IMG/VR virus record: IMGVR_UViG_3300036770_006296
Span: 1-64,000 of that record
DNA: 64,000 nucleotides
Direction: 5' to 3' (one strand)
Shown: in pieces, positions 1-64,000 of the stretch
How positions within the stretch are numbered: position 1 is the first letter of the stretch
How the letters are laid out: every line of letters starts with the position of its first letter
Made by a program: the position numbers and the translations under genes
The notes under the pieces: generated by a model
The model's input: only the letters and a program-made list of their open reading frames with translations
Database searches by the model: none
Told to the model about the DNA's origin: nothing

Positions 1-2
1 AA

Positions 3-3000
3 AATCAGTTAACCACATTTAATGGTGTTAATTACCAGGTTGGTATATTTGATAAGAAGGGGGATTACTTAATAGATTATTATAAAAATCCAGAAACACA
101 AATAGGATTCGAAGATTTTATAACTAATGGATTTAGAAATAATGGTGTGTTAAGCTACAAGCTTTTAAATCTAGAATTCTTGTTCAATGATAACGATTCT
201 ACTAACTACACTATAAATAGATATTTTGGTTTATATGTTAATGCACCAGAAATAGCTAAATTTAAGATAGACGGAGACGCTCTTTATAAAAGTCAGGGCT
301 CGTCAGGTAATACCCCAGTACCAGAAAAAAATAATAAAGGATACTACTTCCAAGAAACTTCGTATTACCAATATAATGATAACGGGGTAAGATTATATTT
401 AGAACCTAATTACATCACAGGAATTATACCAAACTCCGATGATGTAAACATACTCGAGGAGACAAAACTTTTTTGGATAAAAGATAAGAATGATAATTTT
501 CACTCATTAAAAAGATATGAAGATTATGGGAATTCTTCACCAGATCCTTTGTATTCTGTTTACGGGATAAACGGATATGAGAACCAATTAGTAATACAGG
601 ATACTTCCATAGATTTATCACTGCTATCGGGAAAGGACACAGACACAAAAAAACAATATCCAGCAGTAACTACTGGGCAAAAAGGGAGAGGGTATAGTGT
701 TATTAGAATAGCGGGAGAGCTAAATAACTATAACGAGAATTCATTTATATTTTATAATCCTCTAGGGTATCATGGATTACCTGGAGCTAAATATGACATA
801 ATAAGAGCATCAGATCTTTCCTCCACTATTGATGAGTGGGGGCCAGGAAGTTTCTATGCTCAGGATGGAGTTTACTACTACCACCCATTTGGGACGAATG
901 AAAAAATTGCCGAGGCTTTAACTGGGATTTTTAACAGCTTTAATTATAACTCTTTCGAAGCATTTAATTCAGGAGATGAAGTTGTAATAAGAACCAATGC
1001 TACAGGTGTACAGGAAAACACTAAGTATTATTTAGACTTTTTCCAAAACTTTACAACACTCCAAAGAATGCCAGACCTGAAAAGGGGTATAGTGTTTATA
1101 AACGAAAAAGATGTCTGTGACATAAATCAAAGACAATCCTTTCTTGGAGGATCTAATTATTCCAATACAAGAGTTAAAGTTAAAATAGAGGATGCAAATA
1201 AGATAGAGGTAGGTAAAACTTTTATAGAAACTATAAAAAGTACATCTACTGATTCATTTAATAATATACCAGAATACTCTAATAAGGGAGCTTCGGTTGT
1301 TGTTGGAAAATATAGATTTGTTGATCAATATGCTAGGGATGAGAAAGGTGAAATAGTAGGACTTAAAGATTTTGAAACCCATGCCACTCTTGAAATAGCT
1401 AATTTTACTGAATCTATAGCTTTTGGTACATCAGGGTCTATTTCTGCCTTTAATACTTATGACGTTTCTCTAGGTATTTTTTCTTTCTATGGATTAAGAG
1501 AAATCGATATGGATTTCTGGTATAGCCAATATGGATATACACCAACCCCTGAATATTATAAACATTTAGATGTGCAACCTTCTGGGATAACTAAAATAAT
1601 TCCAGGAAAAACTTATTTTGTTTCTAATGGAGCATTCATAGATTATGATGGAAACACGATAGCTGGCCCTGATTTCTTTGAAGGTGTAGTAGGTGAGGAA
1701 GAATACACATTAGCGACAGGATCGACTGGAGCAGAGTCTAATGTTTTCCCTACTCTATCATCTAGAGGCAACATTACAGTTGGAGTTACTCCTAGTAATT
1801 TCGATTATTCTTTTTATCCAGATTTAGATGCCTTTCCTGGATTTTATGGAATACAATCTCTTCAGTTTATCGATAATGAGATAGGGCTAGATACAAAATA
1901 CAAGCAGTTAAATTTCGGTAAACTAAATTCTGAATATGACTACACACAGGACAACTATAATCCAGCGTTTGCCACAAACAGTAGAGTTAGTCCTTATATA
2001 ACTAAATGGGTCTATAGGGGAGGAACAGATGTTAGAGGAAACGGATACAGATTAAATGCTAACATAGCTTTTAGTCCTTTAAATTTTTCACCCAGCTTCT
2101 TCAGGAGATCACAGGATCCTCAGTACTTTACCCACGAATGGTATCAGTTACAAAAACCTCCTTATTCTTTCCCCGAAGAAAGCTTACATTCGGATAAGAA
2201 CTATTTGGCTAGAGAGATCAATCAGTCGTTCTTGTCTAATGCAAATCCAGCTTTAAGGGATTATTTCCTTGATTATTTTTCTATAGAGGGTGACGACCTA
2301 GCACAATATTATACAGGAAGCACAACAATAAACAAAATAGGACTAACTGAAAGATATTCAGTGTTTGATTTTAATACTGGCAGTAAATTTTCGGAGACAT
2401 TATTTAGAGGAGCTAAAGTAAGGATTAAAAGAACCTTTACCGACTATGCTCAGGGTGAATCTACTAAATACGTTGAGGACGATAGATTTTACGATGACTA
2501 CAAGTTTTCTTGTGTTATCGTGCCAATAAGAAATATAGTAGATGAGATACAAACTCCTGTTAAAGTAAAAGTAATAGAGAATAGAACATTTAAGAATATA
2601 ACTTTTATTGTTGAGGTTTTAATTGATGATGCTAGAGTTTTAAATTTTGAAGATATAAGTCCAGAAAATCAGTATTTAGATTTGGATTATTTCTTATTAT
2701 ACTCCCTAAAGGATAAGCTAGACAGTTCTTATTTTTCTACCGTTGTTAGTACTTCTCTTCCTTCTGGATTAGTAGAATTACCAACAGTGGGGGATATAAA
2801 ATTATCTTCTGCTCTCAATATATCATCTGCACCTAATATACAGGGATTATTTTCGACCGTTAATTCGGGTACAGTAGGAAACGAGGGTGAAATTTATATC
2901 ATCCCTAATCCTGATTATGAAACTGACCTAAGAGACGAGGTAAACTTTACTTATCTCCCGTCTGTTCAACCTGATCCCGTTTCTGGACCAGACTCTACTA

Positions 3001-4784
3001 GTCCTGGATCTTTCTATGGAATTGCTGGTCCTTCACCTTACAGCGGCTACACTCTTCCTTTTCCTACTGGTGTTGGACAGAGTGTTATAAATTTCACTAA
3101 TACACAGCCAGGATATGAGTTTAATTTTAGTGATATCGGTATCCCCGGTCCTGTTAATATACCAACCATAGCAAACTATTCATCGCTTTTAAATATTCCT
3201 ATTTACCAAAGACAGGGAGGAATTGGCTACTGGGAAAATATATTGGAAAAAATATCTTTTGCTAATCTTTCCTTATGGGTAAATACAGGATATCCTTACA
3301 TAGACTATTTAACTTATGAATGGGATGAATCAACAGGTACTACAAAGGTATTAGAGAATCAGTTTGTTTTAGAGTTTATAAAACCTTCATTCTTTGAACA
3401 GGACACTGTTATTGTTCCTGTAGAAATAACTGATAAACCTCAGGAGCTAAGCGTGTTTAATGTAGGATACGAAACCGAAGATGTTGAGGGGGAGAGCGAG
3501 CTTTATAGATATGGAGGCGAATACGTCCCTAGCTTTAGAGAGGTTTTAAATTTTGAGAATGTAAAATATGATGTTCCTGAATGGACAATACCGAACTATA
3601 ATACATTTACCGTAAAGATAATTGAAAAGCCTGAAAAATCATCATCTTATGATATTGGATCTACAAGCTGTTTAGAAATAAATAGTGTATCACAAGAAGA
3701 AATAAATTTAATTAAGGGAGTAACTTATTATTTTGATCTTAGTGATTCTAGTAATACAGGATATCAGATATATTTTTCAGAAGGACAAATTGGTAACGAC
3801 ATCTCCAATGATTCAATAACACAGGGATATACATTAGTTGGTACGCCAGGAACTACAGGAGCTTATGTAGAATTTAATGTACCTTATGATTTACCATCTC
3901 CTGTCTATTACGTAGCAGAGGGCGGAAAATACATGGGTGGAAATATAAAAGTAATAGATTCTATAGAGTACTCCTACTGTTCTTTTGGACCATATAAAGA
4001 TAATTTTGGGGTATCTAGAAATGTTAATTATTATAAGTATTCTCCTCAGTGGATATTTAGAATAGGACAGAATTCTCCTTACAACCCGGTTTACAACATC
4101 ATAGGTGAAACCCCAGTAGATAAAAGGAATCTTTCTATTTTTGAAAGCTCATGGGATCCTGGCTTTTATAGAGAATATACGGGTCCTACTGGATATGTAA
4201 ACCTACCAGGTACAAGAGTAATGAAGGAACAGAAATCTTTCTTTGGTAGCAAATTTATGCAGACCCCAGATTTAATAAATTCTCAAAAGCAGTTAGTATA
4301 TCCACAGTCCTTAAAAGATGTTCTTGATCTAAATTATAATAACTATCCTAACTATGAAATACTATGGGAAAATAACCCGATTGAATTAAAAGGTGTTATT
4401 TTAATGGATAGAATGTTAAATAGATATTTCCTAGAAAATGGAGGAAAAGAATCGTTTAATAAATTTATAATTCCTGAATTTGGATTTGGTAGTACATCCG
4501 ATATCGATGATGATTTTAAAGAATATATGAATCAAAATATAATTCCTATATTCCAATCCAAACTAAACAGAGGATATCTTAAAAAAATACCAATCACTGC
4601 AAACGAGACACTAGTGCCGGTGATAGGAAATTTAGCAGACTATCAGAAATTGATTAATGGATATTTCAATTCGGGGGAGGTCAGATACACTAAAGTAAAT
4701 GATCTAAGATATGAATTTAGAATTCCTAAAGATCCTTCTTTTAACTATTCTGTCTGTTTCTCTATAGATATAGGAAAAATTTAA
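3..4784 (+). CDS. Large virion structural protein (baseplate/tail-associated), 5'-truncated by the window edge
   Basis: The frame is open from position 3, upstream of the GTG at 147 used by the ORF track. It is longer than 1545 aa, rich in Y/N/G/S/T, contains a cupredoxin-like module typical of phage virion proteins (about 3703-3957), and lies next to a tail fibre gene. Confidence 0.6.
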   Translation, partial: NQLTTFNGVNYQVGIFDKKGDYLIDYYKNPETQIGFEDFITNGFRNNGVLSYKLLNLEFLFNDNDSTNYTINRYFGLYVNAPEIAKFKIDGDALYKSQGSSGNTPVPEKNNKGYYFQETSYYQYNDNGVRLYLEPNYITGIIPNSDDVNILEETKLFWIKDKNDNFHSLKRYEDYGNSSPDPLYSVYGINGYENQLVIQDTSIDLSLLSGKDTDTKKQYPAVTTGQKGRGYSVIRIAGELNNYNENSFIFYNPLGYHGLPGAKYDIIRASDLSSTIDEWGPGSFYAQDGVYYYHPFGTNEKIAEALTGIFNSFNYNSFEAFNSGDEVVIRTNATGVQENTKYYLDFFQNFTTLQRMPDLKRGIVFINEKDVCDINQRQSFLGGSNYSNTRVKVKIEDANKIEVGKTFIETIKSTSTDSFNNIPEYSNKGASVVVGKYRFVDQYARDEKGEIVGLKDFETHATLEIANFTESIAFGTSGSISAFNTYDVSLGIFSFYGLREIDMDFWYSQYGYTPTPEYYKHLDVQPSGITKIIPGKTYFVSNGAFIDYDGNTIAGPDFFEGVVGEEEYTLATGSTGAESNVFPTLSSRGNITVGVTPSNFDYSFYPDLDAFPGFYGIQSLQFIDNEIGLDTKYKQLNFGKLNSEYDYTQDNYNPAFATNSRVSPYITKWVYRGGTDVRGNGYRLNANIAFSPLNFSPSFFRRSQDPQYFTHEWYQLQKPPYSFPEESLHSDKNYLAREINQSFLSNANPALRDYFLDYFSIEGDDLAQYYTGSTTINKIGLTERYSVFDFNTGSKFSETLFRGAKVRIKRTFTDYAQGESTKYVEDDRFYDDYKFSCVIVPIRNIVDEIQTPVKVKVIENRTFKNITFIVEVLIDDARVLNFEDISPENQYLDLDYFLLYSLKDKLDSSYFSTVVSTSLPSGLVELPTVGDIKLSSALNISSAPNIQGLFSTVNSGTVGNEGEIYIIPNPDYETDLRDEVNFTYLPSVQPDPVSGPDSTSPGSFYGIAGPSPYSGYTLPFPTGVGQSVINFTNTQPGYEFNFSDIGIPGPVNIPTIANYSSLLNIPIYQRQGGIGYWENILEKISFANLSLWVNTGYPYIDYLTYEWDESTGTTKVLENQFVLEFIKPSFFEQDTVIVPVEITDKPQELSVFNVGYETEDVEGESELYRYGGEYVPSFREVLNFENVKYDVPEWTIPNYNTFTVKIIEKPEKSSSYDIGSTSCLEINSVSQEEINLIKGVTYYFDLSDSSNTGYQIYFSEGQIGNDISNDSITQGYTLVGTPGTTGAYVEFNVPYDLPSPVYYVAEGGKYMGGNIKVIDSIEYSYCSFGPYKDNFGVSRNVNYYKYSPQWIFRIGQNSPYNPVYNIIGETPVDKRNLSIFESSWDPGFYREYTGPTGYVNLPGTRVMKEQKSFFGSKFMQTPDLINSQKQLVYPQSLKDVLDLNYNNYPNYEILWENNPIELKGVILMDRMLNRYFLENGGKESFNKFIIPEFGFGSTSDIDDDFKEYMNQNIIPIFQSKLNRGYLKKIPITANETLVPVIGNLADYQKLINGYFNSGEVRYTKVNDLRYEFRIPKDPSFNYSVCFSIDIGKI

Positions 4785-4801
4785 TAGAGGGATGGATTTT
4801 T

Positions 4802-4810
4802 GATATATAA
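4802..4810 (+). promoter_or_regulatory. Putative phage late promoter GATATATAA
   Basis: Intergenic, just upstream of the ATG at 4828. The same motif recurs before many putative late genes. Confidence 0.6.
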
Positions 4811-4827
4811 TGTAACTATAAAAAGAG

Positions 4828-7596
4828 ATGCCACAGATTAATATACTAAATATTTTACAAGGAGACGCACAGTCTACCATAGTTGATAAATTAAATTATA
4901 ACTTCGATCAAATACTTAGTGCAGGTGGAGGACCACAAGGAGCCCAAGGATTGATAGGTCCTACGGGACCCATAGGACCTCAGGGTCCACAGGGGGTTCA
5001 GGGAGTTCAAGGGCCTTCTGGAACTAAATGGTTCGTACAAGACACGTCACCTGCATCTGGAGGCATAACCGGGGCTAACCCGTGGACATTTCCGACACTT
5101 GGTGATTATTGGTTAGATCCGGACTCGGCAAATCAGGATGTTTATGTGTTCACTGCCACTGGATGGGTTAATACTGGATATGGATTAAATGCAGGGGAGC
5201 TATTTCAAAATGTAACTCCTATTAATATAATTGGTGGAGCAACTGCACAAGCTATATTAATAGCAGGTGCAACTTCAGGTGATAAGGGACTAGTTCTATC
5301 TGATTCTACTATTAATGGATACACTCCAGGTGGAACTGCAATAGACAATCTAAACTTCGAAAATGCAAAGTTAAAGATTGCTACTAAAGATGCCAGAACA
5401 AAACTAATAAGCTTTGCTAGATCTACTTTCGACATAAGCCCAAGTGGATCCGGTTCGACCGGAAGTTTTTACAATCCGTATTTTTCTTGGGATCTTTCTG
5501 TTAATCCATCTGGATCTACCGGCGTAGGATTAGGATTTTATAATCTTAGCTTCGTAAATCCAAAGGGATCTATAGGAATAGTATCCAATGGAGCAACTGC
5601 TGAATCCGGTATAAATATGCTGAGCAGTAGCGAGATAACTGCAACTTCATCTAGTGATAATATCTTACTTAAGACATCTTCAATTAATAAAGGAACTTTT
5701 ATAGATGCCAGTACTAATGGCGGATTTTTAGAGCTTTCTAATAATACATCAACCCCGGTTAATCAAGCTGACGCCCCTATTTTTGCTAACTCTACTGGTG
5801 TAGGATTAGGACTAGGGACAGGACAGTTTAAACATGTTGGTGTTTCTGTTGATAATCGAAGATTGGCCGTTAATGGTAACGTAAGTATAGGAACAGGATC
5901 TGCTCCTCATACATCTTCCTTATTTGTGGGGGAATCAGGAACACCTAATTATAATAAAGGTGTTTTATTTGCAGAGGGACATGCTATGTTCGGATATACA
6001 AACCCGACCGGAGATAGCTCAGGCGGATTACAAACTACTGGCCCTTCTGAATTAGCCGGAAGATATCCTCAGTTATTTGTTACATCCCCTAACTATGGTC
6101 CTGGTATACAAATAAAAACTAAGGGTGCTAATTACTCACCTAGAACTATAATAGGTGACGGCATCTTTGACGGATCTGGAACCGGCCCTAGTATAGTCCA
6201 AGAATTTTTTGCAGGGACTGGGTATAATCTAGGCTCATTTAATCAACCTTTAATAAATTACACACAGAAGATATCAAATGTCTCTAACTCTGGGGCTTCT
6301 GGTCCTGTTTTTTCAGTTACGACATTTGTAAACGGCGGTGTTTATAATTATGTTAATGCAGCATACAGAACTCTTATAGAAACTAAAAATTCTAATAGGA
6401 GATTAGAAATCATGTCCAATGGTACTGGTGGAGGAAACACCATTACTATGGGAACAATAAATAGCTCCTTATTATCAATCTATGGAGCTTCTGGAAGTAC
6501 AACAGGAGGAGTTTCTATCGGTGTTAACTCAAATATATCTCCAGAATTAGCTTCTCTAACAGGTGCAACATTTAGAGTAAACAATAGAGCTAATCACAGC
6601 TTATATGTTACAGGGGTTCAAACAATAGGTACAGATGATCCTCGTTCTTTATTTAATCTCGGAGCGACAGGAAATAATGCTGCTGTTGGCGGAAACTCTT
6701 TACTAAAAGTACACAGAAATTTATATTCAACAACTGTTACGCCATTTGGAAAGGGTACTTTTGCAGGGGGTCTTTCTGTAAACAATTATCCGAATGGAAT
6801 AGAAATAACTTCTATCGTTCCTCTCAATCCTTCTACAGGTCCTAGTGCTAATGATTCGGTTGCTATTGCTGTAGGTGCATCTACCGGAACATCACCTTTT
6901 ACTCAAGCCAACACTACTGGATTCTTCGTTTCCAATTTAGGTACAAACATATCAATAGGTCAGTCGATAGATTATAGCGCTGCGATAGGGGTATCTGGAG
7001 CTGGATCGGATTTTGCTATTAAAGCAAAAGGAGCAGTTGGAGTAACTGGTAACGTTTCAGTAAAAGGTGATGTTGGTATAACTGGTGGCGTTGGTGTAGA
7101 GCTAACAGGTGGTGAATTTTTTGATTGTTTCGGTACAACAGCATCAAATCCAGATATACGAATTACTTCTACTGGAAGGGTGTACAATCCAACTAAAAGT
7201 TTACATCATAACACAACAACAGATCCACCGGGAGGTGTCGTCTATGTAGGACCAGGAGACGAAGTTATTTCATCTGGGGTTTTTAGTTACACCTCATCTG
7301 GAACAGTCGCTGGTACATGGATGAAAGTCGGTCAAGTGATACATGTAGCTGGTAGATGGTCTAGGACCGGATCAGATCAATTTTACCTTCCCGTTCAACC
7401 ACAAGCAGGTTCTTCAATTGGTACTCTATTCGGAGTTTGTTACCTTGCCATATCTCAGCCAAATACTTGCTATGGTGTTAGAGCAATAGCTACCCCTGGT
7501 CCTCCACCGACATTTAATGCACAAATATATAATAACGGGTTGGGTCTTCCGGCTAATGATGATTACTATTTTACTCTTCAATACGTAATAGCATAA
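4828..7596 (+). CDS. Tail fibre-like protein with a collagen-like segment
   Basis: N-terminal G-X-Y run (GPQGAQGLIGPTGPIGPQGPQGVQGVQGPSG) followed by a long G/S/T-rich beta-type body (e.g. GNVSIGTG, GAVGVTGNVSVKGDVGITG). Confidence 0.7.
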   Translation: MPQINILNILQGDAQSTIVDKLNYNFDQILSAGGGPQGAQGLIGPTGPIGPQGPQGVQGVQGPSGTKWFVQDTSPASGGITGANPWTFPTLGDYWLDPDSANQDVYVFTATGWVNTGYGLNAGELFQNVTPINIIGGATAQAILIAGATSGDKGLVLSDSTINGYTPGGTAIDNLNFENAKLKIATKDARTKLISFARSTFDISPSGSGSTGSFYNPYFSWDLSVNPSGSTGVGLGFYNLSFVNPKGSIGIVSNGATAESGINMLSSSEITATSSSDNILLKTSSINKGTFIDASTNGGFLELSNNTSTPVNQADAPIFANSTGVGLGLGTGQFKHVGVSVDNRRLAVNGNVSIGTGSAPHTSSLFVGESGTPNYNKGVLFAEGHAMFGYTNPTGDSSGGLQTTGPSELAGRYPQLFVTSPNYGPGIQIKTKGANYSPRTIIGDGIFDGSGTGPSIVQEFFAGTGYNLGSFNQPLINYTQKISNVSNSGASGPVFSVTTFVNGGVYNYVNAAYRTLIETKNSNRRLEIMSNGTGGGNTITMGTINSSLLSIYGASGSTTGGVSIGVNSNISPELASLTGATFRVNNRANHSLYVTGVQTIGTDDPRSLFNLGATGNNAAVGGNSLLKVHRNLYSTTVTPFGKGTFAGGLSVNNYPNGIEITSIVPLNPSTGPSANDSVAIAVGASTGTSPFTQANTTGFFVSNLGTNISIGQSIDYSAAIGVSGAGSDFAIKAKGAVGVTGNVSVKGDVGITGGVGVELTGGEFFDCFGTTASNPDIRITSTGRVYNPTKSLHHNTTTDPPGGVVYVGPGDEVISSGVFSYTSSGTVAGTWMKVGQVIHVAGRWSRTGSDQFYLPVQPQAGSSIGTLFGVCYLAISQPNTCYGVRAIATPGPPPTFNAQIYNNGLGLPANDDYYFTLQYVIA

Positions 7597-7601
7597 AATT
7601 T

Positions 7602-7817
7602 ATGAATAAAGAATGGTTCATACAAAGATATTCGGATATACACGATGATCTGAATAGACTTGAAAGAGAGATAGAAGAGCATTTGAAAGATAAAAAAGAT
7701 CTATTAGAAAACGATCAAAAATTGGAAGACCTAAAAATAAAAACAATTGAGACAATAGATCTACTAAATAAAACAAGAGAAGATGAAAGAAGAATCTTTA
7801 ATTACCAAAATTCTTAA
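7602..7817 (+). CDS. Small charged coiled-coil hypothetical protein
   Basis: 71-aa ORF with heptad-like E/K/L pattern, located between the fibre gene and a membrane protein gene. Confidence 0.5.
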   Translation: MNKEWFIQRYSDIHDDLNRLEREIEEHLKDKKDLLENDQKLEDLKIKTIETIDLLNKTREDERRIFNYQNS

Positions 7818-8580
7818 AAGAAAAGATATAGTGCTTGTTGCAGTTATTGCAATATTGCTCTTATTGCTATTTAGACAGTGTAGTAGCAACGCAGATCTTA
7901 AGTCTCAGATGTTTATACAGAATCACAATCTAGATGCACTAAAAGACACTGTAAGGCTTCAAAAAAACAGAGCGGGTGAGGACATGTATGTTAGAAAAAC
8001 CCTTCTTGCTTCTAAGAAAAATTTAGAGGATCTAAATAAGAATCTTGCGGAGGAGCTTAAAAAAGTTAAAGGACAGGTTATTGTTATACATGACGTAGAA
8101 ACTGTTGTTGAGACGGACACTCAATATGTTAATAATTATTTAACTGTTTATGCTGACGGTAGCTATAGTCTAGACTGGAAATTTGATAGTACATTTTCGG
8201 AAAATAACTATAGAAAATTCTCGGGTAACAGCTTCTTCAAAATAGATTCAACCACTAACAAGGTGATCCCTGGTACAACTAGAATCAACGAGGATGAGAT
8301 GGGATTTTCTTTTGTAACTGGGATAAGAGAAAAAAATAAATCTTTAGAGATTTTTGTAACTCCTAAATATCCAGGGATGAAGATAACAGATATTGAAGGA
8401 GCAATTATCGATCCTTATAAATCTACTGTTCTAAAGAACATGTTTCCTAGTAAGAAATTCTCCGTTGGTCCTTATGTTGGGGTTGGTTTAGGTGCTGGTT
8501 ATGGTATAAACGGAAAACCAATAATGGGTGCAATGTTTAACGTCGGGGTGGGTATACAATATTCTATCATTAAATTTTAA
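7783..8580 (+). CDS. Membrane-anchored coiled-coil protein with C-terminal amphipathic beta strands (spanin-like candidate)
   Basis: N-terminal TM segment (IVLVAVIAILLLLLF), a coiled coil, and a C-terminus FSVGPYVGVGLGAGYG...FNVGVGIQYSIIKF ending in an aromatic residue. Confidence 0.45.
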   Translation: MKEESLITKILKRKDIVLVAVIAILLLLLFRQCSSNADLKSQMFIQNHNLDALKDTVRLQKNRAGEDMYVRKTLLASKKNLEDLNKNLAEELKKVKGQVIVIHDVETVVETDTQYVNNYLTVYADGSYSLDWKFDSTFSENNYRKFSGNSFFKIDSTTNKVIPGTTRINEDEMGFSFVTGIREKNKSLEIFVTPKYPGMKITDIEGAIIDPYKSTVLKNMFPSKKFSVGPYVGVGLGAGYGINGKPIMGAMFNVGVGIQYSIIKF

Positions 8581-8582
8581 GC

Positions 8583-8591
8583 GATATATAA
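8583..8591 (+). promoter_or_regulatory. Putative late promoter GATATATAA
   Basis: Intergenic, immediately before the ATG at 8595. Confidence 0.55.
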
Positions 8592-8594
8592 ACC

Positions 8595-10928
8595 ATGGCT
8601 TATACCTCGACAGAAAGATTTATAAAGTTTGGTAGTTACTTATTAATGGAGTATGACTACACGACTGCACCAACTCCAGAGATTTATTATGTTAACACGG
8701 GTAATCCTGCTATAGGATACGAGAAGATTGTTAATGGATACTTCAATAATTCGGTTCAGATATTAAATAACCCAGCATCCGAATTCACAACTGGAAACGT
8801 AAGAGATCTTAGTGTTGTTCAAACAGATAAAAATAGATTTGTAACATTAGATCAGGATTATTTAGTTCCTTATCTAGACACGGATCCTAAATTAACTTCA
8901 GTAAACAATCTGCCGGTAGTATTTCCTTCCAATATAGGGGTTTACTATGACACTATAAAATTTCATATAGTAGCAGGATACAATTTCGAAAACATAGATG
9001 GCATAATAATAAAAGGAGAATTTCAGGAGAGGACAGGAAAGAAAGCAACTATATTTCAGAGATTAATAACTAAATCTGACACTTCTTCTGTGGTGCTTAA
9101 TCCTAATCCTATCTATTTAGGTGGTGCTCTTTATGATCATTATATAGAGGTAAAGATTCCTGCTTATGCTAATATGGTTTATGAGTTTGATATATTAGCA
9201 AACACTCCAGCACAGGCAAACACTTTAGCAGCTAAGATATCTTCAGACGGAAATGGATTTTTAAAGGACGCTCCGATAAATGTTTCCTTGTATGAGATAA
9301 CACAGTCTGTTCTTAAAAATGGATATGAAAATTATATAGCGCAGTTAAGGAGTTCTTTGTCTGTAATACCCAAGGATAATTTTTCTTCCTTAGCTGCTGT
9401 TATCCAACAGAATCAATTCTATAATTATCTAGAATTTTATCCAACTTGGGATGGAAATTTTTTAGAAGATTTTCTAAACGCTGAAGGTAAGGTTGGAAAC
9501 ATTTATTATGTGATAAATGAAATAGAAGTTAAAGAGCAAGTTGGACTAACATATATTACAACATATAGCTTCAGTAACACACAGACACAAGATTTCAATG
9601 CTCCTAGTATATTTAGACCTATTCTTATAAATCCGTTGACCACTTCTTTCTTAGTTAACTACACTATGAGATTAGTTAACAGAGGAAATCAGAATCAAAT
9701 AATCAGAAGATCGTCTATTAGTTCTTTTGATGTAAACAAATACGGGAAAGAAAACAACGTTATCTCTCTTACTACTGGAGCTTATTCACAGAAGGTTTAT
9801 AATAAAATAGTTCAAGCACCAAACGTTGTATCTGGCGGAATTATGCCAAATCCTGCTGCTCCTATAGAAAAAAGAATTCCAGTTTTTTATAAGGATAACA
9901 ACATATCAATAACAAAAGAAACACTGGTAATAGATAGGAATGGTGATTTGATATCAGAAACATCCGTTCCTGGTGCAACCCAAATATTTGGACAGGGTAA
10001 AGGAAAAATAGTTGTTGATCCTTTTGATAACTTCTATAAGTTTACAGTCTATAATTACAAGGAAGGAACATCTCCTGAAATAATAGATCTAGGAACATCT
10101 CTAAGCTATTATATAGTTTTTCTTGATAGCAGCGGACAAAGTGTAAGAGTTGAAAATATAAAAAATAAATCTACCGTTTCTAATCCTTCTGCTGGACAGA
10201 TAGCATTTAAAGTTGTAGACACTAATTCTAAAAAAGTATTAGGGTTTACATCCAGAGATTTTTATATTATAACAAAAACACCCGATGGAACTGAAACTAA
10301 GCTATATTCTGGATCTTGGGAAACCCAGGCAGAATACATAGCAAGAACAAGTGTTACCACTGGAGAAGTTACACCAGCTACAGGTGGAGTTACAGGAGCT
10401 ACTGTTGTTACTACTACAGACGTGGCAGTTACCGGATCGACTGGAACAACCGGGACCAGTACCACTGAAGGAAATCAGAGAATTTCTAAAGTTCCTTTAA
10501 CAAAACTAGTTAATCTTAAAAAGCCTTATCCTTTAGGAAGTAGTTCTATTTTAAGTGTTAAACCTGCATCTCTCTTAAATACAACAGGAGGTTTCGTAAA
10601 AACTGGAAAAGGTGAAACTACTACGCCTTTAAAAAGCAGCGTACAGGCTAATAATATAAACATTGATGCTTTGGCGGATTCTATATCAGGAAGAGAATCT
10701 CAGGGCTTAAACGTGCAGAAGGTTGTTAATTATTATTTTACTCCAGGAGCTCCAGGTGCTAATTTATTTAAAGGACTTAAAGCAGCTCAGTTCTTAACAG
10801 CAGCTCTTCAAGTTCACCCAAAACTAGAAAATGGGGCATTCGACCAAAAATATATACAATACTGTAACGCTTTAGGGTTCCCAGTTACTGATGATCCTAA
10901 TTCTGCTAAAAATAATCCTAATAAATGA
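8595..10928 (+). CDS. Putative virion structural protein
   Basis: 777 aa, beta-rich, with a T/G/V-rich linker near the C-terminus. It sits in the structural cluster behind a GATATATA motif. Confidence 0.5.
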   Translation: MAYTSTERFIKFGSYLLMEYDYTTAPTPEIYYVNTGNPAIGYEKIVNGYFNNSVQILNNPASEFTTGNVRDLSVVQTDKNRFVTLDQDYLVPYLDTDPKLTSVNNLPVVFPSNIGVYYDTIKFHIVAGYNFENIDGIIIKGEFQERTGKKATIFQRLITKSDTSSVVLNPNPIYLGGALYDHYIEVKIPAYANMVYEFDILANTPAQANTLAAKISSDGNGFLKDAPINVSLYEITQSVLKNGYENYIAQLRSSLSVIPKDNFSSLAAVIQQNQFYNYLEFYPTWDGNFLEDFLNAEGKVGNIYYVINEIEVKEQVGLTYITTYSFSNTQTQDFNAPSIFRPILINPLTTSFLVNYTMRLVNRGNQNQIIRRSSISSFDVNKYGKENNVISLTTGAYSQKVYNKIVQAPNVVSGGIMPNPAAPIEKRIPVFYKDNNISITKETLVIDRNGDLISETSVPGATQIFGQGKGKIVVDPFDNFYKFTVYNYKEGTSPEIIDLGTSLSYYIVFLDSSGQSVRVENIKNKSTVSNPSAGQIAFKVVDTNSKKVLGFTSRDFYIITKTPDGTETKLYSGSWETQAEYIARTSVTTGEVTPATGGVTGATVVTTTDVAVTGSTGTTGTSTTEGNQRISKVPLTKLVNLKKPYPLGSSSILSVKPASLLNTTGGFVKTGKGETTTPLKSSVQANNINIDALADSISGRESQGLNVQKVVNYYFTPGAPGANLFKGLKAAQFLTAALQVHPKLENGAFDQKYIQYCNALGFPVTDDPNSAKNNPNK

Positions 10929-11476
10929 TTTTAAATGTCAGGCAAAACGGCTTCATATTTAATTTCCCTAAGGGATTTATTTTACCAGAAGTCGTTCAAA
11001 AATATGAAAAGTATATCAATAGGATGCCTATTCCTTATGATACTGTAGATAGCTTTATAAACGCTACGATACAGCAGGTTAACTTCCCAACTCTAAGAAC
11101 TATAGATTCAGTAGAACAGATTAGACCAGGTGGATTTAAGCAGACTTATAAAAGTGCAACAACTCTTCAGAATTTAATTCAGAGAGACTTCACAGTAACT
11201 TTTAAGCTAGGCGAGGGATTTATAAACTATTGGGTTTTATATGAGAACATTATAAAGTTCCTAGACTTCCAAAATCCTAATGAATATCTTCCGGATTTTA
11301 GATTATTGCTTTTAGATAATGATGGTATAGTTATGGCTAGTGTACTTTTACAACAGCCGATATACACATCATTGTCGGAGATACAATTAAATTATGCTAG
11401 TACTACTCCTCAATTTTCCACTTTTAGTATAGGCTTTAAATGCAACTACATTAATCTTAATCTTGAAATCGGATAG
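10925..11476 (+). CDS. Putative tail tube/tube-initiator-fold structural protein
   Basis: 183 aa; the pattern QQVNFPTL...RDFTVTFKL...YWVLYE...FSTFSIGFK loosely resembles T4 gp19/gp48/gp54-fold proteins. Coupled to the previous gene by an ATGA overlap. Confidence 0.3.
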   Translation: MILNVRQNGFIFNFPKGFILPEVVQKYEKYINRMPIPYDTVDSFINATIQQVNFPTLRTIDSVEQIRPGGFKQTYKSATTLQNLIQRDFTVTFKLGEGFINYWVLYENIIKFLDFQNPNEYLPDFRLLLLDNDGIVMASVLLQQPIYTSLSEIQLNYASTTPQFSTFSIGFKCNYINLNLEIG

Positions 11477-12149
11477 AATAATAGGTATAGATTTTTCGTT
11501 GAATTCCCCTGGTATTTGTATATTGGAAGAAACATCTTGTAAATGGGTTAGTCTACACAGAACTAAAAACATTATAGATAAGATGCTGAAAAAAGAGGGA
11601 TCGCCTTTTCATGTGTTGAATGATAGTAAATCAATAGATATAAATATAATCGAGAAAAAAGAATTTAAAGGCGAATATCACATAATAGAAAGGGACAAAA
11701 TAGTAAATGCAGTTTATTTTTCTGAAAAACTAATAGATTTAATTGATCCATATTTAAGTGAGAAAACTATAGTTGGTATGGAGGGACTTTCGTTTGGATC
11801 TTCAGGTAATTCTCTTATTGATATTTCTATGACTACTGCTTTGGTTAGATCTGCTATAATAAAAAAGATAGATCCTAATAATTTTTTTGTCCTATCACCT
11901 ACGACAATTAAAAAATATGCTTTAAAGGGAAACTCTAAGAAGGATGAATTATATAATACATTAATAGAGAAAAGAATGGATGACGATAGGCTTAAGCCAT
12001 TTTTGAGTATTTTGAAAGAATATAGGGATTCGTGGGTAAAAGGAACTAATAAAGTGGAAGGACCTTGTTCTGATTTAGTAGATGCAACATGGATATCTTT
12101 ATTCGTTGAGGAAAATTTAGAGAAACTTTTATCTGGTAAGAAGGTATAA
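11463..12149 (+). CDS. RuvC-like Holliday junction resolvase (RNase H fold)
   Basis: Acidic RuvC motifs IIGIDFSLNSPG, MEGLSFGS, SPTTIKKYA.KGN..KDE and DLVDA. Confidence 0.75.
   Translation: MKSDRIIGIDFSLNSPGICILEETSCKWVSLHRTKNIIDKMLKKEGSPFHVLNDSKSIDINIIEKKEFKGEYHIIERDKIVNAVYFSEKLIDLIDPYLSEKTIVGMEGLSFGSSGNSLIDISMTTALVRSAIIKKIDPNNFFVLSPTTIKKYALKGNSKKDELYNTLIEKRMDDDRLKPFLSILKEYRDSWVKGTNKVEGPCSDLVDATWISLFVEENLEKLLSGKKV
12122..12149 (+). promoter_or_regulatory. Putative early/middle promoter GAAAC-N16-GGTATAA upstream of the SSB gene
   Basis: Same bipartite motif and spacing as the copies at 26039, 28886, 37476, 44287 and 53636. Confidence 0.55.
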
Positions 12150-12189
12150 GTATTAAATAATAAGTAATAATTTAAATAATTTAAGTATC

Positions 12190-13155
12190 ATGGAAGAAAA
12201 TTTTGACATTTTTAATCTGGACAATGAGGCATTTGTTAAACAAGAAGTTAAAAAGGACGAGGATGAATCCCTCTATAAGCCTTACCCCGAATTAGGTAAA
12301 GATGGGGTTTACAAATCTTTGGTTAGATTTTTACCAAACATTACAAATCCAAAAAAATCGAAAATTCACCAATACTACGTTTGGTTGAAAGACCCGGTAG
12401 ATGGAACAAATCACAAAGCTATTTGTCCATCAACAGTGGGAAAAAAATCAATTCTTAAAGACCTCTTCTGGAAGCTTAAGAATTCTCCTTCTGCTAAAGA
12501 TCAAGAGATTTCTAAATCTTTCTCTAGAAAAGAAGATTTTTATTCTTTAATTCAGGTAGTTAAAGACGCAAACCGTCCAGACCTTGAAGGTAAGATTATG
12601 ATCTTCAAATTCGGTAGAAAAGTTAACGATCTTATTGAACAGCAAATTAAACCAGAATTTGGTAATCCTTCAAATCCTTATGATTTGTTTGAGGGTAAGA
12701 ACTTTGGTATTCAAGTAAGAAAAGTAGGGGAGTGGAACAACTATGATCTTTGCCAATTCGTTGGAGATAAAATGCCAATCATGATTGACGGAGAAGCAGT
12801 AGAGAAAACAGAGAAGGGAAGAGATATCGTAACTAAATATCTTAAGACAGGTCCTTTGGATCTAGAAAAATATGACTATAGTGATTGGTCTGATGAAGAA
12901 TCTGAAAAGATCATGAGAATTGTTAGAAATACTATTCCTGATGGAAGAATGGTTTCTGAGATTATCGGATCTAGCTCTGATTCTAAAACATCTTCAGCAC
13001 CAACGGTTTCCGCAGATGATTTCTATGAGCAAGCTAATTCAAGATCAACCACATCAACAACTGATGATGATGTTGAGGAAGCACCTGCAAAACCTGCTAA
13101 GTCCTCACCTAAAAAATCAGCACCGTCTCTTGACGATCTTTATAACGATCTATAA
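12190..13155 (+). CDS. Single-stranded DNA-binding protein, T4 gp32-like
   Basis: LVRFLP, IMIFKFGRKV..LI, PYDLFEGKNF.I.VRKVGEWNNYD.CQF, and an acidic tail ending LDDLYNDL. Only one of the T4 zinc-site cysteines is apparent. Confidence 0.85.
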   Translation: MEENFDIFNLDNEAFVKQEVKKDEDESLYKPYPELGKDGVYKSLVRFLPNITNPKKSKIHQYYVWLKDPVDGTNHKAICPSTVGKKSILKDLFWKLKNSPSAKDQEISKSFSRKEDFYSLIQVVKDANRPDLEGKIMIFKFGRKVNDLIEQQIKPEFGNPSNPYDLFEGKNFGIQVRKVGEWNNYDLCQFVGDKMPIMIDGEAVEKTEKGRDIVTKYLKTGPLDLEKYDYSDWSDEESEKIMRIVRNTIPDGRMVSEIIGSSSDSKTSSAPTVSADDFYEQANSRSTTSTTDDDVEEAPAKPAKSSPKKSAPSLDDLYNDL

Positions 13156-13173
13156 TTAAAATAATGGATTGTT

Positions 13174-14247
13174 ATGGAATCAAAGGCTATAAGTGGTCTA
13201 TCAGTAGATAGAGTAAAAGGAATAGTATCTTCCGCTCTACTTAAGTTCTTTGGAAACGATTCTCAGAGATTAAAAATCTATCAAGGGGGCAACAGATTAA
13301 ATTTCTGTTGCCCTTATTGTGGAGACTCTAAGGATGCTAAAAAGAAAAGAGGTAATCTATATCTAGACACTTTAACTTACAAATGTTATAATGGAGGTTG
13401 TGGTATTTTCAAAAATCTCAACCAATTCACAAGAGATTTTGAAATACAATCAATGCTTTCTTCTGATGAAATATCGGAGATAGCAGAAATCTCTAGAAAT
13501 TCCACTATAAGGAAAAAGATAAGAAACTCCCTGGATTATTTCTTTGCTGAAAATTACAAAGATATACTTGTTGATCGCGAGGAGTTTAAAGAAAAACTTG
13601 GCTTGATTGAAACGCAAGGAACATACGGGGAGAAGTGGTTAAAGGAAAGGAATCACATTGCCGATGATAAATTTCTATGGGATCCTTATAGGAGAAATCT
13701 CTATCTTTTAAATTTATCTGGAGACGAGAAAAAGATTTTAGGTCTCCAGATTAGACCTGTCGTAAAAAAGAATGGGGGAAGTAAATACTACACATATAAG
13801 TTAAGTGGCATTTATAAGAATCTATTAAAAATAACAGATCCTGACACAATCTTAAAAGCCGAAGAGGTTGATCCAATATCTAATGTTTTTGGATTTTCTA
13901 CTGTCGATCTAGATTCTATGATAACAACTTTTGAAGGTCCATTGGATGCTTGGCTTTGTCCTAATGCAATAGCTTTATGTTCAATAAACAATCCATTCCC
14001 TTTTGATGTGTCCAATAAAAGATGGATGCTAGATGGTGACGATATTGGAAGACAAAAAGCTAGGGAGTTTTTAGAAAAGGGTGAACAGGTTTTTCTTTGG
14101 GGGAGATTTATAAAAGAATGTGATTTACCAGAAAGAAGCAAATGGGATTTAAATGATGTGGTTAACTATGTCAGATCCACCGGAAAAAAGATAAGGAGAT
14201 TAGATAATTACTTTTCTTCCGATAAATGGGATATTATAGATATATGA
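13174..14247 (+). CDS. DNA primase (T4 gp61/DnaG-like)
   Basis: Zinc finger CCPYCGDS...KCYNGGC and TOPRIM motifs FEGPLDA and LDGDDIG. Confidence 0.85.
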   Translation: MESKAISGLSVDRVKGIVSSALLKFFGNDSQRLKIYQGGNRLNFCCPYCGDSKDAKKKRGNLYLDTLTYKCYNGGCGIFKNLNQFTRDFEIQSMLSSDEISEIAEISRNSTIRKKIRNSLDYFFAENYKDILVDREEFKEKLGLIETQGTYGEKWLKERNHIADDKFLWDPYRRNLYLLNLSGDEKKILGLQIRPVVKKNGGSKYYTYKLSGIYKNLLKITDPDTILKAEEVDPISNVFGFSTVDLDSMITTFEGPLDAWLCPNAIALCSINNPFPFDVSNKRWMLDGDDIGRQKAREFLEKGEQVFLWGRFIKECDLPERSKWDLNDVVNYVRSTGKKIRRLDNYFSSDKWDIIDI

Positions 14248-14435
14248 AAAAGGCTAAGAAGAACAACAACAAGATAAAATTTCCTATTGATATTAAAGGA
14301 GATTTAGAGCTACCTGAATTTGATATTTCTGAAAACTTTTCGATTCCTAAACTAAAAAATAAGATAAGTTCCGAAGTGAAAGAAATATCTAAAACTAAAA
14401 AAAATAATAAATGTCAGAGCAACAGCCTAATGTAG
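14226..14435 (+). CDS. Small basic hypothetical protein
   Basis: K/N-rich 69-aa ORF filling the gap between primase and the UvsY-like gene; the true start may be the second Met. Confidence 0.4.
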   Translation: MGYYRYMKKAKKNNNKIKFPIDIKGDLELPEFDISENFSIPKLKNKISSEVKEISKTKKNNKCQSNSLM

Positions 14436-14878
14436 ATAAAAAAGATTTCGCTAGGGATTTTCAGCTAGAGAGAGAAGAATGGACGGAGAAAATAAGAGTT
14501 CTCTCCGTCAGAATGAAAAATATAAAAGAGCTAGCGGAGGTTCAAGTCGAATTGTATTCAAGCAGACAAATGCTTCTTGAAATGTATTCTAAGCTGGGTC
14601 AAGTGATGGTAAAATTAAACTCTAAATACAGAAGAGATAAAGCTGAAAGACTAAGATATTATTCGGAGTCGGTTCAGGTTAAATACGGGGCAAACGAAAA
14701 GACACCTTTAATAGAGGGAGACCTTTCTGAGCTAAAAGAAAGAATGGATCTTGTCGATGGACAAATCTCTTTTTTCAACGAGACTATGAAAACCGTGGAT
14801 CACATGCTCTACGGGGTGAAGTCAAGAATATCACTGGAAGAATATTTAAGATCTGGTGCTGTTAGAAATAATTACTAA
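14411..14878 (+). CDS. uvsY: UvsY-like recombination mediator
   Basis: All-helical 155 aa. The C-terminus IEGDLSELKERMDLVDGQISFFNETMKTVDHMLYGVKSRISLEEYLRSG parallels the T4 UvsY C-terminus, and the gene is directly upstream of uvsW. Confidence 0.6.
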   Translation: MSEQQPNVDKKDFARDFQLEREEWTEKIRVLSVRMKNIKELAEVQVELYSSRQMLLEMYSKLGQVMVKLNSKYRRDKAERLRYYSESVQVKYGANEKTPLIEGDLSELKERMDLVDGQISFFNETMKTVDHMLYGVKSRISLEEYLRSGAVRNNY

Positions 14879-14880
14879 TA

Positions 14881-16422
14881 ATGTTAAGATTTGTAGTAAG
14901 TGAAGATAATAATTGGTTAAGCTTAGTAGACTATTCAGAAGATTTTGAAAGAAAACAGATAGAAATATCTTTAACTAAGAAAATACACAACCATTTTTTT
15001 CATCCCCTTGTTAAGAAAAAACATTGGGATGGGTCTATATGCTTTGTGGATAAAAAATTACCCGTCTGGAGAGTTCCTATAGGTCTTTGGTCTGAGGTAT
15101 ATCAGATCTGCGAAAAATACAAGATAGAAGTAAACATTGAGGGATTAGAGAGATTAATAGATTCGGGTTTCACTCTAGAATCTTATACTGATTGGTGTAA
15201 CGAGTTCTTTAAAGATGGTGTCGGTGGAGATCCTAATAAAATGCCTAGGGATTACCAAATAGAAACAGCTTGGAAGATAATAAAATTTAAACTTTCAGTT
15301 TCAGAAGTTGCAACAAGCTCAGGTAAAACATTAATTGCTTTTATGGTAATGGCTTACCTAAAAGAGGTAATGAAAGTTAAGAAATTCTTAATGATTGTTC
15401 CTAATACGAATCTTGTTATACAGGGATCTGAAGATTTTGAAGAATATGGACTTGAAAAATTAGAGGACTGTGAAATTCAACAGATACATGGAGCAAATAA
15501 GAAAAAAATATCAGGGGGATTAATGATAGGAACATATCAATCCCTTGTAAAAATGGAACCCGAATTTTTTGATGATGTTGAAGCAGTTTTTGTTGATGAG
15601 TGTCACCAGGCACAAAGCGCATCTATAAAAAAGGTTGTTGCTGTATGTAAGGATTCTAAATGGAGATTTGGTTTATCCGGAACACTAGCAAATAAAAACA
15701 CTGCAGAATATTTGACCATCCAGCAATTCCTCGGTCCTCTTATAATGGAGATATCTCCTAAGTTTTTATTCGATAACAAATATGCTACCCCAGTTTCGAT
15801 TAAGATCGTAAAAATGGACTGGATGGATGACGAGATAAAAGAAAAGCTATCATCCCTTAAAGAGAACAAGACTGAAATGGAAGGTAATGAGATCTTTAAT
15901 CTGGAAAGAAAATTAGTTGTTGGTTCAGATAAAAGACTTAACTATATAATAGATTTTGTTCTCAAAACATCAAAGAACTCATTAATACTTTTCCAATCTG
16001 TTGGAGAAGGCTACGGCAAGAAGATTTATGATGGAATAAGGGAAAGAACTAATGATAGGGAGGTCTACTATATTGATGGGGATACCGATCCTGACAAAAG
16101 AGACATATTTACTAAGAGGATGGAGGAAGGAGTTAACAAAATAATGGTTGCTTCTTTTGGTACTATGTCCACTGGTATATCAGTAAAAAACATTCACAAT
16201 ATATTCTTAACCGAATCATATAAGTCGGAGGTACTTATAAAGCAGAGTTTAGGAAGGGGCATGAGATTGTTCGAGGGTAAGGAGAAAGTTAACATAATAG
16301 ATTTCGTAGATGATTTTGCTTGGGGCGGAAAAGAGAACTATTTGCTAAAGCATTCGAAGGAAAGAATAGAAATTTATAAAAGGGAACATTTCGATTATAA
16401 AATTTATAATGTCAAAATTTAG
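14881..16422 (+). CDS. uvsW: UvsW-like SF2 DNA helicase
   Basis: PRDYQ, ATSSGKT (Walker A), VDECH (motif II), LSGT, STGISVKNIHN and QSLGRGMR. Confidence 0.9.
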   Translation: MLRFVVSEDNNWLSLVDYSEDFERKQIEISLTKKIHNHFFHPLVKKKHWDGSICFVDKKLPVWRVPIGLWSEVYQICEKYKIEVNIEGLERLIDSGFTLESYTDWCNEFFKDGVGGDPNKMPRDYQIETAWKIIKFKLSVSEVATSSGKTLIAFMVMAYLKEVMKVKKFLMIVPNTNLVIQGSEDFEEYGLEKLEDCEIQQIHGANKKKISGGLMIGTYQSLVKMEPEFFDDVEAVFVDECHQAQSASIKKVVAVCKDSKWRFGLSGTLANKNTAEYLTIQQFLGPLIMEISPKFLFDNKYATPVSIKIVKMDWMDDEIKEKLSSLKENKTEMEGNEIFNLERKLVVGSDKRLNYIIDFVLKTSKNSLILFQSVGEGYGKKIYDGIRERTNDREVYYIDGDTDPDKRDIFTKRMEEGVNKIMVASFGTMSTGISVKNIHNIFLTESYKSEVLIKQSLGRGMRLFEGKEKVNIIDFVDDFAWGGKENYLLKHSKERIEIYKREHFDYKIYNVKI

Positions 16423-16429
16423 GAAATAG

Positions 16430-16438
16430 GATATATAG
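16430..16438 (+). promoter_or_regulatory. Putative late promoter GATATATAG
   Basis: Intergenic, upstream of a gene with the packaging-tag-like N-terminus. Confidence 0.55.
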
Positions 16439-16455
16439 AGTAGAAATAAAGCACT

Positions 16456-17064
16456 TTGATGTATAAAATTAAAAACTTCAAGGATTTTTGCCAAATTAAT
16501 GAGTCTAATGAGGATCTTTTCTTCAGAAGACATTTGGGAAGTAATGCCTCTACTTATGAAGATAGAGCTAAGAACCACTATGATTTAGGCAGTAATCCCA
16601 CTGTCCTACAGAAAACTCGAGACTTTTTCCAAAAAATGGAAAATAGAATAAACAGAGCGGCAGAAATAGGAAAGCAACAGGTAAGGCAAAACAGAGCGAC
16701 AAGAACTCACGGAGGTCCAGACACAGGATTTGAGATACTCTTTGGGGCTTTATCAGTTGTGCCCAATGTATTAAAAAGAGTATTTGGTCCTACTAAATAT
16801 GAATTCACTAAAAAATCTCCTAGCGATGAGAAAGTGGATATAGAATTCATGAGGCACACAAATGAAGACTTTGCACAAAATGAACTTCCTGCTATAAAAA
16901 CGGAAGATCAATTAGCAGATCATATAGGTGATCTTTATAATAGAGGTGACGTAGTAATGGGACAAGTTCCTGTATTAGATGATATAGCTAGAAATAGGGT
17001 AAATCTCTATTATCAACATCAGGCAAATCCAGCTCAGCCTATATTCCAAACAAATAATGTATAA
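16456..17064 (+). CDS. Hypothetical protein with CTS-like N-terminus (putative internal head protein)
   Basis: Begins KIKNFKDFCQINES. Confidence 0.5.
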   Translation: MMYKIKNFKDFCQINESNEDLFFRRHLGSNASTYEDRAKNHYDLGSNPTVLQKTRDFFQKMENRINRAAEIGKQQVRQNRATRTHGGPDTGFEILFGALSVVPNVLKRVFGPTKYEFTKKSPSDEKVDIEFMRHTNEDFAQNELPAIKTEDQLADHIGDLYNRGDVVMGQVPVLDDIARNRVNLYYQHQANPAQPIFQTNNV

Positions 17065-17067
17065 AAA

Positions 17068-17913
17068 ATGAAAAAATTCTCTTCAGCAGTAGAAAAAAAG
17101 AAGCAAGAACTAAAAGAAAGCCAAGTAGTTAATGAAAGAAACATGTACCTTGAGTTCTCTAAAAAATATCACAAAAAACATGGGGTTTCAGGACCTTTCG
17201 ATAAAAAATTCCAAGGAGATAAAAAAGCTCAGGAAGAATACATGGAAGGCCTATCTAAAGCTTGGAGTGATTATAAAAAAGAGAAGGGTATAAAACCTAA
17301 ATCTACTGGATCAAAATTTGACTTTGCTAAAAAGAAAATAAATGAGTCTAAAGCTCTTGAAATGGCTAAGAGCATGATAGGTGACGGAGGAGATCCTAAT
17401 TATCATTTCGTAACAATGTGTGACGACTTCTATTTTGAAAAAGGCGGGGAAATGATCAGATACAGTAAAGACATGATGTCCGCTCCACTTAAAGTGAAAA
17501 CCACTCCAGATTTAGGAGCTTACACTTTTGGGCCTTTTGCTAATTTAGATGAGTCTAAAATGTTTGCAGCAAGTATAGAATTAGACGAGATCAATGGTCC
17601 TAGAATGGTAACAATCGAAGACAGAAAAACCGGAGACGTCTATTGTAAATATTTAACTTGTAAGATGCAGCCAGTCTGGAACGAGATAGAGGAAGAAGAA
17701 ATAGAGGACGAGGAAGAACTTGAAGATCCAAATTCTGGGTATACTTACGGAGAGGAGCATGATGGTCACCCGGAGGAAACAGAAGACAGCTACGACGATG
17801 AAGATGAGGATGAAGATGATGAGTACGCTGCTACTATTCCTCAAGGGGATGACGATGAGGTCGAAGATGAAATTGAAGACGACGAAGACGAGGACGAATA
17901 CGACGAGGAATAA
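17068..17913 (+). CDS. Hypothetical protein with basic N-terminus and very acidic C-terminal tail (scaffold/core-like)
   Basis: LKES and INES sites, and a D/E-dominated C-terminal region of about 75 aa. Confidence 0.45.
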   Translation: MKKFSSAVEKKKQELKESQVVNERNMYLEFSKKYHKKHGVSGPFDKKFQGDKKAQEEYMEGLSKAWSDYKKEKGIKPKSTGSKFDFAKKKINESKALEMAKSMIGDGGDPNYHFVTMCDDFYFEKGGEMIRYSKDMMSAPLKVKTTPDLGAYTFGPFANLDESKMFAASIELDEINGPRMVTIEDRKTGDVYCKYLTCKMQPVWNEIEEEEIEDEEELEDPNSGYTYGEEHDGHPEETEDSYDDEDEDEDDEYAATIPQGDDDEVEDEIEDDEDEDEYDEE

Positions 17914-17918
17914 TAAAA

Positions 17919-18362
17919 ATGTTTGGCCCTATACAAAGTACCGCACTTTATCCGGTTTTACAACACTACACAGGATGTAAGATACATTCAATCTCACCAG
18001 ATGGGGATGATTTTTCATTTAGAACATTTCTAGGGGAAAGAGGAATACTTACTGAGGATACTACCGGAAATTGGAACATTACTATAGGAAAAGAGCTTGT
18101 ATACACGATCGAAAAGGATATCTTTAAGGTATTGATTAAGCCAGATAAAAAAAGCTCTTTAGAAGACTATATAGACATATTAAATGACTTAAATAACAAT
18201 CCAGACGTAAGCTATAGATCCAGGATTTTGGTAGCAAATATCATGAAATTTTTAGAGGAATATATAATAAGTTCTGATTTTGTCCCAAAGAAAAATTTAA
18301 GGATAGGACATCTTTTGATTTGTAATTTAAAAGGTAGAAAAATTATTAATTGTTTAAACTAA
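17919..18362 (+). CDS. Hypothetical protein
   Basis: 147-aa ORF in a tight operon arrangement. Confidence 0.5.
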   Translation: MFGPIQSTALYPVLQHYTGCKIHSISPDGDDFSFRTFLGERGILTEDTTGNWNITIGKELVYTIEKDIFKVLIKPDKKSSLEDYIDILNDLNNNPDVSYRSRILVANIMKFLEEYIISSDFVPKKNLRIGHLLICNLKGRKIINCLN

Positions 18363-20365
18363 TGGCTGGAATAAAATATTTAACGGACATATACGAAAAA
18401 AAAGGAAAGTCCTTTATTGAAAGCCTTTTCAATAAAAATTTAACTGTAACGGAAAATCTAGACGGTCCTTCTTTTTCTTTTGAAAGAGATTTTACTGGCG
18501 ATAACATATCTTTCTATAAAAAGGATCAAGATAATCCTATAACCAAGGTGGATAGGATATTAATGAGATATTACGAAAAGCCCATAAGCTATATAGAATC
18601 TCTATCTCTTGAAATCACAGATCAACTTCCTAAGGGATGGAGATTCGGAATGGTTTACTTTCCTAACAAAAAGCCAGTCAGAATTGAATACGATAGGATA
18701 CCAAAGAATCATCTTGTTTTAACACATGTTGTTGTTAGGGATGAATTTGGTGATATCATTAAAAATTTACAGGATAGGAATGAGCTCGATGAATGGGCGG
18801 ACAAGCTAGGAGTTGAAAGATCACCTATTATATTCCAAGGTAAACTTGATAGGGATCAAAAGATAGCTATAATGGATTTCCTTTCCACCCCATTAGCAGA
18901 TCTTAAAAATAAATTCCAGACCTCTAGTTTTAGTAACTATCTAATTTCAATCTTAAATAAAAAAGTAGAAAGAACAACACTTGGTAAGGATTTACAAGGT
19001 GAGATAGATTCCCTAGTTTTTAGATTCGAGGATGAAGACGGAAAAGAGGAAACTGTTTTAGCAAAAATGGTTGACCCTATTTTTCATGAGATAAACAGAA
19101 GCAGAAAAGTTACTCAAACATCTTATTTTCCTAGTGATGTTTATTCTTTGTGTCTTATAGATGTAATGAATTTTATACTAGAGACAGGAGTAGAAAACTT
19201 TATGGCTGAAGGCAATGATCCAGAGGAAAGATACATCAGTTTTGTTTTTGATGTATTTAAGAAGTTTGTATACGAGGAGGGTGAGAAATATGTAGGTGCA
19301 GATTTTCAAAAACCAGAATACTTGAAAACCGAAGGATTTGAAATAAATAAGGATTTAATAACTGACGAAGAAATTTTAAAGTCTATAGAAGACGACGAAG
19401 TTTATATAGACATTCTACAAATGATCCTTAACTCTTTTAGAAAGCTTAAAAGAAAACCACATGGATTTTTTACAGAGGGGCTAATCCAGCAATTTAATAT
19501 GCTAGTTGAAGATATTGCTAGCTATATAAACGCCAAAAAGAAAGATTTAGTTGAAGAGTCTTTAGGAGTTCCCAGCTTTGTTTGGTTTAAAAAAGTCGGT
19601 AGTAAATTTAATCCGATAATGAGTGACGAGGATGAAATAGACGAACTAGAAGAAATCATAGAAGGTTCTTCTTCTGGAGATGTTCTACCTCTTAATGAAT
19701 CTGAAATCCCAGAGACTATAACTGAAGACGAGAAGAAAGAAGACGCTTCAGAATTTTTCTCATTTAAGGATTTTAAAAAGGTAGTAGCTACACACAAAGA
19801 AAAAAAGAAGATAAAGATATTAAACGAGAATAGCCAGAAGGTAAATATTGTAATAGGTAAATTTCAGCCATTTAACAATGGGCATTTAAAAATGTGTACA
19901 AGATTAAAGAAGGAAAACAATTTACCGGTATTTCTATGTGTAGTACATCCTGGAAGTGAGCCAGGATCTAAATATCCATTCTCTGAGGATTTAATAAAAA
20001 AATCTATAGGTGCTTTAACATCAGAGAACAACAAACTTTTTGCTGGATATGAAATAATTCCGTCCAACCTTTTGGAGGATGCTCTAAATGCAGTAGTAAA
20101 ACATGCTAATCCTGCTTCTATATGTATAGGGGAAAGGGATTTTGAAAATATGATTCTTCAAAGAGAATGGGTAAGAAATAAATATGATTTAGAAGGAGGA
20201 GATATAGAAATATACAAAACACCGCAATGGTCAAATAATAATGATATTAGAACCTATATAAAAGATGGGGATTTCCAGCAATTTAAAAGTAAAGTCCCTA
20301 AATCTGTAGCGGTTCTTTTCAATGAATTTACTAAACAAATAAACGGATCCGAGAAGGATATATAA
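18350..20365 (+). CDS. Fusion of an RNA-ligase-like nucleotidyltransferase fold (degenerate) and a HIGH-superfamily cytidyltransferase-like domain
   Basis: N-terminal VTENLDG in the position of ligase motif I (K-x-D-G), and later IDSLVFRF/LAKMVD. C-terminal IVIGKFQPFNNGH resembles GRFQPxHxGH. Confidence 0.6.
   Translation: MFKLMAGIKYLTDIYEKKGKSFIESLFNKNLTVTENLDGPSFSFERDFTGDNISFYKKDQDNPITKVDRILMRYYEKPISYIESLSLEITDQLPKGWRFGMVYFPNKKPVRIEYDRIPKNHLVLTHVVVRDEFGDIIKNLQDRNELDEWADKLGVERSPIIFQGKLDRDQKIAIMDFLSTPLADLKNKFQTSSFSNYLISILNKKVERTTLGKDLQGEIDSLVFRFEDEDGKEETVLAKMVDPIFHEINRSRKVTQTSYFPSDVYSLCLIDVMNFILETGVENFMAEGNDPEERYISFVFDVFKKFVYEEGEKYVGADFQKPEYLKTEGFEINKDLITDEEILKSIEDDEVYIDILQMILNSFRKLKRKPHGFFTEGLIQQFNMLVEDIASYINAKKKDLVEESLGVPSFVWFKKVGSKFNPIMSDEDEIDELEEIIEGSSSGDVLPLNESEIPETITEDEKKEDASEFFSFKDFKKVVATHKEKKKIKILNENSQKVNIVIGKFQPFNNGHLKMCTRLKKENNLPVFLCVVHPGSEPGSKYPFSEDLIKKSIGALTSENNKLFAGYEIIPSNLLEDALNAVVKHANPASICIGERDFENMILQREWVRNKYDLEGGDIEIYKTPQWSNNNDIRTYIKDGDFQQFKSKVPKSVAVLFNEFTKQINGSEKDI
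20357..20365 (+). promoter_or_regulatory. Putative late promoter GATATATAA overlapping the upstream stop codon
   Basis: The motif ends in the TAA of the preceding gene and precedes the peptidase gene. Confidence 0.55.
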
Positions 20366-20382
20366 GTTAATTAAAAAGATGA

Positions 20383-21243
20383 ATGAAAAGAATATTATCC
20401 TTTAATGACTTTGCAATTTTTGAATATAACACTTTTAACTACACTCCAGGAGATAAGTTAAATGAAGCTATATACCTAGACGAAAGAGAGAAAAGACCAG
20501 TAGACGAAGCGGCACTCAAGAAAATGAAAGCCTGCGTGTTTTTCTTAAACGGATCTTATCCGTTTTTTTCATCAATGCTATCTAGATTGATAATCAGAGA
20601 AAACAGAAATCTTAGATTTAAAACAATGGCAACTGACGGTGTTAGTATACACTATGATCCTGATTTTGTAAATGAGCACAGCGATGCAGAGATAATGTGG
20701 GTAATAGCACATGAGGTTTTACATAATACTCTACTTCACTTCCTAAGATGCCCTAAAGATAAAACTAAAGCGGGTGTATGGAATGTTGCAGCAGATTATG
20801 CACTTAACCAGGTATTAACTCCGATAGACCCAGGAACAATAAACACCGCTAAACCTGAACCTGTATCTAAGGGAGGAGTAGGAAAAATGGTGAAGGGTTC
20901 TTTATATCCAGGATGCGGGCACGTTTCTTACGATCGTGAGTTTGTTAACAGAAGTGCAGAATGGATATACGAAAAACTTTTAGCTAATGGATATGTTCCT
21001 GAGCCAGGTGAAGATACACCACCACCCCCACCACCCCCACCACCTCCACAGGATCCTGTAGTTGGTGATATCATATATGATAAAGATAATGATTCTTATG
21101 GTATAATTAAATCTATAGACGATTCTTCAGGCGAGCTTGAGTATGATCCTATACCTAAAAATAAGGTTAAAGAATACTTACAAAGAAAAGCTAAGGGTGA
21201 GAATATATTGGGAGACGATATAGAAAAAGAATTAGACTTCTAA
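20383..21243 (+). CDS. DUF2201-N-like HExxH metallopeptidase (stand-alone N-half)
   Basis: TMATDG..IHYDPDFV, VIAHEVLHNTLLH and WNVAADYALNQ, then a poly-Pro linker and a short SH3/KOW-like C-terminus. CTS-like N-terminus MKRILSFNDF. Confidence 0.8.
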   Translation: MKRILSFNDFAIFEYNTFNYTPGDKLNEAIYLDEREKRPVDEAALKKMKACVFFLNGSYPFFSSMLSRLIIRENRNLRFKTMATDGVSIHYDPDFVNEHSDAEIMWVIAHEVLHNTLLHFLRCPKDKTKAGVWNVAADYALNQVLTPIDPGTINTAKPEPVSKGGVGKMVKGSLYPGCGHVSYDREFVNRSAEWIYEKLLANGYVPEPGEDTPPPPPPPPPPQDPVVGDIIYDKDNDSYGIIKSIDDSSGELEYDPIPKNKVKEYLQRKAKGENILGDDIEKELDF

Positions 21244-21256
21244 TTTAATACGTTCT

Positions 21257-22240
21257 ATGAAAGCTAAGATAACTGACGTTAAAATACAAAAACTCCAGGA
21301 AGATGGAGGAGGGGGAGGAGGAAAGGGCCCAAGGAATCCTAAAAATGTAGAAGTTTGGCCAGGAGATGTTAATGATGTACCGGATAGGGACGAAGATGGA
21401 AACATCAAAGGAGATGACGTAGAAGGAGATTTTAAAAGATATTCCGGACCTAAAACAGATCCTGGATATAATCCAGGAGAAGTACTTAGACCTGGAGAAT
21501 TAGGGGATGTTGGAGATGGTGGAAATATAGACCCAGATAAGATAGCTGAGGAATGGGATGATATAACTAGAATAGCAACCACGGGAGGAAGTGCTCAACC
21601 ACCTCCTTCTATAAGAAGAGCTTTAACTAAACTAAAAGAGCCTGTTATTGACTGGAGAGCTGAGTTGGATAAATTTATAGATCAGGCAATATCCAAATCT
21701 AAGTACACATTGCCGGTTAGAAGATTTTTAGGAGCTGGGAAAGCACAGTATGGATATAAGAAATATAAAGAGGATTTTCAAAATATAGTTATTGCTATAG
21801 ATACATCCGGTTCTATTATTGATCCTTTATTAAAACAATTTATTTCAGAGGTCATTAAAATAACCGAAATATACAAACCCGATGAAACGACAATAATATA
21901 TTGTAGCGACAATATAGATAATATAGATACATTCGGTGTGGGTGAAGAGCCAGATTTAAATAAGATAGCATCAACTGGAGGAAACTATGAAGGATTCCAT
22001 CCACCTTTTAAATGGGTACAAAAAAATATGATTGACGAGGGAAAAACACCTTCGGTTTTTATTTATTTTACTGATGGATATGCAGATTTTCCACCACCCG
22101 AATATTATGATATAGAGAATTATTCAGATAGGTGTATTTGGGTACTCATTTCTTTTAATGATGAACCATTTCCTAGACCCGTTCCTTTTGGTGAAAGAAT
22201 AGATATAGTTTTAGCCAATAATAACGTAAAAAGAATTTAA
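21257..22240 (+). CDS. VWA-domain protein (DUF2201 C-half-like), copy A
   Basis: IDWRAEL, MIDAS motif AIDTSGSI, and TGGN...IYFTDG. Confidence 0.8.
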   Translation: MKAKITDVKIQKLQEDGGGGGGKGPRNPKNVEVWPGDVNDVPDRDEDGNIKGDDVEGDFKRYSGPKTDPGYNPGEVLRPGELGDVGDGGNIDPDKIAEEWDDITRIATTGGSAQPPPSIRRALTKLKEPVIDWRAELDKFIDQAISKSKYTLPVRRFLGAGKAQYGYKKYKEDFQNIVIAIDTSGSIIDPLLKQFISEVIKITEIYKPDETTIIYCSDNIDNIDTFGVGEEPDLNKIASTGGNYEGFHPPFKWVQKNMIDEGKTPSVFIYFTDGYADFPPPEYYDIENYSDRCIWVLISFNDEPFPRPVPFGERIDIVLANNNVKRI

Positions 22241-22243
22241 TCT

Positions 22244-23251
22244 ATGAAAGCAAAAATAACAGGCGTAAGAATTCAGCAAATGAAAGAATCCGGTGGTGGT
22301 GGTGGGGGAGGAGACGTAGAGGGGGACGACTTCGGTATCAGAAATCCTGAAAATGTCGACGAGTGGAAAGACGATGTTCCTGATGGGGATACTCCTGAAA
22401 GAGACAAAGATGGTAAAATAAAAGAGGAGGATTCCGAGTTCAAAAGATCTGATAGATCCGGAGGTGGTGGAGGTCCAGCTCCTGACGGATACAATCCTGG
22501 TGAAGTTCTTAGACCTGGGGAGTTGGGGGATCTTGGTGGAGACAGTGGACTTAACGGAGAAGCATTAGCTGAAGAATGGGAAGATATTACTAGAATAGCT
22601 GCAGCAGCGGGTAACGTTCCAGCATCTATAAAAAGAGCACTGACCAAAGTTAAAAGACCTGTTATTGATTGGAAGGCTGAATTAGCTAAGTATATAGACG
22701 AGGCAATAGCTAAATCTAAATATACATTACCAGCTAGAAGATTTTTAGGAGCGGGAAAAGCACAATATGGATATAAGAAATACAAAGAGGATTTCGAAAG
22801 CGTGGTTGTTGCAATAGATACTTCCGGATCTATCACTAGAGAAATGATAGAACAATTTTTAGGGGAGGTTATGAATATAACACAAGCATATACCCCTAAG
22901 AAAACCATTATATTATACTGCGACACCCAAGTTTACGAGCCGGATATATTAGAGCCAGGAGACACTCCTGATTTTAATAAAATAGCCGGAGGTGGTGGAA
23001 CATATTTTTGGCCTCCATTCAAATGGGTAGAAAGAAATTTAATAGAAGAAGGCGAAAAACCGACAGTATTTATATACTTTACTGACGGTGAAGCAAACTT
23101 CCCGTCTGCGGATGACTATGAGATTTCTCAATATGAAAATAGATGTATTTGGGTATTTCTCACATTTAATGATGAACCCTATCCAAACCCGCAACCTTTT
23201 GGCGAGAGAATAGACATAGTACTTGCCAATAAGAATGTAAAAAGAATATAA
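22244..23251 (+). CDS. VWA-domain protein (DUF2201 C-half-like), copy B; tandem paralog
   Basis: AIDTSGSI, GGGGT.F and IYFTDG; long near-identical blocks shared with copy A (e.g. RRFLGAGKAQYGYKKYKEDF, YNPGEVLRPGELGD). Confidence 0.8.
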   Translation: MKAKITGVRIQQMKESGGGGGGGDVEGDDFGIRNPENVDEWKDDVPDGDTPERDKDGKIKEEDSEFKRSDRSGGGGGPAPDGYNPGEVLRPGELGDLGGDSGLNGEALAEEWEDITRIAAAAGNVPASIKRALTKVKRPVIDWKAELAKYIDEAIAKSKYTLPARRFLGAGKAQYGYKKYKEDFESVVVAIDTSGSITREMIEQFLGEVMNITQAYTPKKTIILYCDTQVYEPDILEPGDTPDFNKIAGGGGTYFWPPFKWVERNLIEEGEKPTVFIYFTDGEANFPSADDYEISQYENRCIWVFLTFNDEPYPNPQPFGERIDIVLANKNVKRI

Positions 23252-23257
23252 AAAGTA

Positions 23258-23266
23258 GATATATAA
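23258..23266 (+). promoter_or_regulatory. Putative late promoter GATATATAA
   Basis: Intergenic, before the AAA+ gene. Confidence 0.6.
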
Positions 23267-23284
23267 AGAAAATAAAAAAATAAA

Positions 23285-24889
23285 ATGGGCAAAAGAATTT
23301 ATAATTTTAACGAGTTTGTCAATGAATCCTATATGAGTGAGGGATTTTTCTCTGATTTGGGATCGAAAATATCATCATGGGCAAAAAGTTTATATAATGC
23401 AGTTAAGTCAGGATTAGTTAGATTGATATCATCAGGACCTAAGAAAGGAACCCCTAGGGTGGCATTGTTTGACGATAGCAAGAGTGATTCAATCTTAAAT
23501 CAGGTTAACAATTTCTACAAAGGTACTGAATTCTATAATATGAATAACCTTGAGATCCCTGAGACCCTTGAAGAAAGCTTCTTATGGGAAGATGCAGTTC
23601 CTTTAACTTATCCTATAGAAGACGACGTACCAAACTATTCTGAACAGGAGATAAAAGAGACTATTAAAAGAAACATGAGAGATATCTTTAGAATTGCAGA
23701 TGAAATGGAAGCAGCTAAAGAATCTGGAGCATCTGATGACGAGTTAGATGATATTTACAGAGGAATTCTAGATGTTAAACCAATATTCATATACGGAGCT
23801 CCAGGGATTGGTAAAACTCAAATAGTAGCCCAAGTTTGTGACGAATTAGGAAAAGAATTATACGGACATAAACTATCTTTAGTTAACGTAGATGGTGAGA
23901 ACGCAGAGCCTGTTGATTTTGCTGGGGTACCTAGTGTAGTAGATATTGAATCACCAAATGAAGAAAACCCAATTGGAAGAGGTGTTACCAGATCTAATAT
24001 TAATGTTGATATACTCCCTTATGATAACGGAAAAAATCAAAAAGGGGGAATCCTATTCATCGACGAGTTAAACCGTATGCCTAAAGAAGTTATTAAGATA
24101 TTTATGAAACTTGCTCAGTCCAGAAGAATCGGTAACAATTATAAGGTTCCTTCTAGATGGTATATCGTTGCAGCAGGTAACCGAAAAGAAGATGATAGAG
24201 GAAATATCGAAGAATTAGGTACTGCTCTTAGAGACAGATTCGAAGCTGTTAACTTTGTACCAACTATAAAAGGATTTAGAGGATATATCGAGGGAAGCAG
24301 ATACAAAGACGTTGTTCTTCCAGAGCTTCTAGATTTCTTAGAATTCCAGCCAGTATACTTCCATAATTTGGATCCGGCTCTTAAGAAAACAAAATATCCA
24401 ACTCCTAGGGCTTGGGTAGATGCTTCGAACTCTTTAAGAAGAGTTATTAGAGAATTGGAAGCTAAAGGAGTTACAAAGATTCCGGAAGATGTGATAAGAA
24501 AAGAATTCTCTAAAAATGTTGGATATGATGCAACATCAGCTTTCTTGAATTTCTACAAGATTGCTAAAGATATTCCAGTAAAAGATCTTATTCTACCTTA
24601 CACGGATCCCGATAAAGCTCCAGTTCCTGCGGATAAAGGGGATAGACCAGATTATACACACGCTTTATTTGGAGCGGTTATGAGAAAAAGCACAGAGATG
24701 CAATTAACACCTAAAGAGGTTTGTAATTATGCTAAATGGTTAGAAAGAATTGATAAAGAGGAAGAAGGAGCAGCACAGATTACAACTTTCTTTAAGCTTC
24801 ATCCAGAATTGGCAAAAGATCCTGCAATGTACTCTTGCTTAGGACCTTTGGCTGATAAATGGGGAGCTAAAGTTGGACAAGAGTTCTAA
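23285..24889 (+). CDS. MoxR-type AAA+ ATPase, locus 1
   Basis: Walker A GAPGIGKT, Walker B ILFIDE, AAGNR, ALRDRF and PTPRAW. CTS-like N-terminus IYNFNEFVNES. Confidence 0.85.
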   Translation: MGKRIYNFNEFVNESYMSEGFFSDLGSKISSWAKSLYNAVKSGLVRLISSGPKKGTPRVALFDDSKSDSILNQVNNFYKGTEFYNMNNLEIPETLEESFLWEDAVPLTYPIEDDVPNYSEQEIKETIKRNMRDIFRIADEMEAAKESGASDDELDDIYRGILDVKPIFIYGAPGIGKTQIVAQVCDELGKELYGHKLSLVNVDGENAEPVDFAGVPSVVDIESPNEENPIGRGVTRSNINVDILPYDNGKNQKGGILFIDELNRMPKEVIKIFMKLAQSRRIGNNYKVPSRWYIVAAGNRKEDDRGNIEELGTALRDRFEAVNFVPTIKGFRGYIEGSRYKDVVLPELLDFLEFQPVYFHNLDPALKKTKYPTPRAWVDASNSLRRVIRELEAKGVTKIPEDVIRKEFSKNVGYDATSAFLNFYKIAKDIPVKDLILPYTDPDKAPVPADKGDRPDYTHALFGAVMRKSTEMQLTPKEVCNYAKWLERIDKEEEGAAQITTFFKLHPELAKDPAMYSCLGPLADKWGAKVGQEF

Positions 24890-25162
24890 ATGAAAAAATA
24901 TAGTCAAATAAAGGAGGGTCATACCTATAAGTATGACCTTTCTAATAGTAAGAAACTTCTAGAGGAAGCCATGGAAAAGATAAACATGGTTAAAGAAGAA
25001 TTTTCTAAGCTAGATGATATAGACTTACAAGAACTCGAGGAAGGTTGGAATCTTATAGATAAATACTACGGAAACGTTGTTAGAGGAGAGATATTCAAAA
25101 GAAATAAAAAAAGGTATATCCCAAACACTTCTGCAGTTTTTCCAAGAAAAGGAGATAGTTAA
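24890..25162 (+). CDS. Hypothetical protein
   Basis: 90-aa helical ORF abutting the AAA stop codon. Confidence 0.5.
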   Translation: MKKYSQIKEGHTYKYDLSNSKKLLEEAMEKINMVKEEFSKLDDIDLQELEEGWNLIDKYYGNVVRGEIFKRNKKRYIPNTSAVFPRKGDS

Positions 25163-25164
25163 CT

Positions 25165-25701
25165 ATGAAACATATAAAATTATTTGAGCATTTTTTAATG
25201 GAAGAGGATGGATTCGGTAGAGACTTCTTTGTTAAAAGGAAGGACGGAAAAGTTTCCAAATACTATTTTAAAATAGAAGGTGAGGAAGAAAATCTAGGAT
25301 TCATTATCAATATAGGCAAACTTTCACGAGGATCTTCTATAGATGAAGCAGAAAATAGCTATTGTGTTGTATCGGCAGAACCAATTAAAATCGGAATACT
25401 TGATGACTATTTAGTAAATGATACAGATTATAAGTCTAGAGAGGATGACGATTTTAATCTCACTAGATCAGAGTTTATGAGATTTTATAGAATCTTAAGT
25501 GAAACAATAAAAGACTATTTACAAAATAATCCTAAGGTCTCTAAAATCTATGACGAGATTACAATGAATCTAAATGTAGATTTCTCTGAGTATAAAGACA
25601 GGGTAGAAACATTAATGGGAGAATGGAGCTACGAAAAATGGAGCGTTCAGGAAGGACCGGATGATGAAACTTTAATTTATACTAGAAGGGACCATGACTA
25701 A
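25165..25701 (+). CDS. Hypothetical protein with CTS-like N-terminus
   Basis: Begins MKHIKLFEHFLMEE. Confidence 0.5.
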   Translation: MKHIKLFEHFLMEEDGFGRDFFVKRKDGKVSKYYFKIEGEEENLGFIINIGKLSRGSSIDEAENSYCVVSAEPIKIGILDDYLVNDTDYKSREDDDFNLTRSEFMRFYRILSETIKDYLQNNPKVSKIYDEITMNLNVDFSEYKDRVETLMGEWSYEKWSVQEGPDDETLIYTRRDHD

Positions 25702-26005
25702 TAATATTCTTTCATATAAAGAATTTATAAATGAATCCAGGATTCCAATAGCTTGGGCTAAGCCATCGGCTACAACAATAAAGGTTCTTTCTTTTATAGG
25801 GGAGAAAGAAAAAGTAACCAAAAGAGAACTCACGGAATTCATAGATAGCATACCGGAAGACGCTTCTGGAAAAAAGCCTTCTATGAACTGGGTTAGGGGT
25901 CAAAAAAAGTATATCAAATATAAAGTCCAAGAGGAGGAAGCAAACTATTTCTCACTAACAACTCTAGGTAAAAGAATCCTAAAAGCATCTAGCGTAAACG
26001 AATAA
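25694..26005 (+). CDS. Putative winged-helix DNA-binding protein with CTS-like N-terminus
   Basis: ILSYKEFINES leader; KVLSFIGEKEKVTKRELTEFI...YFSLTTLGKRIL matches the wHTH pattern. Confidence 0.5.
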   Translation: MTNNILSYKEFINESRIPIAWAKPSATTIKVLSFIGEKEKVTKRELTEFIDSIPEDASGKKPSMNWVRGQKKYIKYKVQEEEANYFSLTTLGKRILKASSVNE

Positions 26006-26038
26006 ATCTTATATTTTTTACTAAATCCTTTAAAAAAT

Positions 26039-26067
26039 GAAACATTTTAATAGATTTGCAGTAGAAT
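26039..26067 (+). promoter_or_regulatory. GAAAC-N16-AGTAGAAT promoter, overlapping a Bacteroidota-type TAGATTTG element (26051-26058)
   Basis: Intergenic, upstream of the Hc1-like ORF. Confidence 0.5.
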
Positions 26068-26083
26068 AATAAAATATTTAACA

Positions 26084-26263
26084 ATGGAAAATTACGAAAA
26101 AATCAAGGAATTAGTAGAAAGCATGTCTAAAGATATGGAAGCTTTTTACGTAAAAGGTAACAAGTCTGCTGGTACACGTGTAAGAACAGCTTGTCAAGAG
26201 CTTAAGAAATTAGCTCAAGATTTAAGAGTTAACGTACAAGAAACTAAAAACACCAAAGCTTAA
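26084..26263 (+). CDS. Histone H1-like (Hc1 family, short Bacteroidota type) protein; absent from the ORF track
   Basis: Translates as MENYEKIKELVESMSKDMEAFYVKGNKSAGTRVRTACQELKKLAQDLRVNVQETKNTKA (59 aa), with the GNKxAGTR.R signature. Confidence 0.75.
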   Translation: MENYEKIKELVESMSKDMEAFYVKGNKSAGTRVRTACQELKKLAQDLRVNVQETKNTKA

Positions 26264-26268
26264 TCTTT

Positions 26269-26499
26269 ATGAGTTACTATATTTGTAAAGTTAGCTTTTT
26301 TACTGGTGAGGTTTCTAAAAGTACTGGTAAGGCAAAGGCATCTAGATCTGAAATACTTGTAGAGGCGGAGAGTGTAACTGATGCTGAAGCAACTCTTCAC
26401 AAGCACTTAGCTGGTGATAATGCAACTGCTCATTTAGATTTCGAGGTTACTTCAGTAGCACAGTCTAAAATCGAGTCTGTAGTACAGATTAGAGGTTAA
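26269..26499 (+). CDS. DUF4494-like protein
   Basis: YYICKV...ILVEAESVTDAEA...FEVTSV pattern resembles the Bacteroidota/crAss-type DUF4494 family. Confidence 0.55.
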   Translation: MSYYICKVSFFTGEVSKSTGKAKASRSEILVEAESVTDAEATLHKHLAGDNATAHLDFEVTSVAQSKIESVVQIRG

Positions 26500-26506
26500 A
26501 AAACAT

Positions 26507-26541
26507 AATCCCCGATGATATATAATCTATCGGGGATTTTT
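26507..26541 (+). terminator. Intrinsic terminator hairpin with GATATATAA in its loop
   Basis: AATCCCCGAT (26507-26516) / ATCGGGGATT (26529-26538) is a perfect 10-bp inverted repeat followed by a T-run. Confidence 0.7.
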
Positions 26542-26564
26542 GTATTCCCTAATTAAATTAAACT

Positions 26565-26738
26565 ATGGGAAAACCTAAAAAAAAATCTGCGGAGACCAGT
26601 TCATATGAACCTCCTGTTTCGCCAGTAAAAATACCAAAGGGGGATACTGGGTTTAATATAGTTAAAAATAATTACAGAAGATTTATTTGGACCTGGAATC
26701 AATACACGGATAAAAAACCCAAGTTTCAAAAAACGTAG
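26565..26738 (+). CDS. Small basic hypothetical protein; absent from the ORF track
   Basis: 57-aa ORF MGKPKKKSAETSSYEPPVSPVKIPKGDTGFNIVKNNYRRFIWTWNQYTDKKPKFQKT that fills the gap after the late motif. Confidence 0.45.
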   Translation: MGKPKKKSAETSSYEPPVSPVKIPKGDTGFNIVKNNYRRFIWTWNQYTDKKPKFQKT

Positions 26739-26742
26739 TAAT

Positions 26743-27087
26743 ATGCCAGCAGTTTCTAAAACACAACAGAGATTAATGGGACAAGCTCACGGAGTCAGAA
26801 AATTCTTGGACACCAATGGGAAAGAGGGTTTGAACCCAAGAAAGATTGATTCAGCATACAGAGAAACTATAGTGGAGATAGCTAAGAACATGAAGAAAAA
26901 AGCTCTTAAGGATTACGCTAGCACTAAACACGCTAACCTTCCGGAAGAAGTTGAGGAAGTAGAAGAGGGAATTGCTACTATAATACCACATCTTAGTCCT
27001 GAGTCTAATAAGCCTAAGAAATCTAAAGCAAGAAAGATGCAGAATCTTTCCGATTATAGAGAATTTGTAACTAAAATAAAAAAATAA
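26743..27087 (+). CDS. DUF3008-like small basic protein
   Basis: MPAVSKTQQRLMGQAHG N-terminus and ...LKDYASTKHANLPE. Confidence 0.55.
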   Translation: MPAVSKTQQRLMGQAHGVRKFLDTNGKEGLNPRKIDSAYRETIVEIAKNMKKKALKDYASTKHANLPEEVEEVEEGIATIIPHLSPESNKPKKSKARKMQNLSDYREFVTKIKK

Positions 27088-27088
27088 T

Positions 27089-27556
27089 ATGAGTGAAGAT
27101 TGCGGATGTGGCGGAGTCACAGATAATATCAGAAGCTATGATTCACATAGAGCTTCTAAATACGACCAAGATCCTTTAGTTGGTAAGAGAGTTTCTCTTA
27201 TAGATGGAAGAAGCGGAAGAGTTGATGATTCTATTAGAAACAGCGTTGGTGAGGTGATAGGATATGTTATAGAAGGTGAAAGAGGTATGTATAGGGTGTT
27301 TAAGGATAAGATCTCTAGCGAGCTTGAAGAAAGCGGAGGTGCCATGGCTTCTTTAGCTGGAACCCCTGGAATGGGTAACGTTGTGCCTCCTGGACCAGGG
27401 AGAACTGGATCAGGAGATCAATTTCCTAGTTTAACTGTGGGTACACCTGCAGCTAAAAAAAAGAAGAAAAAGGTTTCTAAAGAAACACCTAATCCAATAA
27501 GTAATTCGTTGATGGATTTTAAAACATTCCAAAGAGCATCGAAATCGAACCAATAA
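27089..27556 (+). CDS. Hypothetical protein with an SH3/KOW-like segment
   Basis: LVGKRVSLIDGRSGRV...VIGYVIEGERGMYRVFKDKI, then a G/P-rich linker and a C-terminal LMDFKTF. Confidence 0.4.
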   Translation: MSEDCGCGGVTDNIRSYDSHRASKYDQDPLVGKRVSLIDGRSGRVDDSIRNSVGEVIGYVIEGERGMYRVFKDKISSELEESGGAMASLAGTPGMGNVVPPGPGRTGSGDQFPSLTVGTPAAKKKKKKVSKETPNPISNSLMDFKTFQRASKSNQ

Positions 27557-27581
27557 TATTTATTTTTCTTAATTTAGCTAT

Positions 27582-27968
27582 GTGCAAAGAATTAAGATAA
27601 TACAGGAAGAATATGCTAATGATCCTTGGAAGGTTTTAGTATGTTGTATATTACTTAATCAAACTAGTAATAAACAAGTAAGACCTTTAATAGAAAATTT
27701 CTTTAAAAAATGGCCAAATTCTAAATCCTTGATATGGGAGGATGATTTGGTCATTTCCGATTTTATAAAAACCACAGGATTCCAAAATGTGAAAGCAAAG
27801 AGAATAAAAAATTTCTCCAGTGCATGGGAATCAGGAGTAAGAGATCCTTTTAAATTTCCTGGTATAGGAGATTATGGAAGGGAAGCCTGGAGGATCTTTG
27901 TAACCAAAGACATATCATTTATTCCTAAGGATAAGAAGCTTAAAATGTATTTAGAATCGATTCAGTAA
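27582..27968 (+). CDS. MBD4-like HhH-GPD DNA glycosylase (minimal catalytic domain)
   Basis: IQEEYANDPWKVLVCCILLNQTS...FFKKWP...GFQNVKAKRI..FS...PGIGDYGREAWRIF parallels the MBD4 glycosylase domain. Confidence 0.75.
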   Translation: MQRIKIIQEEYANDPWKVLVCCILLNQTSNKQVRPLIENFFKKWPNSKSLIWEDDLVISDFIKTTGFQNVKAKRIKNFSSAWESGVRDPFKFPGIGDYGREAWRIFVTKDISFIPKDKKLKMYLESIQ

Positions 27969-27978
27969 TATATACTAC

Positions 27979-28560
27979 ATGAATCATTTATTTACGTTTC
28001 AACAGCTTTTTGAAAAGCTTCAAATGGTAACAGCTAACTGGGCAATAGTAAGCAACGAATCTTCTTTTGAAAAGAAAGACGAGAATGGATATTTAGTTTT
28101 TAGTAAAAATGGAACATTCTCAATTATATACAACAAGAAAAAGGAGAACGAAGAAGCTAGAATAGAATTTTATTCTAGTAAAGAAAATTCAACAGATAAA
28201 AAATCAGTTTGTGAGTGTAAAATAACTACTACTTCAGGATCTGACAGAGTAAAAAAAGGATTTCCTGATATCACGCCAGATAATATGTGGGATATATTGG
28301 TGACTTTCTTTGATTACAGTGATCTTGAGAAAGTAGATAAAAATGCGGTAGATGTATTTATGATGGGATTCACTAAATCTATCAAAGAGGTTAATAAGAG
28401 TGAGGAAAAAGATCAGCTATCCCCATCATTTAAAGTTTTCTATAAATATTTAAGCGAGTGGAGCAAGAAATCTAAAGAAATTCCTCCGGTTACCACTGAC
28501 GAGTATAATTTCATGGATATAGTAAACAAATTTGCTTCCTATTTTAAATCAAACAAATAA
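27979..28560 (+). CDS. Hypothetical protein with CTS-like N-terminus
   Basis: Begins MNHLFTFQQLFEK and is preceded by AATATATAC (27967-27975). Confidence 0.5.
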   Translation: MNHLFTFQQLFEKLQMVTANWAIVSNESSFEKKDENGYLVFSKNGTFSIIYNKKKENEEARIEFYSSKENSTDKKSVCECKITTTSGSDRVKKGFPDITPDNMWDILVTFFDYSDLEKVDKNAVDVFMMGFTKSIKEVNKSEEKDQLSPSFKVFYKYLSEWSKKSKEIPPVTTDEYNFMDIVNKFASYFKSNK

Positions 28561-28866
28561 TTAGATTGATTCTTTCTTTTTGAGTTGTTCTAGATAGTCT
28601 TTCCAGACAAGTCCGCCCTCTTTAATTCCTGCTTTTTGAAATTTATGTAGCTCTGCTCTTTTAGACATTATATAGGAAGCTATAATTGCGTCCTTCAATT
28701 CTATTTCTTTACGATCTAGCATTTCCTGAACCTTTTTAATTGATTTCATTGCTTCATCCCTGTTAGCAAATCTAAGGCCTGGAGTATACTTCCTTTCTCC
28801 GTCAAAAGGATTTACGTCTTTTAGGTATACATCCTCGAATAATTTGAAAGATAGAATTTTTTTCAC
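28561..28866 (-). CDS. Hypothetical protein with CTS-like N-terminus (minus strand)
   Basis: Begins MKKILSFKLFED (GTG start). GAATATATAA lies on the minus strand at 28870-28879, and the stop abuts the stop of the upstream plus-strand gene. Confidence 0.6.
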   Translation of the reverse strand: MKKILSFKLFEDVYLKDVNPFDGERKYTPGLRFANRDEAMKSIKKVQEMLDRKEIELKDAIIASYIMSKRAELHKFQKAGIKEGGLVWKDYLEQLKKKESI

Positions 28867-28885
28867 CTATTATATATTCCTTTTT

Positions 28886-28914
28886 GAAACCTCTTCCCTA
28901 TAACACTATAAAAT
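28886..28914 (+). promoter_or_regulatory. GAAAC-N16-TATAAAAT promoter upstream of the polB N-half
   Basis: Same spacing as the other copies; also readable as TTGAAA-N17-TATAAA. Confidence 0.5.
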
Positions 28915-28918
28915 AGAT

Positions 28919-30325
28919 ATGATCATAGATATTGAGAATACAGGAAATGGATTATCTGTTTCACATTACACTGAGGAAGGGGAAGTTAATTTATTGAAAA
29001 TTCAGGTACCAAAGCATCTACAATTTGTTTGGCAAAAAACATCGGAGAACGACAAAAGTAAAGATAAGGAATGGAGGTCATGGGACAATTTTCCTGTGAA
29101 GAAAGTCACCACTAGCAAGTTTGACAAATATAGAGTGGTAGAAATATTAGAAGCGATAGATCCCGAAATAACAAAACCACTTTGGGATTACCAAACTCCT
29201 AAAAAATACTTTGTCGATATAGAGGTTGAGATCACTGACAATCGTGCGGATTCTTTAGATACTGAAAATTCTAAGAACCGGGTGCTTTCAATAGGGATGG
29301 CTTCTTCTCACGGAAAGATTCTGGTTATTGGACTCGAAGATATTCCGCAGGATAAAATATTAAAAATAGAAAAAAGGATAAAGGAACACTTTAAGGATCA
29401 GCCAGGAGAATGGACTTTTAATTATAGGAAGTTCGAGACTGAGTTCGATATGCTTTACACTTTCTTCTCTAAGCTAGTTCCTAAAATGCCTTTAATAACT
29501 GGATGGAACTGGTTTGGGTATGACTGGCCTTATCTTATCAATCGAGCAAAAAGATTAGGAATAGATCCAAAGATAGCTTCACCCAGTGGGATTCTCTTAG
29601 GAATGAACCAGATTCCGATGCACATACTAATGGTTGACTACCTGGACATCTATAAGAAATGGGATAGGGTTATAAAAATCAGAGAATCTAACTCATTAGA
29701 CTATGTTGCTAATCAAGCTATAGGGATAAAAAAGATTTCTTATAACGGAACATTAAAAGATTTATATGAATCAGATTTTGAGACATTTATCTTTTATAAC
29801 GCAGTCGACTGTGCTTTAGTTCATTATATAGATAAAAGGCTGGACACGCTTTCAACTTTCTTTAAAATTGCCGAAGTTAGTAGAGTGGAAATAAACAGAG
29901 CCCTATCACCTGTGTGGACCACTGAGGTACTGATGCTAAGAAAATTCCTGGAAAGAAAAAGAGTTATTGTCAACGAGAGAAAAGGAGAATCACATGTAAA
30001 GTTTGAAGGAGCTTATGTTAAGAAGCCAGAAAAAGGATTATATGAATGGATCGCTTGTTTTGACTTTGCCTCACTATATCCTAACACGATGATGCAATGG
30101 GGAATTTCACCAGAGGCTTATATTGGGAAGAATTTAAAAGAAATACCAGAAGGTGCAATTAAAACATCTTCAGGTGCGGTGTTTTACAACAAAGATGGGC
30201 AAGAACCTATACTAAGAGAAATATTAAAAGGACTTTATGCACAAAGGAAAGCTACTAAGAAAAAATATTTTGAGTGTGAAAAGGAAATAGAAAAAATTAA
30301 AAAAGCAATAAAATCAAAATCATAA
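28919..30325 (+). CDS. polB: Family B DNA polymerase, N-terminal half (3'-5' exonuclease plus motif A)
   Basis: ExoI FVDIEVE, ExoII ITGWNWFGYDWPYL, ExoIII YNAVD and motif A FDFASLYP. Ends in the first fingers helix (LYAQRKATKKK); motifs B and C are absent. Confidence 0.9.
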   Translation: MIIDIENTGNGLSVSHYTEEGEVNLLKIQVPKHLQFVWQKTSENDKSKDKEWRSWDNFPVKKVTTSKFDKYRVVEILEAIDPEITKPLWDYQTPKKYFVDIEVEITDNRADSLDTENSKNRVLSIGMASSHGKILVIGLEDIPQDKILKIEKRIKEHFKDQPGEWTFNYRKFETEFDMLYTFFSKLVPKMPLITGWNWFGYDWPYLINRAKRLGIDPKIASPSGILLGMNQIPMHILMVDYLDIYKKWDRVIKIRESNSLDYVANQAIGIKKISYNGTLKDLYESDFETFIFYNAVDCALVHYIDKRLDTLSTFFKIAEVSRVEINRALSPVWTTEVLMLRKFLERKRVIVNERKGESHVKFEGAYVKKPEKGLYEWIACFDFASLYPNTMMQWGISPEAYIGKNLKEIPEGAIKTSSGAVFYNKDGQEPILREILKGLYAQRKATKKKYFECEKEIEKIKKAIKSKS

Positions 30326-30328
30326 ATT

Positions 30329-30793
30329 ATGGCAAACACAGATAACAAATGTTCAGATCTTCCGGTGGAGGATTTTTACACAGGGTCGGAAGACACTTTA
30401 GGATTAGTTTATAACAAACAAAAAGAACTTCAGGAAAGATATGGGTTCGATTTCAAGGATTGGTCCATCAAGCAAATAGCAGATTTTTGGATGGTCAATA
30501 AGCATGCTCTTGGCGACGAGTTGAACGAAATGTTTGATGCACTAGGAGGAATCAATGATGGTATAGGATCTGCTGGTTGGAAATACTGGAAAGGTGACAA
30601 CAAAAAAACGGAGACTATGAAAATCTCAGATCTTTCAGAAGCCGACAAATTAGAGCTATATTATGAATGGATAGATGGATTACATTTTTACATGAATTTC
30701 GCTATTTCTATCGGTATGACAAGTAAGGATATTGTTAATCTTTATATGGCAAAAAATTCTGAAAATCACGACCGTCAGGAGAGAGGATACTAA
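30329..30793 (+). CDS. Dimeric all-alpha dUTPase/dCTPase (T4 gp56/dUTPase_2-like)
   Basis: [21 protein letters not shown] and [16 protein letters not shown]. Confidence 0.8.
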
Positions 30794-30812
30794 TATATAT
30801 AATAAAAAATTC

Positions 30813-31793
30813 ATGGAAAAATTACTAACACCAAACCCTAGGAGATTCTCATTGTTTCCTGTTCAGCACCACGATATGTGGACAATGTATAAAACTGCAG
30901 AAGCATCTTTTTGGACTGCTGAGGAAATAGATCTAGCTCAAGATATAACGCACTGGAGAGATAAATTAAACGATAATGAGAGATATTTTATTAAGCATGT
31001 TATTGCTTTCTTTAATAACTCCGATGGGATTGTTAATGAAAATCTAGCTGCAAACTTTTTTAATCAAGTACAATACCCAGAGGCAAGATGCTTTTATGGA
31101 TTTCAATTAGCAATAGAGAACATTCACGGAGAAACCTATTCTCTTCTTATTGATTCCTATATAAGAGACGAAGAAGAAAAGGAACATCTATTTAATGCTA
31201 TCGATACTGTTCCTTCAGTCAAAAGAAAAGCTGATTGGGCTATGAAATGGATAGAGAAAGGGTCATTCATAGAAACATTAATTGCTTTTGCTGCGGTGGA
31301 AGGAATCTTCTTCTCCGGATCATTTTGTTCCATCTTCTGGTTAAAGAAAAGAGGACTAATGCCGGGTCTATGTTTTGCTAATGAACTAATATCTAGGGAT
31401 GAAGGATTGCATTGTGATTTTGCTTGTTTACTTTACACTAGCCACATCGAAAACAAACTTCCGGAAGAAACAGTTGTCGAGATAATTAGTGAAGCTGTAG
31501 AGATCGAAAAAGAGTTTGTTACTTCGTCATTACCTGTAAGACTTATTGGAATGAATTCTGATCTTATGTGCCAATATATAGAATTTGTTGCAGATCGTCT
31601 ACTAATTTCTCTAGGATGTAATAAGATATACAACACTAAATGTCCTTTTGATTTCATGGTTAACATAGCCCTTGAAAACAAGGGTAACTTCTTTGAAGGA
31701 AGAGTGGGTTCATACCAAAAATCCGGTGTTATGGACAGTACTAAAGATAATAAGGATTCTGGCAAAGCCTTTACAATGGATGCTGACTTTTAA
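30813..31793 (+). CDS. nrdB: Ribonucleotide reductase class Ia beta subunit
   Basis: [21 protein letters not shown] (radical Tyr), [10 protein letters not shown] and ISRDEGLH. The likely start is the ATG at 30813; the track starts at 30732, overlapping the dUTPase gene. Confidence 0.95.
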
Positions 31794-31843
31794 TTTAGTA
31801 ACAGATCCCAATCGAATATATATAAGGCATATAATTAACAACT

Positions 31844-32170
31844 GTGGCTCAGAAAACTAGATCTCAATTTAAAGTAATATTTTCTCAGGGAAATATCCCA
31901 ACTCAGCAGGATTTCCATGACTTTATAGATAGTTATTGGAACTTGCCTGATGATGGTTCTTTTACTGGGATAACTGGACCTTCCGGACCTACTGGTGCTA
32001 CTGGGTTCGGTGTACAAGGAGCAACCGGGCCAACAGGATCTACTATGCTAACATCAGTACCTAGCGCAACTTCCTCAACAGGAACAACTGGAAATTACGC
32101 AGCTGCTTCCGGATCCTTTTATTTTCATGATGGATCTCAATGGTGGGTTATCAATGGTACTGGTTTCTGA
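31844..32170 (+). CDS. Small collagen-like virion decoration/fibre protein
   Basis: N-terminal FSQGNIPTQQDFHDFIDS module and GPSGPTGATG...GATGPTG repeats; preceded by GAATATATATAA (31814-31825). Confidence 0.55.
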   Translation: MAQKTRSQFKVIFSQGNIPTQQDFHDFIDSYWNLPDDGSFTGITGPSGPTGATGFGVQGATGPTGSTMLTSVPSATSSTGTTGNYAAASGSFYFHDGSQWWVINGTGF

Positions 32171-32277
32171 TTTTTATTTATTGGTATCCTCAAAGGGATA
32201 AAACCAACGATTTTAAAAAAAAATTAAAACAAGGGAAACTAATTGTCGATTAAAAAATAAAAAAATAAACTTGTAAA

Positions 32278-34644
32278 ATGGAAGTAATAAAAAGAGATGG
32301 CTCTAGAGAAAGAGTAAAACTGGACAAGATCCTTAGTAGGGTTAAGAAACAGTGTTATGGATTAAATATGGATTATATAGAGCCGATGGAGATAGCCAAA
32401 AAGGTTATTCATGGTCTTTATGACGGAATTACATCTATTGAATTAGATACATTGGCGGCGGAAACAGCTGCAGCACTAACTCCGACACACCCAGATTATT
32501 CTATACTCGCTTCTAGAATTTGTGTTACCTCCTTACATAAAAGAACACCAAAAAGTTTTTCACAGGTTATTGAGCAACTCTATAATTACATTGATCCTAG
32601 AACAGGATTAAAAGCACCTATGATTGCTGATGATGTCTACGAGATCATCATGAATAATTCAAAAGATATAGATTCTCAAATAATAACAGATAGAGATTTA
32701 GAATACGATTATTTTGGATTTAAAACTCTAGAAAAATCATATCTATTAAAAATAGATGGTCTTCCCGCAGAAAGACCGCAGCAAATGTTAATGAGAGTAG
32801 CTATAGGAATTCATAAAAATGATTTGCCCTCCGCTTATAAGACCTATGATTTAATGAGTCAGGGATATTTTACTCACGCGACACCTACATTGTTTAACTC
32901 TGGTACTAGGAGACCTCAACTTTCTTCTTGTTTTTTAGTTTCGATGGATGATGATTCAATCCAAGGGATTTATAAAACACTCTCTGATGTAGCTCAAATT
33001 TCTAAGAATGCGGGAGGTATTGGATTACACATACACAACGTAAGAGGTACAGGAGCTTACATTAGAGGCACTAACGGAACATCTAATGGTATTATTCCGA
33101 TGCTTAAGGTTTTCAATGAGACTGCAAGATACGTTGACCAAGGAGGAGGAAGAAGAAAAGGATCATTTGCTGTTTATCTAGAGCCTTGGCACTGTGACGT
33201 TGAAGATTTTTTAAATCTTAGAAAAAATCACGGTAAGGAAGAAATGAGAGCCCGGGATCTTTTCTTGGCTTTATGGACTCCTGATTTATTTATGGAAAGA
33301 GTAAAAGAAAATGGAGACTGGACATTGTTTTCACCAGATGAGGCACCAGGATTAGACGATGCTTATGGAGAAGAGTTCAATAAGCTTTATACTAAATATG
33401 AAAACGAAGGAAAGGGAAGAAAGACAGTAAAAGCCCAAGACCTTTGGTATAAAATTATTGAAGCACAAATAGAAACAGGAACTCCTTATATTCTTTACAA
33501 GGATTCTGCAAATATTAAATCTAATCAGAAAAATTTAGGAACTATTAAATCTTCCAATCTTTGCACCGAGATCATCGAGTACTCAGATTCAAAAGAAACT
33601 GCAGTTTGTAATTTAGCTTCTATTGCACTGCCTAAATTTATTACCCCTGGTAAGAAACCTAAATACGATCTTAATGCACTTAAAGATATAGCTTACACGG
33701 CTACAATAAATCTTAATAGAGTAATAGACGTTAATTATTATCCTACTAAAGAGACCAAGACTTCTAATATGAAGCACAGACCTATAGGTATAGGCGTACA
33801 GGGATTAGCAGATACTTTTGCTATATTAAAAATACCTTTCGATTCCGAAGAAGCTAAACAATTAGATAGGGATATTTTTGAAGCTATTTATTATGGCGCT
33901 ATGTGTGCATCAGTGGATCTTGCAGAAAAAGAGGGAGCATACCAATCTTTTAAAGGATCTCCTCTATCTAAAGGACTATTCCAGTTTGATTTATGGAATG
34001 AATCTCCAAGCACAAGATGGGATTGGGAAGCTTTAAGAGAAAGAGTAAAAACACACGGAGCTAGAAACTCATTATTGCTTGCCCCGATGCCTACAGCATC
34101 TACAAGTCAAATACTAGGTAACAATGAATGTTTTGAACCATTTACATCTAATATCTACATTAGAAAAACACTATCCGGAGAATTTCCAGTAGTTAACAAG
34201 CACTTAGTTAAAGAGTTAGTCAAACTAGGTATGTGGAGTGAATCACTTAGAGATAAGATAATTATCAATAACGGATCGGTCCAGGACATAAAAGAAATTC
34301 CAGACGAAATTAAGGAAATTTATAAGACTGCTTGGGAAATGAGCCAAAAGGTTATTATAGACCACGCAGCAATAAGAGCACCTTTCATTTGTCAAAGTCA
34401 AAGTATGAACTTATTTGTACAGGACGCAAATTTTGCTAAACTCTCTTCCGCACATTTTTATGGATGGTCTAAAGGATTAAAAACCGGAAGCTATTATATC
34501 AGAACTAAAGCTGCTACAACTGCTATAAAAGGATTAGGGATAGATACTAATAAGCAGGAAGATATAAAATCAGAGGATGAAAATTACAGCGACTTAGTTT
34601 GTAGTATAGATAATCCTGAAGATTGTCAAGCCTGCGGATCATAA
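32278..34644 (+). CDS. nrdA: Ribonucleotide reductase class Ia alpha subunit with ATP cone
   Basis: VIKRDG ATP cone, [41 protein letters not shown] and C-terminal CQAC. Confidence 0.97.
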
Positions 34645-34652
34645 ATAATATT

Positions 34653-35312
34653 ATGGAAGGAAAAAAGAATACCACTAAAAAAATAACAAACTTTAAAGAT
34701 TTCGTAAAAGATCACGGAGACATTGATGGTAAAGAAAATCTTGAAGAAATACCTTGTATAATTTTAGCTGGTCCTCCTGGGTGTGGCAAAGGAACACAAT
34801 CGAAAATAATATCTAAAGGTATGAGATGGAAACACGTTTCTACTGGCGATATATTAAGAGCTTCTGATGATAAAGAAATTAAAAAGATGATGAAGACTGG
34901 GGAATTACTTCCTGACGAATTAGTAGGAAAAGAACTAATCTCCTATCTTAAAGATTACTCTAAGCATCACGATCCTAAAGGATTTATATTTGATGGATAT
35001 CCAAGAAATCTTGCACAGAGAGATATTTTTGAAGAAATATGTAGAGTAAACAAATTAAAGCTTGTATATGTTTTCTTTTTAAACGGACCTGAGGATTTAT
35101 TAAAGAAGAGAATTATTAACCGAGGTAAATCATCGGGAAGATCAGACGACAAAAGCGAGAAAGCTTTTGAAAAAAGAATGAAAGAATATAATGAGCAGAC
35201 ACTTCCTATGATAGAATCAATGAGAAATGGTGGGAACTTTCTAGAAATATCTGCTACTAAAGATCTCGAGGATGTTTCTTCTTTAATATTTAAGAAATTG
35301 AATGAAATTTAA
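34653..35312 (+). CDS. adk: Adenylate kinase, short (LID-less) type, with an N-terminal extension
   Basis: GPPGCGKGTQ, HVSTGDILR, GFIFDGYPRN and GRSDD. The likely start is the ATG at 34653. Confidence 0.9.
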   Translation: MEGKKNTTKKITNFKDFVKDHGDIDGKENLEEIPCIILAGPPGCGKGTQSKIISKGMRWKHVSTGDILRASDDKEIKKMMKTGELLPDELVGKELISYLKDYSKHHDPKGFIFDGYPRNLAQRDIFEEICRVNKLKLVYVFFLNGPEDLLKKRIINRGKSSGRSDDKSEKAFEKRMKEYNEQTLPMIESMRNGGNFLEISATKDLEDVSSLIFKKLNEI

Positions 35313-35348
35313 TTTATAAACTAGTCTATAACTATTAAAAACAATAAA

Positions 35349-36581
35349 ATGGATAATGTCGAAAAAGAATCCCCTGTTGAAAATCGGGAAATAAATCAAC
35401 CAACACAACCAACTATCTGTTTAACTATGATAGTTAAAAACGAATCTCAAGTAATTAGAAGATGTATAGATTCGGTAAAAGATTATATCAGCTATTGGGT
35501 TATTGTAGACACAGGATCTACTGACGGAACACAAGATCTCATTAAAGAAATCATGGCTGAGTATAACATTCCCGGTGAACTACACGAAAGACCTTGGGTT
35601 GATTTTGGACACAATAGAACTGAAAATCTACGATATGCTAAGGATAAGGCAGATTACCGATTAATAATAGATGCGGATGATGTACTTTTCGTTGAAAATC
35701 CTGAAGTTAATCCATTCTTAAATGTAACCAAGGATTTCTATAAAATAAAAATAAGATTAGGTTCATTAGCATATTATAGATCTCAACTAATCAGAGGGGA
35801 TCAAGATTGGAAATATGTTGGTGTTTTACACGAATATCTTTCTGGACCAGAAGACATGGATCTCGAGGAGGACTTTTTAGAAGGAGTAGAAATGCACGCT
35901 TCAGTTTCGGGACACAATAGAGACATTAAAGGTAAAGACAAATACTATAATGATGCTTTAATTTTCGAAAAGGCTATTTTAACTACACCAAAAGAAGAAC
36001 TTCCCATAGATTTAGAAAGAAGATATGTCTTCTATATGGCACAAAGCTATAGAGATGCTGGAATGCACGAAAGATCTATCGAAGCTTATCAAAGAAGAGC
36101 TGATCTAGGAGGATGGAACGAAGAAGTTTATATTTCTAAATATTGGATTGCTAGACAAAAGCAGACAATGCAAAAACCCGACGAGGAAATAATTGATGCT
36201 TATTTAAAAGCTTGGGAATACAGACCAAATAGACTTGAATCATTATATCACCTTATTAAATTTCTAGGAAGTAGAAAGAGATATGCTTTAGCTTTTGCTC
36301 TGTCTGCAATAGGAATGAAAACTGGACCATGCTCAGATATCCTTTTCGTCGAAGATGAAATTTGGAAATGGAGAATGCCTGATGAATATTCAGTACTTGC
36401 TTACTATAACGGAAATGCAGAGGAAGCACGTAAGACTACAAGTATTATAATTAATTCCCCAGTATTCCAAAAAATAACTAAGGGTGAGCAAGATAGAATC
36501 CTTAAGAATTTGGATTTCTATAAAAAAGCTATAGACCGAAATACAGAAGAAGAGCCTAAAGAGGAATTACAGGAATCTTAG
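35349..36581 (+). CDS. GT2 glycosyltransferase with a C-terminal TPR-like domain
   Basis: CLTMIVKNE, VDTGSTDGT, IDADD and GVLHE, followed by TPR-like helices (FYMAQSYRDAG..E.SIEAY, AYLKAWEYRPNRLE). Confidence 0.85.
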   Translation: MDNVEKESPVENREINQPTQPTICLTMIVKNESQVIRRCIDSVKDYISYWVIVDTGSTDGTQDLIKEIMAEYNIPGELHERPWVDFGHNRTENLRYAKDKADYRLIIDADDVLFVENPEVNPFLNVTKDFYKIKIRLGSLAYYRSQLIRGDQDWKYVGVLHEYLSGPEDMDLEEDFLEGVEMHASVSGHNRDIKGKDKYYNDALIFEKAILTTPKEELPIDLERRYVFYMAQSYRDAGMHERSIEAYQRRADLGGWNEEVYISKYWIARQKQTMQKPDEEIIDAYLKAWEYRPNRLESLYHLIKFLGSRKRYALAFALSAIGMKTGPCSDILFVEDEIWKWRMPDEYSVLAYYNGNAEEARKTTSIIINSPVFQKITKGEQDRILKNLDFYKKAIDRNTEEEPKEELQES

Positions 36582-36589
36582 AGAATGTA

Positions 36590-36598
36590 GATATATAA
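36590..36598 (+). promoter_or_regulatory. Putative late promoter GATATATAA
   Basis: Intergenic, before a CTS-tagged ORF. Confidence 0.6.
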
Positions 36599-36614
36599 CA
36601 TAAAAAGTTATATA

Positions 36615-37097
36615 ATGAGAATTCTAAGATTTGTGGATTTTTTAAATGAGTCTGTTTATAACGTAGGAATTCCTCTTTACAGAGGATCTAGCTTCCAACC
36701 GGAAAGAACAATAAAAAGGAATAAGTTTATTGGGGAGCTTCAGGATTTCCTTACTCAAGTTGCTAACGGTACGCTTTCTGAAATCACAGTAATAGCTGAA
36801 ATACCAACACAAGGTAAGAACGCACCACAATATCTAAAAGATATTTATGCTGAAATGGGATACGATCCTAGCAGAGATCAGGAAGATATGTATGACCCAG
36901 AGACTGATGTTTACATGGGAGATAGAAGCAGAACAGCAGATGAACCTTCTAGAAATATATTCGTAGACTCTGAGTTTATTGTTAAAGATGTTGATCAGAC
37001 AAAAGGAGTTATTATTGCAGTTCCTTATTCTTTAAAAAGAAAGAATGTTACTGTAGAATTAACCCCCGATATGATTGACGAGGCTTACGTTAAATAA
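36615..37097 (+). CDS. Hypothetical protein with CTS-like N-terminus
   Basis: Begins MRILRFVDFLNES. Confidence 0.5.
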   Translation: MRILRFVDFLNESVYNVGIPLYRGSSFQPERTIKRNKFIGELQDFLTQVANGTLSEITVIAEIPTQGKNAPQYLKDIYAEMGYDPSRDQEDMYDPETDVYMGDRSRTADEPSRNIFVDSEFIVKDVDQTKGVIIAVPYSLKRKNVTVELTPDMIDEAYVK

Positions 37098-37115
37098 TTT
37101 AGCACTTACTAATAC

Positions 37116-37475
37116 ATGGATTTTGATGATTTTTATATAGCAAAAATCGGAGACCATACTTTCATATTAGAAGATTGCAAAGACTTTCCAAAAGGACTTT
37201 CAGAAAGAGAGCATCTCCTCGAAAATGAGGGGATGCTTTTTAAGTTTAATGATCCTGGACATAGGTCCTTTCATATGAAAGGATGTTTAATACCTTTAGA
37301 TATTATCTTTATTAAAAAAGGAAGAGTTGAAAAAATATACCACAACTGTAATCCATGTGAGCTTAATGAGTGTGATCAATTTGAACACGAAGATGCTGAT
37401 ACAGTAGTCGAGCTTATGGGAGGAACTTGCAAGAAAAATAACATCAACGAGGGGCTCATCTACAGGCTCATGTAA
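37116..37475 (+). CDS. DUF192 family protein
   Basis: KGLSERE.L.ENEGMLFKF......FHMKGCLIPLDIIFI...VVELMGG. Confidence 0.8.
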   Translation: MDFDDFYIAKIGDHTFILEDCKDFPKGLSEREHLLENEGMLFKFNDPGHRSFHMKGCLIPLDIIFIKKGRVEKIYHNCNPCELNECDQFEHEDADTVVELMGGTCKKNNINEGLIYRLM

Positions 37476-37504
37476 GAAACTTTTCTCCCTTATTCATTTA
37501 TAAT
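37476..37504 (+). promoter_or_regulatory. GAAAC-N16-TTTATAAT promoter upstream of the topoisomerase II B subunit
   Basis: Bipartite motif with conserved spacing. Confidence 0.55.
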
Positions 37505-37510
37505 CAATAT

Positions 37511-39298
37511 ATGTCATCAAAAAAAGAGATACAAGTTCTCTCTGAAAGAGAACACATTTTATTGAGACCTACTGTTTATGTAGGTAGTGTTAAGCCAACT
37601 GACGAAAAGGTTCCTATAATAAGAAATAACACACTTTTTATTGAATCTAAGAAGATTTCGGTGGGAATGTATAAGTTATTTGACGAAGTGTTTTCTAATG
37701 CGTTAGACGAAGCTAAAAGGATGAAAGGCAAGATGAAGACCATTGGGATATGGGTTCATTCTAAAGATAACAAAATATCAATTACTGACACAGGTAATGG
37801 ATTTTATAAAGGGACCGAAATTAACAAAGTTAGTGGTAAAACTAATATTGAAACAGCAGTTTCCCAATTAAGAGCTGGGTCTAATTTTGAAAATGATGAT
37901 ATCGAAGAATCCCTAGTTGGTACTAATGGTATGGGGGTTAGTCTTGTCAATGTGCTCTCTAAATATTTTTCCATAGAAACTATAAATGATAAGTATCATT
38001 ATTTTCAAGAATGGAAAGATTACGAAGGCAGCAGTCCAAAAATAACTAAGAACACAATAAAGTCTAAAACCGGAACAACTGTGACTTTTAAACCTCTCTC
38101 AGAAGTTTTCGGAGGCGATAAATGGGACAAAGAAGTTCTATCATCCATATTGATTCTTAAATATGACCTCATAAAAAGAGACCCGATACTTAGTAATTTA
38201 ACTATAAATGTTAACTGGGATGGAGAGGATATAGATTTAAACACAAGATTTATATCTGAGGACTCTTTTAAGATTAACACTGATATAGGACAGATAACCA
38301 TTTGGGAAAAATATGAGGGATCTGGATCTATTAGTTTTGTTAATTCCGCTATGTGCACTGGAATACATCAGAAGATAGTAAATGACTTTGTAAACTCTAA
38401 GTTGGAAGACACATTAGGACATCATTTTTATGACGCAATGATCGTTTTGAATCTTCCTCCTAAGTATGTTAAATTTGGAGACCAGAACAAAACTAGGTTT
38501 GTAACAACAAGAGAGGAGATAGAAAATCTTCTTATGAACAAATTCGGATCTAAACTCCAGGGATTTTTCAAAACTGAAATTTTTGAAAGGATCTTAAAAA
38601 AAGTGGAGGAGAGAAAGAATGATGGATATGTAAAAAAGTTAAGAGCAGAAAAAAGGAAGGTTAATTTAAAACATTCCCATAAATATTTTCCAGCACAGAA
38701 ATCATTAGCTGAGAATCTTTTTATAGTTGAGGGATTATCTGCGATGGGATCTATACTTCAAAAAAGAAATCCTAAGGAAGACGGGGTATATGCTCTAAAA
38801 GGAAAAATAAAAAACTGTAAAAATATAGGAGATCTATCTGACAACAAAGAGATATTAGAACTAATGCAAATATTAGGTCTTGATCCCACTGCTAGAAACA
38901 TAGAGACAGTAGGATATAAAAGAATTGTTATAGCTACAGATCCAGATCCAGATGGATCACACATTACTTCCCTACTTATAAATCTTTTCTATAAATGGTT
39001 TCCTATGATTATAAGATCAAGGAGACTTAGTTTTTTAAAGATCCCTTTAGTTTCTGTTGGAGATTCTAAAAAAAGAAAATACTATTGGGATATGGATGAA
39101 TTCAAAAAAGCAAAGCCTAGCGGAAATATTAGATATCTAAAAGGACTAGGATCTCTTTCACTAGATGATTGGGAATGGGTGATGAGTGATAAAACACTTA
39201 TATCAATAGAAGAAAGCGAGGATAGTAAAGAAAAACTAGAAATGGCTTTTGGAGATTCATCAGAATTAAGAAAAAAATGGCTTTCGAATGTTAAGTAG
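37511..39298 (+). CDS. Type IIA DNA topoisomerase, ATPase+TOPRIM subunit (GyrB/ParE; T4 gp39+gp60-like)
   Basis: EHILLRP.VYVGS, DEVFSNALDE, DTGNG, GTNGMG, EGLSA, ALKGK, DPDPDGSH and YLKGLG. Confidence 0.93.
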   Translation: MSSKKEIQVLSEREHILLRPTVYVGSVKPTDEKVPIIRNNTLFIESKKISVGMYKLFDEVFSNALDEAKRMKGKMKTIGIWVHSKDNKISITDTGNGFYKGTEINKVSGKTNIETAVSQLRAGSNFENDDIEESLVGTNGMGVSLVNVLSKYFSIETINDKYHYFQEWKDYEGSSPKITKNTIKSKTGTTVTFKPLSEVFGGDKWDKEVLSSILILKYDLIKRDPILSNLTINVNWDGEDIDLNTRFISEDSFKINTDIGQITIWEKYEGSGSISFVNSAMCTGIHQKIVNDFVNSKLEDTLGHHFYDAMIVLNLPPKYVKFGDQNKTRFVTTREEIENLLMNKFGSKLQGFFKTEIFERILKKVEERKNDGYVKKLRAEKRKVNLKHSHKYFPAQKSLAENLFIVEGLSAMGSILQKRNPKEDGVYALKGKIKNCKNIGDLSDNKEILELMQILGLDPTARNIETVGYKRIVIATDPDPDGSHITSLLINLFYKWFPMIIRSRRLSFLKIPLVSVGDSKKRKYYWDMDEFKKAKPSGNIRYLKGLGSLSLDDWEWVMSDKTLISIEESEDSKEKLEMAFGDSSELRKKWLSNVK

Positions 39299-39317
39299 AG
39301 TTATCTAACAATAAGTA

Positions 39318-39326
39318 GATATATAC
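39318..39326 (+). promoter_or_regulatory. Putative late promoter GATATATAC
   Basis: Immediately before the ATG at 39331. Confidence 0.55.
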
Positions 39327-39330
39327 AAAG

Positions 39331-40077
39331 ATGATTTTAAGGTTAAAAGATTTTGTTAGTGAGCAAGAAAACGTAGGAGCTGAAACTCCTCAAAGCTCTC
39401 TTTCTACTAGTTCTAGTAAGAACCTAAAGATAAATTGGACTAAGCCAGACCTAGCTATGGAGATTGATCACTATGACGATAAAGCAAAATTAGAGTTTTA
39501 TCAGCACAACATAACTATAGGAAACAAGGACATTGGTAAAACATCCCCAAGAGCAACTAAATTTTATAAATATATTTCAGAGCCTTTTAGAAAGGGTCAC
39601 TTTGAAAATATTCCAATAGTTTCTGAAGGGAGCTTTGATGTTAACAGTATACAGAACTTTATGGTTTATGAATACGACAACATCGTAAACGGAGCATACG
39701 GAAGAGCATATGGTGATGTACTTATAAAAACAACCGAAGAATTAAAGAAAAGTGGATCTATAAGTTTACCTGCTCCGATCGTAATAAAATTTATAAACTT
39801 CGGAGAAACTAGAACATCAGAGGAAGCAAGCTATTATCTATTCTCCGGAAACAGAGTCGCTAACTTGGCTCTTCAATATAACATACCTATAAAAGCATGG
39901 GTTGTTGACCTAATTCCTTCCAGAAGGGATGTTAGACAATTTGCAGATCAATCTGGTGCTTCTGCAAATCCTACTAAATTTAAGAAGCTTCTTAGAAGAG
40001 AAACAGGGAAAGAAAACATCGACGACTTAAATGCTAGGGAAAGATTCAAAATCATCCAATCCCTTAAGAATTTTTAA
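39331..40077 (+). CDS. Hypothetical protein with CTS-like N-terminus and a possible ParB/Srx-like domain
   Basis: MILRLKDFVSEQ leader; LPAPIVIKF...YYLFSGNRVANLA...IKAWVV resembles a ParB-N core. Confidence 0.4.
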   Translation: MILRLKDFVSEQENVGAETPQSSLSTSSSKNLKINWTKPDLAMEIDHYDDKAKLEFYQHNITIGNKDIGKTSPRATKFYKYISEPFRKGHFENIPIVSEGSFDVNSIQNFMVYEYDNIVNGAYGRAYGDVLIKTTEELKKSGSISLPAPIVIKFINFGETRTSEEASYYLFSGNRVANLALQYNIPIKAWVVDLIPSRRDVRQFADQSGASANPTKFKKLLRRETGKENIDDLNARERFKIIQSLKNF

Positions 40078-40091
40078 TCTACCTTTATGGT

Positions 40092-41009
40092 ATGAAATAC
40101 AACACTAGAATGGGTTATTGTTGTCTTTGTCTTTCATTAGAAAAAGAAAAAGTCACAACAAACAGAGGAATGGTAAAAAAGACGTTCCTAGAAAAGGGAC
40201 TTCCTTACGTCTCTGAACTTGCTGTAAAGAACACGGAAGATCTTATAAGAATAATAAATTTTAACGCCAAAAGTGGAATTAGAATGTATAGGATGAGTTC
40301 TGATATGTTCCCTTGGATGTCTGAATATGAAATATCTGATCTACCGGACTACGAAATCATAGATCTTAACCTTAAAATAGCTGGAGATATAGCTAGGGCT
40401 ATGGACCAGAGACTAAGCTTCCATCCGTCTCCATATTGTGTAATTGCTTCAGAAAATCCATCTGTTGTTGAAAAATCTATAAAGGAACTCAGACAACACG
40501 CAGAGATAATGGATCTAATGGGATTAGAAAGAAGCCACAAGTATCCAATAAACATACATATAAACACAACTAAGCCTTCCAAGGAAGATGCTGCTAAAAG
40601 ATTTTTAAAATCTTTTGAACTACTTCCTGAGGGGGTAAAGAAGAGATTGGTTGTTGAAAATGACGATAAGAAAAGCCAGTTCACTCCTACTGATTTGTAT
40701 AATATGATATATAAAGAGTCAGGGATTCCTATAACATATGATTTTTTACATCATAAATGTAATCCGGACGAGATATCTGAAGAAGAAGCTTTAGATCTTT
40801 GTATATCAACATGGCCCGAAAATACAATAGCTCTAACTCATTTTTCAGATTCTAGAAAACTTTACGAAGATTCTGGTGCTAAAGAGGTAGCACACTCCGA
40901 TTGGATTTGGAGTAAAATAGAAACTTATGGTCGAGTTTTCGATATAGAATTAGAGGTCAAGATGAAAGATCTTGCCTTACTGAAATATTTAGAGGAATGG
41001 AAGGAATAG
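40092..41009 (+). CDS. uvsE: UV-damage endonuclease (UvsE/UVDE)
   Basis: MGYCC, YRMSSDMFPW, RLSFHPSPY, RLVVENDD, YDFLHH, HFSDS, HSD, IELEVKMKDLAL. Confidence 0.92.
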   Translation: MKYNTRMGYCCLCLSLEKEKVTTNRGMVKKTFLEKGLPYVSELAVKNTEDLIRIINFNAKSGIRMYRMSSDMFPWMSEYEISDLPDYEIIDLNLKIAGDIARAMDQRLSFHPSPYCVIASENPSVVEKSIKELRQHAEIMDLMGLERSHKYPINIHINTTKPSKEDAAKRFLKSFELLPEGVKKRLVVENDDKKSQFTPTDLYNMIYKESGIPITYDFLHHKCNPDEISEEEALDLCISTWPENTIALTHFSDSRKLYEDSGAKEVAHSDWIWSKIETYGRVFDIELEVKMKDLALLKYLEEWKE

Positions 41010-41212
41010 AAGAAATAGATTTATCCAAATCTAAATGGAACCCAGAAAATGAGATTTATCTCATGTCTGTCGTAGAAGGTATAAAAGAAAATTATCCTCA
41101 GATAGATCTGGACGAAGAGCTAAAAGAATCTGGTTATTCAATAGACGAATTAGCAGATTCTAAAATTATTGTTTCATTTATGAAAAAGCTCAATGAAAAA
41201 TATCCAGATTAA
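40997..41212 (+). CDS. Small acidic hypothetical protein
   Basis: 71-aa ORF overlapping the end of uvsE. Confidence 0.45.
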   Translation: MEGIEEIDLSKSKWNPENEIYLMSVVEGIKENYPQIDLDEELKESGYSIDELADSKIIVSFMKKLNEKYPD

Positions 41213-41348
41213 TGCTTGTGCTATTAAAAAGGATATCTTTTATGGCTCTTGCTTTAGCTAGCGGGTTTTTTATCTATGCTCTTTTATTTCTGATAGAGTT
41301 TCCTAAAATAATTTCTGGTATTTTTTATTCTTTTAAAAAACATTAAAG

Positions 41349-42386
41349 TTGATTAATTACTACGAAATTTTAGGCGTCCAAGAAAATGCCGACCAGGAGT
41401 CTATAAAGAAAGCTTACAGACAAATGGCTAAGAAATTCCACCCCGACCGGAACAAAGATCAAGGGGCGGAGGAAAGGTTCAAGAAAATTACAGAAGCTTA
41501 TGAAAACATAGGAGATCCTACTAAGAGGAGAGAATATGACAATAAGAGAAATTTTAAAGATCATTTCTTCGGCGGGTTTGAAAATTTTAATCACTGGAAT
41601 CAAAAAGATCCTTTTGCAAGCCACTATAATCCAGGATTTCCTCAAGATCCTAAGGGAGGACACATTAGTATCACGCTAAAAGTGACATTGAATGATGTGC
41701 TAAATGGAGTAGAGAAGAAAATCAAATTAAAAAGAGATAAAAAATGTAAATCATGTGAAGCCACGGGAGCAGAAGGAGGTGCGTCCTTTCAAACTTGCGG
41801 AAATTGTAACGGAACTGGACAAATTACAATAAATAAAACCAATGGATTTGTACAGATTCATTCAGTTACCGTTTGTAATATTTGTAGAGGCAATGGGAAA
41901 ACTATACTGGAATATTGTATGAGCTGTCTAGGTAAGGGATTGATAGCAGAAGATGATCTGATTGATATAAATATACCCGCAGGATCTTCAGATGGAATGC
42001 AATTTGTAGTGGCAAATAAAGGAAACGAGGGTAAAGGAAACGGATTACCAGGGGATCTTTATGTGAAGATAAGTGAGATCGAGAATGAAAATTTTGTGAG
42101 AAGAGGAATCGATCTTATATCAGCAAAACAAATAACCTTTATAGACGCTGTTCTTGGAACTAATATAGATGTTGAGATGCCGGACGGGGAGGAATTAAAA
42201 GCTATTATTTCCCCAGGTACAATTCCGGGTACCATCCTTAAATTTTCTCAAAAAGGAATACCTAATATGGGATACGGAGGCAGGGGAGATTTCTTGGTGG
42301 AAATAAACGTAAAGATTCCTTCAGATCTTAATAAGGAAGAAATAAGATTCATGGAGGAGTTAAGAGAGTACGATATGTTTAAATAA
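41349..42386 (+). CDS. dnaJ: DnaJ (Hsp40) co-chaperone, full type I architecture
   Basis: J-domain with HPD, a G/F-rich region, four CxxCxGxG-type repeats (CKSCEATG, CGNCNGTG, CNICRGNG, CMSCLGKG) and a C-terminal domain. Confidence 0.92.
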   Translation: MINYYEILGVQENADQESIKKAYRQMAKKFHPDRNKDQGAEERFKKITEAYENIGDPTKRREYDNKRNFKDHFFGGFENFNHWNQKDPFASHYNPGFPQDPKGGHISITLKVTLNDVLNGVEKKIKLKRDKKCKSCEATGAEGGASFQTCGNCNGTGQITINKTNGFVQIHSVTVCNICRGNGKTILEYCMSCLGKGLIAEDDLIDINIPAGSSDGMQFVVANKGNEGKGNGLPGDLYVKISEIENENFVRRGIDLISAKQITFIDAVLGTNIDVEMPDGEELKAIISPGTIPGTILKFSQKGIPNMGYGGRGDFLVEINVKIPSDLNKEEIRFMEELREYDMFK

Positions 42387-42395
42387 ATTTAATTA

Positions 42396-42722
42396 ATGAT
42401 GGAATTCTTTTTTTATATACTTGCAGTTTGGGGACTAACCCACATACTAGTAGCATCCAAAATAATGGAACCCACTAGAAATTGGCTTCTTATAAAAGCT
42501 CCCTTTTTTGGAGATATGCTTAATTGCTACCAGTGCACCTCCTTTTGGTCATCTATGATTTTATACTTTATGTTTAACGACTTAAATGTGGGGGGACTCT
42601 ACTTTTATCTTAATGGAATCAAAATAGGATTTGATTTCTTATTAATTTCTTTTATTGGATCTGGTATAGTGTCATTTATATCCATAATAATGTCAATCCT
42701 GATAAATAAATCTAAAGGATAG
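42396..42722 (+). CDS. DUF1360-like membrane protein
   Basis: Hydrophobic helices with LAVWGLTHIL...MLNCYQCTSFW. Confidence 0.6.
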   Translation: MMEFFFYILAVWGLTHILVASKIMEPTRNWLLIKAPFFGDMLNCYQCTSFWSSMILYFMFNDLNVGGLYFYLNGIKIGFDFLLISFIGSGIVSFISIIMSILINKSKG

Positions 42723-42727
42723 GTTTC

Positions 42728-42736
42728 GATATATAC
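42728..42736 (+). promoter_or_regulatory. Putative late promoter GATATATAC
   Basis: Immediately before the ATG at 42740. Confidence 0.55.
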
Positions 42737-42739
42737 ATT

Positions 42740-44287
42740 ATGGAAAGAAAAGTATTATCATTTAGCCAATTTTTAAATGAACAAGAAACCGGAACAACCG
42801 GAGCCACAGGATCTTCAGATTCGGGAAATCTAGGTAGACCTGAAACGGAAAGAGAAGCAAAATCAAGGATCGCAAAAAATATAGTACAATCTGTTTTTGG
42901 CGATATAGGAGGAAGTGGTGGTGTTGATAGTTATATCGACCAAACTAAAGAGGTAAAAGAATCTTTACCTTACAAAGGATGCGGAGTATCTGATCCATAT
43001 AAATTAGAGAAGACCCCTCTTTCTGTAATGACTATTAAGCTGCTTCTTAATTATTTACAAGAGAAAAAAGTTGGTGACTATACAAGAGTTATAAACGAAC
43101 TAAATGAGAAGAGAGCGGTAATAATTGGTATAAGAAATAGAATAGCAACAAAAAAGGAAAGTGCAAATCAAGATAGATTTTGTGATGCCTTATATTTCAT
43201 ACCTGGCAATGCAAAAGATGGAACTGAAAGTGCTGGCGCTACTGGAGCTACCGGAGCTACTGGAGCATCGTCTGGTTTTATGCAACAAAAGAAAAATGAA
43301 TCTCTATCCCTTTACGACTACATAGAACAAAGAATAACGGAATTAGAAACGGTTTCTGAATCTGGACTTTGGACATTTGAGGATTTTGCTCGGATGAACG
43401 GGGAAAGAGAATTTTTAATTAAAAATAGGGATCTTTTAGAGTCCGGAGAAATATCGGAGAATGATTTCGTAGAGTTATACGAGGATTTCTTAGGGATAGG
43501 CGGATTCTTTAAAGGAGCTTGGGATAAAGGAAAACAAGCGGTTAACTGGGTAGGTAAGAAACTTGGATTGGTCGACGATAAACCTAAAACCGGGAAAGTT
43601 GATATGGATAGTGAGGACGATACTAAATCTTCTTCACAAAAACAATCTGGTGCTGCCGGTGCTACTGGTGCTACTGGTGCTACTGGTCCAACTCCCCCAT
43701 CTGACTTAGGTGATAAAATTGAACCATACCAAATAACAACAGTTGCTAGTTTAGCTTACTATGGTAAAAAGCCTATGAATCCTAAAGGTGTAGGTATTAA
43801 GCTACCTGGGGATACTCTTTATGTATTACAGGAAAGTACATTAGGAGGAAAAACTAAATATAAGATGATGGTGGAGGCCGAAAAAATTAAAGTAGGCAGA
43901 TATCCTATAGGGGTTACTAAATATGAAACCTATAAACCAGCTGAAACATATACCGAAAGTTGTGGAATGCAAATACACAGATCCTCAACTAAAGGCGTAG
44001 GGGTTTGTATAGGACCCTGGTCAGCAGGATGCCAAGTATTTTCTGATTATGCTGAATGGCAAGAATTTATATCTAAAGCTGAAAAGGAATCGATGAATGC
44101 CTCAAAATTCCTATATGGATTGATCCAACTGGATGACATACCAGAGGAAGTATTAAAGTCTGCAATAATTGGTTTACCGTATAGCCCTCAACAAGAACAA
44201 CAACCTGTTGCTCAAAACGTTACAGGCGGAACTCAAGTAAAAGGATCAGGAAAAGACGTAAGAAAGGTCGGTTTTAACGAGGAATAG
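42740..44287 (+). CDS. CTS-tagged protein with an L,D-transpeptidase (YkuD)-like catalytic motif and GAT repeats
   Basis: VLSFSQFLNEQ leader; IIGIRN...RFCDALY; GMQIHRS...PWSAGCQV (His...Cys); two (GAT)n linkers flanking an insertion. Confidence 0.55.
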   Translation: MERKVLSFSQFLNEQETGTTGATGSSDSGNLGRPETEREAKSRIAKNIVQSVFGDIGGSGGVDSYIDQTKEVKESLPYKGCGVSDPYKLEKTPLSVMTIKLLLNYLQEKKVGDYTRVINELNEKRAVIIGIRNRIATKKESANQDRFCDALYFIPGNAKDGTESAGATGATGATGASSGFMQQKKNESLSLYDYIEQRITELETVSESGLWTFEDFARMNGEREFLIKNRDLLESGEISENDFVELYEDFLGIGGFFKGAWDKGKQAVNWVGKKLGLVDDKPKTGKVDMDSEDDTKSSSQKQSGAAGATGATGATGPTPPSDLGDKIEPYQITTVASLAYYGKKPMNPKGVGIKLPGDTLYVLQESTLGGKTKYKMMVEAEKIKVGRYPIGVTKYETYKPAETYTESCGMQIHRSSTKGVGVCIGPWSAGCQVFSDYAEWQEFISKAEKESMNASKFLYGLIQLDDIPEEVLKSAIIGLPYSPQQEQQPVAQNVTGGTQVKGSGKDVRKVGFNEE

Positions 44288-44315
44288 AAACTTTAATCCA
44301 TTATCCCAGTATAAT
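44287..44315 (+). promoter_or_regulatory. GAAAC-N16-AGTATAAT promoter upstream of the topoisomerase II A subunit, clamp and polB C-half
   Basis: Bipartite motif with conserved spacing. Confidence 0.6.
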
Positions 44316-44338
44316 TTTCATCAGTGAAAATATTTTAA

Positions 44339-45754
44339 GTGGATAAGAGGATAACAATTTCAGATCAGATAAATCAGGATTACCGTAAGTACGCATTATA
44401 CGTTATTCAAAGCAGAGGCATTCCTAATTTCTATGATGCACTAACACCTGTACAAAGACTAATTCTTCAGAATTCCCCGAGTAACTTCAAAAAAACAGTA
44501 GGTGTAATAGGTGAAGTTTTTAGTACTGGCTTATACCATCATGGTGATTCTTCAATGGCTCAAGCCATATCCAAGTTAGCGAGGCCTTTTTCGTGTGCTG
44601 AACAGATATTATTGGGAGATGGATTTTTTGGAAGTCCAGTCAATCCAGTTCCATCTGCTCCTAGATACACCCAGGTAAAAATCTCTAATAAGTATAAAGA
44701 GATAATAGAAAAATATAAGGATCTAAATGTACCCAACGAGGAGGGTGGATTTGATTGGATCCATGTTGACTATCCTGTGGGTCTTTCCACTCACATTGTT
44801 GGGATAGCAGTTGGATATAAATCTAACGTGCTTCCACGAAAGCCTGAAGATATAGTTGCATACATAACAGGAAATAAATCTAAGAAATTAAAACCATATT
44901 TTAGGGGATTTAAAGGAAAGGTAACAAGAATGGATTCTCTTAAATCAGCTTGGCTTATAGAAGGGGACACTGAAATAGATGTTACAACTAGAACATTCAA
45001 GATAAACTCTATATCACCCCTTCAGAGATATGAATCTTTTTTTATTAGGCTCAACAACATTCTGGAAAGAAAATCCCTTAATTACAAGATGGATAATTTC
45101 TCAACTGATGAAGTTAAGATCACGATAAAGTTTAGGTGCACAGATCAGGAATTCAAGGAAGTCTCAGATCTAATAGCTAAAGAAACAAAACAGATAGTTA
45201 CTGAAAATATAGTTTTCGTGCGGGATGGATCGGTCTTGGAATATGATTGTATAGAAGATTATTTAGAAGACTTCATTGTACACAGGGAAAGAACTATTTT
45301 AAAAAGATATGAGAGGGATCTACTTTATCTTGACGATGAATTAGAATTTTTAGAAGCTAAGCTTAAATTTCTTATTTTTATGCAGGAAAGGAAGAGAGGA
45401 GTTGATGAGGTTTCAGCATTTCTTAGCGATTATAAAAGGGAAATATCCAGAAGGCTAGAATCCATATCTTTAATAAAGCTAACAAAGGAGGAAATAATTA
45501 AGACAAAAGAAGAAATTAATTCAATAAAATCTGATATAAAGATTAAGAATCAAGAAATAAAGAAACAAAGAGATAGAGTTAAAGTTATCGAAAAAGAAAA
45601 TTCTTTATTAAAAAAGAAAACGACTTCAAGAACAACTTCGCTCTTAGGAGAATTAAAAGAAGAATTTCATAATGGAATAAGAATATTTGATCCAGAAGAA
45701 GAAATAATAGAAGAAGTAGAACAAGAAAACGAATTAAATATAGAAAATGAGTAA
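44339..45754 (+). CDS. Type IIA DNA topoisomerase, breakage-reunion subunit (GyrA/ParC; T4 gp52-like)
   Basis: YRKYALYVI..RGIP...DALTPVQRLIL, YHHGDSS, GDGFFGS and SAPRYT (catalytic Tyr); no gyrase CTD. Confidence 0.92.
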   Translation: MDKRITISDQINQDYRKYALYVIQSRGIPNFYDALTPVQRLILQNSPSNFKKTVGVIGEVFSTGLYHHGDSSMAQAISKLARPFSCAEQILLGDGFFGSPVNPVPSAPRYTQVKISNKYKEIIEKYKDLNVPNEEGGFDWIHVDYPVGLSTHIVGIAVGYKSNVLPRKPEDIVAYITGNKSKKLKPYFRGFKGKVTRMDSLKSAWLIEGDTEIDVTTRTFKINSISPLQRYESFFIRLNNILERKSLNYKMDNFSTDEVKITIKFRCTDQEFKEVSDLIAKETKQIVTENIVFVRDGSVLEYDCIEDYLEDFIVHRERTILKRYERDLLYLDDELEFLEAKLKFLIFMQERKRGVDEVSAFLSDYKREISRRLESISLIKLTKEEIIKTKEEINSIKSDIKIKNQEIKKQRDRVKVIEKENSLLKKKTTSRTTSLLGELKEEFHNGIRIFDPEEEIIEEVEQENELNIENE

Positions 45755-46514
45755 GAAACAAGCAACTTGGAATTTTAGGATTACTAATCCTGCCAATTTT
45801 ATGTCTTTCCTTAAAAAATTAAAATTGGTAGACAAAAGCGTTCCTCTAGAAATAGAAGGAGGTAATTTATTTGCTAAAGTAAGAACACCAGATAAATCTG
45901 TTATTAAGTATGTCAGTGTGGATATTAATGATATACTGGAAGGAGATTTTCCTCCAAATAGATTAAAAATAGGTATTCTTGAGATAAGTAAGTTAATCGA
46001 TGTGTTTAAATATTTTGGACCGGAAGAAGAACTTAACTTGACAGTTGATTCCCAGCCTTATGATTCAGATCTAATCGCAACGGGATTAAAATTCTCTTCT
46101 TCATCATTAAACATATTTGTTAAATGTGCAGATATAAGTTTACTTGCTTATATAGACGATAATATACAAAGGCAGATACATTCAACTGAAGGATCGGAAG
46201 TTAATTTTGAAATATCAAAAGAAAACTTCCAAAAAGTATCTTCATTAACGGGGATAGAATCTAACTCTGAAGAACTCCTAAATTTTGATATCGAAGAAAA
46301 TGGGGTGACTATCAGAGGAAATTCATTCCAATACAATTTAATAAAAGGCAAAAAGCCTAATGGATTTTCTAGCTCTAGTGTTTATACAATCTACAAAAAC
46401 CAATTCTCTTATATAGATCAGGAAAATTCGGAGATACACTTCCATGACAATAGAATATTAGTTAAATCAACCGAATCTGATTCTATAATAGCAATAGGTT
46501 TAGTAGAGGTATAA
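45747..46514 (+). CDS. Putative sliding clamp (T4 gp45/PCNA-like)
   Basis: 255 aa with a repeating beta-alpha-beta pattern; KIGILEISKLIDVF resembles gp45 AIYDLxxFL; sits directly upstream of the polB C-half. Confidence 0.55.
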   Translation: MSKKQATWNFRITNPANFMSFLKKLKLVDKSVPLEIEGGNLFAKVRTPDKSVIKYVSVDINDILEGDFPPNRLKIGILEISKLIDVFKYFGPEEELNLTVDSQPYDSDLIATGLKFSSSSLNIFVKCADISLLAYIDDNIQRQIHSTEGSEVNFEISKENFQKVSSLTGIESNSEELLNFDIEENGVTIRGNSFQYNLIKGKKPNGFSSSSVYTIYKNQFSYIDQENSEIHFHDNRILVKSTESDSIIAIGLVEV

Positions 46515-46515
46515 G

Positions 46516-47685
46516 ATGGAAGAAATAGATTACATGTCAATGAGCTTGGAAGAGCTCAATCAAAAACTGCAGGAGTTCCAAAAAAAATCCTCCGATTTTT
46601 ACAATACTGAACAGGGCATTAAACTAACTCTTAATAGTATATACGGAGCGACGGGAAATCAATACTTTGCTCTTTTCAATCCGGACGTAGCAGAGAGTGT
46701 AACTCTACAAGGTCAAGATATATGGAAATTTGCAGAGAAAATAGTTAACAAGTACTTCAATGAGATGTGGCACCTTGACACTGAGCTTCATGAGAAGATG
46801 GGTGTTAGGAACGTAAGAAAGATTACTCTTGATTTTATTATATACGGGGACACTGACTCTAACTATATAAACCTTGGAGCAGTAATGGACTCTTGTGAAT
46901 TTGATTACGATCCTTTTGATTTCGTAAAAAAACTCAACGATTATAGGCTCAAGGACTACATAAAAAAATGTTACGACATCTATTCTAAGAAATGGAATAC
47001 TGAGAACTATCAAGACTTTGAACTGGAAAGTTTATCTTATGCAGGTATATTCTTAGGAAAAAAGAAATACGTACTACACATAGCATGGCAAGATCCTAAT
47101 AAGGATTTATTCCCTAGACTATCTAAAATTAAATCCACAGGTATCGAATTAGCACAGGGAGGTACTGCTCCTTTTGCTAGGGAGAAACTAACATTCCTCC
47201 TTAGACATATCTTTGAAAAGGGTAAGTCATTTGATATAAGGGAATTTGTAAAGATACTGAAGGATATCAAGAATGAATTTAAAGTACAAAGTCCGGATCA
47301 AATATCAATAGGTACTTCAGTTAACAATATAGAAAAGTTCATAGTAAATGATACAAGTAAGTTCGAGGTTGCTAAGGGATGTCCAATGCACGTTAGAGCT
47401 GCTGGATATCATAACTATATCTTGAATAATTCTAAACATAAAGCAAAGTACAGCTTAATAAGATCCTCTGAGAAGATAAAATACTATTACGTTAAAGTTA
47501 ACAACGAAAGGGAGAATAACGTATTCGGATATCTTAATGGTTCTTATCCCTACGAGTTTGCTCCTCCTGTTGATTTCGACGAGCAGTTTAATCGAGTTAT
47601 CCTTGATCCTATAAATAGATTCATTGAAGCTATGGGATATACACCGCTTTCTCCTAATCTTTTACTAGTTAGGGCTCTTTTTTAA
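46516..47685 (+). CDS. polB: Family B DNA polymerase, C-terminal half (motifs B and C, thumb)
   Basis: KLTLNSIYG (motif B), YGDTDS (motif C), KKKYV, KSTGIE and HVRAA. Confidence 0.9.
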   Translation: MEEIDYMSMSLEELNQKLQEFQKKSSDFYNTEQGIKLTLNSIYGATGNQYFALFNPDVAESVTLQGQDIWKFAEKIVNKYFNEMWHLDTELHEKMGVRNVRKITLDFIIYGDTDSNYINLGAVMDSCEFDYDPFDFVKKLNDYRLKDYIKKCYDIYSKKWNTENYQDFELESLSYAGIFLGKKKYVLHIAWQDPNKDLFPRLSKIKSTGIELAQGGTAPFAREKLTFLLRHIFEKGKSFDIREFVKILKDIKNEFKVQSPDQISIGTSVNNIEKFIVNDTSKFEVAKGCPMHVRAAGYHNYILNNSKHKAKYSLIRSSEKIKYYYVKVNNERENNVFGYLNGSYPYEFAPPVDFDEQFNRVILDPINRFIEAMGYTPLSPNLLLVRALF

Positions 47686-47728
47686 TTCTTTGCATATTAC
47701 CATAATGTTTTTTTGCTGCTTCTAGTTG

Positions 47729-47737
47729 GATATATAA
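47729..47737 (+). promoter_or_regulatory. Putative late promoter GATATATAA
   Basis: Intergenic, before AAA+ gene 2. Confidence 0.6.
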
Positions 47738-47756
47738 GATATCTAAAAAAATAAAG

Positions 47757-49250
47757 ATGTCTAAAAGAATAAAAAATTTCTCAGATTTTGTTAATGAATC
47801 ATACAGTCCTTCAAAATTAGACGAAGGGTTTCTTTCAACTATAAAGGATTATGCAAAAAGATTTTTTGGTTGGACTGGTAAATTTTTAAAGAGTCTAGCA
47901 CAGGGATTAATAGAGCCTATTCCTTATGGTCCTAAGAAAGGACTTCCTACTATTATGCTTTTCTTACCTGAAAATGGGTCTATCTACAAACAGATGACAG
48001 AATTTGAAATGGGTGTTAATCCTATAAAAGAAGCAAGGATACCTTTGGAATATACAGGAGAAGATCAGAGTGTAAGAAACATCTCTGCTGATCAATTAAA
48101 GCAAGATGTAATAAGATTATATAGAAGTAAAGAAAGAGGTGGTAGGGCTAAGCCTATCTTTATTTACGGAGCTCCTGGTATTGGTAAAACAGAAATAGTC
48201 GGACAAGCAGCTGATGAATTGGGTGTTCCGGTAATGAAGCTAGATTTACAATTTATGAATCCGGAGGATTTCTTAGGTATTCCTAGTAGACACGATATAG
48301 AGCCAGTTCAGGTAGAAGGTGGAAAATTGATTAGTTCAGGTAAAGGATTTACAAGATCTAATCCACCAATTTTACTTCCAACTGACAACGGTAATGAAGA
48401 TAGAGGAGGTATAATATTTATGGATGAGATGAACAGAGCTAATAAAGCAGTTCTTAACTCCATTATGCAATTTGTACAAAAAGGAGAAATAGGTCCTTAT
48501 AAATTACCAGATAGATGGGTGATTGTAGCAGCTGGTAACAGACCAGAAGAAGCTGAAGGTGTTGCTGATTTCGACTTTGCATTAGCAGACCGATTCACTA
48601 TTAAAAACTACGTCCCTACAATCGAGGGATATGCTTCTTGGGCTGATAAGAACGAAAAGATCCTTCCAGAGTTAGTTACTTTCTTAACGTTTAACCAAGA
48701 TTACTTCCATAATCTAGATGCCGATAAAAAATCTCTTAACTATCCTACGCCTAGATCTTGGACCGACGGAGCATTAATACTCCACGACGAGATCCAATAT
48801 AAAGGAGTAGATTCTTGGAGAGATATTTCTAGGCAAGATATATTAGACATCTTCTACGATCAAGTTGGTCCCGAAGCAGCTGGTAAATTTGTAGCTTACT
48901 TAGACATTTTAAGAAAAGTTACGGATTCTGATATGGAAGATATGATCAACAATCCTATGTCTGCTAAAATGGTACCAGAGGCACAATCCACAAAGAGCGT
49001 ACTTTATGGACTTATAGAAATGGTGATGAAGAGAGTTAAATCGTATGACACACAGAAATTCTATAACGTTATGGAGTATTTCAATAGATACAACGAGCTG
49101 GAACCGCTAAGCTGGCTATATAAAGATATCTTATCTAAATATCCTCAGTTCAAATTTGGAGGAAGTTCTAACACTCCGGAGGATGAATTAAAACACAAAG
49201 CAGCCTTAATGATTACAAAAGGAGCTAAAGATAAAGGTCTACAAGGATGA
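47757..49250 (+). CDS. MoxR-type AAA+ ATPase, locus 2
   Basis: GAPGIGKT, IIFMDE, AAGNR, ALADRF and PTPRSW; leader IKNFSDFVNES; shares a GPKKG-containing N-domain with the locus 1 ATPase. Confidence 0.85.
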   Translation: MSKRIKNFSDFVNESYSPSKLDEGFLSTIKDYAKRFFGWTGKFLKSLAQGLIEPIPYGPKKGLPTIMLFLPENGSIYKQMTEFEMGVNPIKEARIPLEYTGEDQSVRNISADQLKQDVIRLYRSKERGGRAKPIFIYGAPGIGKTEIVGQAADELGVPVMKLDLQFMNPEDFLGIPSRHDIEPVQVEGGKLISSGKGFTRSNPPILLPTDNGNEDRGGIIFMDEMNRANKAVLNSIMQFVQKGEIGPYKLPDRWVIVAAGNRPEEAEGVADFDFALADRFTIKNYVPTIEGYASWADKNEKILPELVTFLTFNQDYFHNLDADKKSLNYPTPRSWTDGALILHDEIQYKGVDSWRDISRQDILDIFYDQVGPEAAGKFVAYLDILRKVTDSDMEDMINNPMSAKMVPEAQSTKSVLYGLIEMVMKRVKSYDTQKFYNVMEYFNRYNELEPLSWLYKDILSKYPQFKFGGSSNTPEDELKHKAALMITKGAKDKGLQG

Positions 49251-50308
49251 GAAAGCTAAACGAAAACAAATATAAAACCGGAAAAGTAATAACATCTTTC
49301 TCTAATTATGTTAGATTCATAAACGAATCATCCTTATATGATCCGGATGAGGTCAACAAAAAAATAAGAAGGGTTATACTTTGGTTAAATATAAACCAGG
49401 GATTTTATGCTGAGCTTCTTAGCCATGTAAATATATTTGGATCTAGCGATCTTAATCCTAAAACAATGTGTACAAACGGTAGGGATATAATATTCCATCC
49501 TGAATTTGTTATGAGACAATCTGAGCCAGCTTTGAGATTTGTCCTTTGTCATGAAATATTACATTGCATAGGTGATCATATGAATAGGAGAGGAAGCAGA
49601 GATCCTATGGGATGGAACATAGCTTGTGACTATGCAATAAATCCATTACTCAAGGATGAAGCCGGATTCGAATTTCCCGTAGATGAAAACGGTAATAGAG
49701 AAGGATTATATGATTCAAGGTTCGAAGGGATGAGGGCAGAAGACATATATGATGCACTAGAAGAATCAGGAGAACTGAAAAAATTAATAGGAGACTCTAA
49801 AGTACAAAAGACTGTAGAGACTACAGGTAAAGTTGAAGATGAGGATAAAGAATTAGCAGACCCTGACGAAGAAATGGTGATACAAAAAGGGGATGACCCA
49901 GGAGAAGAGGGAGAAGATGGAGAACCAGGAGAAGATGGAGAACCAGGAGAAGATGGAGAGCCAGGAGAAGATGGAGAACCAGGAGATCAGCCAGGAGATC
50001 AGCCAGGAGATCAACCAGGAGATCAACCAGGAGATCAACCAGGAGATCAACCAGGAGACCAGCCAGGAGATCAACCAGGAGATCAACCAGGAGATCAACC
50101 AGGAGATCAACCAGGAGATCAACCAGGAGATCAACCAGGAGATCAACCAGGAGATCAACCAGGAGATCAACCAGGAGATCAACCAGGAGATCAACCGGGT
50201 GGAGATAAAAAGAGTCTTCCAAGAGTTGGCCAGAAGGTAATAACAAAAGACGGAAGGGAAGGAACTATAACTAAGGTTTATCCTAACGGAGATATAGAAA
50301 TTTCTTAA
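49247..50308 (+). CDS. DUF2201-N-like HExxH metallopeptidase (stand-alone N-half) with a repeat linker, locus 2
   Basis: TMCTNG..I.FHPEFV, VLCHEILHC..DH and WNIACDYAINP, then (GEDGEP)4(GDQP)18 and an SH3/KOW-like C-terminus. Confidence 0.8.
   Translation: MRKLNENKYKTGKVITSFSNYVRFINESSLYDPDEVNKKIRRVILWLNINQGFYAELLSHVNIFGSSDLNPKTMCTNGRDIIFHPEFVMRQSEPALRFVLCHEILHCIGDHMNRRGSRDPMGWNIACDYAINPLLKDEAGFEFPVDENGNREGLYDSRFEGMRAEDIYDALEESGELKKLIGDSKVQKTVETTGKVEDEDKELADPDEEMVIQKGDDPGEEGEDGEPGEDGEPGEDGEPGEDGEPGDQPGDQPGDQPGDQPGDQPGDQPGDQPGDQPGDQPGDQPGDQPGDQPGDQPGDQPGDQPGDQPGDQPGDQPGGDKKSLPRVGQKVITKDGREGTITKVYPNGDIEIS
49910..50197 (+). repeat. In-frame tandem repeats: 4 x 18 nt (GEDGEP) then 18 x 12 nt (GDQP)
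   Basis: Units ggagaagatggagaacca (49910-49981) and ggagatcaacca (49982-50197), with only synonymous variation. Confidence 0.95.
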
Positions 50309-50310
50309 TT

Positions 50311-51249
50311 ATGTTTATAAAAAACGGAGATTATTCAGTAGTATCTGACGACAAGAATAAAGAAAATGGAAAACCTGGGGATCAAAGAAAATCTTCTGGA
50401 GGAGAGGCCGAATTTTCAGATACCCCTGAGACAATGACTGACATACCTAAAGTGGGTCAAGAAACTCCTGGTATAAAAACATTCAGAGATTTTGAGGGAC
50501 CACAAGATTCCAAGGAAAAAGCTAAAGAGATAAAACCTAATAAGCCATCTAAAATATTTAAGGGTGATCTTCCAAAAAGAAATTGGCAGGATATAGCTAA
50601 TCAGGCTATGTCTAGAAATAAAGTTAGTGACAAAGCTAAAAGACTAATAAAAGCTTTAAAAACCAGTGAGCCTTTAGTTGATTGGAAGAAAGAGCTTAAA
50701 AAATTCTTTGATAACACTTTTAAATCCGATGAATGGGTTCTTCCTAATAAAAGATTCCTTGCTGGAGGTGACATGATATACGGGAGAAGAAACGTAGGTG
50801 ATGACACTTTAAAAACTATAGTTGCCGCAGTTGATACATCTTCATCTATTTCAAAAGAACAGATAAAGGTATTTATCAACGAAATAATGTATCTCACAAA
50901 AACATTTGATGCTGATAAAACTATAATCATATACTGTAGTGATCATATAGACAATATTGATATAGTTAAAAAGGGAGGATCTCCAGATCTAACAAAGATA
51001 GCTTCAACCGGTGGAAACGCGGAAGGATTTATACCGCCATTTCAGTGGGTAGAAAAAAATAAGATCAAGCCATCCGCATTTATTTATTTAACAGACACAG
51101 GAGGAGAAATGCCAGACCCTAGTAAATATGGTATAAATAAATACAGAAAGAAGGTGCTTTGGTTTATATGTTCTCCTGAAATGTATAATCCACCATCCTT
51201 CGGCAAGATACTTTTTGCCCCTGTGGGATCCATAAAAGTTAAAAGATAG
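50311..51249 (+). CDS. VWA-domain protein (DUF2201 C-half-like), locus 2
   Basis: VDWKKEL, AVDTSSSI, TGGNAEGF and IYLTD. Confidence 0.8.
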   Translation: MFIKNGDYSVVSDDKNKENGKPGDQRKSSGGEAEFSDTPETMTDIPKVGQETPGIKTFRDFEGPQDSKEKAKEIKPNKPSKIFKGDLPKRNWQDIANQAMSRNKVSDKAKRLIKALKTSEPLVDWKKELKKFFDNTFKSDEWVLPNKRFLAGGDMIYGRRNVGDDTLKTIVAAVDTSSSISKEQIKVFINEIMYLTKTFDADKTIIIYCSDHIDNIDIVKKGGSPDLTKIASTGGNAEGFIPPFQWVEKNKIKPSAFIYLTDTGGEMPDPSKYGINKYRKKVLWFICSPEMYNPPSFGKILFAPVGSIKVKR

Positions 51250-51250
51250 T

Positions 51251-52108
51251 ATGAAAAATTTAGTAGGATTTAATCTTTTTGAAAGTTATAGTTTTGATTA
51301 TAACGATGCTTTTTTAAATAAGGACTACGAAAAACATCTGAATATTGCTTTCATGGGAATGGCTAGAGCTAACGAGGATAAAAATTTCTTAAGATGGCTT
51401 CTATATTATTCTTATTTGGATGCTATTTATAGCTTAGGTTTAACGAGGTCTGACTATGAATACATGGGTAAACTTGTAGATAAACCATATCCCGAAGGTT
51501 TTTTAACTAGCTTCGATTTCAAGACAGAGCTAGACTCACTTGGAATGAAGAGTGTGTCTTGGCTTAGTAAGAATTTTTTAGCTGAAAAAATAAAAAGATT
51601 ACCGGCAGAAACCCCAGTGATAGGGATGGAAACAAAAAATATTTTGGCTTCTTCTATACGAGAGTCTATAATAAATGCAACAACCGATATTTTCTTACCT
51701 TCTAACATTAATAACATACAGAAGTTAAAATATCTAGATTATGTAAAAAAATACACAAAGGAATCATACTTTAATTCTTTGCTTGTTGATGATATAGTAG
51801 TTAGTCAAATAGATAAAAATTTTAAATCAGCTTCTGATCTTTATAAGGGAATGGAATTCTCAATTGATTTAGGGAAAAGACTATTTAATTTTCTTAAGAT
51901 ATTTTCTATTCACAATATGGAATATTTTAAGAATATTCCACTCCCTGAGAGGATGGCAAATTATGTAGTTTTATACTTCAAAGAGTCTGAAGATTCGTTT
52001 AAAGCTGCAGATGAACTTAGAAAATCTAATGTAGGGATATATAACAGAATAAAAGATCTTTTACCTAATATAGACACTGCAGCAGATCTAGGAGATCTAG
52101 GATTTTAA
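51251..52108 (+). CDS. Hypothetical helical protein with CTS-like N-terminus
   Basis: Begins MKNLVGFNLFES and ends AADLGDLGF. Confidence 0.5.
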   Translation: MKNLVGFNLFESYSFDYNDAFLNKDYEKHLNIAFMGMARANEDKNFLRWLLYYSYLDAIYSLGLTRSDYEYMGKLVDKPYPEGFLTSFDFKTELDSLGMKSVSWLSKNFLAEKIKRLPAETPVIGMETKNILASSIRESIINATTDIFLPSNINNIQKLKYLDYVKKYTKESYFNSLLVDDIVVSQIDKNFKSASDLYKGMEFSIDLGKRLFNFLKIFSIHNMEYFKNIPLPERMANYVVLYFKESEDSFKAADELRKSNVGIYNRIKDLLPNIDTAADLGDLGF

Positions 52109-52127
52109 AAATAAATAAAACAAAAAG

Positions 52128-52574
52128 ATGACTTTCGACGAATTCAAAGACAAAGGAACAGAATTAGAAATGGACCTAGATATGGTTACAAGAAAAACCA
52201 AATCTTTAGGATCATCATCTGATATTGATGATCATTTCATAAACCTTCTTTTATTCCAAGCACAGCTTAAAATAATGCACTGGGGTACAGAATCATATGC
52301 TCAGCACAACGCATTCGGAGATACTTATGGAAGTATCGATGAAGGCTTAGATGCTTTAGTAGAATCATATCAAGGATATCACGGAAGAATAGATTTCGGG
52401 TGTGGATGTGAGTTTATAAGTTTTAAAAACGTTGAGTGCGACTCTTGGCTTAATTCTATGCTAGAATGTCTAGATAACTTAAGGGGAATGTTAAAAGAAT
52501 CAGATTTACAAAATCTTATTGATGAGCTAATAGCAGCAGTTTCTAAACTTAAATATCTATTAACTCTTAAATAA
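52128..52574 (+). CDS. Ferritin/Dps-like four-helix protein (DUF5856-like)
   Basis: LKIMHWGTESYAQHNAF...YGSIDEGLDALVESYQG...LQNLIDE......KLKYLLTLK. Confidence 0.75.
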   Translation: MTFDEFKDKGTELEMDLDMVTRKTKSLGSSSDIDDHFINLLLFQAQLKIMHWGTESYAQHNAFGDTYGSIDEGLDALVESYQGYHGRIDFGCGCEFISFKNVECDSWLNSMLECLDNLRGMLKESDLQNLIDELIAAVSKLKYLLTLK

Positions 52575-52625
52575 CATTTTTTTCATAGGGGGTATTTTTA
52601 TATCTTTGTTAAAACATTGTACGCT

Positions 52626-53633
52626 ATGAAAATAATGAATTTTAGTCAATTTATAAACGAGAGCTATTCAGAATTCAATGAATTGCCTAAAGCTGTTAAG
52701 GACTTCTTTATTGATGGTGCTAGAAAAAATATCCTCTCGAAGGTTATAGGACTTAGAAATTTTTCTATATCCCTTGAAGGCGATAGAATTTATTTTACTA
52801 TAAATGGCAGAAAGATATTGTTCCCGTTTGTTAATTATATAGACGGAGAAGTCGTACCAAATACTAATAATCTTAAAAACCTTACATTAGTTGAGAACTT
52901 TTATAGGGATTTAGGATTGAACTATTCAACTGGAAAGTATCACCAAGATATAAAGAAAAGAATAGAAATTGAGGAGGGAACTTATACCCCTATCGAGGGT
53001 GTTGACTATAGGATAATGGATAGCGGAGAAAAATGGAATTTTATACGTAGTGTAGACCTAAATCTAGAAGCAATAATCTATATAATGTTCAATTCTTTAA
53101 GAGAAGTGGTAAAGGAGGATATTCCAGTTCTAAACCCCTTCACTGATATAGATTTAAATAATAATCCTTTAATTAAAATATTAGAAAAGCTTGGAGCTTA
53201 TATAGATACAAGCGAAGCTAGAAGGAAAAAAGGAATACTAAGATTTTCTATTAAAGACCTTAACTATGGTTTGATAATTCAGCCTAATGGTTATATCAGA
53301 AGGGACCTTGGAGATAAAACACCTGTTCTTAGCTCCAAGATGGAGATATCAGGTCCCATGTATACTGAGGATGATTTAAATCTGAAGCTTAGCTATTTAA
53401 TAGGATATCTTATGAAGGATTTACTTGTTTACAAGTTCAATGTTCCAGTAAAAGATGCAAACAAACTATGTAAATCTTATGTTTCTGGCGATCTGGATTC
53501 ATATAGTAATTTACTCTCGCAGATAGCATCAACGAATCCTCAGATCTCTGCCATGATGCCAGACCCTAACGCCGTATTAGATCCAGAGGTTAAAAAGGGT
53601 GCGTCTATGTTAAGCCGCTTCGGTTTGTTCTAA
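52626..53633 (+). CDS. Hypothetical protein with CTS-like N-terminus
   Basis: Begins MKIMNFSQFINES (ATG at 52626) and ends KKGASMLSRFGLF; TATCTTTG lies upstream at 52601-52608. Confidence 0.5.
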   Translation: MKIMNFSQFINESYSEFNELPKAVKDFFIDGARKNILSKVIGLRNFSISLEGDRIYFTINGRKILFPFVNYIDGEVVPNTNNLKNLTLVENFYRDLGLNYSTGKYHQDIKKRIEIEEGTYTPIEGVDYRIMDSGEKWNFIRSVDLNLEAIIYIMFNSLREVVKEDIPVLNPFTDIDLNNNPLIKILEKLGAYIDTSEARRKKGILRFSIKDLNYGLIIQPNGYIRRDLGDKTPVLSSKMEISGPMYTEDDLNLKLSYLIGYLMKDLLVYKFNVPVKDANKLCKSYVSGDLDSYSNLLSQIASTNPQISAMMPDPNAVLDPEVKKGASMLSRFGLF

Positions 53634-53635
53634 TT

Positions 53636-53664
53636 GAAACTTAACCAATCAACATCCGTATAAA
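53636..53664 (+). promoter_or_regulatory. GAAAC-N16-CGTATAAA promoter
   Basis: Intergenic; TGAAAC-N16-CGTA matches the ECF-sigma-type arrangement. Confidence 0.6.
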
Positions 53665-53682
53665 AGACATATTTTTTAGATT

Positions 53683-54042
53683 ATGTCATTTCACAAAAGG
53701 TACTATAATTGGGACAAAATAATGGACTACGCTAAAACCCACGATTTTAATGGTTTTGATTTATGGATATCAAAACCAGAGGCTCATATACTTCAGGACA
53801 ATGAATCTAATGATTTCTTCAAAGCATATTTTTGTTATGAAAGCGACGACAGCAGAAACACTCTTTTTGATTGTCTTAAATCAGAGCCTACTGAATTTGT
53901 AAGGGATATTATAAAGTGTATAAATGTCGTAATGGATAAAAGAAATCAAGAAATACACAAAGAGTCTATTGAAATTTATCGAGATCTGTTTATAGTTAAA
54001 TGGGACACATTAGCAGATAAATATAAATCATTAATATTTTAA
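53683..54042 (+). CDS. Hypothetical protein
   Basis: 119-aa ORF behind the GAAAC promoter. Confidence 0.5.
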   Translation: MSFHKRYYNWDKIMDYAKTHDFNGFDLWISKPEAHILQDNESNDFFKAYFCYESDDSRNTLFDCLKSEPTEFVRDIIKCINVVMDKRNQEIHKESIEIYRDLFIVKWDTLADKYKSLIF

Positions 54043-54047
54043 ATAAG

Positions 54048-54305
54048 ATGGAAGAAAAAACACTAAAAGTAGATCTTAGTTCTACACCTTGGATTAAATG
54101 CGAGGGAGGTAATATGTTATGGGAATCATCCATGCTTTTTAAAAGACTGTCCCCACTTATGAGCCCTTCTGGGAAGGAAGAGCTTATGCCCGCCGAGGTA
54201 ATTACTTGTAAGAAATGCGGTAAAGTTCCTAAATTTTTCTTTGATGCTGCTAAGGGTATTCCTGAAGAGCTTAAATCAACATGTCACACCGACATAATAT
54301 CATAA
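54048..54305 (+). CDS. Small zinc-ribbon-like protein
   Basis: WIKCEGG...ITCKKCGKV. Confidence 0.45.
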   Translation: MEEKTLKVDLSSTPWIKCEGGNMLWESSMLFKRLSPLMSPSGKEELMPAEVITCKKCGKVPKFFFDAAKGIPEELKSTCHTDIIS

Positions 54306-54380
54306 AATAAACATTTTTACAGAATCGTTTTTTTCTTGTATCCATTTACTCTACCTTTGGGTAAACTAAAAATAAAAAAA

Positions 54381-54710
54381 ATGGAAAGAAAAGAAATGAA
54401 AGTCATGCTGACTAACTACGCAGCTAAAGCTGGTAAATTTGCCTTAATAGGGGGAATCTTTATTTTAGGATACGTTTGCTCCGATGTTTATCACAGGATA
54501 ATTAAAGCAGAATCACAAAAAACTGAGGAGGCTTCAATCCCTAAGTTAACCAAAAAGATTGATAAGATATCAGTAGCCATAAACGAAAGAAATGAGCTAA
54601 TGATTATCGACCGTACAGATGGTAGCTATGAGATTTACCAGGACTCAATAGGTCGATGTATATTTAATCTTTATGCAAACGGTATCCAAACTAAATACCA
54701 GAATCCATGA
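54381..54710 (+). CDS. Single-TM hypothetical membrane protein
   Basis: FALIGGIFILGYV segment; likely start is the ATG at 54381; TACCTTTG lies upstream at 54352-54359. Confidence 0.5.
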   Translation: MERKEMKVMLTNYAAKAGKFALIGGIFILGYVCSDVYHRIIKAESQKTEEASIPKLTKKIDKISVAINERNELMIIDRTDGSYEIYQDSIGRCIFNLYANGIQTKYQNP

Positions 54711-55237
54711 AAACCTATTCTTTAGTATTAAAGATAGGATTAGTAGGCATTTTAACAGTCCCATTAAGGCTATATTTTGAGTCTAATGAGATAAAAAGGA
54801 TAAATTATAATGTAAACCATGGGAGCGTTATTTTAAACGCTCCTACGGCTGTTAAAATGTTTAATTCTATCGAGGTATACTCCAAAAAATATGATATACC
54901 TTTAAAGTATGCGTTGGGTATTGCCTATGCAGAAACAAGATATCAAGGACCTTTTCATTGGTCTTATAACCCTCAGCAAAAATCTTCCGCAGGAGCATTA
55001 GGTCCTATGCAAATAATGCCAGGCACCGCTAATTATGTATGGGGAAGGCAAATACCGAAGGATCAATTGATTTCTGATATCGATTTTAATGTTGAAACTT
55101 CAATGAAGGTTTTGAGAAGACTACACGACAAGTATGGCAATTGGAAGCTAGTTTTTGGGTGCTATAATACTGGAAGACCTTGCATCAATGGTTATGCTGA
55201 AAAAGTTTATAATTTTAATCCAAAATCTAAAAAATGA
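54707..55237 (+). CDS. Soluble lytic transglycosylase (SLT) domain protein with an N-terminal hydrophobic anchor
   Basis: IAYAETRY (catalytic Glu), SSAGALGPMQIMPGTA and CYNTG. Confidence 0.85.
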   Translation: MKTYSLVLKIGLVGILTVPLRLYFESNEIKRINYNVNHGSVILNAPTAVKMFNSIEVYSKKYDIPLKYALGIAYAETRYQGPFHWSYNPQQKSSAGALGPMQIMPGTANYVWGRQIPKDQLISDIDFNVETSMKVLRRLHDKYGNWKLVFGCYNTGRPCINGYAEKVYNFNPKSKK

Positions 55238-55935
55238 AATATGTATCGATTGATTTAGAAACAACTGGACTTTCGTCGGAGAAGCACCAGATTCTTACGT
55301 TCTCTGGTATATTAGAGGACACAACAAAACTACTGAGCTATGATGATGCTCCTAAATTTAACATCTACGTGCTTAGGGAAGACATAACAGGAAGTCCTTT
55401 TGCTATAAACATGAATTCTGAAATTATAGAGAGAATTTCTAAATACATGAACACTAAAGAGCAATCTGAAAAAATGATACAAAGGAGGATCGTTGATGGC
55501 GTTTTTCTCTATGAGCACGAAATACCTTTTTATCTTTATTTATGGTTCTTAGTTTACCACGAGGGTAAAGAAGAGTTCGAGGAATTATTGGATTCAGAAG
55601 ATTGGGGAAATAGAAAAAACCCGCGTCTCATCAGTAAAACAAATGACATAAAGCAAAGTAACAGCAATCAAAAAATAGGATGTAACGTAGCTGGTAAGAA
55701 CTTTTCTAGCTTTGATAAAAAATTCATTGATAAGATTGAAAAAATTTACGATTTTATCTATTTTAGACAAAGAGTATTGGATCCTAGCGCACTCTATATA
55801 GATTGGGAAACCGATGCAACATCACCGGATCTTAGTACTTGTAAAAAAAGAGCAGGTCTGGATGAATTTGTTTCACATGAATCATTAGATGATGCTTGGG
55901 ACGTGATACAATTATTTAGAAAAAAATATAAATGA
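55234..55935 (+). CDS. DEDDh 3'-5' exonuclease (DnaQ-like)
   Basis: SIDLETTG, AGKNFSSFD and HESLDDA. Confidence 0.8.
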   Translation: MKYVSIDLETTGLSSEKHQILTFSGILEDTTKLLSYDDAPKFNIYVLREDITGSPFAINMNSEIIERISKYMNTKEQSEKMIQRRIVDGVFLYEHEIPFYLYLWFLVYHEGKEEFEELLDSEDWGNRKNPRLISKTNDIKQSNSNQKIGCNVAGKNFSSFDKKFIDKIEKIYDFIYFRQRVLDPSALYIDWETDATSPDLSTCKKRAGLDEFVSHESLDDAWDVIQLFRKKYK

Positions 55936-55965
55936 AATGTTTTATTGAATTATAGAAGTTAAAAG

Positions 55966-56205
55966 ATGAGAATAATAGAAGACTCCCGATTTATTTTAAT
56001 ATTTTTAGCAACAGTGACCCTTATTCTGCTAATGATATCCAAAAGGGGAAAGTGTGAGTACAGAGTAATTCTTAAAGATAAGGAGGTTATTCTGTCAAGG
56101 AGAGTAAATTTTTACGAGAATGGATACGTCGATATAAGAAAATGTGACGGGAATTCTATAATAATCTATGATAGAGAGATAGACACAGTAAAAATAATAA
56201 AATAA
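55966..56205 (+). CDS. Small membrane-anchored hypothetical protein
   Basis: N-terminal TM FILIFLATVTLILLMI. Confidence 0.45.
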   Translation: MRIIEDSRFILIFLATVTLILLMISKRGKCEYRVILKDKEVILSRRVNFYENGYVDIRKCDGNSIIIYDREIDTVKIIK

Positions 56206-56206
56206 C

Positions 56207-56443
56207 ATGCTCAATATAATTGCATACGTAGGATCTTTTTTTATACTCGTCTCCTTCATGCTAAAGGATCAGATAAAACTGAGAATATTGAACTCCATAG
56301 GAGCTTCTATATTTGTTTATTATTCTTTTTCCAAAGGTGATTATCCTGTTATCTTCATTAACACATCTATAGTTTTAATAAATATTGTTTATATACTAAA
56401 AAACACCCGATGGAAAAAAGATATCAAGAATGTAATCCATTAG
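56207..56443 (+). CDS. YgjV-like/PQ-loop-type three-TM membrane protein
   Basis: IIAYVGSFFILVSF...KLRILNSIGASIFVYY.....YPVIFIN..IVLINI. Confidence 0.6.
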   Translation: MLNIIAYVGSFFILVSFMLKDQIKLRILNSIGASIFVYYSFSKGDYPVIFINTSIVLINIVYILKNTRWKKDIKNVIH

Positions 56444-56643
56444 AAAAATTATGGAGAAGGAGACATTATCTAAAAATACCCTTTAGATGGATTGGGTGGA
56501 AACTTTTTTCTAAAGATAAGCAATTAAACGGAAAAACCACATGGAGACTTCTAATAGGGATGGCACAAAGTGATATGCGTTGGTACTATACAGAGGATGA
56601 GCTGGGTGATGTATTTGAGAAGAGGATAAAAAAGAAGAAATGA
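56410..56643 (+). CDS. Hypothetical protein
   Basis: W-rich 77-aa ORF overlapping its neighbours. Confidence 0.45.
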   Translation: MEKRYQECNPLEKLWRRRHYLKIPFRWIGWKLFSKDKQLNGKTTWRLLIGMAQSDMRWYYTEDELGDVFEKRIKKKK

Positions 56644-57206
56644 AAGTATATTTAGTAGAAAGTATGCTTAAAGGCGGAAGATATTTTAATGACGAAAATT
56701 CATTAATAAATTTTTTAGCAGCAGAAAAGAATAAGAAAAAAACAACCACAGAATACAACGTAAAAGTAATAGAGGGGGATGTAGTTAAAGAGTGTATTGG
56801 GGAGCTTTACTTAAATGATATCTCGTCTAGTAATATAGAAAAAGCAGAAGATAAAGTACTTCTTAGTATGCTAGAAGATTTTAAGAATCTTTTCAAAGAA
56901 TTAGCACCAAATAATTATAAAAAAGACAAATTTTTAGTTAGTCTGGGGATTATTCCTATTAATAAAAAGGAGATTAATAAATTCTTCAAAAAATGGGAAA
57001 TTTATTTGGTTTATGAGGTATCTAGTAAGATTGAGTGGTATCGATGTATACTGGGGATTTATTCGTACGAAAAAGTTGAGCCTTATCACATAAGAGAATT
57101 TATATACAAGAACGGCACTAACAATCTTGGGAGATGTAAAACTTCTGAAGAAACTGTAAAAAATTTCAATAAGGCGAAATCTGAATCCACTAAAAAGCCC
57201 TCATAA
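56640..57206 (+). CDS. Hypothetical protein
   Basis: 188-aa ORF whose stop codon lies in the terminator loop. Confidence 0.5.
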   Translation: MKVYLVESMLKGGRYFNDENSLINFLAAEKNKKKTTTEYNVKVIEGDVVKECIGELYLNDISSSNIEKAEDKVLLSMLEDFKNLFKELAPNNYKKDKFLVSLGIIPINKKEINKFFKKWEIYLVYEVSSKIEWYRCILGIYSYEKVEPYHIREFIYKNGTNNLGRCKTSEETVKNFNKAKSESTKKPS

Positions 57207-57217
57207 GAGGGCTTTTT
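57192..57217. terminator. Bidirectional intrinsic terminator
   Basis: AAAAAGCCCTC-ATAA-GAGGGCTTTTT between convergent genes. Confidence 0.85.
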
Positions 57218-57238
57218 CATTTTCATTTATTATCTGGA

Positions 57239-57775
57239 TTAATAACCACCTCCGAAGATGTGAGTTTTGTAGTATGATCTATCTTTCTTAATGGCTGGGT
57301 GTTGTTTTCCACCTTCCCATTTTGATTTTTTAAGCATTTCTCTAATTTTTGGATCATTTTTAATATCTTCAGCAACTTTAGAAGTTAGTTCTTCTTGTCT
57401 GTCGATAAGGGTCGGATCTTTCTTGATCATTTCTTTAACTCTCTGCTCAGCTTCAGTTTTAATCCATTGCTTATTAGTTCTCCAACCTTCTAGCCAAGTA
57501 CCTCCCAAAGCTAATGTAACAAGTCCTGCAATTACGCTAGGGAAAAGAATAAAGAAATCTGTGATTGTTAAAAGTCCATCAGATCCTAAAAATTCATAAA
57601 CTCTTCCTTCGTGCATTCCTTCTTCTTCCAAGTCAGATTGCACCATTCTTAAAAGTTCTTCCGGATCCACTCCCATTCTAGCAGCAGCGTCTCTCACAAA
57701 GTTTTTAGATACTGGTTTTAATCCTTCGTTCATTCCTTTTCCTAGGAAATTTTCGAATTGTTCTATATTTATCAT
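57239..57775 (-). CDS. CTS-tagged protein with a hydrophobic segment (minus strand)
   Basis: MINIEQFENFL...MNEG leader and TM-like FFILFPSVIAGLVTLALGG; GATATATAG lies on the minus strand at 57795-57803. Confidence 0.6.
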   Translation of the reverse strand: MINIEQFENFLGKGMNEGLKPVSKNFVRDAAARMGVDPEELLRMVQSDLEEEGMHEGRVYEFLGSDGLLTITDFFILFPSVIAGLVTLALGGTWLEGWRTNKQWIKTEAEQRVKEMIKKDPTLIDRQEELTSKVAEDIKNDPKIREMLKKSKWEGGKQHPAIKKDRSYYKTHIFGGGY

Positions 57776-57857
57776 CTTGTTATGCTTTTTATAACTATAT
57801 ATCTCTTCCTAGGTAAGATTTTAATGTATGGATATATAAGGTAAATAATATATAGTT

Positions 57858-58013
57858 ATGAAATTTAAAAATTCATGGAAATCCAACACTAAACAATGGG
57901 ACAAGCTTCAAATAAATGTTAGAGTTGGAGCAGTTACAGTATTTAGTCTCGACCTTGACTGGTCTAAAAGAAAGTTTGCTCTTTCTATAATGAACTTTAA
58001 AATAAGCAACTAA
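57858..58013 (+). CDS. Small hypothetical protein; absent from the ORF track
   Basis: 51 aa, MKFKNSWKSNTKQWDKLQINVRVGAVTVFSLDLDWSKRKFALSIMNFKISN, behind GATATATAA (57831-57839) and abutting the next gene. Confidence 0.55.
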   Translation: MKFKNSWKSNTKQWDKLQINVRVGAVTVFSLDLDWSKRKFALSIMNFKISN

Positions 58014-58014
58014 A

Positions 58015-58521
58015 ATGAGTTCAATAAAAAGATTTGAACAGTTTCTTAATGAAGAAAAATGGATCAAAGGCGCTATAGAACATCCAGGAGCTCTTAGAAG
58101 ACATTTTCATAAGAAGGAGGGAGAAAAGATCACTAAAACTGAAATAGGTGATGAAATTGCCGATCTTATGAGAAAAGATATGGACAAGAAAAAACCTGGT
58201 GCTCAGTTAGGTAAAAGAGATGCTACTCTTTACAAAAGACTTCAATTAGCAAAAACCCTCAGAGGTATGAATGAGGATCACGATGAGATGGATAATTATA
58301 TGTTCTTTGCAAATGTTTCTAATATAAAAAGAATGTGTGAGGAGATATTACAAATGGATCCTTCACAAGTTGATTCGCTTCTTAGTGACGGACACGGATG
58401 GGCTACTGATCACATAGCAACTTCTAAAGATGATGTTGAAGAAGTTTATGGATTTTTAAAATCCTCAATGGAATTACATCATGATGAAGAGGGAATGATC
58501 TCCGATGGAGAGGAATGTTAA
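58015..58521 (+). CDS. Hypothetical protein with CTS-like N-terminus
   Basis: MSSIKRFEQFLNEE leader; basic KWIKGAIEHPGALRR domain; internal MNE site; acidic C-domain. Confidence 0.55.
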   Translation: MSSIKRFEQFLNEEKWIKGAIEHPGALRRHFHKKEGEKITKTEIGDEIADLMRKDMDKKKPGAQLGKRDATLYKRLQLAKTLRGMNEDHDEMDNYMFFANVSNIKRMCEEILQMDPSQVDSLLSDGHGWATDHIATSKDDVEEVYGFLKSSMELHHDEEGMISDGEEC

Positions 58522-58537
58522 GATAAAAAATAAAAAA

Positions 58538-60694
58538 ATGAAATACCTTTCTTTATTTGATGATTATAAATTATCCGAAGAAGAATCCTACCTGTTTGAT
58601 AATGATTCATTGTTTGAGTCTAAAATAAACCAGATGATGTCACTTAGACAAAATGGGTGTGCAGCTGGTATGGATCTTAATGAATTTAAGTCAGCTTTTA
58701 GAAGAGATTCTTTACTTGAGAATAGGGGATATGAAGAATCTGAGGCCTTATTAGAAAAAGCCCATAGCGTATATGAACTAGGAATGCTACAAGAATCTAA
58801 ATCACATTGGTTTGATGATGATAAACCCCTTATGTATGAACACTCCAAGGGGGTTATTTCTTATCTAGAATTTGAAGGTAATATACTTTTATTTAAAGAG
58901 GGTGAAGCTTTTGCAATCACTGAAAAATCGCTAAGGATGCTTAAAGATAACGATCAATCAATCAATGAGGATCTTTTTAATGAAGTGATAGGAGGTAAAT
59001 TATATGAGTATTCATTTAGCGATTTCTGTGGAGATGTGTGGAGTGGAGTAAAATCAGGAGCTAAATGGGTAGACAGAAACATAGTGCAGCCTGCTAAAAA
59101 AGTTGTTACTGAATATGTAATAGATCCTTTAAAACAATTGTGGGATAATCTAACTGATGGCGCTAAAAAACTTTACCAATTTGCCAAGAAAGTTATGAAT
59201 GCTATAGCATCTTTTGTTTCTGAGAATTGGCAAGACATTCTATTCTATGTTTCTGTCGCTTTACAGGTTATTGCCGGTATAATAGCTTTTATTCCTGCAG
59301 CTGGTCAAGTCGCAGGACCTGTTCTGTTGATAATAGCAGGAGCTATACAAATAGGAACCGGAGCGTATGATATTTACGAAGGTGTAAAAATAACGAGAGA
59401 GTGCCCAACTGATCCTATAAAAAAAGCTGCACCGGAATTTATAAAAGGTGGAGCTAAACTTCTGGGAGGTGGTGTTAGTTTGTTATTAGGTATACACGAT
59501 GTATCTACTAGTGCTAAAGCAGCAATACCAGGAGCAGCAGCTACCAGTACTGCAGTTGCAGTTCCTGCAAAGGCTTGGGTTAAAACAACTACTGCAGGAT
59601 TAAGCAAGGCTGGAGCAGCTGTGGGTATGTTCGAAACCCTTATTAAATTTTTAATTGATTCTGCTGGAACTGCTGCTAGTAAAGCCGTTACCAAAAAAGT
59701 AGCAACTACCGGCGGAAAATATGTTGCACAGAAAACTTCACTACTAGCTGGTGAAGCCCTAACTAAAGCAGGAGCTGAGATACTGGGAAAAAAATTAGGG
59801 GATAAAGCTAATGAATCTGCAATTCCTATGTTATGTATAGCTGGACAATACGCTTTAGGGTGGTTATGGGACATTATATTATCTGCAGTTTCTGGAATAG
59901 GTAAATTAATTAATGGCATACTGGATTTACCAACTAGAACAGTTAAAGCCATAGACAATTTTAATAGAGAATATTCCGATAGTGCATTTGGATGGATAGT
60001 AGGAGGAGCATTAAAGCTTTTTGTGAAACCAGTTGCTAAAGTTCTCTCCTGGTTTTGTGAAAATAAAATAAAACCCTTAGTTAAGCCCGTTACTGACTGG
60101 ATGATTGGATTAGGTAAACATAACAAATCCATAAAGCAATCAGTGGAGGGTAACGCATCTTTAAAAGCTGCAGTTAGCGGAGGAAAAATACCTCAACCTA
60201 AGGGAGGAATACCACAAGAAAAAGTTACTGTAACAGAAAAAGATAAAAGTAATCTTGCTAAAATAATGGCGTCTGAATCTGGGAAAGCTTCAGATAAATC
60301 CATAGCTAAATCAAGTGGATTTTACAATGAAAAATTCAAGAAAATTCAATCGGATATACAATCGAAGATTAAGAAACAACAGGAAAAACTTTATAAAGAT
60401 AAATTCCCAGGCATTTTAAAGAATGAAGCTAAAGGTAAATGGCACACCCTAAAGGATGGAACTTTATGTTTCGAATTTAAATCAGATTCTGCAAAAGGCT
60501 CTGTAATACTTTATAATAACGGCAGGTATATGGTTAGCGACGGTCCTAATAAAGGGGCCAAAGGAAACTATACAGCAAAAAATAATATCGATATACAACC
60601 ACCTAAAGGAGGATTTAAGAATCCAAAGAAGGAAGGCAAGAAGAACGAATCTAGAAACTATATAAGAACTTTCGAATCCTTCTCTTTCTCCTAA
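58538..60694 (+). CDS. Large CTS-tagged protein with hydrophobic/amphipathic helices, paralog A (ejection/pore-forming candidate)
   Basis: MKYLSLFDD leader (ATG at 58538); W-spaced amphipathic helices; TM-like ILFYVSVALQVIAGIIAFIPAAGQVAGPVLLIIAG. Confidence 0.5.
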   Translation: MKYLSLFDDYKLSEEESYLFDNDSLFESKINQMMSLRQNGCAAGMDLNEFKSAFRRDSLLENRGYEESEALLEKAHSVYELGMLQESKSHWFDDDKPLMYEHSKGVISYLEFEGNILLFKEGEAFAITEKSLRMLKDNDQSINEDLFNEVIGGKLYEYSFSDFCGDVWSGVKSGAKWVDRNIVQPAKKVVTEYVIDPLKQLWDNLTDGAKKLYQFAKKVMNAIASFVSENWQDILFYVSVALQVIAGIIAFIPAAGQVAGPVLLIIAGAIQIGTGAYDIYEGVKITRECPTDPIKKAAPEFIKGGAKLLGGGVSLLLGIHDVSTSAKAAIPGAAATSTAVAVPAKAWVKTTTAGLSKAGAAVGMFETLIKFLIDSAGTAASKAVTKKVATTGGKYVAQKTSLLAGEALTKAGAEILGKKLGDKANESAIPMLCIAGQYALGWLWDIILSAVSGIGKLINGILDLPTRTVKAIDNFNREYSDSAFGWIVGGALKLFVKPVAKVLSWFCENKIKPLVKPVTDWMIGLGKHNKSIKQSVEGNASLKAAVSGGKIPQPKGGIPQEKVTVTEKDKSNLAKIMASESGKASDKSIAKSSGFYNEKFKKIQSDIQSKIKKQQEKLYKDKFPGILKNEAKGKWHTLKDGTLCFEFKSDSAKGSVILYNNGRYMVSDGPNKGAKGNYTAKNNIDIQPPKGGFKNPKKEGKKNESRNYIRTFESFSFS

Positions 60695-60720
60695 GGAATA
60701 TATAAAGTAAAATGATAAGA

Positions 60721-62823
60721 ATGAAATACCTATCACTATTTGATGATTTTGACCAAATTGAAGAATCATACTCCTTTGATAACGATTCCTTATTAGAATC
60801 AAAATTGAATCAGATGAGTTCGCTAAAAGAAAGCTGCATGGCAGCATGGGACTTTGGAACATTTAGTGATTTTTTCAATGGATTCATTAATGAGAGCGTA
60901 TCTGATATCGAAAGAGAATTACTTTTAGAAAAAGCATATTACACATATGAGTTAGGCGTATTATACGAGCACAATAAAGATTGGTTTAATAGCAAGGATA
61001 ATATCTACTATCTGGAAGACAATTCTAATGATGTACCAAGGGCTATTCTTTTTAAAGATAATAGATTACATATAATATCCGGTGAAACTATATCCAAATT
61101 AAAAGAGGGATTAGATACTCTTAATGAGGGATTTTTTGGGGATTTAATAGACGGAGCAGCCAATCTAATAGGAAAAGGAGTAAAGGCAGTTAAAGGAGCT
61201 GTTAAAAAATACGTAGTGGAACCCGTCAAGAAAGCAGCTGCTTATGTTGGTGACAAGGTATCTAAAGCTTGGGATGCTTTATCAAGTGGAGCTAAAGCCG
61301 TTTGGGAATTTGGTAAAAAAATAGCTTCTGCAGTTGCTGCTTTTGTTAGCGAGGATCCAATAAATGCAATAGCAATAGGATTAATGATTATATCTGGTAT
61401 AATCTCTTTTATACCTGCTGCAGGTACAGTTATTGGACCAGTCCTCATGGTGATAGCAGGAGTTTTACAGCTATATACAGGAGGAAGAGATTTAGTAAAA
61501 GCTAGTAAAGAGGTGGGATCAGCAGAAAAGGTTGTTGATATATTAAAAGGAGGCACCAAAATTATATTTGGGTCTGCTAGCTTATTGTTAGGAATAAAAG
61601 ATATTGTAACATCAGCTGCATCTGCCCTTCCCGGAATGGGAGCAACCGGCGTTGCTATAAAATCATCAGTTACTAGCTGGGCAACAAACTTCAGTAAAAC
61701 TGCTTTTGGCGCACCTGCAAGTAAAGGAATAGGAGCAGCTTTAGGATGTTCCGCTTGGATTTCTGAATTTTTCTCTACCCTCTGTCTTAATGCTCCCTTT
61801 ATGAAAAAATTTGTAGATGTGGCAGCAGATGGTTCTAAGGTTATAAATAAAAAATGGCTGGATGTAGGAACCAAAATTGCTAATGCAGGAGCAGGAAAGG
61901 GTGTAGAAGCCGTAACTGCTACAGATAAAAAACAAAATGCAAGTCTAGATTTAGACTCATATAACAATCATTTGGACGAAGATAAAGGCGGGGGATCATG
62001 GGGATTCGGAGAACTTGTAGTAAACTTCCTAGCCTATGTGGGAAAAGCATGTTTCTCGTGGTTATTTAAAGCTATTACCGGTGCTTTATCAGGGATAGGC
62101 AAGCTTATAAATGGAATAATGGATCTTCCCTCGAGAATAACAAAGGGAATAGATTCATTTAGAGAAAAATATAAATCATCCTTCATAGGAGGTATTCTAT
62201 CAGGGGCTCTTGCAACATTTGTAAGACCTTTTTCTAGCGTTGCATCTAAAGTGATAGATGGATATGTTAAACCAATAGTTAAACCGGTTACAGGTTGGAT
62301 GATAGATCTTGGTAAAAAAGAGGCATCTATTTCAGCTAAAATAAAAGCTAATCCAGTACTGGCAAAACCTCCTATACCAGGAGTAAAAGACCCAGGTAAA
62401 GTAACTATCCCACAGAAAAAAGTTGAGATATCACCTAAAGATCAGGCAGCTATAAAGAAAATCGGAGTTACTGGAGTAAAAACAATGGTTAAATCTGGAG
62501 GTGGATCGGAAAAAATGGTGGAAAAGATCAACAAAGCTCAGGATGAATTCAAAAAGAAATTTCCTGGGGTTTCTAAAGAAAAAGGATCCTGGGGACAAAG
62601 TCCTAGCGGTAAAGCAACTTACACCATAAAATCAAAAGAAGCAGAAGGCTCAGTTACCCTGTTCAATGACGGTAAATACACAGTTGTAACAGGTCCCAAC
62701 AAAAAAGCTAGAGGGGAATTTAAAGCCGACAAGGGAATAAAATTGATGGAGCCTAAGGATGGATGGAAGAAAAAGAATGAATCTAGAAGATATGTTCTAC
62801 CTATAAATTCTTTCTTGGGTTGA
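60721..62823 (+). CDS. Large CTS-tagged protein with hydrophobic/amphipathic helices, paralog B
   Basis: MKYLSLFDD leader; IAIGLMIISGIISFIPAAGTVIGPVLMVIAG; colinear similarity to paralog A; preceded by GAATATATAA (60696-60705). Confidence 0.5.
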   Translation: MKYLSLFDDFDQIEESYSFDNDSLLESKLNQMSSLKESCMAAWDFGTFSDFFNGFINESVSDIERELLLEKAYYTYELGVLYEHNKDWFNSKDNIYYLEDNSNDVPRAILFKDNRLHIISGETISKLKEGLDTLNEGFFGDLIDGAANLIGKGVKAVKGAVKKYVVEPVKKAAAYVGDKVSKAWDALSSGAKAVWEFGKKIASAVAAFVSEDPINAIAIGLMIISGIISFIPAAGTVIGPVLMVIAGVLQLYTGGRDLVKASKEVGSAEKVVDILKGGTKIIFGSASLLLGIKDIVTSAASALPGMGATGVAIKSSVTSWATNFSKTAFGAPASKGIGAALGCSAWISEFFSTLCLNAPFMKKFVDVAADGSKVINKKWLDVGTKIANAGAGKGVEAVTATDKKQNASLDLDSYNNHLDEDKGGGSWGFGELVVNFLAYVGKACFSWLFKAITGALSGIGKLINGIMDLPSRITKGIDSFREKYKSSFIGGILSGALATFVRPFSSVASKVIDGYVKPIVKPVTGWMIDLGKKEASISAKIKANPVLAKPPIPGVKDPGKVTIPQKKVEISPKDQAAIKKIGVTGVKTMVKSGGGSEKMVEKINKAQDEFKKKFPGVSKEKGSWGQSPSGKATYTIKSKEAEGSVTLFNDGKYTVVTGPNKKARGEFKADKGIKLMEPKDGWKKKNESRRYVLPINSFLG

Positions 62824-62840
62824 AAACAATTTATTAATTA

Positions 62841-62849
62841 GATATATAA
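62841..62849 (+). promoter_or_regulatory. Putative late promoter GATATATAA
   Basis: Intergenic, before the ATG at 62866. Confidence 0.6.
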
Positions 62850-62865
62850 AACATAAAAAAACAAA

Positions 62866-64000
62866 ATGAAAAAACAAGTATTATCTTTCAACGAATTTAT
62901 ATTCGAAGCTTATAATTCAGTATCTAGAATAATGGAAGGAGAAGTATCCGGAGCTGAAGAATTGATAGAAGCTATAAGTAAATTGGACAAAGCCGGATTA
63001 TCAGCAGAGGCCAAGAAACAGTTAGGCAATTTATCAGGAATAGCTAAAGCAGTTCAAACTACTGAAAATCCAAATGCCGAGAAACATCTAGGAGAAGGCT
63101 TACTAGGGGTTTTGGATAATCTAACAACAACCGGTGTTGAAATAACAGGTATCGTATCAAAGGTTAATACTATTACCTATGACAATCTAATTGCTGGGCA
63201 TGTTTTACTGGAGGATGATAAAAGAGTTAATCTATTGGATTTCTTATATCTTATTAATAGTGAAAACTGTTACAGTAAAATCAATATAGGAGCTTTTGAG
63301 GAAGATGGAAAATTAGAATGGAGCAAGATTCAAACTGATAGAAGATTTACCTTAGCAATGGAGGATTACAGGAAAACAGCAGGTGGCAAAAGATTGAAAC
63401 CTGGAGCAGCTAAATTTGGCAACTTTATTGGATCTTTCTTTTCAAGAGACCCTAATGTTGAGAAAAAAACTAAAGATAGTGTTTACTTAACAGGATCTGG
63501 ATTATTAGGAAATGAAGTTATAACAGGTATCGAAAGCGGAGTTATAAAGACAGAAAAATCTGTTTCCACTTATAAAGATATGGCTCTTGGAGGTAAAAGT
63601 AAAAAAGGAAGAGATAAAAAAGGGTTTTCTAATATTGGAGGAGATAAGAGCGTAATTACTGGATATAATATTGCTCTTCCTTTAGGTGCTGAACTAACGC
63701 CCAATCAAAAATTCCCAACTAAAGGAGCTACTAAAGTATCTAAGAATCCTAAGGCTTACTTTAGTCTTGTTCTTTATACTATGGGACAATCAGAAAAATC
63801 AAATAGAGAAATACCATTTAGTGATTTAGTACTCATAGAAAAAATGAGACCTACTGGCGAAACTATCGTTGAATATACGCTTGATATGTACAACAATGAC
63901 GAAAATGGTAAGCCTCTATTATTTGCTGTGGATTCATCAGTACTTACTGCAGCAGGGAAGGACAACATTAAAGCTGCCATAGAGCAATTTTATGCAATTG
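62866..64000 (+). CDS. CTS-tagged protein running off the right edge, with the probable start of an OmpA-like peptidoglycan-binding domain
   Basis: Read by hand as open from the ATG at 62866 (MKKQVLSFNEFIFEA...) to the window end (...LLFAVDSSVLTAAGKDNIKAAIEQF); not in the ORF track because it has no stop in the window. Confidence 0.6.
   Translation, partial: MKKQVLSFNEFIFEAYNSVSRIMEGEVSGAEELIEAISKLDKAGLSAEAKKQLGNLSGIAKAVQTTENPNAEKHLGEGLLGVLDNLTTTGVEITGIVSKVNTITYDNLIAGHVLLEDDKRVNLLDFLYLINSENCYSKINIGAFEEDGKLEWSKIQTDRRFTLAMEDYRKTAGGKRLKPGAAKFGNFIGSFFSRDPNVEKKTKDSVYLTGSGLLGNEVITGIESGVIKTEKSVSTYKDMALGGKSKKGRDKKGFSNIGGDKSVITGYNIALPLGAELTPNQKFPTKGATKVSKNPKAYFSLVLYTMGQSEKSNREIPFSDLVLIEKMRPTGETIVEYTLDMYNNDENGKPLLFAVDSSVLTAAGKDNIKAAIEQFYAI

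What the first reader, a model, noticed from the sequence alone, without database searches (positions are those of the whole stretch)
4802..62849. Phage late-promoter motif (G/A)ATATATA marks the putative late gene set
The motif sits in short intergenic gaps just upstream of starts at 4802, 8583, 16430, 20357, 23258, 26517, 27967, 30792, 31814, 36590, 39318, 42728, 47729, 57831, 60696 and 62841. It also precedes both minus-strand genes (28870-28879, 57795-57803). Nearly all downstream genes are structural or carry the packaging-like tag; nrdB is the exception. This parallels the single-element T4 late promoter TATAAATA read by gp55, but with a different core, which implies a divergent late sigma factor (inference).
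Basis: partly seen in the sequence, partly recalled or inferred. Interest (0 to 1): 0.6.

Follow-up and report, generated by a model that had tools for sequence, protein, structure and literature searches.

The report
T4-type late promoter, GATATATA variant
An eight-base signal, (G/A)ATA(T/A)ATA, sits just upstream of about 50 genes of this giant freshwater Bacteroidota phage and is most likely its version of the phage T4 late promoter; a shortened T4-type late sigma factor (gp55 homologue) is encoded in close relatives.

Summary
All 18 listed sites exist; four coordinates are off by a base. The raw count in the window is not remarkable (25 against 17.5 expected). The placement is. GATATATA is the most enriched 8-mer in the 45 nt upstream of ORF starts: 36 of 49 copies in the 206-kb record against 1.7 expected from AT-matched shuffles, and it is strand-specific.

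The same holds in relatives. It is also the top upstream 8-mer in a 248-kb relative (44 of 56 copies), and it is kept at orthologous genes while the flanks diverge.

Only positions 1 and 5 tolerate change, so the consensus is (G/A)ATA(T/A)ATA, two tolerated changes from T4's TATAAATA. No -35-like element accompanies it.

In relatives it precedes the head-protease, portal and tail-tube genes. In this genome it precedes tail-fibre-like genes and many genes with a T4-like capsid-targeting N-terminus.

This record holds no gp55. A collinear relative encodes a 118-aa gp55 homologue 41 kb beyond where this record ends, and the motif is enriched only in gp55-bearing relatives.

Differences from T4: the gp55 homologue lacks the clamp-binding tail, no gp33 or gp45 was detected, and a quarter of the sites lie exactly 4 nt from the start codon, which predicts leaderless mRNAs.

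No transcript data exist. Verdict: a new variant of a known kind.

The parts
4802..4809 (+). GATATATA, 18 nt before ATG 4828 (922-aa tail-fibre-like protein with a weak, sub-threshold collagen match)
   Evidence: The orthologue in G001 keeps the motif at the same spacing.
8583..8590 (+). GATATATA, 4 nt before ATG 8595 (777 aa, unknown); predicted leaderless
   Evidence: The G001 orthologue has AATATATA, also at 4 nt.
16430..16437 (+). GATATATA, 18 nt before TTG 16456 and 21 nt before ATG 16459 (201-aa tagged protein)
   Evidence: Conserved at the G001 orthologue.
20357..20364 (+). GATATATA, 18 nt before ATG 20383 (286 aa, tagged, DUF2201 metallopeptidase-like)
   Evidence: Conserved in G001.
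23258..23265 (+). GATATATA, 19 nt before ATG 23285 (534-aa tagged AAA ATPase)
   Evidence: Conserved in G001.
26517..26524 (+). GATATATA in the loop of a hairpin (ccccgat...atcgggg) followed by a T-run; promoter role doubtful
   Evidence: Sequence. The same hairpin with the same loop is present in G001.
27967..27974 (+). AATATATA, 4 nt before ATG 27979 (193 aa, tag-like); predicted leaderless
   Evidence: The 12-mer AATATATACTAC is identical in G001.
28871..28878 (-). AATATATA, 4 nt before GTG 28866 (101-aa tagged protein, minus strand)
30792..30799 (+). AATATATA, 13 nt before ATG 30813 of nrdB (ribonucleotide reductase small chain)
   Evidence: G001 has AATATATA 46 nt before its nrdB.
31815..31822 (+). 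AATATATA, 21 nt before GTG 31844 (108 aa, unknown)
36590..36597 (+). GATATATA, 17 nt before ATG 36615 (160-aa tagged protein)
   Evidence: Conserved in G001.
39318..39325 (+). GATATATA, 5 nt before ATG 39331 (248-aa tagged protein); predicted leaderless or nearly so
   Evidence: Conserved in G001 at the same spacing. Invariant among strains in three metagenome runs.
42728..42735 (+). GATATATA, 4 nt before ATG 42740 (515-aa tagged protein with collagen-like repeats); predicted leaderless
47729..47736 (+). GATATATA, 20 nt before ATG 47757 (497-aa tagged AAA ATPase)
57796..57803 (-). GATATATA, 20 nt before ATG 57775 (178 aa, minus strand); one of a back-to-back pair in a divergent gap
   Evidence: Conserved in G001.
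57831..57854 (+). GATATATA (57831) and AATATATA (57847), 19 and 3 nt before ATG 57858, at the head of the operon 57858-60694
   Evidence: Conserved in G001.
60697..60704 (+). AATATATA, 7 nt before ATG 60712 (703 aa, tag-like)
   Evidence: Not present at the G001 orthologue.
62841..62848 (+). GATATATA, 17 nt before ATG 62866 (504-aa tagged protein)
   Evidence: Conserved at the orthologue in G001 and L018.

Best explanation
The octamer (G>A)ATA(T>A)ATA is the promoter of the phage's own late transcription class. It is the local version of the phage T4 late promoter TATAAATA.

Proposed mechanism:
- It is a single -10-type element with no -35 partner.
- It is read by the host (Bacteroidota) RNA polymerase core carrying a phage-encoded minimal sigma, a 118-aa homologue of T4 gp55.
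- Early genes are instead driven by about 60 host-type sigmaA promoters (T-tract, 17 nt, then TAnnTT(T/A)G). These promoters also precede two phage copies of a sigmaA-like gene.
- Transcription is predicted to start about 5 nt downstream of the octamer. The roughly one quarter of sites lying exactly 4 nt from the ATG would then give leaderless mRNAs, and the rest would give A-rich leaders of about 13 nt without a Shine-Dalgarno sequence.
- The class covers virion genes and a large set of genes whose products begin with a T4-like capsid-targeting peptide. Each of these genes is inserted with its own promoter among the replication genes.

What is shown: the placement, orientation, conservation and tolerance pattern of the motif; the absence of a -35 signal; its position before structural genes in relatives; the gp55 homologue in relatives; and the co-occurrence of motif and gp55.

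What is inferred: promoter activity, late timing, the start site, leaderless mRNAs, and the presence of the gp55 gene in the unsampled part of this very genome.
For: Placement. GATATATA is the top upstream 8-mer in G000 (36 of 49 copies, 1.66 expected from AT-matched shuffles). It is also top in G001 (44 of 56 by the k-mer ranking; 45 occurrences against 1.86 expected from shuffles) and in G008 (26 of 33). The reverse complement is not enriched.

Orthologues. Among 128 orthologue pairs the motif is upstream in both genomes for 17 pairs (Fisher odds ratio 37, P 9e-11). The flanks are only about 41% identical.

Tolerance. Only positions 1 (G>A>T) and 5 (T>A) vary. GATAAATA shows the same spacing modes, and T4's TATAAATA lies within this envelope. 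In T4 too the first position is the variable one, there is no -35 conservation, and there are about 50 sites (PMC2988020).

No upstream partner. No position upstream of the octamer carries information.

Divergent gaps. Divergent intergenic gaps of only 26-62 nt hold one copy facing each gene and nothing else in common.

Genes served. In G001 the motif precedes the head maturation protease (12 nt upstream), and the capsid gene has the variant AATAAATA. In G008 it precedes the portal gene (19 nt) and the tail tube gene.

Tag and class separation. Tagged genes are nine-fold enriched behind the motif (P 6e-11), and the motif almost never coincides with the early-type promoter.

gp55 homologue. It matches phrog_234 at E 1.5e-15 and T4 gp55 by BLASTP at E 1e-8. 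It lies in G008, which is collinear with G000 over 148.7-206.3 kb.

Co-occurrence. GATATATA exceeds its reversed control in the gp55-bearing G007 and G008 (38 against 18; 33 against 11). It does not in five relatives without gp55, two of them complete genomes. It is again the top upstream 8-mer in 63 and in 16 loci around gp55 homologues of 85-100% and 64-71% identity.
Against: - No transcript 5' ends or time course are available. No RNA run holds the phage.
- The gp55 gene is not in this record or in G001. Its presence in this phage is inferred from a collinear relative.
- The gp55 homologue lacks the C-terminal clamp-binding part, and no gp33 or gp45 was detected in any relative. T4's activation mechanism therefore may not apply.
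- nrdB carries a variant site, and motif-headed genes sit among replication genes with few terminators. The class may not be strictly late.
- A divergent full-length sigma at 172511-173392 is an alternative reader. Its region 2.4 is altered, and motif variants precede its own operon.
- The weak pyrimidine-then-A signal at positions 4-5 after the motif was not seen again in a second, largely orthologous set of sites.
Confidence: 0.7

Rival explanations
1. The octamer is a promoter, but it is read by the divergent full-length sigma70-family protein encoded at 172511-173392 (here called sigma-3) rather than by the gp55 homologue. Timing could then be middle rather than late.
For: - Sigma-3 has an altered -10 recognition helix (WHIRKNIL where host-type sigmas have WWIRQAIM) and a changed region 4.2.
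- Its orthologues were found only in motif-bearing relatives.
- Its two-gene operon is preceded by GATAAATA in this genome and by AATATATA in a relative.
Against: - The motif lies within two tolerated changes of the site that gp55 reads in T4.
- Loci around gp55 homologues down to 64% identity keep the motif, whereas sigma-3 diverges faster (64-77% identity between the same genomes).
- A sigma that depends on its own promoter type needs another way to be switched on.
Confidence: 0.15
2. The octamer acts in RNA rather than in DNA. It would be an endonuclease processing site or an A/U-rich translation signal that defines short 5' ends close to start codons.
For: - The spacing to the start codon is sharply fixed at 4 nt or about 18 nt (P 2.5e-16 for the 4-nt class).
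- One copy sits in a hairpin loop (26517).
- Primer-extension ends at T4 late sites cannot always be told apart from processing (PMC2988020).
Against: - In divergent gaps of 26-34 nt, each gene has a copy facing it. Both transcripts must start there, and nothing else is shared.
- Most genes inside operons lack the motif.
- It resembles the T4 late promoter and co-occurs with gp55.
Confidence: 0.07
3. The octamer is a promoter read by the host sigmaA or by the phage's sigmaA-like copies, so it is not a separate temporal class.
For: The phage encodes host-like sigmaA copies (52-60% identical to Bacteroidota rpoD) whose DNA-contact helices are of host type.
Against: - GATATATA does not fit the Bacteroidota -7 box TAnnTTTG and has no -33 partner.
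- A separate, very regular host-type promoter class exists, and the two classes are mutually exclusive.
- Relatives with the sigmaA-like gene but without gp55 show no enrichment.
Confidence: 0.05
4. The pattern is a by-product of A+T-rich intergenic DNA, or of duplicated gene cassettes that share a 5' end.
For: - The window-wide count is not above shuffles.
- Many downstream genes share an N-terminal tag, so some could be paralogues.
Against: - Enrichment is about 20-fold over dinucleotide shuffles of the same upstream windows, and the reverse complement is not enriched.
- The flanks and leaders carry no conserved sequence.
- The motif also precedes untagged, unrelated genes: protease, portal, tail tube and fibre.
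Confidence: 0.01

Closest known systems
Phage T4 late promoter TATAAATA with gp55, gp33 and the gp45 sliding clamp (Geiduschek and Kassavetis 2010, PMC2988020)
   Same: - An 8-bp A+T-only box with no -35 element.
- The first position is the variable one.
- About 50 copies per genome, in both orientations, before virion genes and before internal-protein genes that carry a capsid-targeting peptide.
- A gp55-family minimal sigma is present in the lineage.
- 6 of 8 bases are identical, and 7 of 8 for the variant GATAAATA.
   Different: - G is preferred at position 1 and T at position 5.
- The gp55 homologue is 118 aa and stops before T4's clamp-binding C-terminus.
- No gp33 or gp45 family member was detected.
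- The host is Bacteroidota, and the leaders lack a Shine-Dalgarno sequence.
- A quarter of the sites lie 4 nt from the ATG.
In-silico late-promoter variants of other T4-related phages: KVP40, 44RR and S-PM2, and Aeh1 with a changed -13/-12 (cited in PMC2988020)
   Same: The same kind of finding: a near-T4 octamer deduced from its position before late genes in a genome that encodes gp55.
   Different: - Those phages have full-length gp55 and identifiable gp33 and gp45.
- This clade is far more distant; phmmer with T4 replication and transcription proteins finds nothing.
- This clade also encodes several full-length sigma70-type factors.
Group 2 jumbo phages of Iyer et al. 2021 (PMC7824862): gp23-type capsid, family B polymerase, no own RNA polymerase, phage-encoded sigma factors; subgroup 2.2 includes the Prevotella Lak phages and Tenacibaculum PTm1
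   Same: - The gene content fits: gp23-like capsid, T4-type prohead protease, gp32-like SSB, UvsY-like protein, Dda-like helicase, topoisomerase II.
- Both a minimal and RpoD-like sigma factors are present.
   Different: - That survey reports a gp33 orthologue in group 2 phages; none was found here.
- As far as I read it (searched passages only), it names no promoter for such phages.
Bacteroidota housekeeping promoters (-33 TTTG, -7 TAnnTTTG; from my own knowledge of Bayley et al. 2000)
   Same: The phage's second promoter class (TCATTTTTTT, 17 nt, then TAnnTT(T/A)G) fits this type.
   Different: GATATATA itself does not fit it and has no upstream partner.

Membership tests
T4-type late transcription system | 8-bp A+T box of the TATAAATA type as the only promoter element | tested here: met
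   The consensus is (G/A)ATA(T/A)ATA. Single changes at positions 2-4 and 6-8 abolish the upstream placement. GATAAATA behaves like GATATATA.
T4-type late transcription system | No conserved -35 element | tested here: met
   In 103 aligned sites from two genomes, no position from -60 to -2 reaches 0.25 bit. Back-to-back sites occur in 26-34-nt divergent gaps.
T4-type late transcription system | Sites precede virion (late) genes | tested here: met
   The motif precedes the head maturation protease in G001 and the portal and tail tube genes in G008. In the window it precedes the tail-fibre-like gene at 4828.
T4-type late transcription system | gp55-family sigma encoded by the phage | tested here: inconclusive
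   Absent from this 206-kb record and from G001. Present in the collinear relatives G008 and G007 (phrog_234 E about 1e-16; BLASTP to T4 gp55 E 1e-8), in a genome part that this record does not reach.
T4-type late transcription system | gp33 co-activator | tested here: not met
   phrog_254 gives no match in seven related records, including two complete genomes. A very divergent or unrelated substitute cannot be excluded.
T4-type late transcription system | gp45 sliding clamp, and a clamp-binding C-terminal epitope on gp55 | tested here: not met
   phrog_223 gives no match. The gp55 homologue covers profile positions 25-105 of 181 and ends at residue 118.
T4-type late transcription system | Transcription start about 6 nt downstream of the box; dependence on replication and on gp55 | not testable with these tools
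   No RNA run holds the phage. The one run labelled RNA-Seq looks like DNA and is sparse.
Bacteroidota sigmaA promoter (-33/-7) | TAnnTTTG box with a T-rich -33 element about 19 nt upstream | tested here: not met
   GATATATA does not match the box and has no upstream partner. A different element of the genome does meet this definition.
Leaderless mRNA | Transcript begins at the A of the start codon | not testable with these tools
   This is only predicted. 26 of 103 sites lie exactly 4 nt from the start codon (P 2.5e-16), and the spacing is kept at orthologues.

The most novel reading that the evidence does not exclude
In this widespread freshwater clade of roughly 350-kb Bacteroidota phages, late transcription may run on a stripped-down T4 system. 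A 118-aa gp55 would act alone on GATATATA boxes, without the gp33 co-activator and without coupling to the sliding clamp. About a quarter of the late mRNAs would be leaderless and start exactly at the AUG. The same promoter would drive some 50 diverse cargo proteins that are addressed to the capsid by a T4-like targeting peptide.
Probability: 0.3. Interest if true: 0.65.

Novelty: new variant of a known kind. Interest (0 to 1): 0.5.

Why it matters
- It provides a working transcription map, with a host-type early class and a gp55-type late class, for an uncultured and widespread group of giant phages of freshwater Bacteroidota. The DNA was seen in metagenomes from 14 studies.
- It extends the T4 late-promoter principle to a lineage so distant that T4 proteins no longer find their counterparts by direct sequence search.
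- The truncated gp55, and the missing gp33 and gp45, raise the question of whether clamp-coupled activation is dispensable. That bears on how gp55 relates to full-length sigma factors.
- The motif, together with the N-terminal tag, offers a simple way to list candidate injected or packaged proteins in such genomes.

Tried and rejected
- Nearest cultured phages by DNA: none.
- phmmer of T4 gp55, gp33, gp45, gp44, gp62, RegA, RpbA and DsbA against six-frame translations of G000 and G001: nothing.
- gp55, gp33 and gp45 PHROG profiles on this record: nothing.
- Terminator-like hairpins directly upstream of the sites: found at only 2 of 49 and 3 of 56 sites with a crude detector, so there is no terminator-promoter pattern.
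Its -10 and -35 contact helices are those of Bacteroidota sigmaA. Relatives that have it but lack gp55 show no motif enrichment.
- A distinct upstream motif in 20-kb loci around distant sigma-1 homologues: nothing clear.
- A 'middle' promoter shared by the replication genes, sought as words common to orthologous upstream regions: none emerged.
- Sequencing runs: no RNA holder. Laying contigs of four runs on 38800-44799 gave no start-site information. It showed only that the sites at 39318 and 42728 do not vary among strains.
- DNA overlap between gp55-bearing contigs and G000 or G001, to join them physically: none.
- The pyrimidine-then-A signal at positions 4-5 after the motif: not reproduced in a second set of sites.
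Full report
**What the window is.** The window is the first 64 kb of a 206,617-bp IMG/VR virus record with 34.9% G+C.

Family scans identify these genes:
- tail-fibre-like proteins at 147-4784 and 4828-7596;
- a T4-like replication set: gp32-type SSB at 12190, primase at 13174, UvsY-like protein at 14411, helicase at 14881, a family B polymerase split between 28919-30325 and 46516-47685, nrdB at 30813 and nrdA at 32278, and topoisomerase II subunits at 37511 and 44339;
- many proteins without any family.

The SSB is closest to uncultured huge phages and the Prevotella Lak phages. A phage sigma gene is 52-60% identical to Bacteroidota rpoD. Leaders are A-rich without a Shine-Dalgarno sequence. 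The host is therefore a member of the Bacteroidota. The DNA occurs in freshwater, subsurface, estuary and drinking-water metagenomes from 14 studies.

**The observation.** Seven more copies lie in the window, six of them inside genes.

The raw count is not significant: 25 copies against 17.5 +/- 4.7 from shuffles. The signal lies in position and strand.
- In the whole record, GATATATA is the most enriched 8-mer in the 45 nt upstream of ORF starts: 36 of its 49 copies.
- Dinucleotide shuffles of those same A+T-rich windows give 1.66 +/- 1.26 (maximum 6 in 300). For the window alone the figures are 11 observed against 0.43.
- The reverse complement occurs 3 and 0 times in the same windows.

**Anatomy.**
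- In an alignment of 103 sites from two genomes, no position upstream of the octamer is informative apart from a weak G just before it.
- Single-base variants are found upstream of genes only for position 1 (A 45%, T 35% of copies) and position 5 (GATAAATA 35%). Changes at positions 2-4 and 6-8 leave 0-21% upstream, against 77% for GATATATA.
- GATAAATA shows the same spacing modes. The consensus is therefore (G>A)ATA(T>A)ATA.
- T4's TATAAATA differs only at the two tolerated positions.
- The distance from motif end to start codon is bimodal. Exactly 4 nt occurs at 26 of 103 sites (P 2.5e-16 against a uniform spread). A second mode lies at 17-20 nt.
- Divergent gene pairs separated by only 26-62 nt have one copy facing each gene, for example 131895/132290, 140608/141165, and in the window 57239/57858.

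**Conservation.**
- A relative, G001 (248 kb; 56% identity on a 703-aa protein), shows the same top 8-mer: 44 of 56 copies upstream.
- Of 128 reciprocal-best orthologue pairs, 17 carry the motif upstream in both genomes, 14 in one and 97 in neither (odds ratio 37, P 9e-11).
- The upstream flanks are only about 41% identical, and the longest shared upstream word is usually the motif itself.

**What the genes are.**
- The structural module is missing from this record but present in relatives. In G001 the T4-type head maturation protease (Peptidase_S77, phrog_207) has GATATATA 12 nt upstream, and the gp23-type capsid gene that follows it has AATAAATA.
- In G008 a portal gene has GATATATA 19 nt upstream and a tail tube gene has AATATATA 10 nt upstream.
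- In this record, 27 of 50 motif-headed genes begin with a peptide of the form M-(K/R)-x-(I/L)-x-x-F-x-(E/D)-F-(L/I/V)-N-E, against 30 of 276 other ORFs (P 6e-11).
[quoted passage not shown] The gene at 132290 begins MIQHYEEFIAEK.
- With a T4-type prohead protease in the lineage, these are plausibly packaged proteins. That would require late expression.
- Within the window, 'structural' can be argued only for 4828 and for 42740, which has collagen-like repeats. nrdB carries the weaker AATATATA form 13 nt upstream.

**A second promoter class.** About 60 copies of TCATTTTTTT, 17 nt, then TA(C/T)ATT(T/A)G precede small ORFs between 83 and 123 kb, followed by a conserved GTAACCAATTAAA leader. This matches the Bacteroidota -33/-7 type. 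The class almost never coincides with GATATATA: only 1 of 50 motif-headed genes also has it. It also precedes two phage sigmaA-like genes. The genome therefore has a host-type early class and a separate phage-specific class.

**Who reads the octamer.**
- This record has no match to the gp55, gp33 or gp45 profiles.
- It has three full-length sigma70-family genes. Sigma-1 (148717) has host-type DNA-contact helices, and relatives that carry its homologue do not share the motif. Sigma-3 (172511) is divergent in regions 2.4 and 4.2 and remains a rival.
- The decisive lead came from two closer relatives. G008 is collinear with this record from 148.7 kb to its end (G008 1-59 kb; 35-97% protein identity among the best matches, mostly above 55%) and continues for a further 57 kb.
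- That extension holds the sheath, tube and portal genes, a 209-aa ECF-like sigma and a 118-aa protein. The 118-aa protein matches the T4 gp55 family (phrog_234 E 1.5e-15, profile positions 25-105 of 181) and T4 gp55 itself (BLASTP E 1e-8, 27% identity over 103 residues). G007 has the same gene.
- This protein was found on more than 120 viral contigs at 64-100% identity.
- Around it, GATATATA is again the top upstream 8-mer: 119 of 185 copies in 63 loci and 17 of 41 in 16 loci with the more divergent gp55. The loci are related to one another, so these are not independent trials.
- Counts of GATATATA against its reversed control are 38/18 and 33/11 in the gp55-bearing G007 and G008. In five relatives without gp55, two of them complete, they are 30/34, 22/46, 22/31, 5/19 and 12/12.
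- The motif therefore travels with gp55 and not with the sigmaA-like gene.

**Genome size.** None of the extra 57 kb of G008 matches G000 or G001, and G001 adds 84 kb of structural and other genes ahead of the window. The real genome is therefore probably about 350 kb or more, and the completeness estimate of 81% is too high.

**Comparison with the known system.** T4 late promoters are an 8-bp TATA box about one helical turn upstream of the start. They have no -35 conservation, about 50 sites per genome, and A in place of T at the first position in nine of them. They are read by gp55 and activated through gp33 and the gp45 clamp (PMC2988020).

The present system shares the box, the lack of a -35 element, the copy number, the gene set and a gp55 homologue.

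It differs in these ways:
- the preferred bases at two positions;
- the short gp55 without the clamp-binding end;
- the absence of detectable gp33 and gp45;
- the 4-nt spacing class, which predicts leaderless transcripts if initiation occurs about 5 nt after the box.

Iyer et al. (PMC7824862) place Bacteroidota megaphages in a group of T4-like jumbo phages that carry sigma factors of minimal or RpoD-like type. In the passages I searched they name no promoter for such phages.

**Limits.**
- Nothing here shows transcription. No RNA data set holds the phage.
- Gene calls are my own simple ORF calls, so some starts are wrong (nrdB, for example).
- The gp55 gene is inferred for this phage from a collinear relative.
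- The site at 26517 sits in a hairpin loop and may have another role.

**Verdict.** The finding is a new variant of a known kind of system in an uncultured phage clade, with a few unusual features that are worth testing.

Noticed in passing
G000 83,000-123,000 (outside the window; examples at 85677, 95099, 109152). In the window, weaker copies at 54325 and, on the minus strand, 63573.: About 60 copies of a 35-nt element, TCATTTTTTT-N17-TA(C/T)ATT(T/A)G, lie in front of small ORFs. The element is often followed by a GTAACCAATTAAA leader and preceded by a CTGGGGAACCCCAG hairpin. It looks like a Bacteroidota -33/-7 early promoter in a stem-loop-plus-promoter cassette, reminiscent of the early promoter/stem-loop cassettes of T4-type phages.
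   Followed up: partly
Window examples: 16459, 20383, 23285, 28866(-), 36615, 39331, 42740, 47757, 58015, 62866. Best T4 match: G000 132290.: More than 50 ORFs begin with a shared peptide of the form M-K-x-I-x-x-F-x-E-F-(L/I/V)-N-E. It resembles the T4 capsid-targeting sequence MKTYQEFIAE and ends in the T4 prohead-protease cleavage pattern (L/I)-x-E. The carriers include AAA ATPases, a metallopeptidase-like protein and a collagen-repeat protein, which suggests a very large set of packaged proteins.
   Followed up: partly
window 28919-30325 and 46516-47685: The family B DNA polymerase is split into two genes 16 kb apart: an exonuclease and N-terminal part, and a C-terminal polymerase part. Both are about 90% conserved in the relative.
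   Followed up: no
G000 148717-149577, 112075-920 and 172511-173392; G008 93201-93830 and 100629-100985: The lineage encodes up to five sigma-like proteins: two sigmaA-like copies driven by early-type promoters, one divergent full-length sigma, a 209-aa ECF-like sigma and the 118-aa gp55 homologue.
   Followed up: partly
window 26505-26545, and G001 near 109929: A conserved hairpin has GATATATA in its loop and a T-run after it, so the motif sits inside a terminator-like structure.
   Followed up: no
whole record: The record is less complete than the stated 81%. Collinear relatives add at least 57 kb beyond its 3' end (sheath, tube, portals, gp55) and 84 kb before its 5' end (protease, capsid, baseplate-like genes). 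This implies a genome of about 350 kb or more.
   Followed up: partly
window 43231-43693: The collagen-like GXY repeat region of the gene at 42740-44287 attracts very many partial contig matches and length variants in metagenome runs. It is a variable repeat tract.
   Followed up: no
window 20383-25701: A tagged DUF2201 metallopeptidase-like gene, two paralogues matching the same PHROG family (phrog_1314, labelled 'HNH endonuclease') and a tagged MoxR-type AAA ATPase lie together. A second tagged AAA ATPase lies at 47757. This looks like a MoxR-type chaperone set addressed to the capsid.
   Followed up: no
G008 102300-105592 (L155 16300-19592): Two adjacent paralogous portal-protein genes (537 and 556 aa, both matching phrog_213 at about 1e-57) occur in the relative.
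   Followed up: no

What the first reader, a model, noticed from the sequence alone, without database searches (positions are those of the whole stretch)
12122..53664. ECF-sigma-like bipartite promoter ties together a scattered replication regulon
GAAAC-N16-nnTAnAA occurs with identical spacing at 12122 (SSB), 26039 (Hc1-like), 28886 (polB-N), 37476 (topo B), 44287 (topo A/clamp/polB-C) and 53636. Weaker variants occur at 32235 (nrdA) and 35304 (GT2; GAAAT). The copy at 53635 reads TGAAAC-N16-CGTA, the arrangement known for Bacillus ECF sigma factors such as sigma-W. It differs from the Bacteroidota housekeeping TTTG/TAnnTTTG promoter. Physically separated subunits of the same enzymes share it, suggesting a phage-encoded ECF-like middle sigma or hijacking of a host ECF sigma.
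Basis: partly seen in the sequence, partly recalled or inferred. Interest (0 to 1): 0.65.

Follow-up and report, generated by a model that had tools for sequence, protein, structure and literature searches.

The report
Phage replication-gene promoter class, not ECF
The repeated GAAAC…TATAA signal is a real promoter class, conserved across relatives, that switches on the DNA-replication genes of a large freshwater Bacteroidota phage, but it looks like an ordinary two-box sigma-70-type promoter served by the phage's own RpoD-like sigma factors, not an ECF-sigma promoter.

Summary
GAAAC-N18-TAnAA occurs 9 times in the window against 1.5 expected. It peaks only at an 18-nt gap and lies 4-45 nt upstream of start codons.

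In three to five diverged relatives, both boxes are kept at the same gap in front of the same genes while the spacer drifts. These genes are SSB, Hc1, polB-N, nrdA, GT2, topo B, topo A and a 119-aa gene.

The consensus is G(A/T)AA(C/T)-N18-TAnAA(T/A). The CGTA at 53652 is not conserved; TATAA is.

The 206.6-kb phage contig encodes three sigma factors of 281-293 aa, all RpoD/RpoS-like with regions 1.2 to 4. No ECF-type sigma, gp55, MotA/AsiA or phage RNA polymerase was detected.

This motif (class C) is one of three conserved promoter classes:
- Class A is host-like (TAnnTTTG) and drives the early genes, including sig1 and sig2.
- Class C drives the replication and nucleotide-metabolism operons, and a conserved GTAAC variant precedes the sig3 gene.
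- Class B (GATATATAA, no -35 box) drives tail-fibre-like and other genes.

Most likely class C is a middle/replication promoter read by host core RNA polymerase carrying a phage-encoded sigma of altered specificity. Which sigma reads it is not resolved, and no transcription-start data were obtainable.

The parts
12122..12150 (+). Class C promoter (GAAAC-N18-TATAAG), 39 nt before the gp32-like SSB gene. Its operon continues with a primase-like gene and a helicase gene.
   Evidence: 16.0 bits. Conserved in G001 and G002 with a changed spacer. Genes.
26039..26067 (+). Class C promoter (GAAAC-N18-TAGAAT) before the Hc1-like histone gene 26084-26263.
   Evidence: 23.7 bits. Kept in all four genomes with -10 TAGAAT, TACAAT or TATGAT. 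Pfam Hc1, E = 4e-24.
28886..28914 (+). Class C promoter (GAAAC-N18-TAAAAT), 4 nt before polB-N 28919-30325. Its operon holds a dUTPase-like gene and nrdB.
   Evidence: 18.6 bits. Orthologs keep GAAACCTCT-N-TAAGAT at N18. Genes.
32235..32263 (+). Class C promoter (GAAAC-N18-TAAAAA) before nrdA 32278-34644 and an adenylate-kinase-like gene.
   Evidence: 16.4 bits. G002 and G003 keep GAAAC-N18-TAAAA; G001 has N17-TATAAT. Genes.
35304..35332 (+). Class C variant (GAAAT-N18-TATAAC) before the GT2 glycosyltransferase gene 35349-36581.
   Evidence: GAAATTTAAT-N-TATAAn is kept at N18 in all four genomes. Pfam GT2.
37476..37504 (+). Class C promoter (GAAAC-N18-TATAAT), 6 nt before the topoisomerase II B-type subunit gene 37511-39298. 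This spacing predicts a leaderless mRNA.
   Evidence: 19.3 bits. Conserved in G001. G002 and G003 have a different upstream arrangement. Toprim + HATPase domains.
44287..44315 (+). Class C promoter (GAAAC-N18-TATAAT) before topoisomerase II A-type subunit gene 44339-45754, an unknown 255-aa gene, and polB-C 46516-47685.
   Evidence: 24.3 bits. tAGAAACTTTaTTc plus TAnAAw at N18 is kept in 8 of 10 related contigs while the spacer diverges. Genes.
53636..53664 (+). Class C promoter (GAAAC-N18-TATAAA) before an unknown 119-aa gene 53683-54042, followed by SLT transglycosylase and exonuclease genes.
   Evidence: 21.7 bits. Kept in all four genomes although the protein is only 42-53% identical. The CGTA is not conserved.
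40920..40948 (+). Possible internal class C site (GAAAC-N18-TATAGA) inside the UvdE gene, 48 nt before the small gene 40997-41212. Status uncertain.
   Evidence: 19.6 bits. It is conserved in G001 and G002, but the stretch is coding, so conservation is uninformative.
11929..11957 (+). Pattern match inside a gene; probably chance.
   Evidence: 13.7 bits. Absent from G001 and G002.
9259..9286 (-). Pattern match antisense inside a gene; chance.
36590..36597 (+). Example of the separate class B promoter (GATATATA, no -35 box), interleaved with class C. Other window copies start at 4802, 8583, 16430, 20357, 23258, 39318, 42728, 47729 and 62841 (+) and at 57796-57803 (-).
   Evidence: 49 copies in the genome, 34 of them intergenic, although only 9% of the genome is intergenic. 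Exact box kept in 24 of 31 orthologous upstream regions.

Best explanation
The motif is a lineage-specific sigma-70-family-type promoter. It has a -35 box G(A/T)AA(C/T), usually followed by T/A, then 18 nt to a -10 box TAnAA(T/A). This is equivalent to GAAACT-N17-TAnAAt.

It heads the DNA-replication and nucleotide-metabolism operons of a large (over 206 kb), T4-related freshwater phage of Bacteroidota. It also heads the gene of one phage sigma factor (sig3), so it behaves as a middle/replication class.

It lies between two other classes. Host-type early promoters (class A, TAnnTTTG) drive sig1 and sig2. A -10-only class (class B, GATATATAA) drives other genes.

Shown: the motif is real, spacing-specific, oriented with genes, and kept at orthologous genes.

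Inferred: it is read by host core RNA polymerase carrying one of the phage's own RpoD-like sigma factors whose DNA-reading helices have diverged from the host's (sig3 family or sig2). It is not read by an ECF sigma. Which phage sigma reads it is unresolved.
For: Statistics and spacing.

Conservation:
- The motif is kept at orthologs of 10 genes across G000-G003, L148 and L149, with spacer identity about 45%.
- Each gene keeps its own variant: GAAAT for GT2, GTAAC for the 335-aa gene and for sig3.
- The motif is enriched and strand-biased in relatives G001-G005 and G008 against a reversed-pattern control.
- It is not enriched in three more distant sigma-bearing phages.

Downstream genes: gp32-like SSB, primase-like, helicase, Hc1, split polB, nrdA/nrdB, dUTPase-like, kinase, and both topo II subunits.

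Sigma factors:
- Three phage sigmas have regions 1.2, 2, (3) and 4. Their best matches are RpoD/RpoS.
- sig1 is 53-60% identical over its full length to Bacteroidota primary sigma and shares its 2.4 and 4.2 helices.
- sig2 has R584E/R588E in helix 4.2 (E. coli sigma-70 numbering). The sig3 family has WHIRKNI in 2.4 and EWAR in 4.2, invariant among orthologs.
- sig1 and sig2 have class A promoters. sig3 has the GTAAC-N18 variant in 5 orthologs.

Promoter classes: class B and class C identities are conserved separately.
Against: There are no transcription-start data. The only RNA-labelled runs hold tiny contigs that cannot show starts.

The sigma-to-promoter assignment is pure inference:
- sig2 has no ortholog in G002 or G003, which do have class C sites.
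- All related contigs are fragments (31-85% complete), so phyletic patterns are weak.
- The contig itself is about 81% complete, so a further factor could be missing.

The T at -7 of the -10 box is present in only about half the sites.

Several sites lie only 4 nt from the called ATG. That is short for a canonical start-site distance.
Confidence: 0.55

Rival explanations
1. Sigma appropriation, as at T4 middle promoters. Host sigma-A (or its phage copy sig1) supplies -10 recognition, and an unrecognised phage activator binds the GAAAC box in place of sigma region 4.
For: The phage is T4-like in its replication genes (gp32-type SSB, polB hits to T4-like phages). The regulon matches T4 middle genes. 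sig1 and host sigma-A share the TA-reading region 2.4.
Against: No MotA or AsiA homolog was found. The -10 box lacks the TTTG part that Bacteroidota sigma-A needs (PMC9723704). The phage carries two sigmas with altered reading helices that otherwise have no assigned promoter class.
Confidence: 0.15
2. One phage sigma (sig3) reads both class C and class B as two architectures: -35 plus a weak -10, versus an extended -10 alone. On this view class C is not a separately timed regulon.
For: Both classes share a TA-start, A/T-rich -10 and the same distances to start codons (4-7 nt or about 12-26 nt). sig3 is the only phage sigma found across the lineage. No gp55-like factor was detected for class B.
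Against: Class identity is kept gene by gene across genomes. Gene contents differ: replication genes versus tail-fibre-like, MoxR/VWA, DnaJ and UvdE genes.
Confidence: 0.15
3. One reading: an ECF-type promoter read by a host ECF sigma, or by a phage ECF sigma lying in the missing ~19% of the genome.
For: The -35 box contains the AAC typical of ECF promoters. One copy reads TGAAAC-N16-CGTA. Bacteroidota hosts carry several ECF sigmas (PMC9723704).
Against: The CGTA is not conserved at the orthologous site, and the conserved -10 is TAnAAt. No ECF-type sigma is present in the contig. Depending on a normally sequestered host stress sigma for replication genes is unparsimonious when the phage has three sigmas of its own.
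Confidence: 0.07
4. Not a promoter: a chance A/T-rich pattern, or a binding site for some other oriented DNA-binding protein.
For: There are no transcription-start data. The genome is A/T-rich, so TAnAA is common (the peak is much weaker with TA.AA than with TATAA).
Against: The peak is spacing-specific, the sites follow gene orientation and lie just upstream of starts, and both boxes are kept with a drifting spacer in up to four genomes.
Confidence: 0.05

Closest known systems
Bacillus phage SPO1 sigma cascade (host sigma-A for early genes, gp28 for middle, gp33/34 for late)
   Same: Phage-encoded sigma-70-family factors redirect host core polymerase to phage-specific two-box promoters in temporal classes. 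Here a sigma gene itself sits in a promoter class of the cascade.
   Different: The host phylum is different, with an unusual primary sigma. The phage sigmas here are full-length copies derived from the host-type primary sigma, 53-60% identical for sig1. The consensus is different, and the sigma-to-class assignment is untested.
T4 middle promoters (MotA box at -30 plus sigma-70 -10; MotA/AsiA appropriation) and T4 late promoters (TATAAATA, gp55)
   Same: The replication genes (gene 32 type SSB, polymerase, topoisomerase subunits, nrd) share a special upstream box plus a TA-start -10. A separate -10-only class (GATATATAA) resembles T4 late promoters.
   Different: No MotA, AsiA or gp55 homolog was detected. 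Three RpoD-like sigmas are present instead.
ECF sigma promoters (e.g. B. subtilis sigma-W TGAAAC-N16-CGTA; flavobacterial ECF motif with a CGT -10)
   Same: GAAAC/AAC-containing -35 box and a fixed spacer.
   Different: The conserved -10 is TAnAAt, not CGT. No ECF-type sigma is encoded.
Bacteroidota sigma-A promoters (-33 TTTG, -7 TAnnTTTG at -12 to -5; PMC9723704)
   Same: Same T-12 A-11 start of the downstream box. The phage's class A early promoters are of this type.
   Different: Class C lacks the TTTG part and has a different upstream box.
'Moraphages', large aquatic Bacteroidota phages (PMC12619734)
   Same: Freshwater habitat, an Hc1-like histone (PF07432), DnaJ, a sigma factor among the core genes, T4-like genes, and no phage RNA polymerase.
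   Different: Membership of this phage was not tested by phylogeny. That paper does not analyse promoters.

Membership tests
ECF (group 4) sigma-dependent promoter | -35 box containing AAC | tested here: met
   GAAAC is invariant in the main sites. GAAAT and GTAAC variants also occur.
ECF (group 4) sigma-dependent promoter | -10 box with a conserved CGT (or similar) about 16-17 nt downstream of AAC | tested here: not met
   The conserved box is TAnAA(T/A), 18 nt after GAAAC. CGTA occurs at 53652 and in G003, but G001 and G002 have AATA there.
ECF (group 4) sigma-dependent promoter | A cognate two-domain ECF sigma (regions 2 and 4 only) is available, typically with an anti-sigma partner | tested here: not met
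   Only three sigmas were found, 281-293 aa, with regions 1.2, 2, (3) and 4. PF08281 gives nothing over its cut-off. The host's ECF set is unknown. The contig is about 81% complete.
Sigma-70-family (group 1/2 type) two-box promoter | Two short boxes at a fixed 17±1 spacing, oriented with the gene and just upstream of it | tested here: met
   Sharp peak at N18 after GAAAC, which equals N17 after GAAACT. Sites lie 4-45 nt from start codons.
Sigma-70-family (group 1/2 type) two-box promoter | Transcription starts 5-9 nt downstream of the -10 box | not testable with these tools
   Only assembled contigs of two RNA-labelled runs were available, and they show no starts.
Canonical TTGACA-N17-TATAAT promoter | Enrichment of near-consensus sites | tested here: not met
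   56 sites found against 73 expected in 11001-31000.
Bacteroidota sigma-A promoter | TAnnTTTG at -12 to -5 | tested here: not met
   Class C -10 boxes read TAnAA(T/A) followed by varied bases. Class A sites of the same genome do meet this feature.
T4-type middle promoter (sigma appropriation) | MotA-like activator and AsiA-like co-activator encoded by the phage | tested here: not met
   PF09158 and PF09010 give no match at E <= 10. Distant analogues cannot be excluded.
Phage-encoded sigma cascade (SPO1 type) | The phage encodes sigma-70-family factors, and promoter classes distinct from the host's are conserved | tested here: met
   Three sigmas. Classes B and C are conserved at orthologs. 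The sig3 gene is under the class C variant.
Phage-encoded sigma cascade (SPO1 type) | A given phage sigma directs transcription from the given promoter class | not testable with these tools
   Needs in vitro transcription or genetics.

The most novel reading that the evidence does not exclude
A family of phage sigma factors descended from the unusual Bacteroidota primary sigma has evolved a new promoter code: -35 G(A/T)AAC and -10 TAnAAt. The sig3 type has WHIRKNI in region 2.4 and EWAR in region 4.2. It forms a three-tier cascade (host type, then class C, then class B) in widespread freshwater jumbo phages. That would supply a natural orthogonal sigma/promoter pair for Bacteroidota, and a window on how sigma specificity is rewired.
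Probability: 0.35. Interest if true: 0.6.

Novelty: new member of a known kind. Interest (0 to 1): 0.45.

Why it matters
Transcription programmes of Bacteroidota phages that rely on host polymerase are almost unstudied, and the phylum's primary sigma reads an atypical promoter.

This work gives a full, testable map for one phage group: three conserved promoter classes, three phage sigmas, and a sigma gene placed inside the cascade. The group was found in metagenomes from 15 studies, in groundwater, freshwater, drinking water, river and estuary.

It corrects the ECF label. It also narrows the experiment to a few proteins and templates.

Tried and rejected
- RNA evidence: 24 runs were listed and 20 hold the stretch. 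Only two are RNA-labelled. These are kept as contigs and cover a few hundred bases inside polB-N, nrdB and nrdA, so no starts, strand or levels can be read.
- ECF sigma: the PF08281 search gave nothing over its cut-off.
- T4 gp55: the protein itself and the profiles phrog_234 and phrog_12791 gave no match.
- MotA and AsiA: no match.
- Phage RNA polymerases: PF00562 gave no match with good controls. PF00940 gave no match, but its control also rang nowhere, so that result is uninformative.
- Canonical sigma-70 consensus and intrinsic terminators: neither is enriched.
- 5-mer enrichment upstream of genes showed only A/T richness.
- Linking a sigma to class C or class B by presence and absence across relatives failed. 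The contigs are fragments. Both classes occur wherever sig3 orthologs of 50% identity or more occur, and both are absent from more distant phages.
- A distant phage (L138) has GAAAC-N18-TATAAC in front of its sigma gene, but that sigma has a host-like 4.2 helix, so the lead went nowhere.
- The 'clamp' label for 45747-46514 is unverified: no Pfam, PHROG or PDB-sequence match.
- (script) returned no answer and was repeated.
Full report
CONTEXT. The window is the first 64 kb of a single 206,617-bp virus contig. GC is 0.35 and the completeness estimate is 81%. About three quarters of the genes are on the + strand.

The replication proteins are T4-like:
- a gp32-type SSB;
- a family-B polymerase split into two genes, whose nearest database relatives are huge uncultured phages and Prevotella Lak phages;
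- topoisomerase II in two subunits;
- nrdA and nrdB.

It also has an Hc1-like histone, a DnaJ homolog and sigma factors. These match the features reported for the aquatic Bacteroidota 'moraphages' (PMC12619734). I did not test membership of that group by phylogeny. Near-identical DNA is present in metagenomes from 15 studies, covering groundwater, freshwater, drinking water, river and estuary.

Several independent counts agree.
- GAAAC-N18-TANAA occurs 9 times in the window against 1.46 expected. None of 100 shuffles reached 9.
- In the whole contig there are 13 plus-strand and 4 minus-strand matches, most directly upstream of an ATG on the same strand.
- GAAAC-Nx-TATAA gives 11 hits at x=18 and 0-5 at every other gap from 10 to 25.
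- Over this genome and three fully fetched relatives, 41 of 84 matches at x=18 lie within 70 nt upstream of a same-strand gene. Other gaps give 1-12.
- A weight matrix built from the sites finds 14 sites at 15 bits or more, against 0-2 in shuffled sequence.

CONSERVATION. Ten related IMG/VR contigs were found through the topo A protein, at 79-97% identity.
- Upstream of topo A, eight of them keep tAGAAACTTTaTTc and a TAnAAw box exactly 18 nt after GAAAC, while the spacer sequence changes.
- With the complete contigs of G001, G002 and G003, the same holds for the SSB, Hc1, polB-N, nrdA, GT2, topo B and 119-aa genes. In G000 the latter starts at 53683.
- Outside the window it also holds for a 335-aa gene and for the sig3 sigma gene.
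- Spacer positions are about 45% identical between orthologs and flanks about 51%. The boxes were the anchor of that alignment, so their own identity is not an independent measure.
- Each gene keeps its own variant of the -35 box. GT2 always has GAAAT. The 335-aa gene and sig3 always have GTAAC.
- The pattern is enriched and strand-biased in G001-G005 and G008 against a reversed-pattern control. It is not enriched in three more distant phages that also carry sigma genes. The motif is therefore specific to this phage lineage.

WHAT THE BOXES ARE. The consensus is G(A/T)AA(C/T), usually followed by T/A and never by G, then a -10 box (g/a)TAnAA(T/A).
- Read as GAAACT-N17-TAnAAt, this is the geometry of a sigma-70-family promoter.
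- It is not the canonical TTGACA/TATAAT type, which is not enriched here.
- It is not the Bacteroidota sigma-A type, TAnnTTTG at -12 to -5 (PMC9723704).
- The ECF reading rests on the AAC of the -35 box and on one CGTA. At the orthologous promoters of G001 and G002 that CGTA is AATA, whereas TATAA is kept in all four genomes.

THE SIGMA FACTORS. The contig encodes three sigma-70-family proteins, all outside the window: sig1 at 148717-149577, sig2 at 112075-112920, and sig3 at 172511-173392.
- They are 281-293 aa and have regions 1.2, 2, (3) and 4. Their best family and PDB matches are RpoD, RpoS and SigA.
- No ECF-type region 4 passes its cut-off.
- No gp55, MotA, AsiA or multisubunit phage RNA polymerase was detected. 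The single-subunit polymerase search had a control that rang nowhere, so it says nothing.
- sig1 is 53-60% identical over its whole length to the roughly 285-aa primary sigma of Flavobacteriales, Bacteroidales and Chitinophagaceae. It has the same reading helices: WWIRQAIM in region 2.4 and T(K/R)ERVRQ in region 4.2. I therefore predict host-type specificity for it.
- sig2 keeps region 2.4 but has Glu at both base-reading Arg positions of region 4.2 (SEERVEQ).
- The sig3 family differs in both helices (WHIRKNI and EWAR), and these residues are invariant among orthologs of 53-77% identity.

THREE PROMOTER CLASSES.
- Class A reads ATCATTTTTTT-N8-TAGAAttTTCTAnATT(T/A)G. There are about 47 copies, concentrated at 85-120 kb and absent from the window. 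It carries the host-type TAnnTTTG box and precedes small early-region genes, including sig1 and sig2.
- Class B reads GATATATA(A/G). There are 49 copies, 34 of them intergenic, although only 9% of the genome is intergenic. It has no -35 box, and the ATG lies 4-7 or 15-21 nt downstream. The exact box is kept in 24 of 31 orthologous upstream regions.
- Class C is the finding.

In the window, classes B and C alternate.
- Class C heads the operons with SSB, primase-like, helicase, Hc1, polB-N, dUTPase-like, nrdB, nrdA, kinase, GT2, topo B, topo A and polB-C. It also heads the operon of the 119-aa gene with an SLT transglycosylase and an exonuclease.
- Class B heads tail-fibre-like genes, two MoxR-ATPase/DUF2201-VWA modules, UvdE, DnaJ and unknown genes.
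- Elsewhere, class C precedes unknown genes, and tandem A-then-C arrangements stand before two tRNA clusters.

MECHANISM (inferred). Host sigma-A, perhaps helped by sig1, reads class A and so makes sig1 and sig2. Class C then turns on replication genes and sig3. Class B follows.

The arguments pull in two directions.
- For sig3 as the class C reader: it is the sigma found across the lineage (G000, G003, G008, L149, L178, L180). G002's contig ends just before its locus. Its 4.2 helix is under selection, which fits a class with a strong -35 box. Its own promoter is a class C variant, so it could autoregulate.
- For sig3 as the class B reader, with an early sigma reading class C: the usual cascade logic. 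T4 is a parallel, where gene 55 is an early/middle gene; this rests on my own knowledge. sig3's promoter is a weak variant. sig2 has the changed -35 reading residues, but sig2 has no ortholog in G002 or G003.

I cannot decide between these with sequence alone.

COMPARISON AND NOVELTY. Functionally this is closest to the phage sigma cascades of SPO1 and, in gene content, to T4 middle promoters. It fails the ECF tests for the -10 box and for the sigma type.

I found no description of these promoters. The moraphage paper notes a core sigma gene but does not analyse promoters.

I rate it a new member of a known kind. It is of moderate interest because it gives a concrete, testable sigma/promoter system in a phylum with unusual transcription signals.

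LIMITS. There are no transcription-start data. My gene calls are a simple longest-ORF scheme. All relatives are partial contigs. The distance of only 4 nt from some -10 boxes to the called ATG suggests leaderless or near-leaderless mRNAs, but this is unproven.

Noticed in passing
window 4802, 8583, 16430, 20357, 23258, 36590, 39318, 42728, 47729, 62841 (+) and 57796-57803 (-); 49 copies in the contig: A second conserved promoter-like class, GATATATA(A/G), with no -35 box. The start codon lies either 4-7 nt or 15-21 nt downstream. It resembles T4 late promoters, yet no gp55 homolog was found.
   Followed up: partly
G000 64-128 kb (L045-L048), e.g. L046:1676-1711; none in the window: About 47 early-type promoters share a very long consensus, ATCATTTTTTT-N8-TAGAAttTTCTAnATT(T/A)G. 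It goes far beyond what the host TAnnTTTG box needs. The conserved inner TAGAAT/TTTC part is unexplained and could be a regulator site.
   Followed up: partly
L046:3513-3582; L051:16554-16619 and L051:19914-19958: A class A promoter is immediately followed or overlapped by a GAAAC-N18-TATAAT/TATATA site. Two of these three tandem arrangements stand upstream of tRNA clusters (6 and 5 tRNA genes).
   Followed up: partly
L001:1342-2202, L002:1330-2175, L003:1339-2220 (G000 148717-149577, 112075-112920, 172511-173392): Three phage sigma factors. sig1 is a near-copy (53-60% identity, same length) of the Bacteroidota primary sigma. sig2 is seen only in this phage. The sig3 family is conserved in the lineage.
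   Followed up: yes
L045:2900-3260, minus strand (G000 about 66900-67260): The strongest class C site outside the window (24.4 bits, at 67243) precedes a small Lys/Thr/Ala-rich gene on the minus strand. My ORF caller had overlaid it with a plus-strand ORF. It may be a second small basic DNA-binding protein.
   Followed up: no
window 26503-26545: A strong hairpin followed by a T run (CCCCGAT…ATCGGGG TTTTT) after the Hc1 operon carries a GATATATA in its loop. It is probably a terminator, so this GATATATA copy is likely not a promoter.
   Followed up: no
window 20383-24889 and 47757-51249: Two separate modules of a MoxR-like AAA ATPase with DUF2201 metallopeptidase/VWA proteins. A DnaJ homolog lies at 41349-42386 and a UvdE endonuclease at 40092-41009.
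   Followed up: no
window 28919-30325 and 46516-47685; 49247-50308: The family-B DNA polymerase is split into two genes 16 kb apart. An HNH endonuclease gene lies nearby.
   Followed up: no
window 31844-32276: In one freshwater run (X12) the contigs break at 32044 and resume at 32276, with repeat-like GGA-rich loose ends. The small ORF 31844-32170 and the stretch holding the nrdA promoter seem to vary between strains.
   Followed up: no
whole window: Near-identical DNA (81-99% of sampled words) occurs in metagenomes from 15 studies of groundwater, freshwater, drinking water, river and estuary. This phage is widespread.
   Followed up: no

What the first reader, a model, noticed from the sequence alone, without database searches (positions are those of the whole stretch)
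16456..64000. About 20 proteins share a T4 capsid-targeting-like leader, implying a large injected cargo set
Leaders seen: KIKNFKDFCQINES (16456), RILSFNDF (20383), IYNFNEFVNES (23285), IKLFEHFLMEE (25165), ILSYKEFINES (25694), LFTFQQLFEK (27979), ILSFKLFED (28866 minus), ILRFVDFLNES (36615), LRLKDFVSEQ (39331), VLSFSQFLNEQ (42740), IKNFSDFVNES (47757), ITSFSNYVRFINES (49247), LVGFNLFES (51251), MTFDEF (52128), IMNFSQFINES (52626), IEQFENF (57775 minus), IKRFEQFLNEE (58015), YLSLFDD (58538, 60721), VLSFNEFIFEA (62866). T4 internal proteins use a roughly 10-aa capsid-targeting sequence (IPIII: MKTYQEFIAE) that is removed by the gp21 protease after Glu. The tagged set here includes enzymes (AAA+, peptidases, an LDT-like protein, Dps-like, wHTH), and most follow the GATATATA motif. 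The tag therefore offers a sequence-readable catalogue of head-packaged or injected proteins.
Basis: partly seen in the sequence, partly recalled or inferred. Interest (0 to 1): 0.8.

Follow-up and report, generated by a model that had tools for sequence, protein, structure and literature searches.

The report
Capsid-targeting leader on many phage proteins
About twenty unrelated proteins of this uncultured jumbo phage (over forty genome-wide) start with the same short peptide, which looks like phage T4's address label for loading proteins into the virus head, so the head cargo may be readable from sequence.

Summary
A strict leader pattern occurs 8 times in all six frames of the window, every time within 12 residues of the ATG of a long + strand ORF.

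The tagged proteins are otherwise unrelated, apart from 3 paralogue pairs. Synonymous codons vary, so selection acts on the peptide.

The consensus h-x-x-F-x-x-F-[ILV]-N-E|S has the spacing of T4's MKTYQEFIAE. In T4, residues 4 and 7 target the protein and residues 8 and 10 direct processing.

The window is the first 64 kb of a 206.6 kb contig of a PAU/PTm1/LR756500-like phage, probably with a Bacteroidota host. In 167 kb of that contig about 42 of 256 ORFs carry the leader. None lies in the early-gene block, and most sit behind a GATATATA late-type promoter.

In relatives, leader genes lie between a T4 gp21-family protease and the gp23-type capsid gene. PAU's annotated "internal capsid proteins" and scaffold carry an analogous leader. 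The leader's end (LNESVY) copies the capsid protein's maturation site.

Not shown: cleavage, packaging and injection. I did not reach this contig's own head module.

The parts
16459..17064 (+). Leader gene, strong (201 aa, no family hit)
   Evidence: N-terminus MYKIKNFKDFCQINE|S. Leader nt 16459-16503. GATATATA at 16430-16437. No Pfam family.
20383..21243 (+). Leader gene, strong; DUF2201_N putative metallopeptidase (286 aa)
   Evidence: N-terminus MKRILSFNDFAIFE|Y. GATATATA at 20357-20364. Pfam PF13203, 2.7e-18. Paralogue of 49247.
23285..24889 (+). Leader gene, strong; MoxR-type AAA_5 ATPase (534 aa)
   Evidence: N-terminus MGKRIYNFNEFVNE|SY, with a second site YMSE|G. GATATATA at 23258-23265. 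Pfam AAA_5 and AAA.
25165..25701 (+). Leader gene, strong (178 aa); MKHIKLFE subtype
   Evidence: N-terminus MKHIKLFE|HFLMEE. No promoter of its own; it lies downstream of 23285.
25694..26005 (+). Leader gene, strong (103 aa)
   Evidence: N-terminus MTNNILSYKEFINE|S.
27979..28560 (+). Leader gene, variant (193 aa)
   Evidence: N-terminus MNHLFTFQQLFE|K (an L-x-E site). AATATATA at 27967-27974.
28561..28866 (-). Leader gene, variant (101 aa, GTG start)
   Evidence: N-terminus (V)KKILSFKLFE|D. AATATATA at 28871-28878 on the - strand.
34653..35312 (+).
   Evidence: N-terminus ...KKITNFKDFVKD, matrix score 16.8, no h-x-E site. phrog_761, 4e-7.
36615..37097 (+). Leader gene, strong (160 aa, new fold)
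   Evidence: N-terminus MRILRFVDFLNE|SVYN. GATATATA at 36590-36597. In orthologues, indels fall exactly after NE. The AF2 model shows the leader as a separate low-confidence helix (residues 6-13) ahead of the folded body. No PDB fold match.
39331..40077 (+). Leader gene, strong (248 aa)
   Evidence: N-terminus MILRLKDFVSE|QE followed by a low-complexity linker. GATATATA at 39318-39325. Leader kept in orthologues L001-L013.
42740..44287 (+). Leader gene, strong (515 aa)
   Evidence: N-terminus MERKVLSFSQFLNE|QE followed by a Gly/Thr/Ser linker. GATATATA at 42728-42735. phrog_3000.
47757..49250 (+). Leader gene, strong; MoxR-type AAA_5 ATPase (497 aa)
   Evidence: N-terminus MSKRIKNFSDFVNE|SY, with a second site KLDE|G. 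GATATATA at 47729-47736. 114 of 116 full-length homologues (47-96% identity) keep the leader. MoxR ATPases of other phages align only from residue ~105 onward.
49247..50308 (+). Leader gene, strong; DUF2201_N metallopeptidase with PT repeats (353 aa)
   Evidence: The leader starts at residue 15...VITSFSNYVRFINE|S.
51251..52108 (+). Leader gene, variant (285 aa)
   Evidence: N-terminus MKNLVGFNLFE|SY.
52128..52574 (+). Doubtful leader (148 aa, DUF5856)
   Evidence: N-terminus MTFDEFKDK; no matrix support. Pfam PF19174, 2.3e-16. A homologue lies just after the capsid gene in L086.
52626..53633 (+). Leader gene, strong (335 aa)
   Evidence: N-terminus MKIMNFSQFINE|SY. The true start is the ATG at 52626, not the TTG at 52617.
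57239..57775 (-). Leader gene, variant (178 aa)
   Evidence: N-terminus MINIEQFENFLGKGMNE|G. GATATATA at 57796-57803 on the - strand.
58015..58521 (+). Leader gene, strong (168 aa)
   Evidence: N-terminus MSSIKRFEQFLNE|E. It lies behind the 51-aa ORF at 57858, which follows the GATATATA at 57831-57838.
58538..60694 (+). Leader gene, variant (718 aa); paralogue of 60721
   Evidence: N-terminus MKYLSLFDDYKLSE|EE.
60721..62823 (+). Leader gene, variant (700 aa)
   Evidence: N-terminus MKYLSLFDDFDQIEE|SY. AATATATA at 60697-60704. A second, internal leader-like stretch SDFFNGFINESV starts at nt 60865.
62866..64000 (+). Leader gene, strong; runs on to contig position 64380 (504 aa, weak OmpA-like domain)
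   Evidence: N-terminus MKKQVLSFNEFIFE|AY. GATATATA at 62841-62848.
4802..4809 (+). GATATATA late-type promoter motif upstream of a leaderless tail-fibre-like gene (4828-7596)
   Evidence: It shows that the motif also drives virion structural genes.
8583..8590 (+). GATATATA motif upstream of the 777-aa structural gene (8595-10928), which is followed by a tail-tube-like gene

Best explanation
The shared N-terminus is a capsid-targeting propeptide of the T4 type.

Proposed mechanism. It is a short amphipathic helix (hydrophobic residues at i, i+3, i+6 and i+7) that docks a newly made late protein onto the scaffolding core of the assembling prohead. It ends in an (I/L/V)-x-Glu site, usually [ILV]-N-E|S and sometimes L-F-E|x. 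The phage's T4 gp21-family prohead protease would cut there once the shell has closed, releasing the mature protein inside the head. Many tagged proteins have a second h-x-E site 5-12 residues further on.

Gene organisation. Each tagged gene, or small operon, sits behind a GATATATA late-type promoter, so the cargo is made together with the head proteins.

Scale. The tagged set is about 20 proteins in the window and about 42 in 167 kb of the contig. It includes two MoxR AAA+ / DUF2201 metallopeptidase modules and an OmpA-like protein. It is therefore the predicted internal head proteome: core or scaffold-like parts plus proteins that leave with the DNA.

Shown here: the leader exists and is specific; it is modular; it is selected as protein; it is tied to the promoter; analogous leaders lie in the head modules of relatives; its end mimics the capsid maturation site.

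Inferred: binding to the core, cleavage, packaging and ejection.
For: Specificity.
Unrelated bodies.
Codon variation.
Conservation: orthologues keep the leader while indels fall at the leader/body junction, and 114 of 116 AAA homologues keep it. Elsewhere the AAA body exists without it.
Structure: the AF2 model places the leader as a detached helix.
T4 comparison: ipII/ipIII read MKTYQEFIAE and ipI reads MKTFKEF...ITE. Targeting depends on residues 4 and 7 and processing on 8 and 10 (PMC9026906).
Relatives' head modules: they hold Portal_T4, Peptidase_S77 and Gp23. Leader genes lie between the protease and the capsid gene and just after it.
PAU: 15 leader genes in 50 kb, including the scaffold and all three annotated internal capsid proteins.
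Capsid maturation site: LNE|SVY, INE|SY and LME|NY align across the clade. The motif h-x-E-[SN]-(x)-Y occurs in 77 of 119 capsid homologues, and LNESVY (21 of them) equals the junction of gene 36615. PAU's capsid protein is trimmed from 585 to 520 residues by N-terminal sequencing (PMC5646251).
Promoter: RATATATA lies within 40 nt upstream of 25 of 42 leader genes against 18 of 214 others (odds ratio 16, p = 1e-12). The motif also precedes tail genes and the relatives' portal, protease and capsid-adjacent genes.
Negative controls: none of the baseplate, neck and hub proteins whose N-termini were read carries a leader, and the early block at 83-119 kb has none.
Against: There are no proteomic or N-terminal data for this phage or for any leader-bearing protein.

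The portal, protease and capsid genes of this contig were not found in the 167 kb I could read. A T4-type protease is therefore inferred from relatives, and from a T4 gp13 neck gene in this lineage.

Forty-odd cargo species, including 500-aa ATPases and a kinase-like enzyme, is a lot to fit in one head. Some leaders lack the Glu (34653) or have it displaced.

PTm1, a cultured relative, shows no such leader in its first 50 kb, so the trait is not universal in the group.

The mature length reported for PAU's capsid protein (520) is one residue off the Glu64|Asn65 cut.
Confidence: 0.75

Rival explanations
1. The leader is a docking helix for some other late-assembled structure or location, such as the tail or baseplate, the cell envelope, a phage-made compartment or a host target. 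It would not be for the prohead core.
For: Late-promoter association alone does not say which structure is meant. One tagged protein has a weak OmpA-like peptidoglycan-binding domain, and an untagged SLT lytic transglycosylase gene lies among the tagged genes.
Against: The baseplate, neck and hub proteins whose N-termini were read lack the leader. In relatives, the leader genes sit inside the head module between the protease and the capsid gene. PAU's annotated internal capsid proteins and scaffold carry the analogous leader. The leader ends in the capsid maturation site. It is acidic and amphipathic, unlike the true signal peptides seen on neighbouring genes.
Confidence: 0.1
2. The leader is mainly an inhibitory or assembly propeptide. 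It would keep the enzymes (AAA+, metallopeptidase) inactive or oligomerised until a protease removes it, without any role in packaging.
For: The h-x-E sites imply removal. Several tagged proteins are enzymes.
Against: The same 10-14 residues sit on more than 40 unrelated bodies, most of them small proteins of unknown fold. One peptide is unlikely to inhibit them all. The AF2 model shows no contact with the body. In T4 the equivalent peptide is sufficient for targeting foreign proteins into the head (PMC9026906).
Confidence: 0.07
3. The conservation is at the nucleotide or mRNA level: a translation-initiation or transcript-stability element attached to late promoters.
For: The leader lies at the 5' end of late transcripts, close to the promoter motif.
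Against: Synonymous codons differ freely at the conserved residues. Substitutions between orthologues are conservative at the protein level (I/V/L, F/Y). The distance from ATG to motif varies by 1 to 17 codons. Leader genes inside operons, without a promoter of their own, keep the leader.
Confidence: 0.03
4. It is an inherited N-terminal segment of one expanded gene family or of a shuffled module, with no common function today.
For: Three paralogue pairs exist. The MKHIKLFE subtype is very uniform.
Against: Most bodies share no detectable similarity. The leader has been held across lineages down to 47% body identity and across distant phages (PAU, LR756500). That requires purifying selection on the peptide itself.
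Confidence: 0.03

Closest known systems
Phage T4 capsid-targeting sequence (CTS) of internal proteins IPI, IPII and IPIII and of Alt, removed by the gp21 prohead protease
   Same: It is an N-terminal peptide of about 10-20 residues on otherwise unrelated proteins. The key residues have the same spacing (aromatic, aromatic+3, aliphatic+4, Glu+6). It ends in an (I/L)-x-E site. The genes are late genes scattered outside the head module. Related phages have a head built from gp20, gp21 and gp23 homologues.
   Different: The consensus differs and is about 3 residues longer at the front (M-K-x-I-x-x-F-x-x-F-I-N-E-S against M-K-T-Y-Q-E-F-I-A-E). A second downstream site is frequent. About 42 or more genes carry it, against the handful of core and internal proteins listed for T4 (PMC5694885). 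The cargo includes large enzymes. The phage belongs to a jumbo-phage clade that probably infects Bacteroidota and is only about 29% identical to T4-likes in its topoisomerase. There is no experimental proof here.
Sphingomonas (Sphingobacterium) phage PAU: leader MK[TS][LI]xxL[YF]E(AKLNEA) on the scaffold and on annotated internal capsid proteins
   Same: It belongs to the same wider clade (shared 1166-aa structural protein; gp23-type capsid; Peptidase_S77 protease). Many unrelated small proteins carry one N-terminal leader ending in LNE|A or S. The capsid protein is processed.
   Different: The PAU leader has L-[YF]-E instead of F-x-x-F. Most PAU leader genes seen are small proteins clustered around the head module. 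I found no description of this leader in the paper library searched; only GenBank notes mention these proteins.
Propeptides of the ejection and inner-body proteins of giant phages phiKZ, 201phi2-1 and SPN3US
   Same: Dozens of head-internal proteins are involved. A gp21-related protease cleaves them after Glu at a short motif. Multiple sites occur per propeptide. N-termini are conserved between diverged paralogues (PMC5694885).
   Different: Those propeptides are mostly more than 100 residues long and are not one common linear tag. Their motif is A/S/G-x-E. The clade is different (chimalliviruses, T=27 capsid).

Membership tests
T4-type capsid-targeting propeptide (CTS) | A short peptide at the extreme N-terminus, shared by proteins that are otherwise unrelated | tested here: met
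   There are 8 of 8 strict matches and 28 accepted matrix matches at N-termini, 0 of 36,513 internal windows, and only 3 paralogue pairs.
T4-type capsid-targeting propeptide (CTS) | Residues equivalent to T4 IPIII positions 4 and 7 (targeting) and 8 and 10 (processing, Glu at the cut) | tested here: met
   T4 sequences were read and the residue roles come from PMC9026906. The window consensus F-x-x-F-[ILV]-N-E has the same spacing.
T4-type capsid-targeting propeptide (CTS) | The genome encodes a gp21-family (Peptidase_S77) prohead protease and a gp23-type capsid protein with h-x-E propeptide sites | tested here: inconclusive
   These are present in relatives: PAU, PTm1, pT24, LR756500 and IMG/VR loci. 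This lineage has a T4 gp13 neck gene. Its head module was not reached in 167 of 206.6 kb.
T4-type capsid-targeting propeptide (CTS) | The peptide is cleaved off inside the prohead | not testable with these tools
   This needs virion mass spectrometry or N-terminal sequencing. The only experimental datum in the clade is the processing of PAU's capsid protein (PMC5646251).
T4-type capsid-targeting propeptide (CTS) | The peptide is sufficient to load a foreign protein into heads | not testable with these tools
   This needs a fusion experiment in a cultured relative.
T4-type capsid-targeting propeptide (CTS) | Co-expression with head genes (late class) | tested here: met
   The evidence is by promoter motif only. 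RATATATA is enriched before leader genes. It is shared with tail genes and with head genes of relatives. It is absent from the early block, which has a different motif. No transcript data were used.
Sec/Tat/lipoprotein signal peptide | A basic n-region followed by an uninterrupted hydrophobic core of about 10-15 residues | tested here: not met
   The leaders are amphipathic, with acidic and polar residues every 2-3 positions. True signal peptides on neighbouring genes look different.
Single paralogous gene family | Similarity continues beyond the N-terminus | tested here: not met

The most novel reading that the evidence does not exclude
A whole clade of jumbo and huge phages, whose cultured members infect Bacteroidota, may use one readable N-terminal code to load dozens of proteins into the head. 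The clade's gp23-type capsid protein has more than 3,000 homologue clusters in public data. Here the load would be 40 or more proteins, about 16% of the genes, including complete MoxR AAA+ / VWA-like / metallopeptidase machines. If so, the injected 'cargo-ome' of uncultured phages could be listed directly from metagenomes, and the leader could serve as a packaging tag for engineering these phages.
Probability: 0.45. Interest if true: 0.8.

Novelty: new variant of a known kind. Interest (0 to 1): 0.66.

Why it matters
Internal head proteins are among the first phage products to enter a cell; in T4, for example, IPI* is an injected inhibitor of a host restriction enzyme (PMC3012670). They are normally found only by virion proteomics of cultured phages.

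A sequence tag that marks them would give a cargo list for uncultured jumbo phages. It would point to candidate early-acting effectors, such as the tagged AAA+/peptidase modules and the many small unknown proteins. It would also offer a packaging handle, as the T4 CTS does for foreign proteins.

The scale is unusual. It is about ten times the T4 set, with each gene carrying its own late promoter and scattered among replication genes.

Tried and rejected
1. Search for the head module of this contig. I walked it with 12 exact-protein look-ups, 8 viral-contig scans and 1 metagenome scan.
- I read positions 1-166,868, plus about 56 kb upstream of the window start in relatives. That upstream stretch holds tail fibres, PhoH, baseplate, gp13 neck and a ~25 kb sugar island.
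The unread part is 166.9-206.6 kb.
2. Capsid-profile searches. They returned only the LR756500-like branch (80 of 487 or more loci) or the top 120 of 3,186 proteins. None came from this lineage.
3. A weak capsid-like hit in relative L192. It is a ~310-aa gp23 C-terminal-half protein in a variable region, not a head module.
4. Cross-test on T4. My window-trained 12-column matrix does not reach threshold on T4's IPs. The resemblance is in the spacing of key residues, not in overall sequence.
5. PTm1. Its first 50 kb shows no leader.
6. A possible Alt-like ADP-ribosyltransferase. I considered this for 36615 because of its YRG motif. The AF2 model (mean pLDDT 71) has no significant PDB match, so the idea is dropped.
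7. DNA-level identification. The window has no near-identical match among GenBank phages.
8. A collection-wide DNA pattern for the leader. I judged it too unspecific (about 25-30 bits) and did not run it.


Full report
**What the window is.**
The window is positions 1-64,000 of a 206,617-bp metagenomic contig, IMGVR_UViG_3300036770_006296 (= JGI 3300036770 Ga0310126_0000076). It has 34% G+C, and nearly all genes are on the + strand.
- It encodes T4-type replication proteins: gp32-like SSB, primase, UvsY-like, gp41-like helicase and gp39-like topoisomerase. The topoisomerase is at most about 30% identical to any GenBank phage.
- A 1166-aa structural protein just upstream of the window in relatives ties the lineage to the jumbo phages PAU, PTm1/PTm5, pT24, MA9V-1/2 and MaF61, to the Lak megaphages and to the huge phage LR756500.
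- The cultured members infect Bacteroidota. PAU's host is reported to be a Sphingobacterium (White and Suttle 2013, as cited in PMC10537231).
- Start codons are preceded by A-rich sequence without a Shine-Dalgarno motif. From my own knowledge, this also fits a Bacteroidota host.

- A strict leader regex matches 8 times in all six frames, every time just behind the ATG of a long + strand ORF.
- After removing 25 residues, only three pairs of tagged proteins resemble each other.
- The conserved F, N, E, S and I residues are written with varying synonymous codons.
- Orthologues in 13 related contigs keep the leader with conservative changes.
- In the 36615 family, insertions and deletions fall exactly between the leader's NE and the body.
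- An AlphaFold model of 36615 shows the leader as a short, low-confidence helix (residues 6-13) detached from a confident body.
- Of 116 full-length homologues of the AAA ATPase 47757 (47-96% identity), 114 keep the h-x-x-F-x-x-[FY] N-terminus, and 103 have a second x-[NSD]-E-[GSA] site 15-40 residues in.
- MoxR ATPases of unrelated phages align only from about residue 105.

The leader is therefore a portable module under protein-level selection.

**Scale beyond the window.**
I stitched overlapping fetched pieces into contig positions 1-166,868, with 0 mismatches in the overlaps.
- A matrix re-trained on N-termini gives 30 of 256 ORFs at a score of at least 12, and no internal window at that score (36,513 tested).
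- I drop two false or doubtful hits and add 14 core-only variants, mostly MKHI[KR]LFE.F. That gives about 42 leader genes totalling 11,163 residues.
- They are dense at 16-72 kb and at 119-156 kb. They are absent from 83-119 kb.
- That block holds small genes preceded by a different repeated motif (TTTCTACATTTG, TTAGCTAAGTAA types) and looks like the early region.

**Promoter link.**
- GATATATA occurs 15 times in the window against 7 expected.
- RATATATA lies within 40 nt upstream of 25 of 42 leader genes against 18 of 214 other ORFs (odds ratio 16, p = 1e-12).
- Most leader genes without the motif follow another leader gene in the same orientation.
- The motif also precedes leaderless tail genes (4828 and 8595; also L030).
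- In relatives, a GATATATA- or AATATATA-type motif also precedes several head-module genes, such as the protease gene and capsid-adjacent genes.

I read it as the clade's late promoter. This rests on position and association only.

**Why a capsid-targeting propeptide.**
1. Residue roles in T4. T4 ipII and ipIII begin MKTYQEFIAE and ipI begins MKTFKEF...ITE. In IPIII the first 10 residues suffice for packaging. Residues 4 and 7 matter for targeting and residues 8 and 10 for processing. An Asp at position 10 blocks cleavage but not targeting (PMC9026906). The window consensus has the same spacing. One gene outside the window even starts MIQHYEEFIAE (contig position 132,290).
2. The relatives' head modules are of T4 type. 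In L089, Pfam finds Portal_T4, Peptidase_S77 (the gp21 family) and Gp23. In PAU it finds Peptidase_S77 and Gp23.
3. Leader genes lie inside those modules. In L089 the gene order is portal, protease, then three leader genes (MKHVKTFDKFIAE.., MIKSFDAFKLNE.., MKHIKLFEDFVNE..), then the capsid gene, one leaderless gene, and three more leader genes. Other loci of that family and LR756500 show similar arrangements.
4. PAU. In 100-150 kb, 15 proteins start MK[TS][LI]xxL[YF]E. They include the annotated scaffold (gp152) and all three annotated 'internal capsid proteins' (gp142, gp154, gp199). Several continue with KLNE|A or S.
5. The capsid proteins carry the same cut sites. Near the N-terminus they read LINE|AE or KLNE|SF. 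At the propeptide/body boundary, LME|NY (PAU), INE|SY (PTm1), ILE|SY (pT24) and LNE|SVY or LNE|NVY (LR756500-like phages) occupy one aligned position. Among 119 capsid homologues, 77 have h-x-E-[SN]-(x)-Y there, and LNESVY is the commonest form. LNESVY is identical to the junction of 36615 (FLNE|SVYN), and INESY resembles the junctions of 23285, 47757 and 52626.
6. One experimental datum. PAU's capsid protein is trimmed from 585 to 520 residues according to N-terminal sequencing (PMC5646251). That is within one residue of Glu64|Asn65.
7. Negative controls. The baseplate, hub and neck proteins of this lineage whose N-termini were read have no leader.

**What is not shown.**
- I could not reach the portal, protease and capsid genes of this contig. 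After 21 walking steps, the unread part is 166.9-206.6 kb. Two capsid-profile searches returned other branches only.
- The contig is probably incomplete. Relatives reach 248 kb. The ~56 kb found upstream of the window in relatives has no match in the four 109-157 kb pieces of the contig that I compared it with.
- No data show cleavage, packaging or ejection of any tagged protein.
- 'Head-targeted' is therefore well supported by inference. 'Injected' is a further step: by analogy with T4's gp22, gp67 and gp68, some tagged proteins may be core parts that are degraded and expelled (PMC5694885).

**Cargo.**
- There are two paralogous modules: 20383-24889 and 47757-51249. Each has a tagged DUF2201_N metallopeptidase, a tagged AAA_5 MoxR ATPase and untagged DUF2201/VWA-like proteins.
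- 62866 has a weak OmpA-like domain.
- The remaining tagged proteins have no Pfam family, apart from a sub-threshold match for 58015. 36615 has no PDB fold match.

**Comparison and novelty.**
- The kind is known. T4's CTS marks diverse internal proteins (PMC3012670, PMC9026906), and giant phages process dozens of head proteins after Glu (PMC5694885).
- New here: a distinct and longer consensus in a jumbo-phage clade that probably infects Bacteroidota; a tagged set about ten times that of T4; tagged genes scattered through the genome, each with a late promoter; enzyme machines among the cargo; and conservation of the code across a very large uncultured clade.
- I found no description of this in the paper library. 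PAU's GenBank notes suggest that its annotators recognised internal capsid proteins.

**Verdict.** It is a new variant of a known kind. Confidence in the mechanism is 0.75 and interest is 0.66.

Noticed in passing
window 4802-4809, 8583-8590, 26517-26524, 40706-40713, 52036-52043, 57831-57838: GATATATA also precedes leaderless structural genes (a tail-fibre-like gene at 4828 and a 777-aa protein at 8595 that is followed by a tail-tube-like gene at 10925). It also occurs at a few other sites. A GATATATA/AATATATA-type motif also precedes head genes in distant relatives (L087, L089, L112, LR756500). It is probably the clade-wide late promoter.
   Followed up: partly
contig positions 83,000-119,000 (loci L165-L168), outside the window: A block of small genes is preceded by a different repeated upstream motif (TTTCTACATTTG, TTAGCTAAGTAA types). 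It has no leaders and no GATATATA, and is probably the early region read by host RNA polymerase.
   Followed up: partly
contig 112,075-112,920 and 148,717-149,577 (L168, L177): Two paralogous genes encode sigma-70-family proteins (Pfam Sigma70_r2/r4 for the first; the strongest aligned segment between the two genes is 63% identical). They are candidates for the factor that reads the GATATATA promoters.
   Followed up: no
window 20383-24889 and 47757-51249: Two paralogous MoxR AAA_5 / DUF2201_N / DUF2201(VWA-like) modules are present. Only the ATPase and the DUF2201_N proteins are tagged. The VWA-like proteins (21257, 22244, 50311) are untagged, and 21257 and 22244 start with a conserved MKAKIT.. 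peptide followed by a poly-Gly run.
   Followed up: partly
window 60865-60900: The 700-aa protein of gene 60721 has a second, internal leader-like stretch (SDFFNGFINESV) about 50 residues in. This suggests a longer, multi-site propeptide.
   Followed up: no
window 49893-50240: An alternative-frame ORF full of QEKMEN repeats lies inside gene 49247, where Pfam reports a PT disordered repeat. It is probably a repeat artefact and not a gene.
   Followed up: no
window 1-4784: The window and the contig both start inside a tail-fibre-like gene. That gene is 1,825 aa in relatives (L030, L045), so the listed GTG start at 147 is not real.
   Followed up: yes
relatives L074, L075 and L077 (upstream of the window start): A ~25 kb island of sugar and LPS-type genes (KDO-8-P synthase, SIS, epimerases, glycosyltransferases, methyltransferases, WbqC) lies next to the baseplate block.
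   Followed up: no
L192 13038-14039 (-), a relative of the contig's ~166 kb region: A ~310-aa protein matches only the C-terminal half of gp23-type capsid proteins (25% identity). It lies among glycosyltransferase and sigma-like genes and not in a head module.
   Followed up: partly
L270 (PAU 100,001-150,000): Fifteen PAU proteins share the N-terminus MK[TS][LI]xxL[YF]E. I found no published description of this PAU leader set in the library searched.
   Followed up: partly
window 54707-55237 and contig 164,938-165,750: The window gene encodes an SLT lytic transglycosylase with an N-terminal hydrophobic segment. The contig gene, behind a GATATATA motif, encodes an endolysin-like protein whose N-terminus looks like a peptidoglycan-binding domain (my reading of the sequence; no domain search was run). 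Neither is tagged.
   Followed up: no
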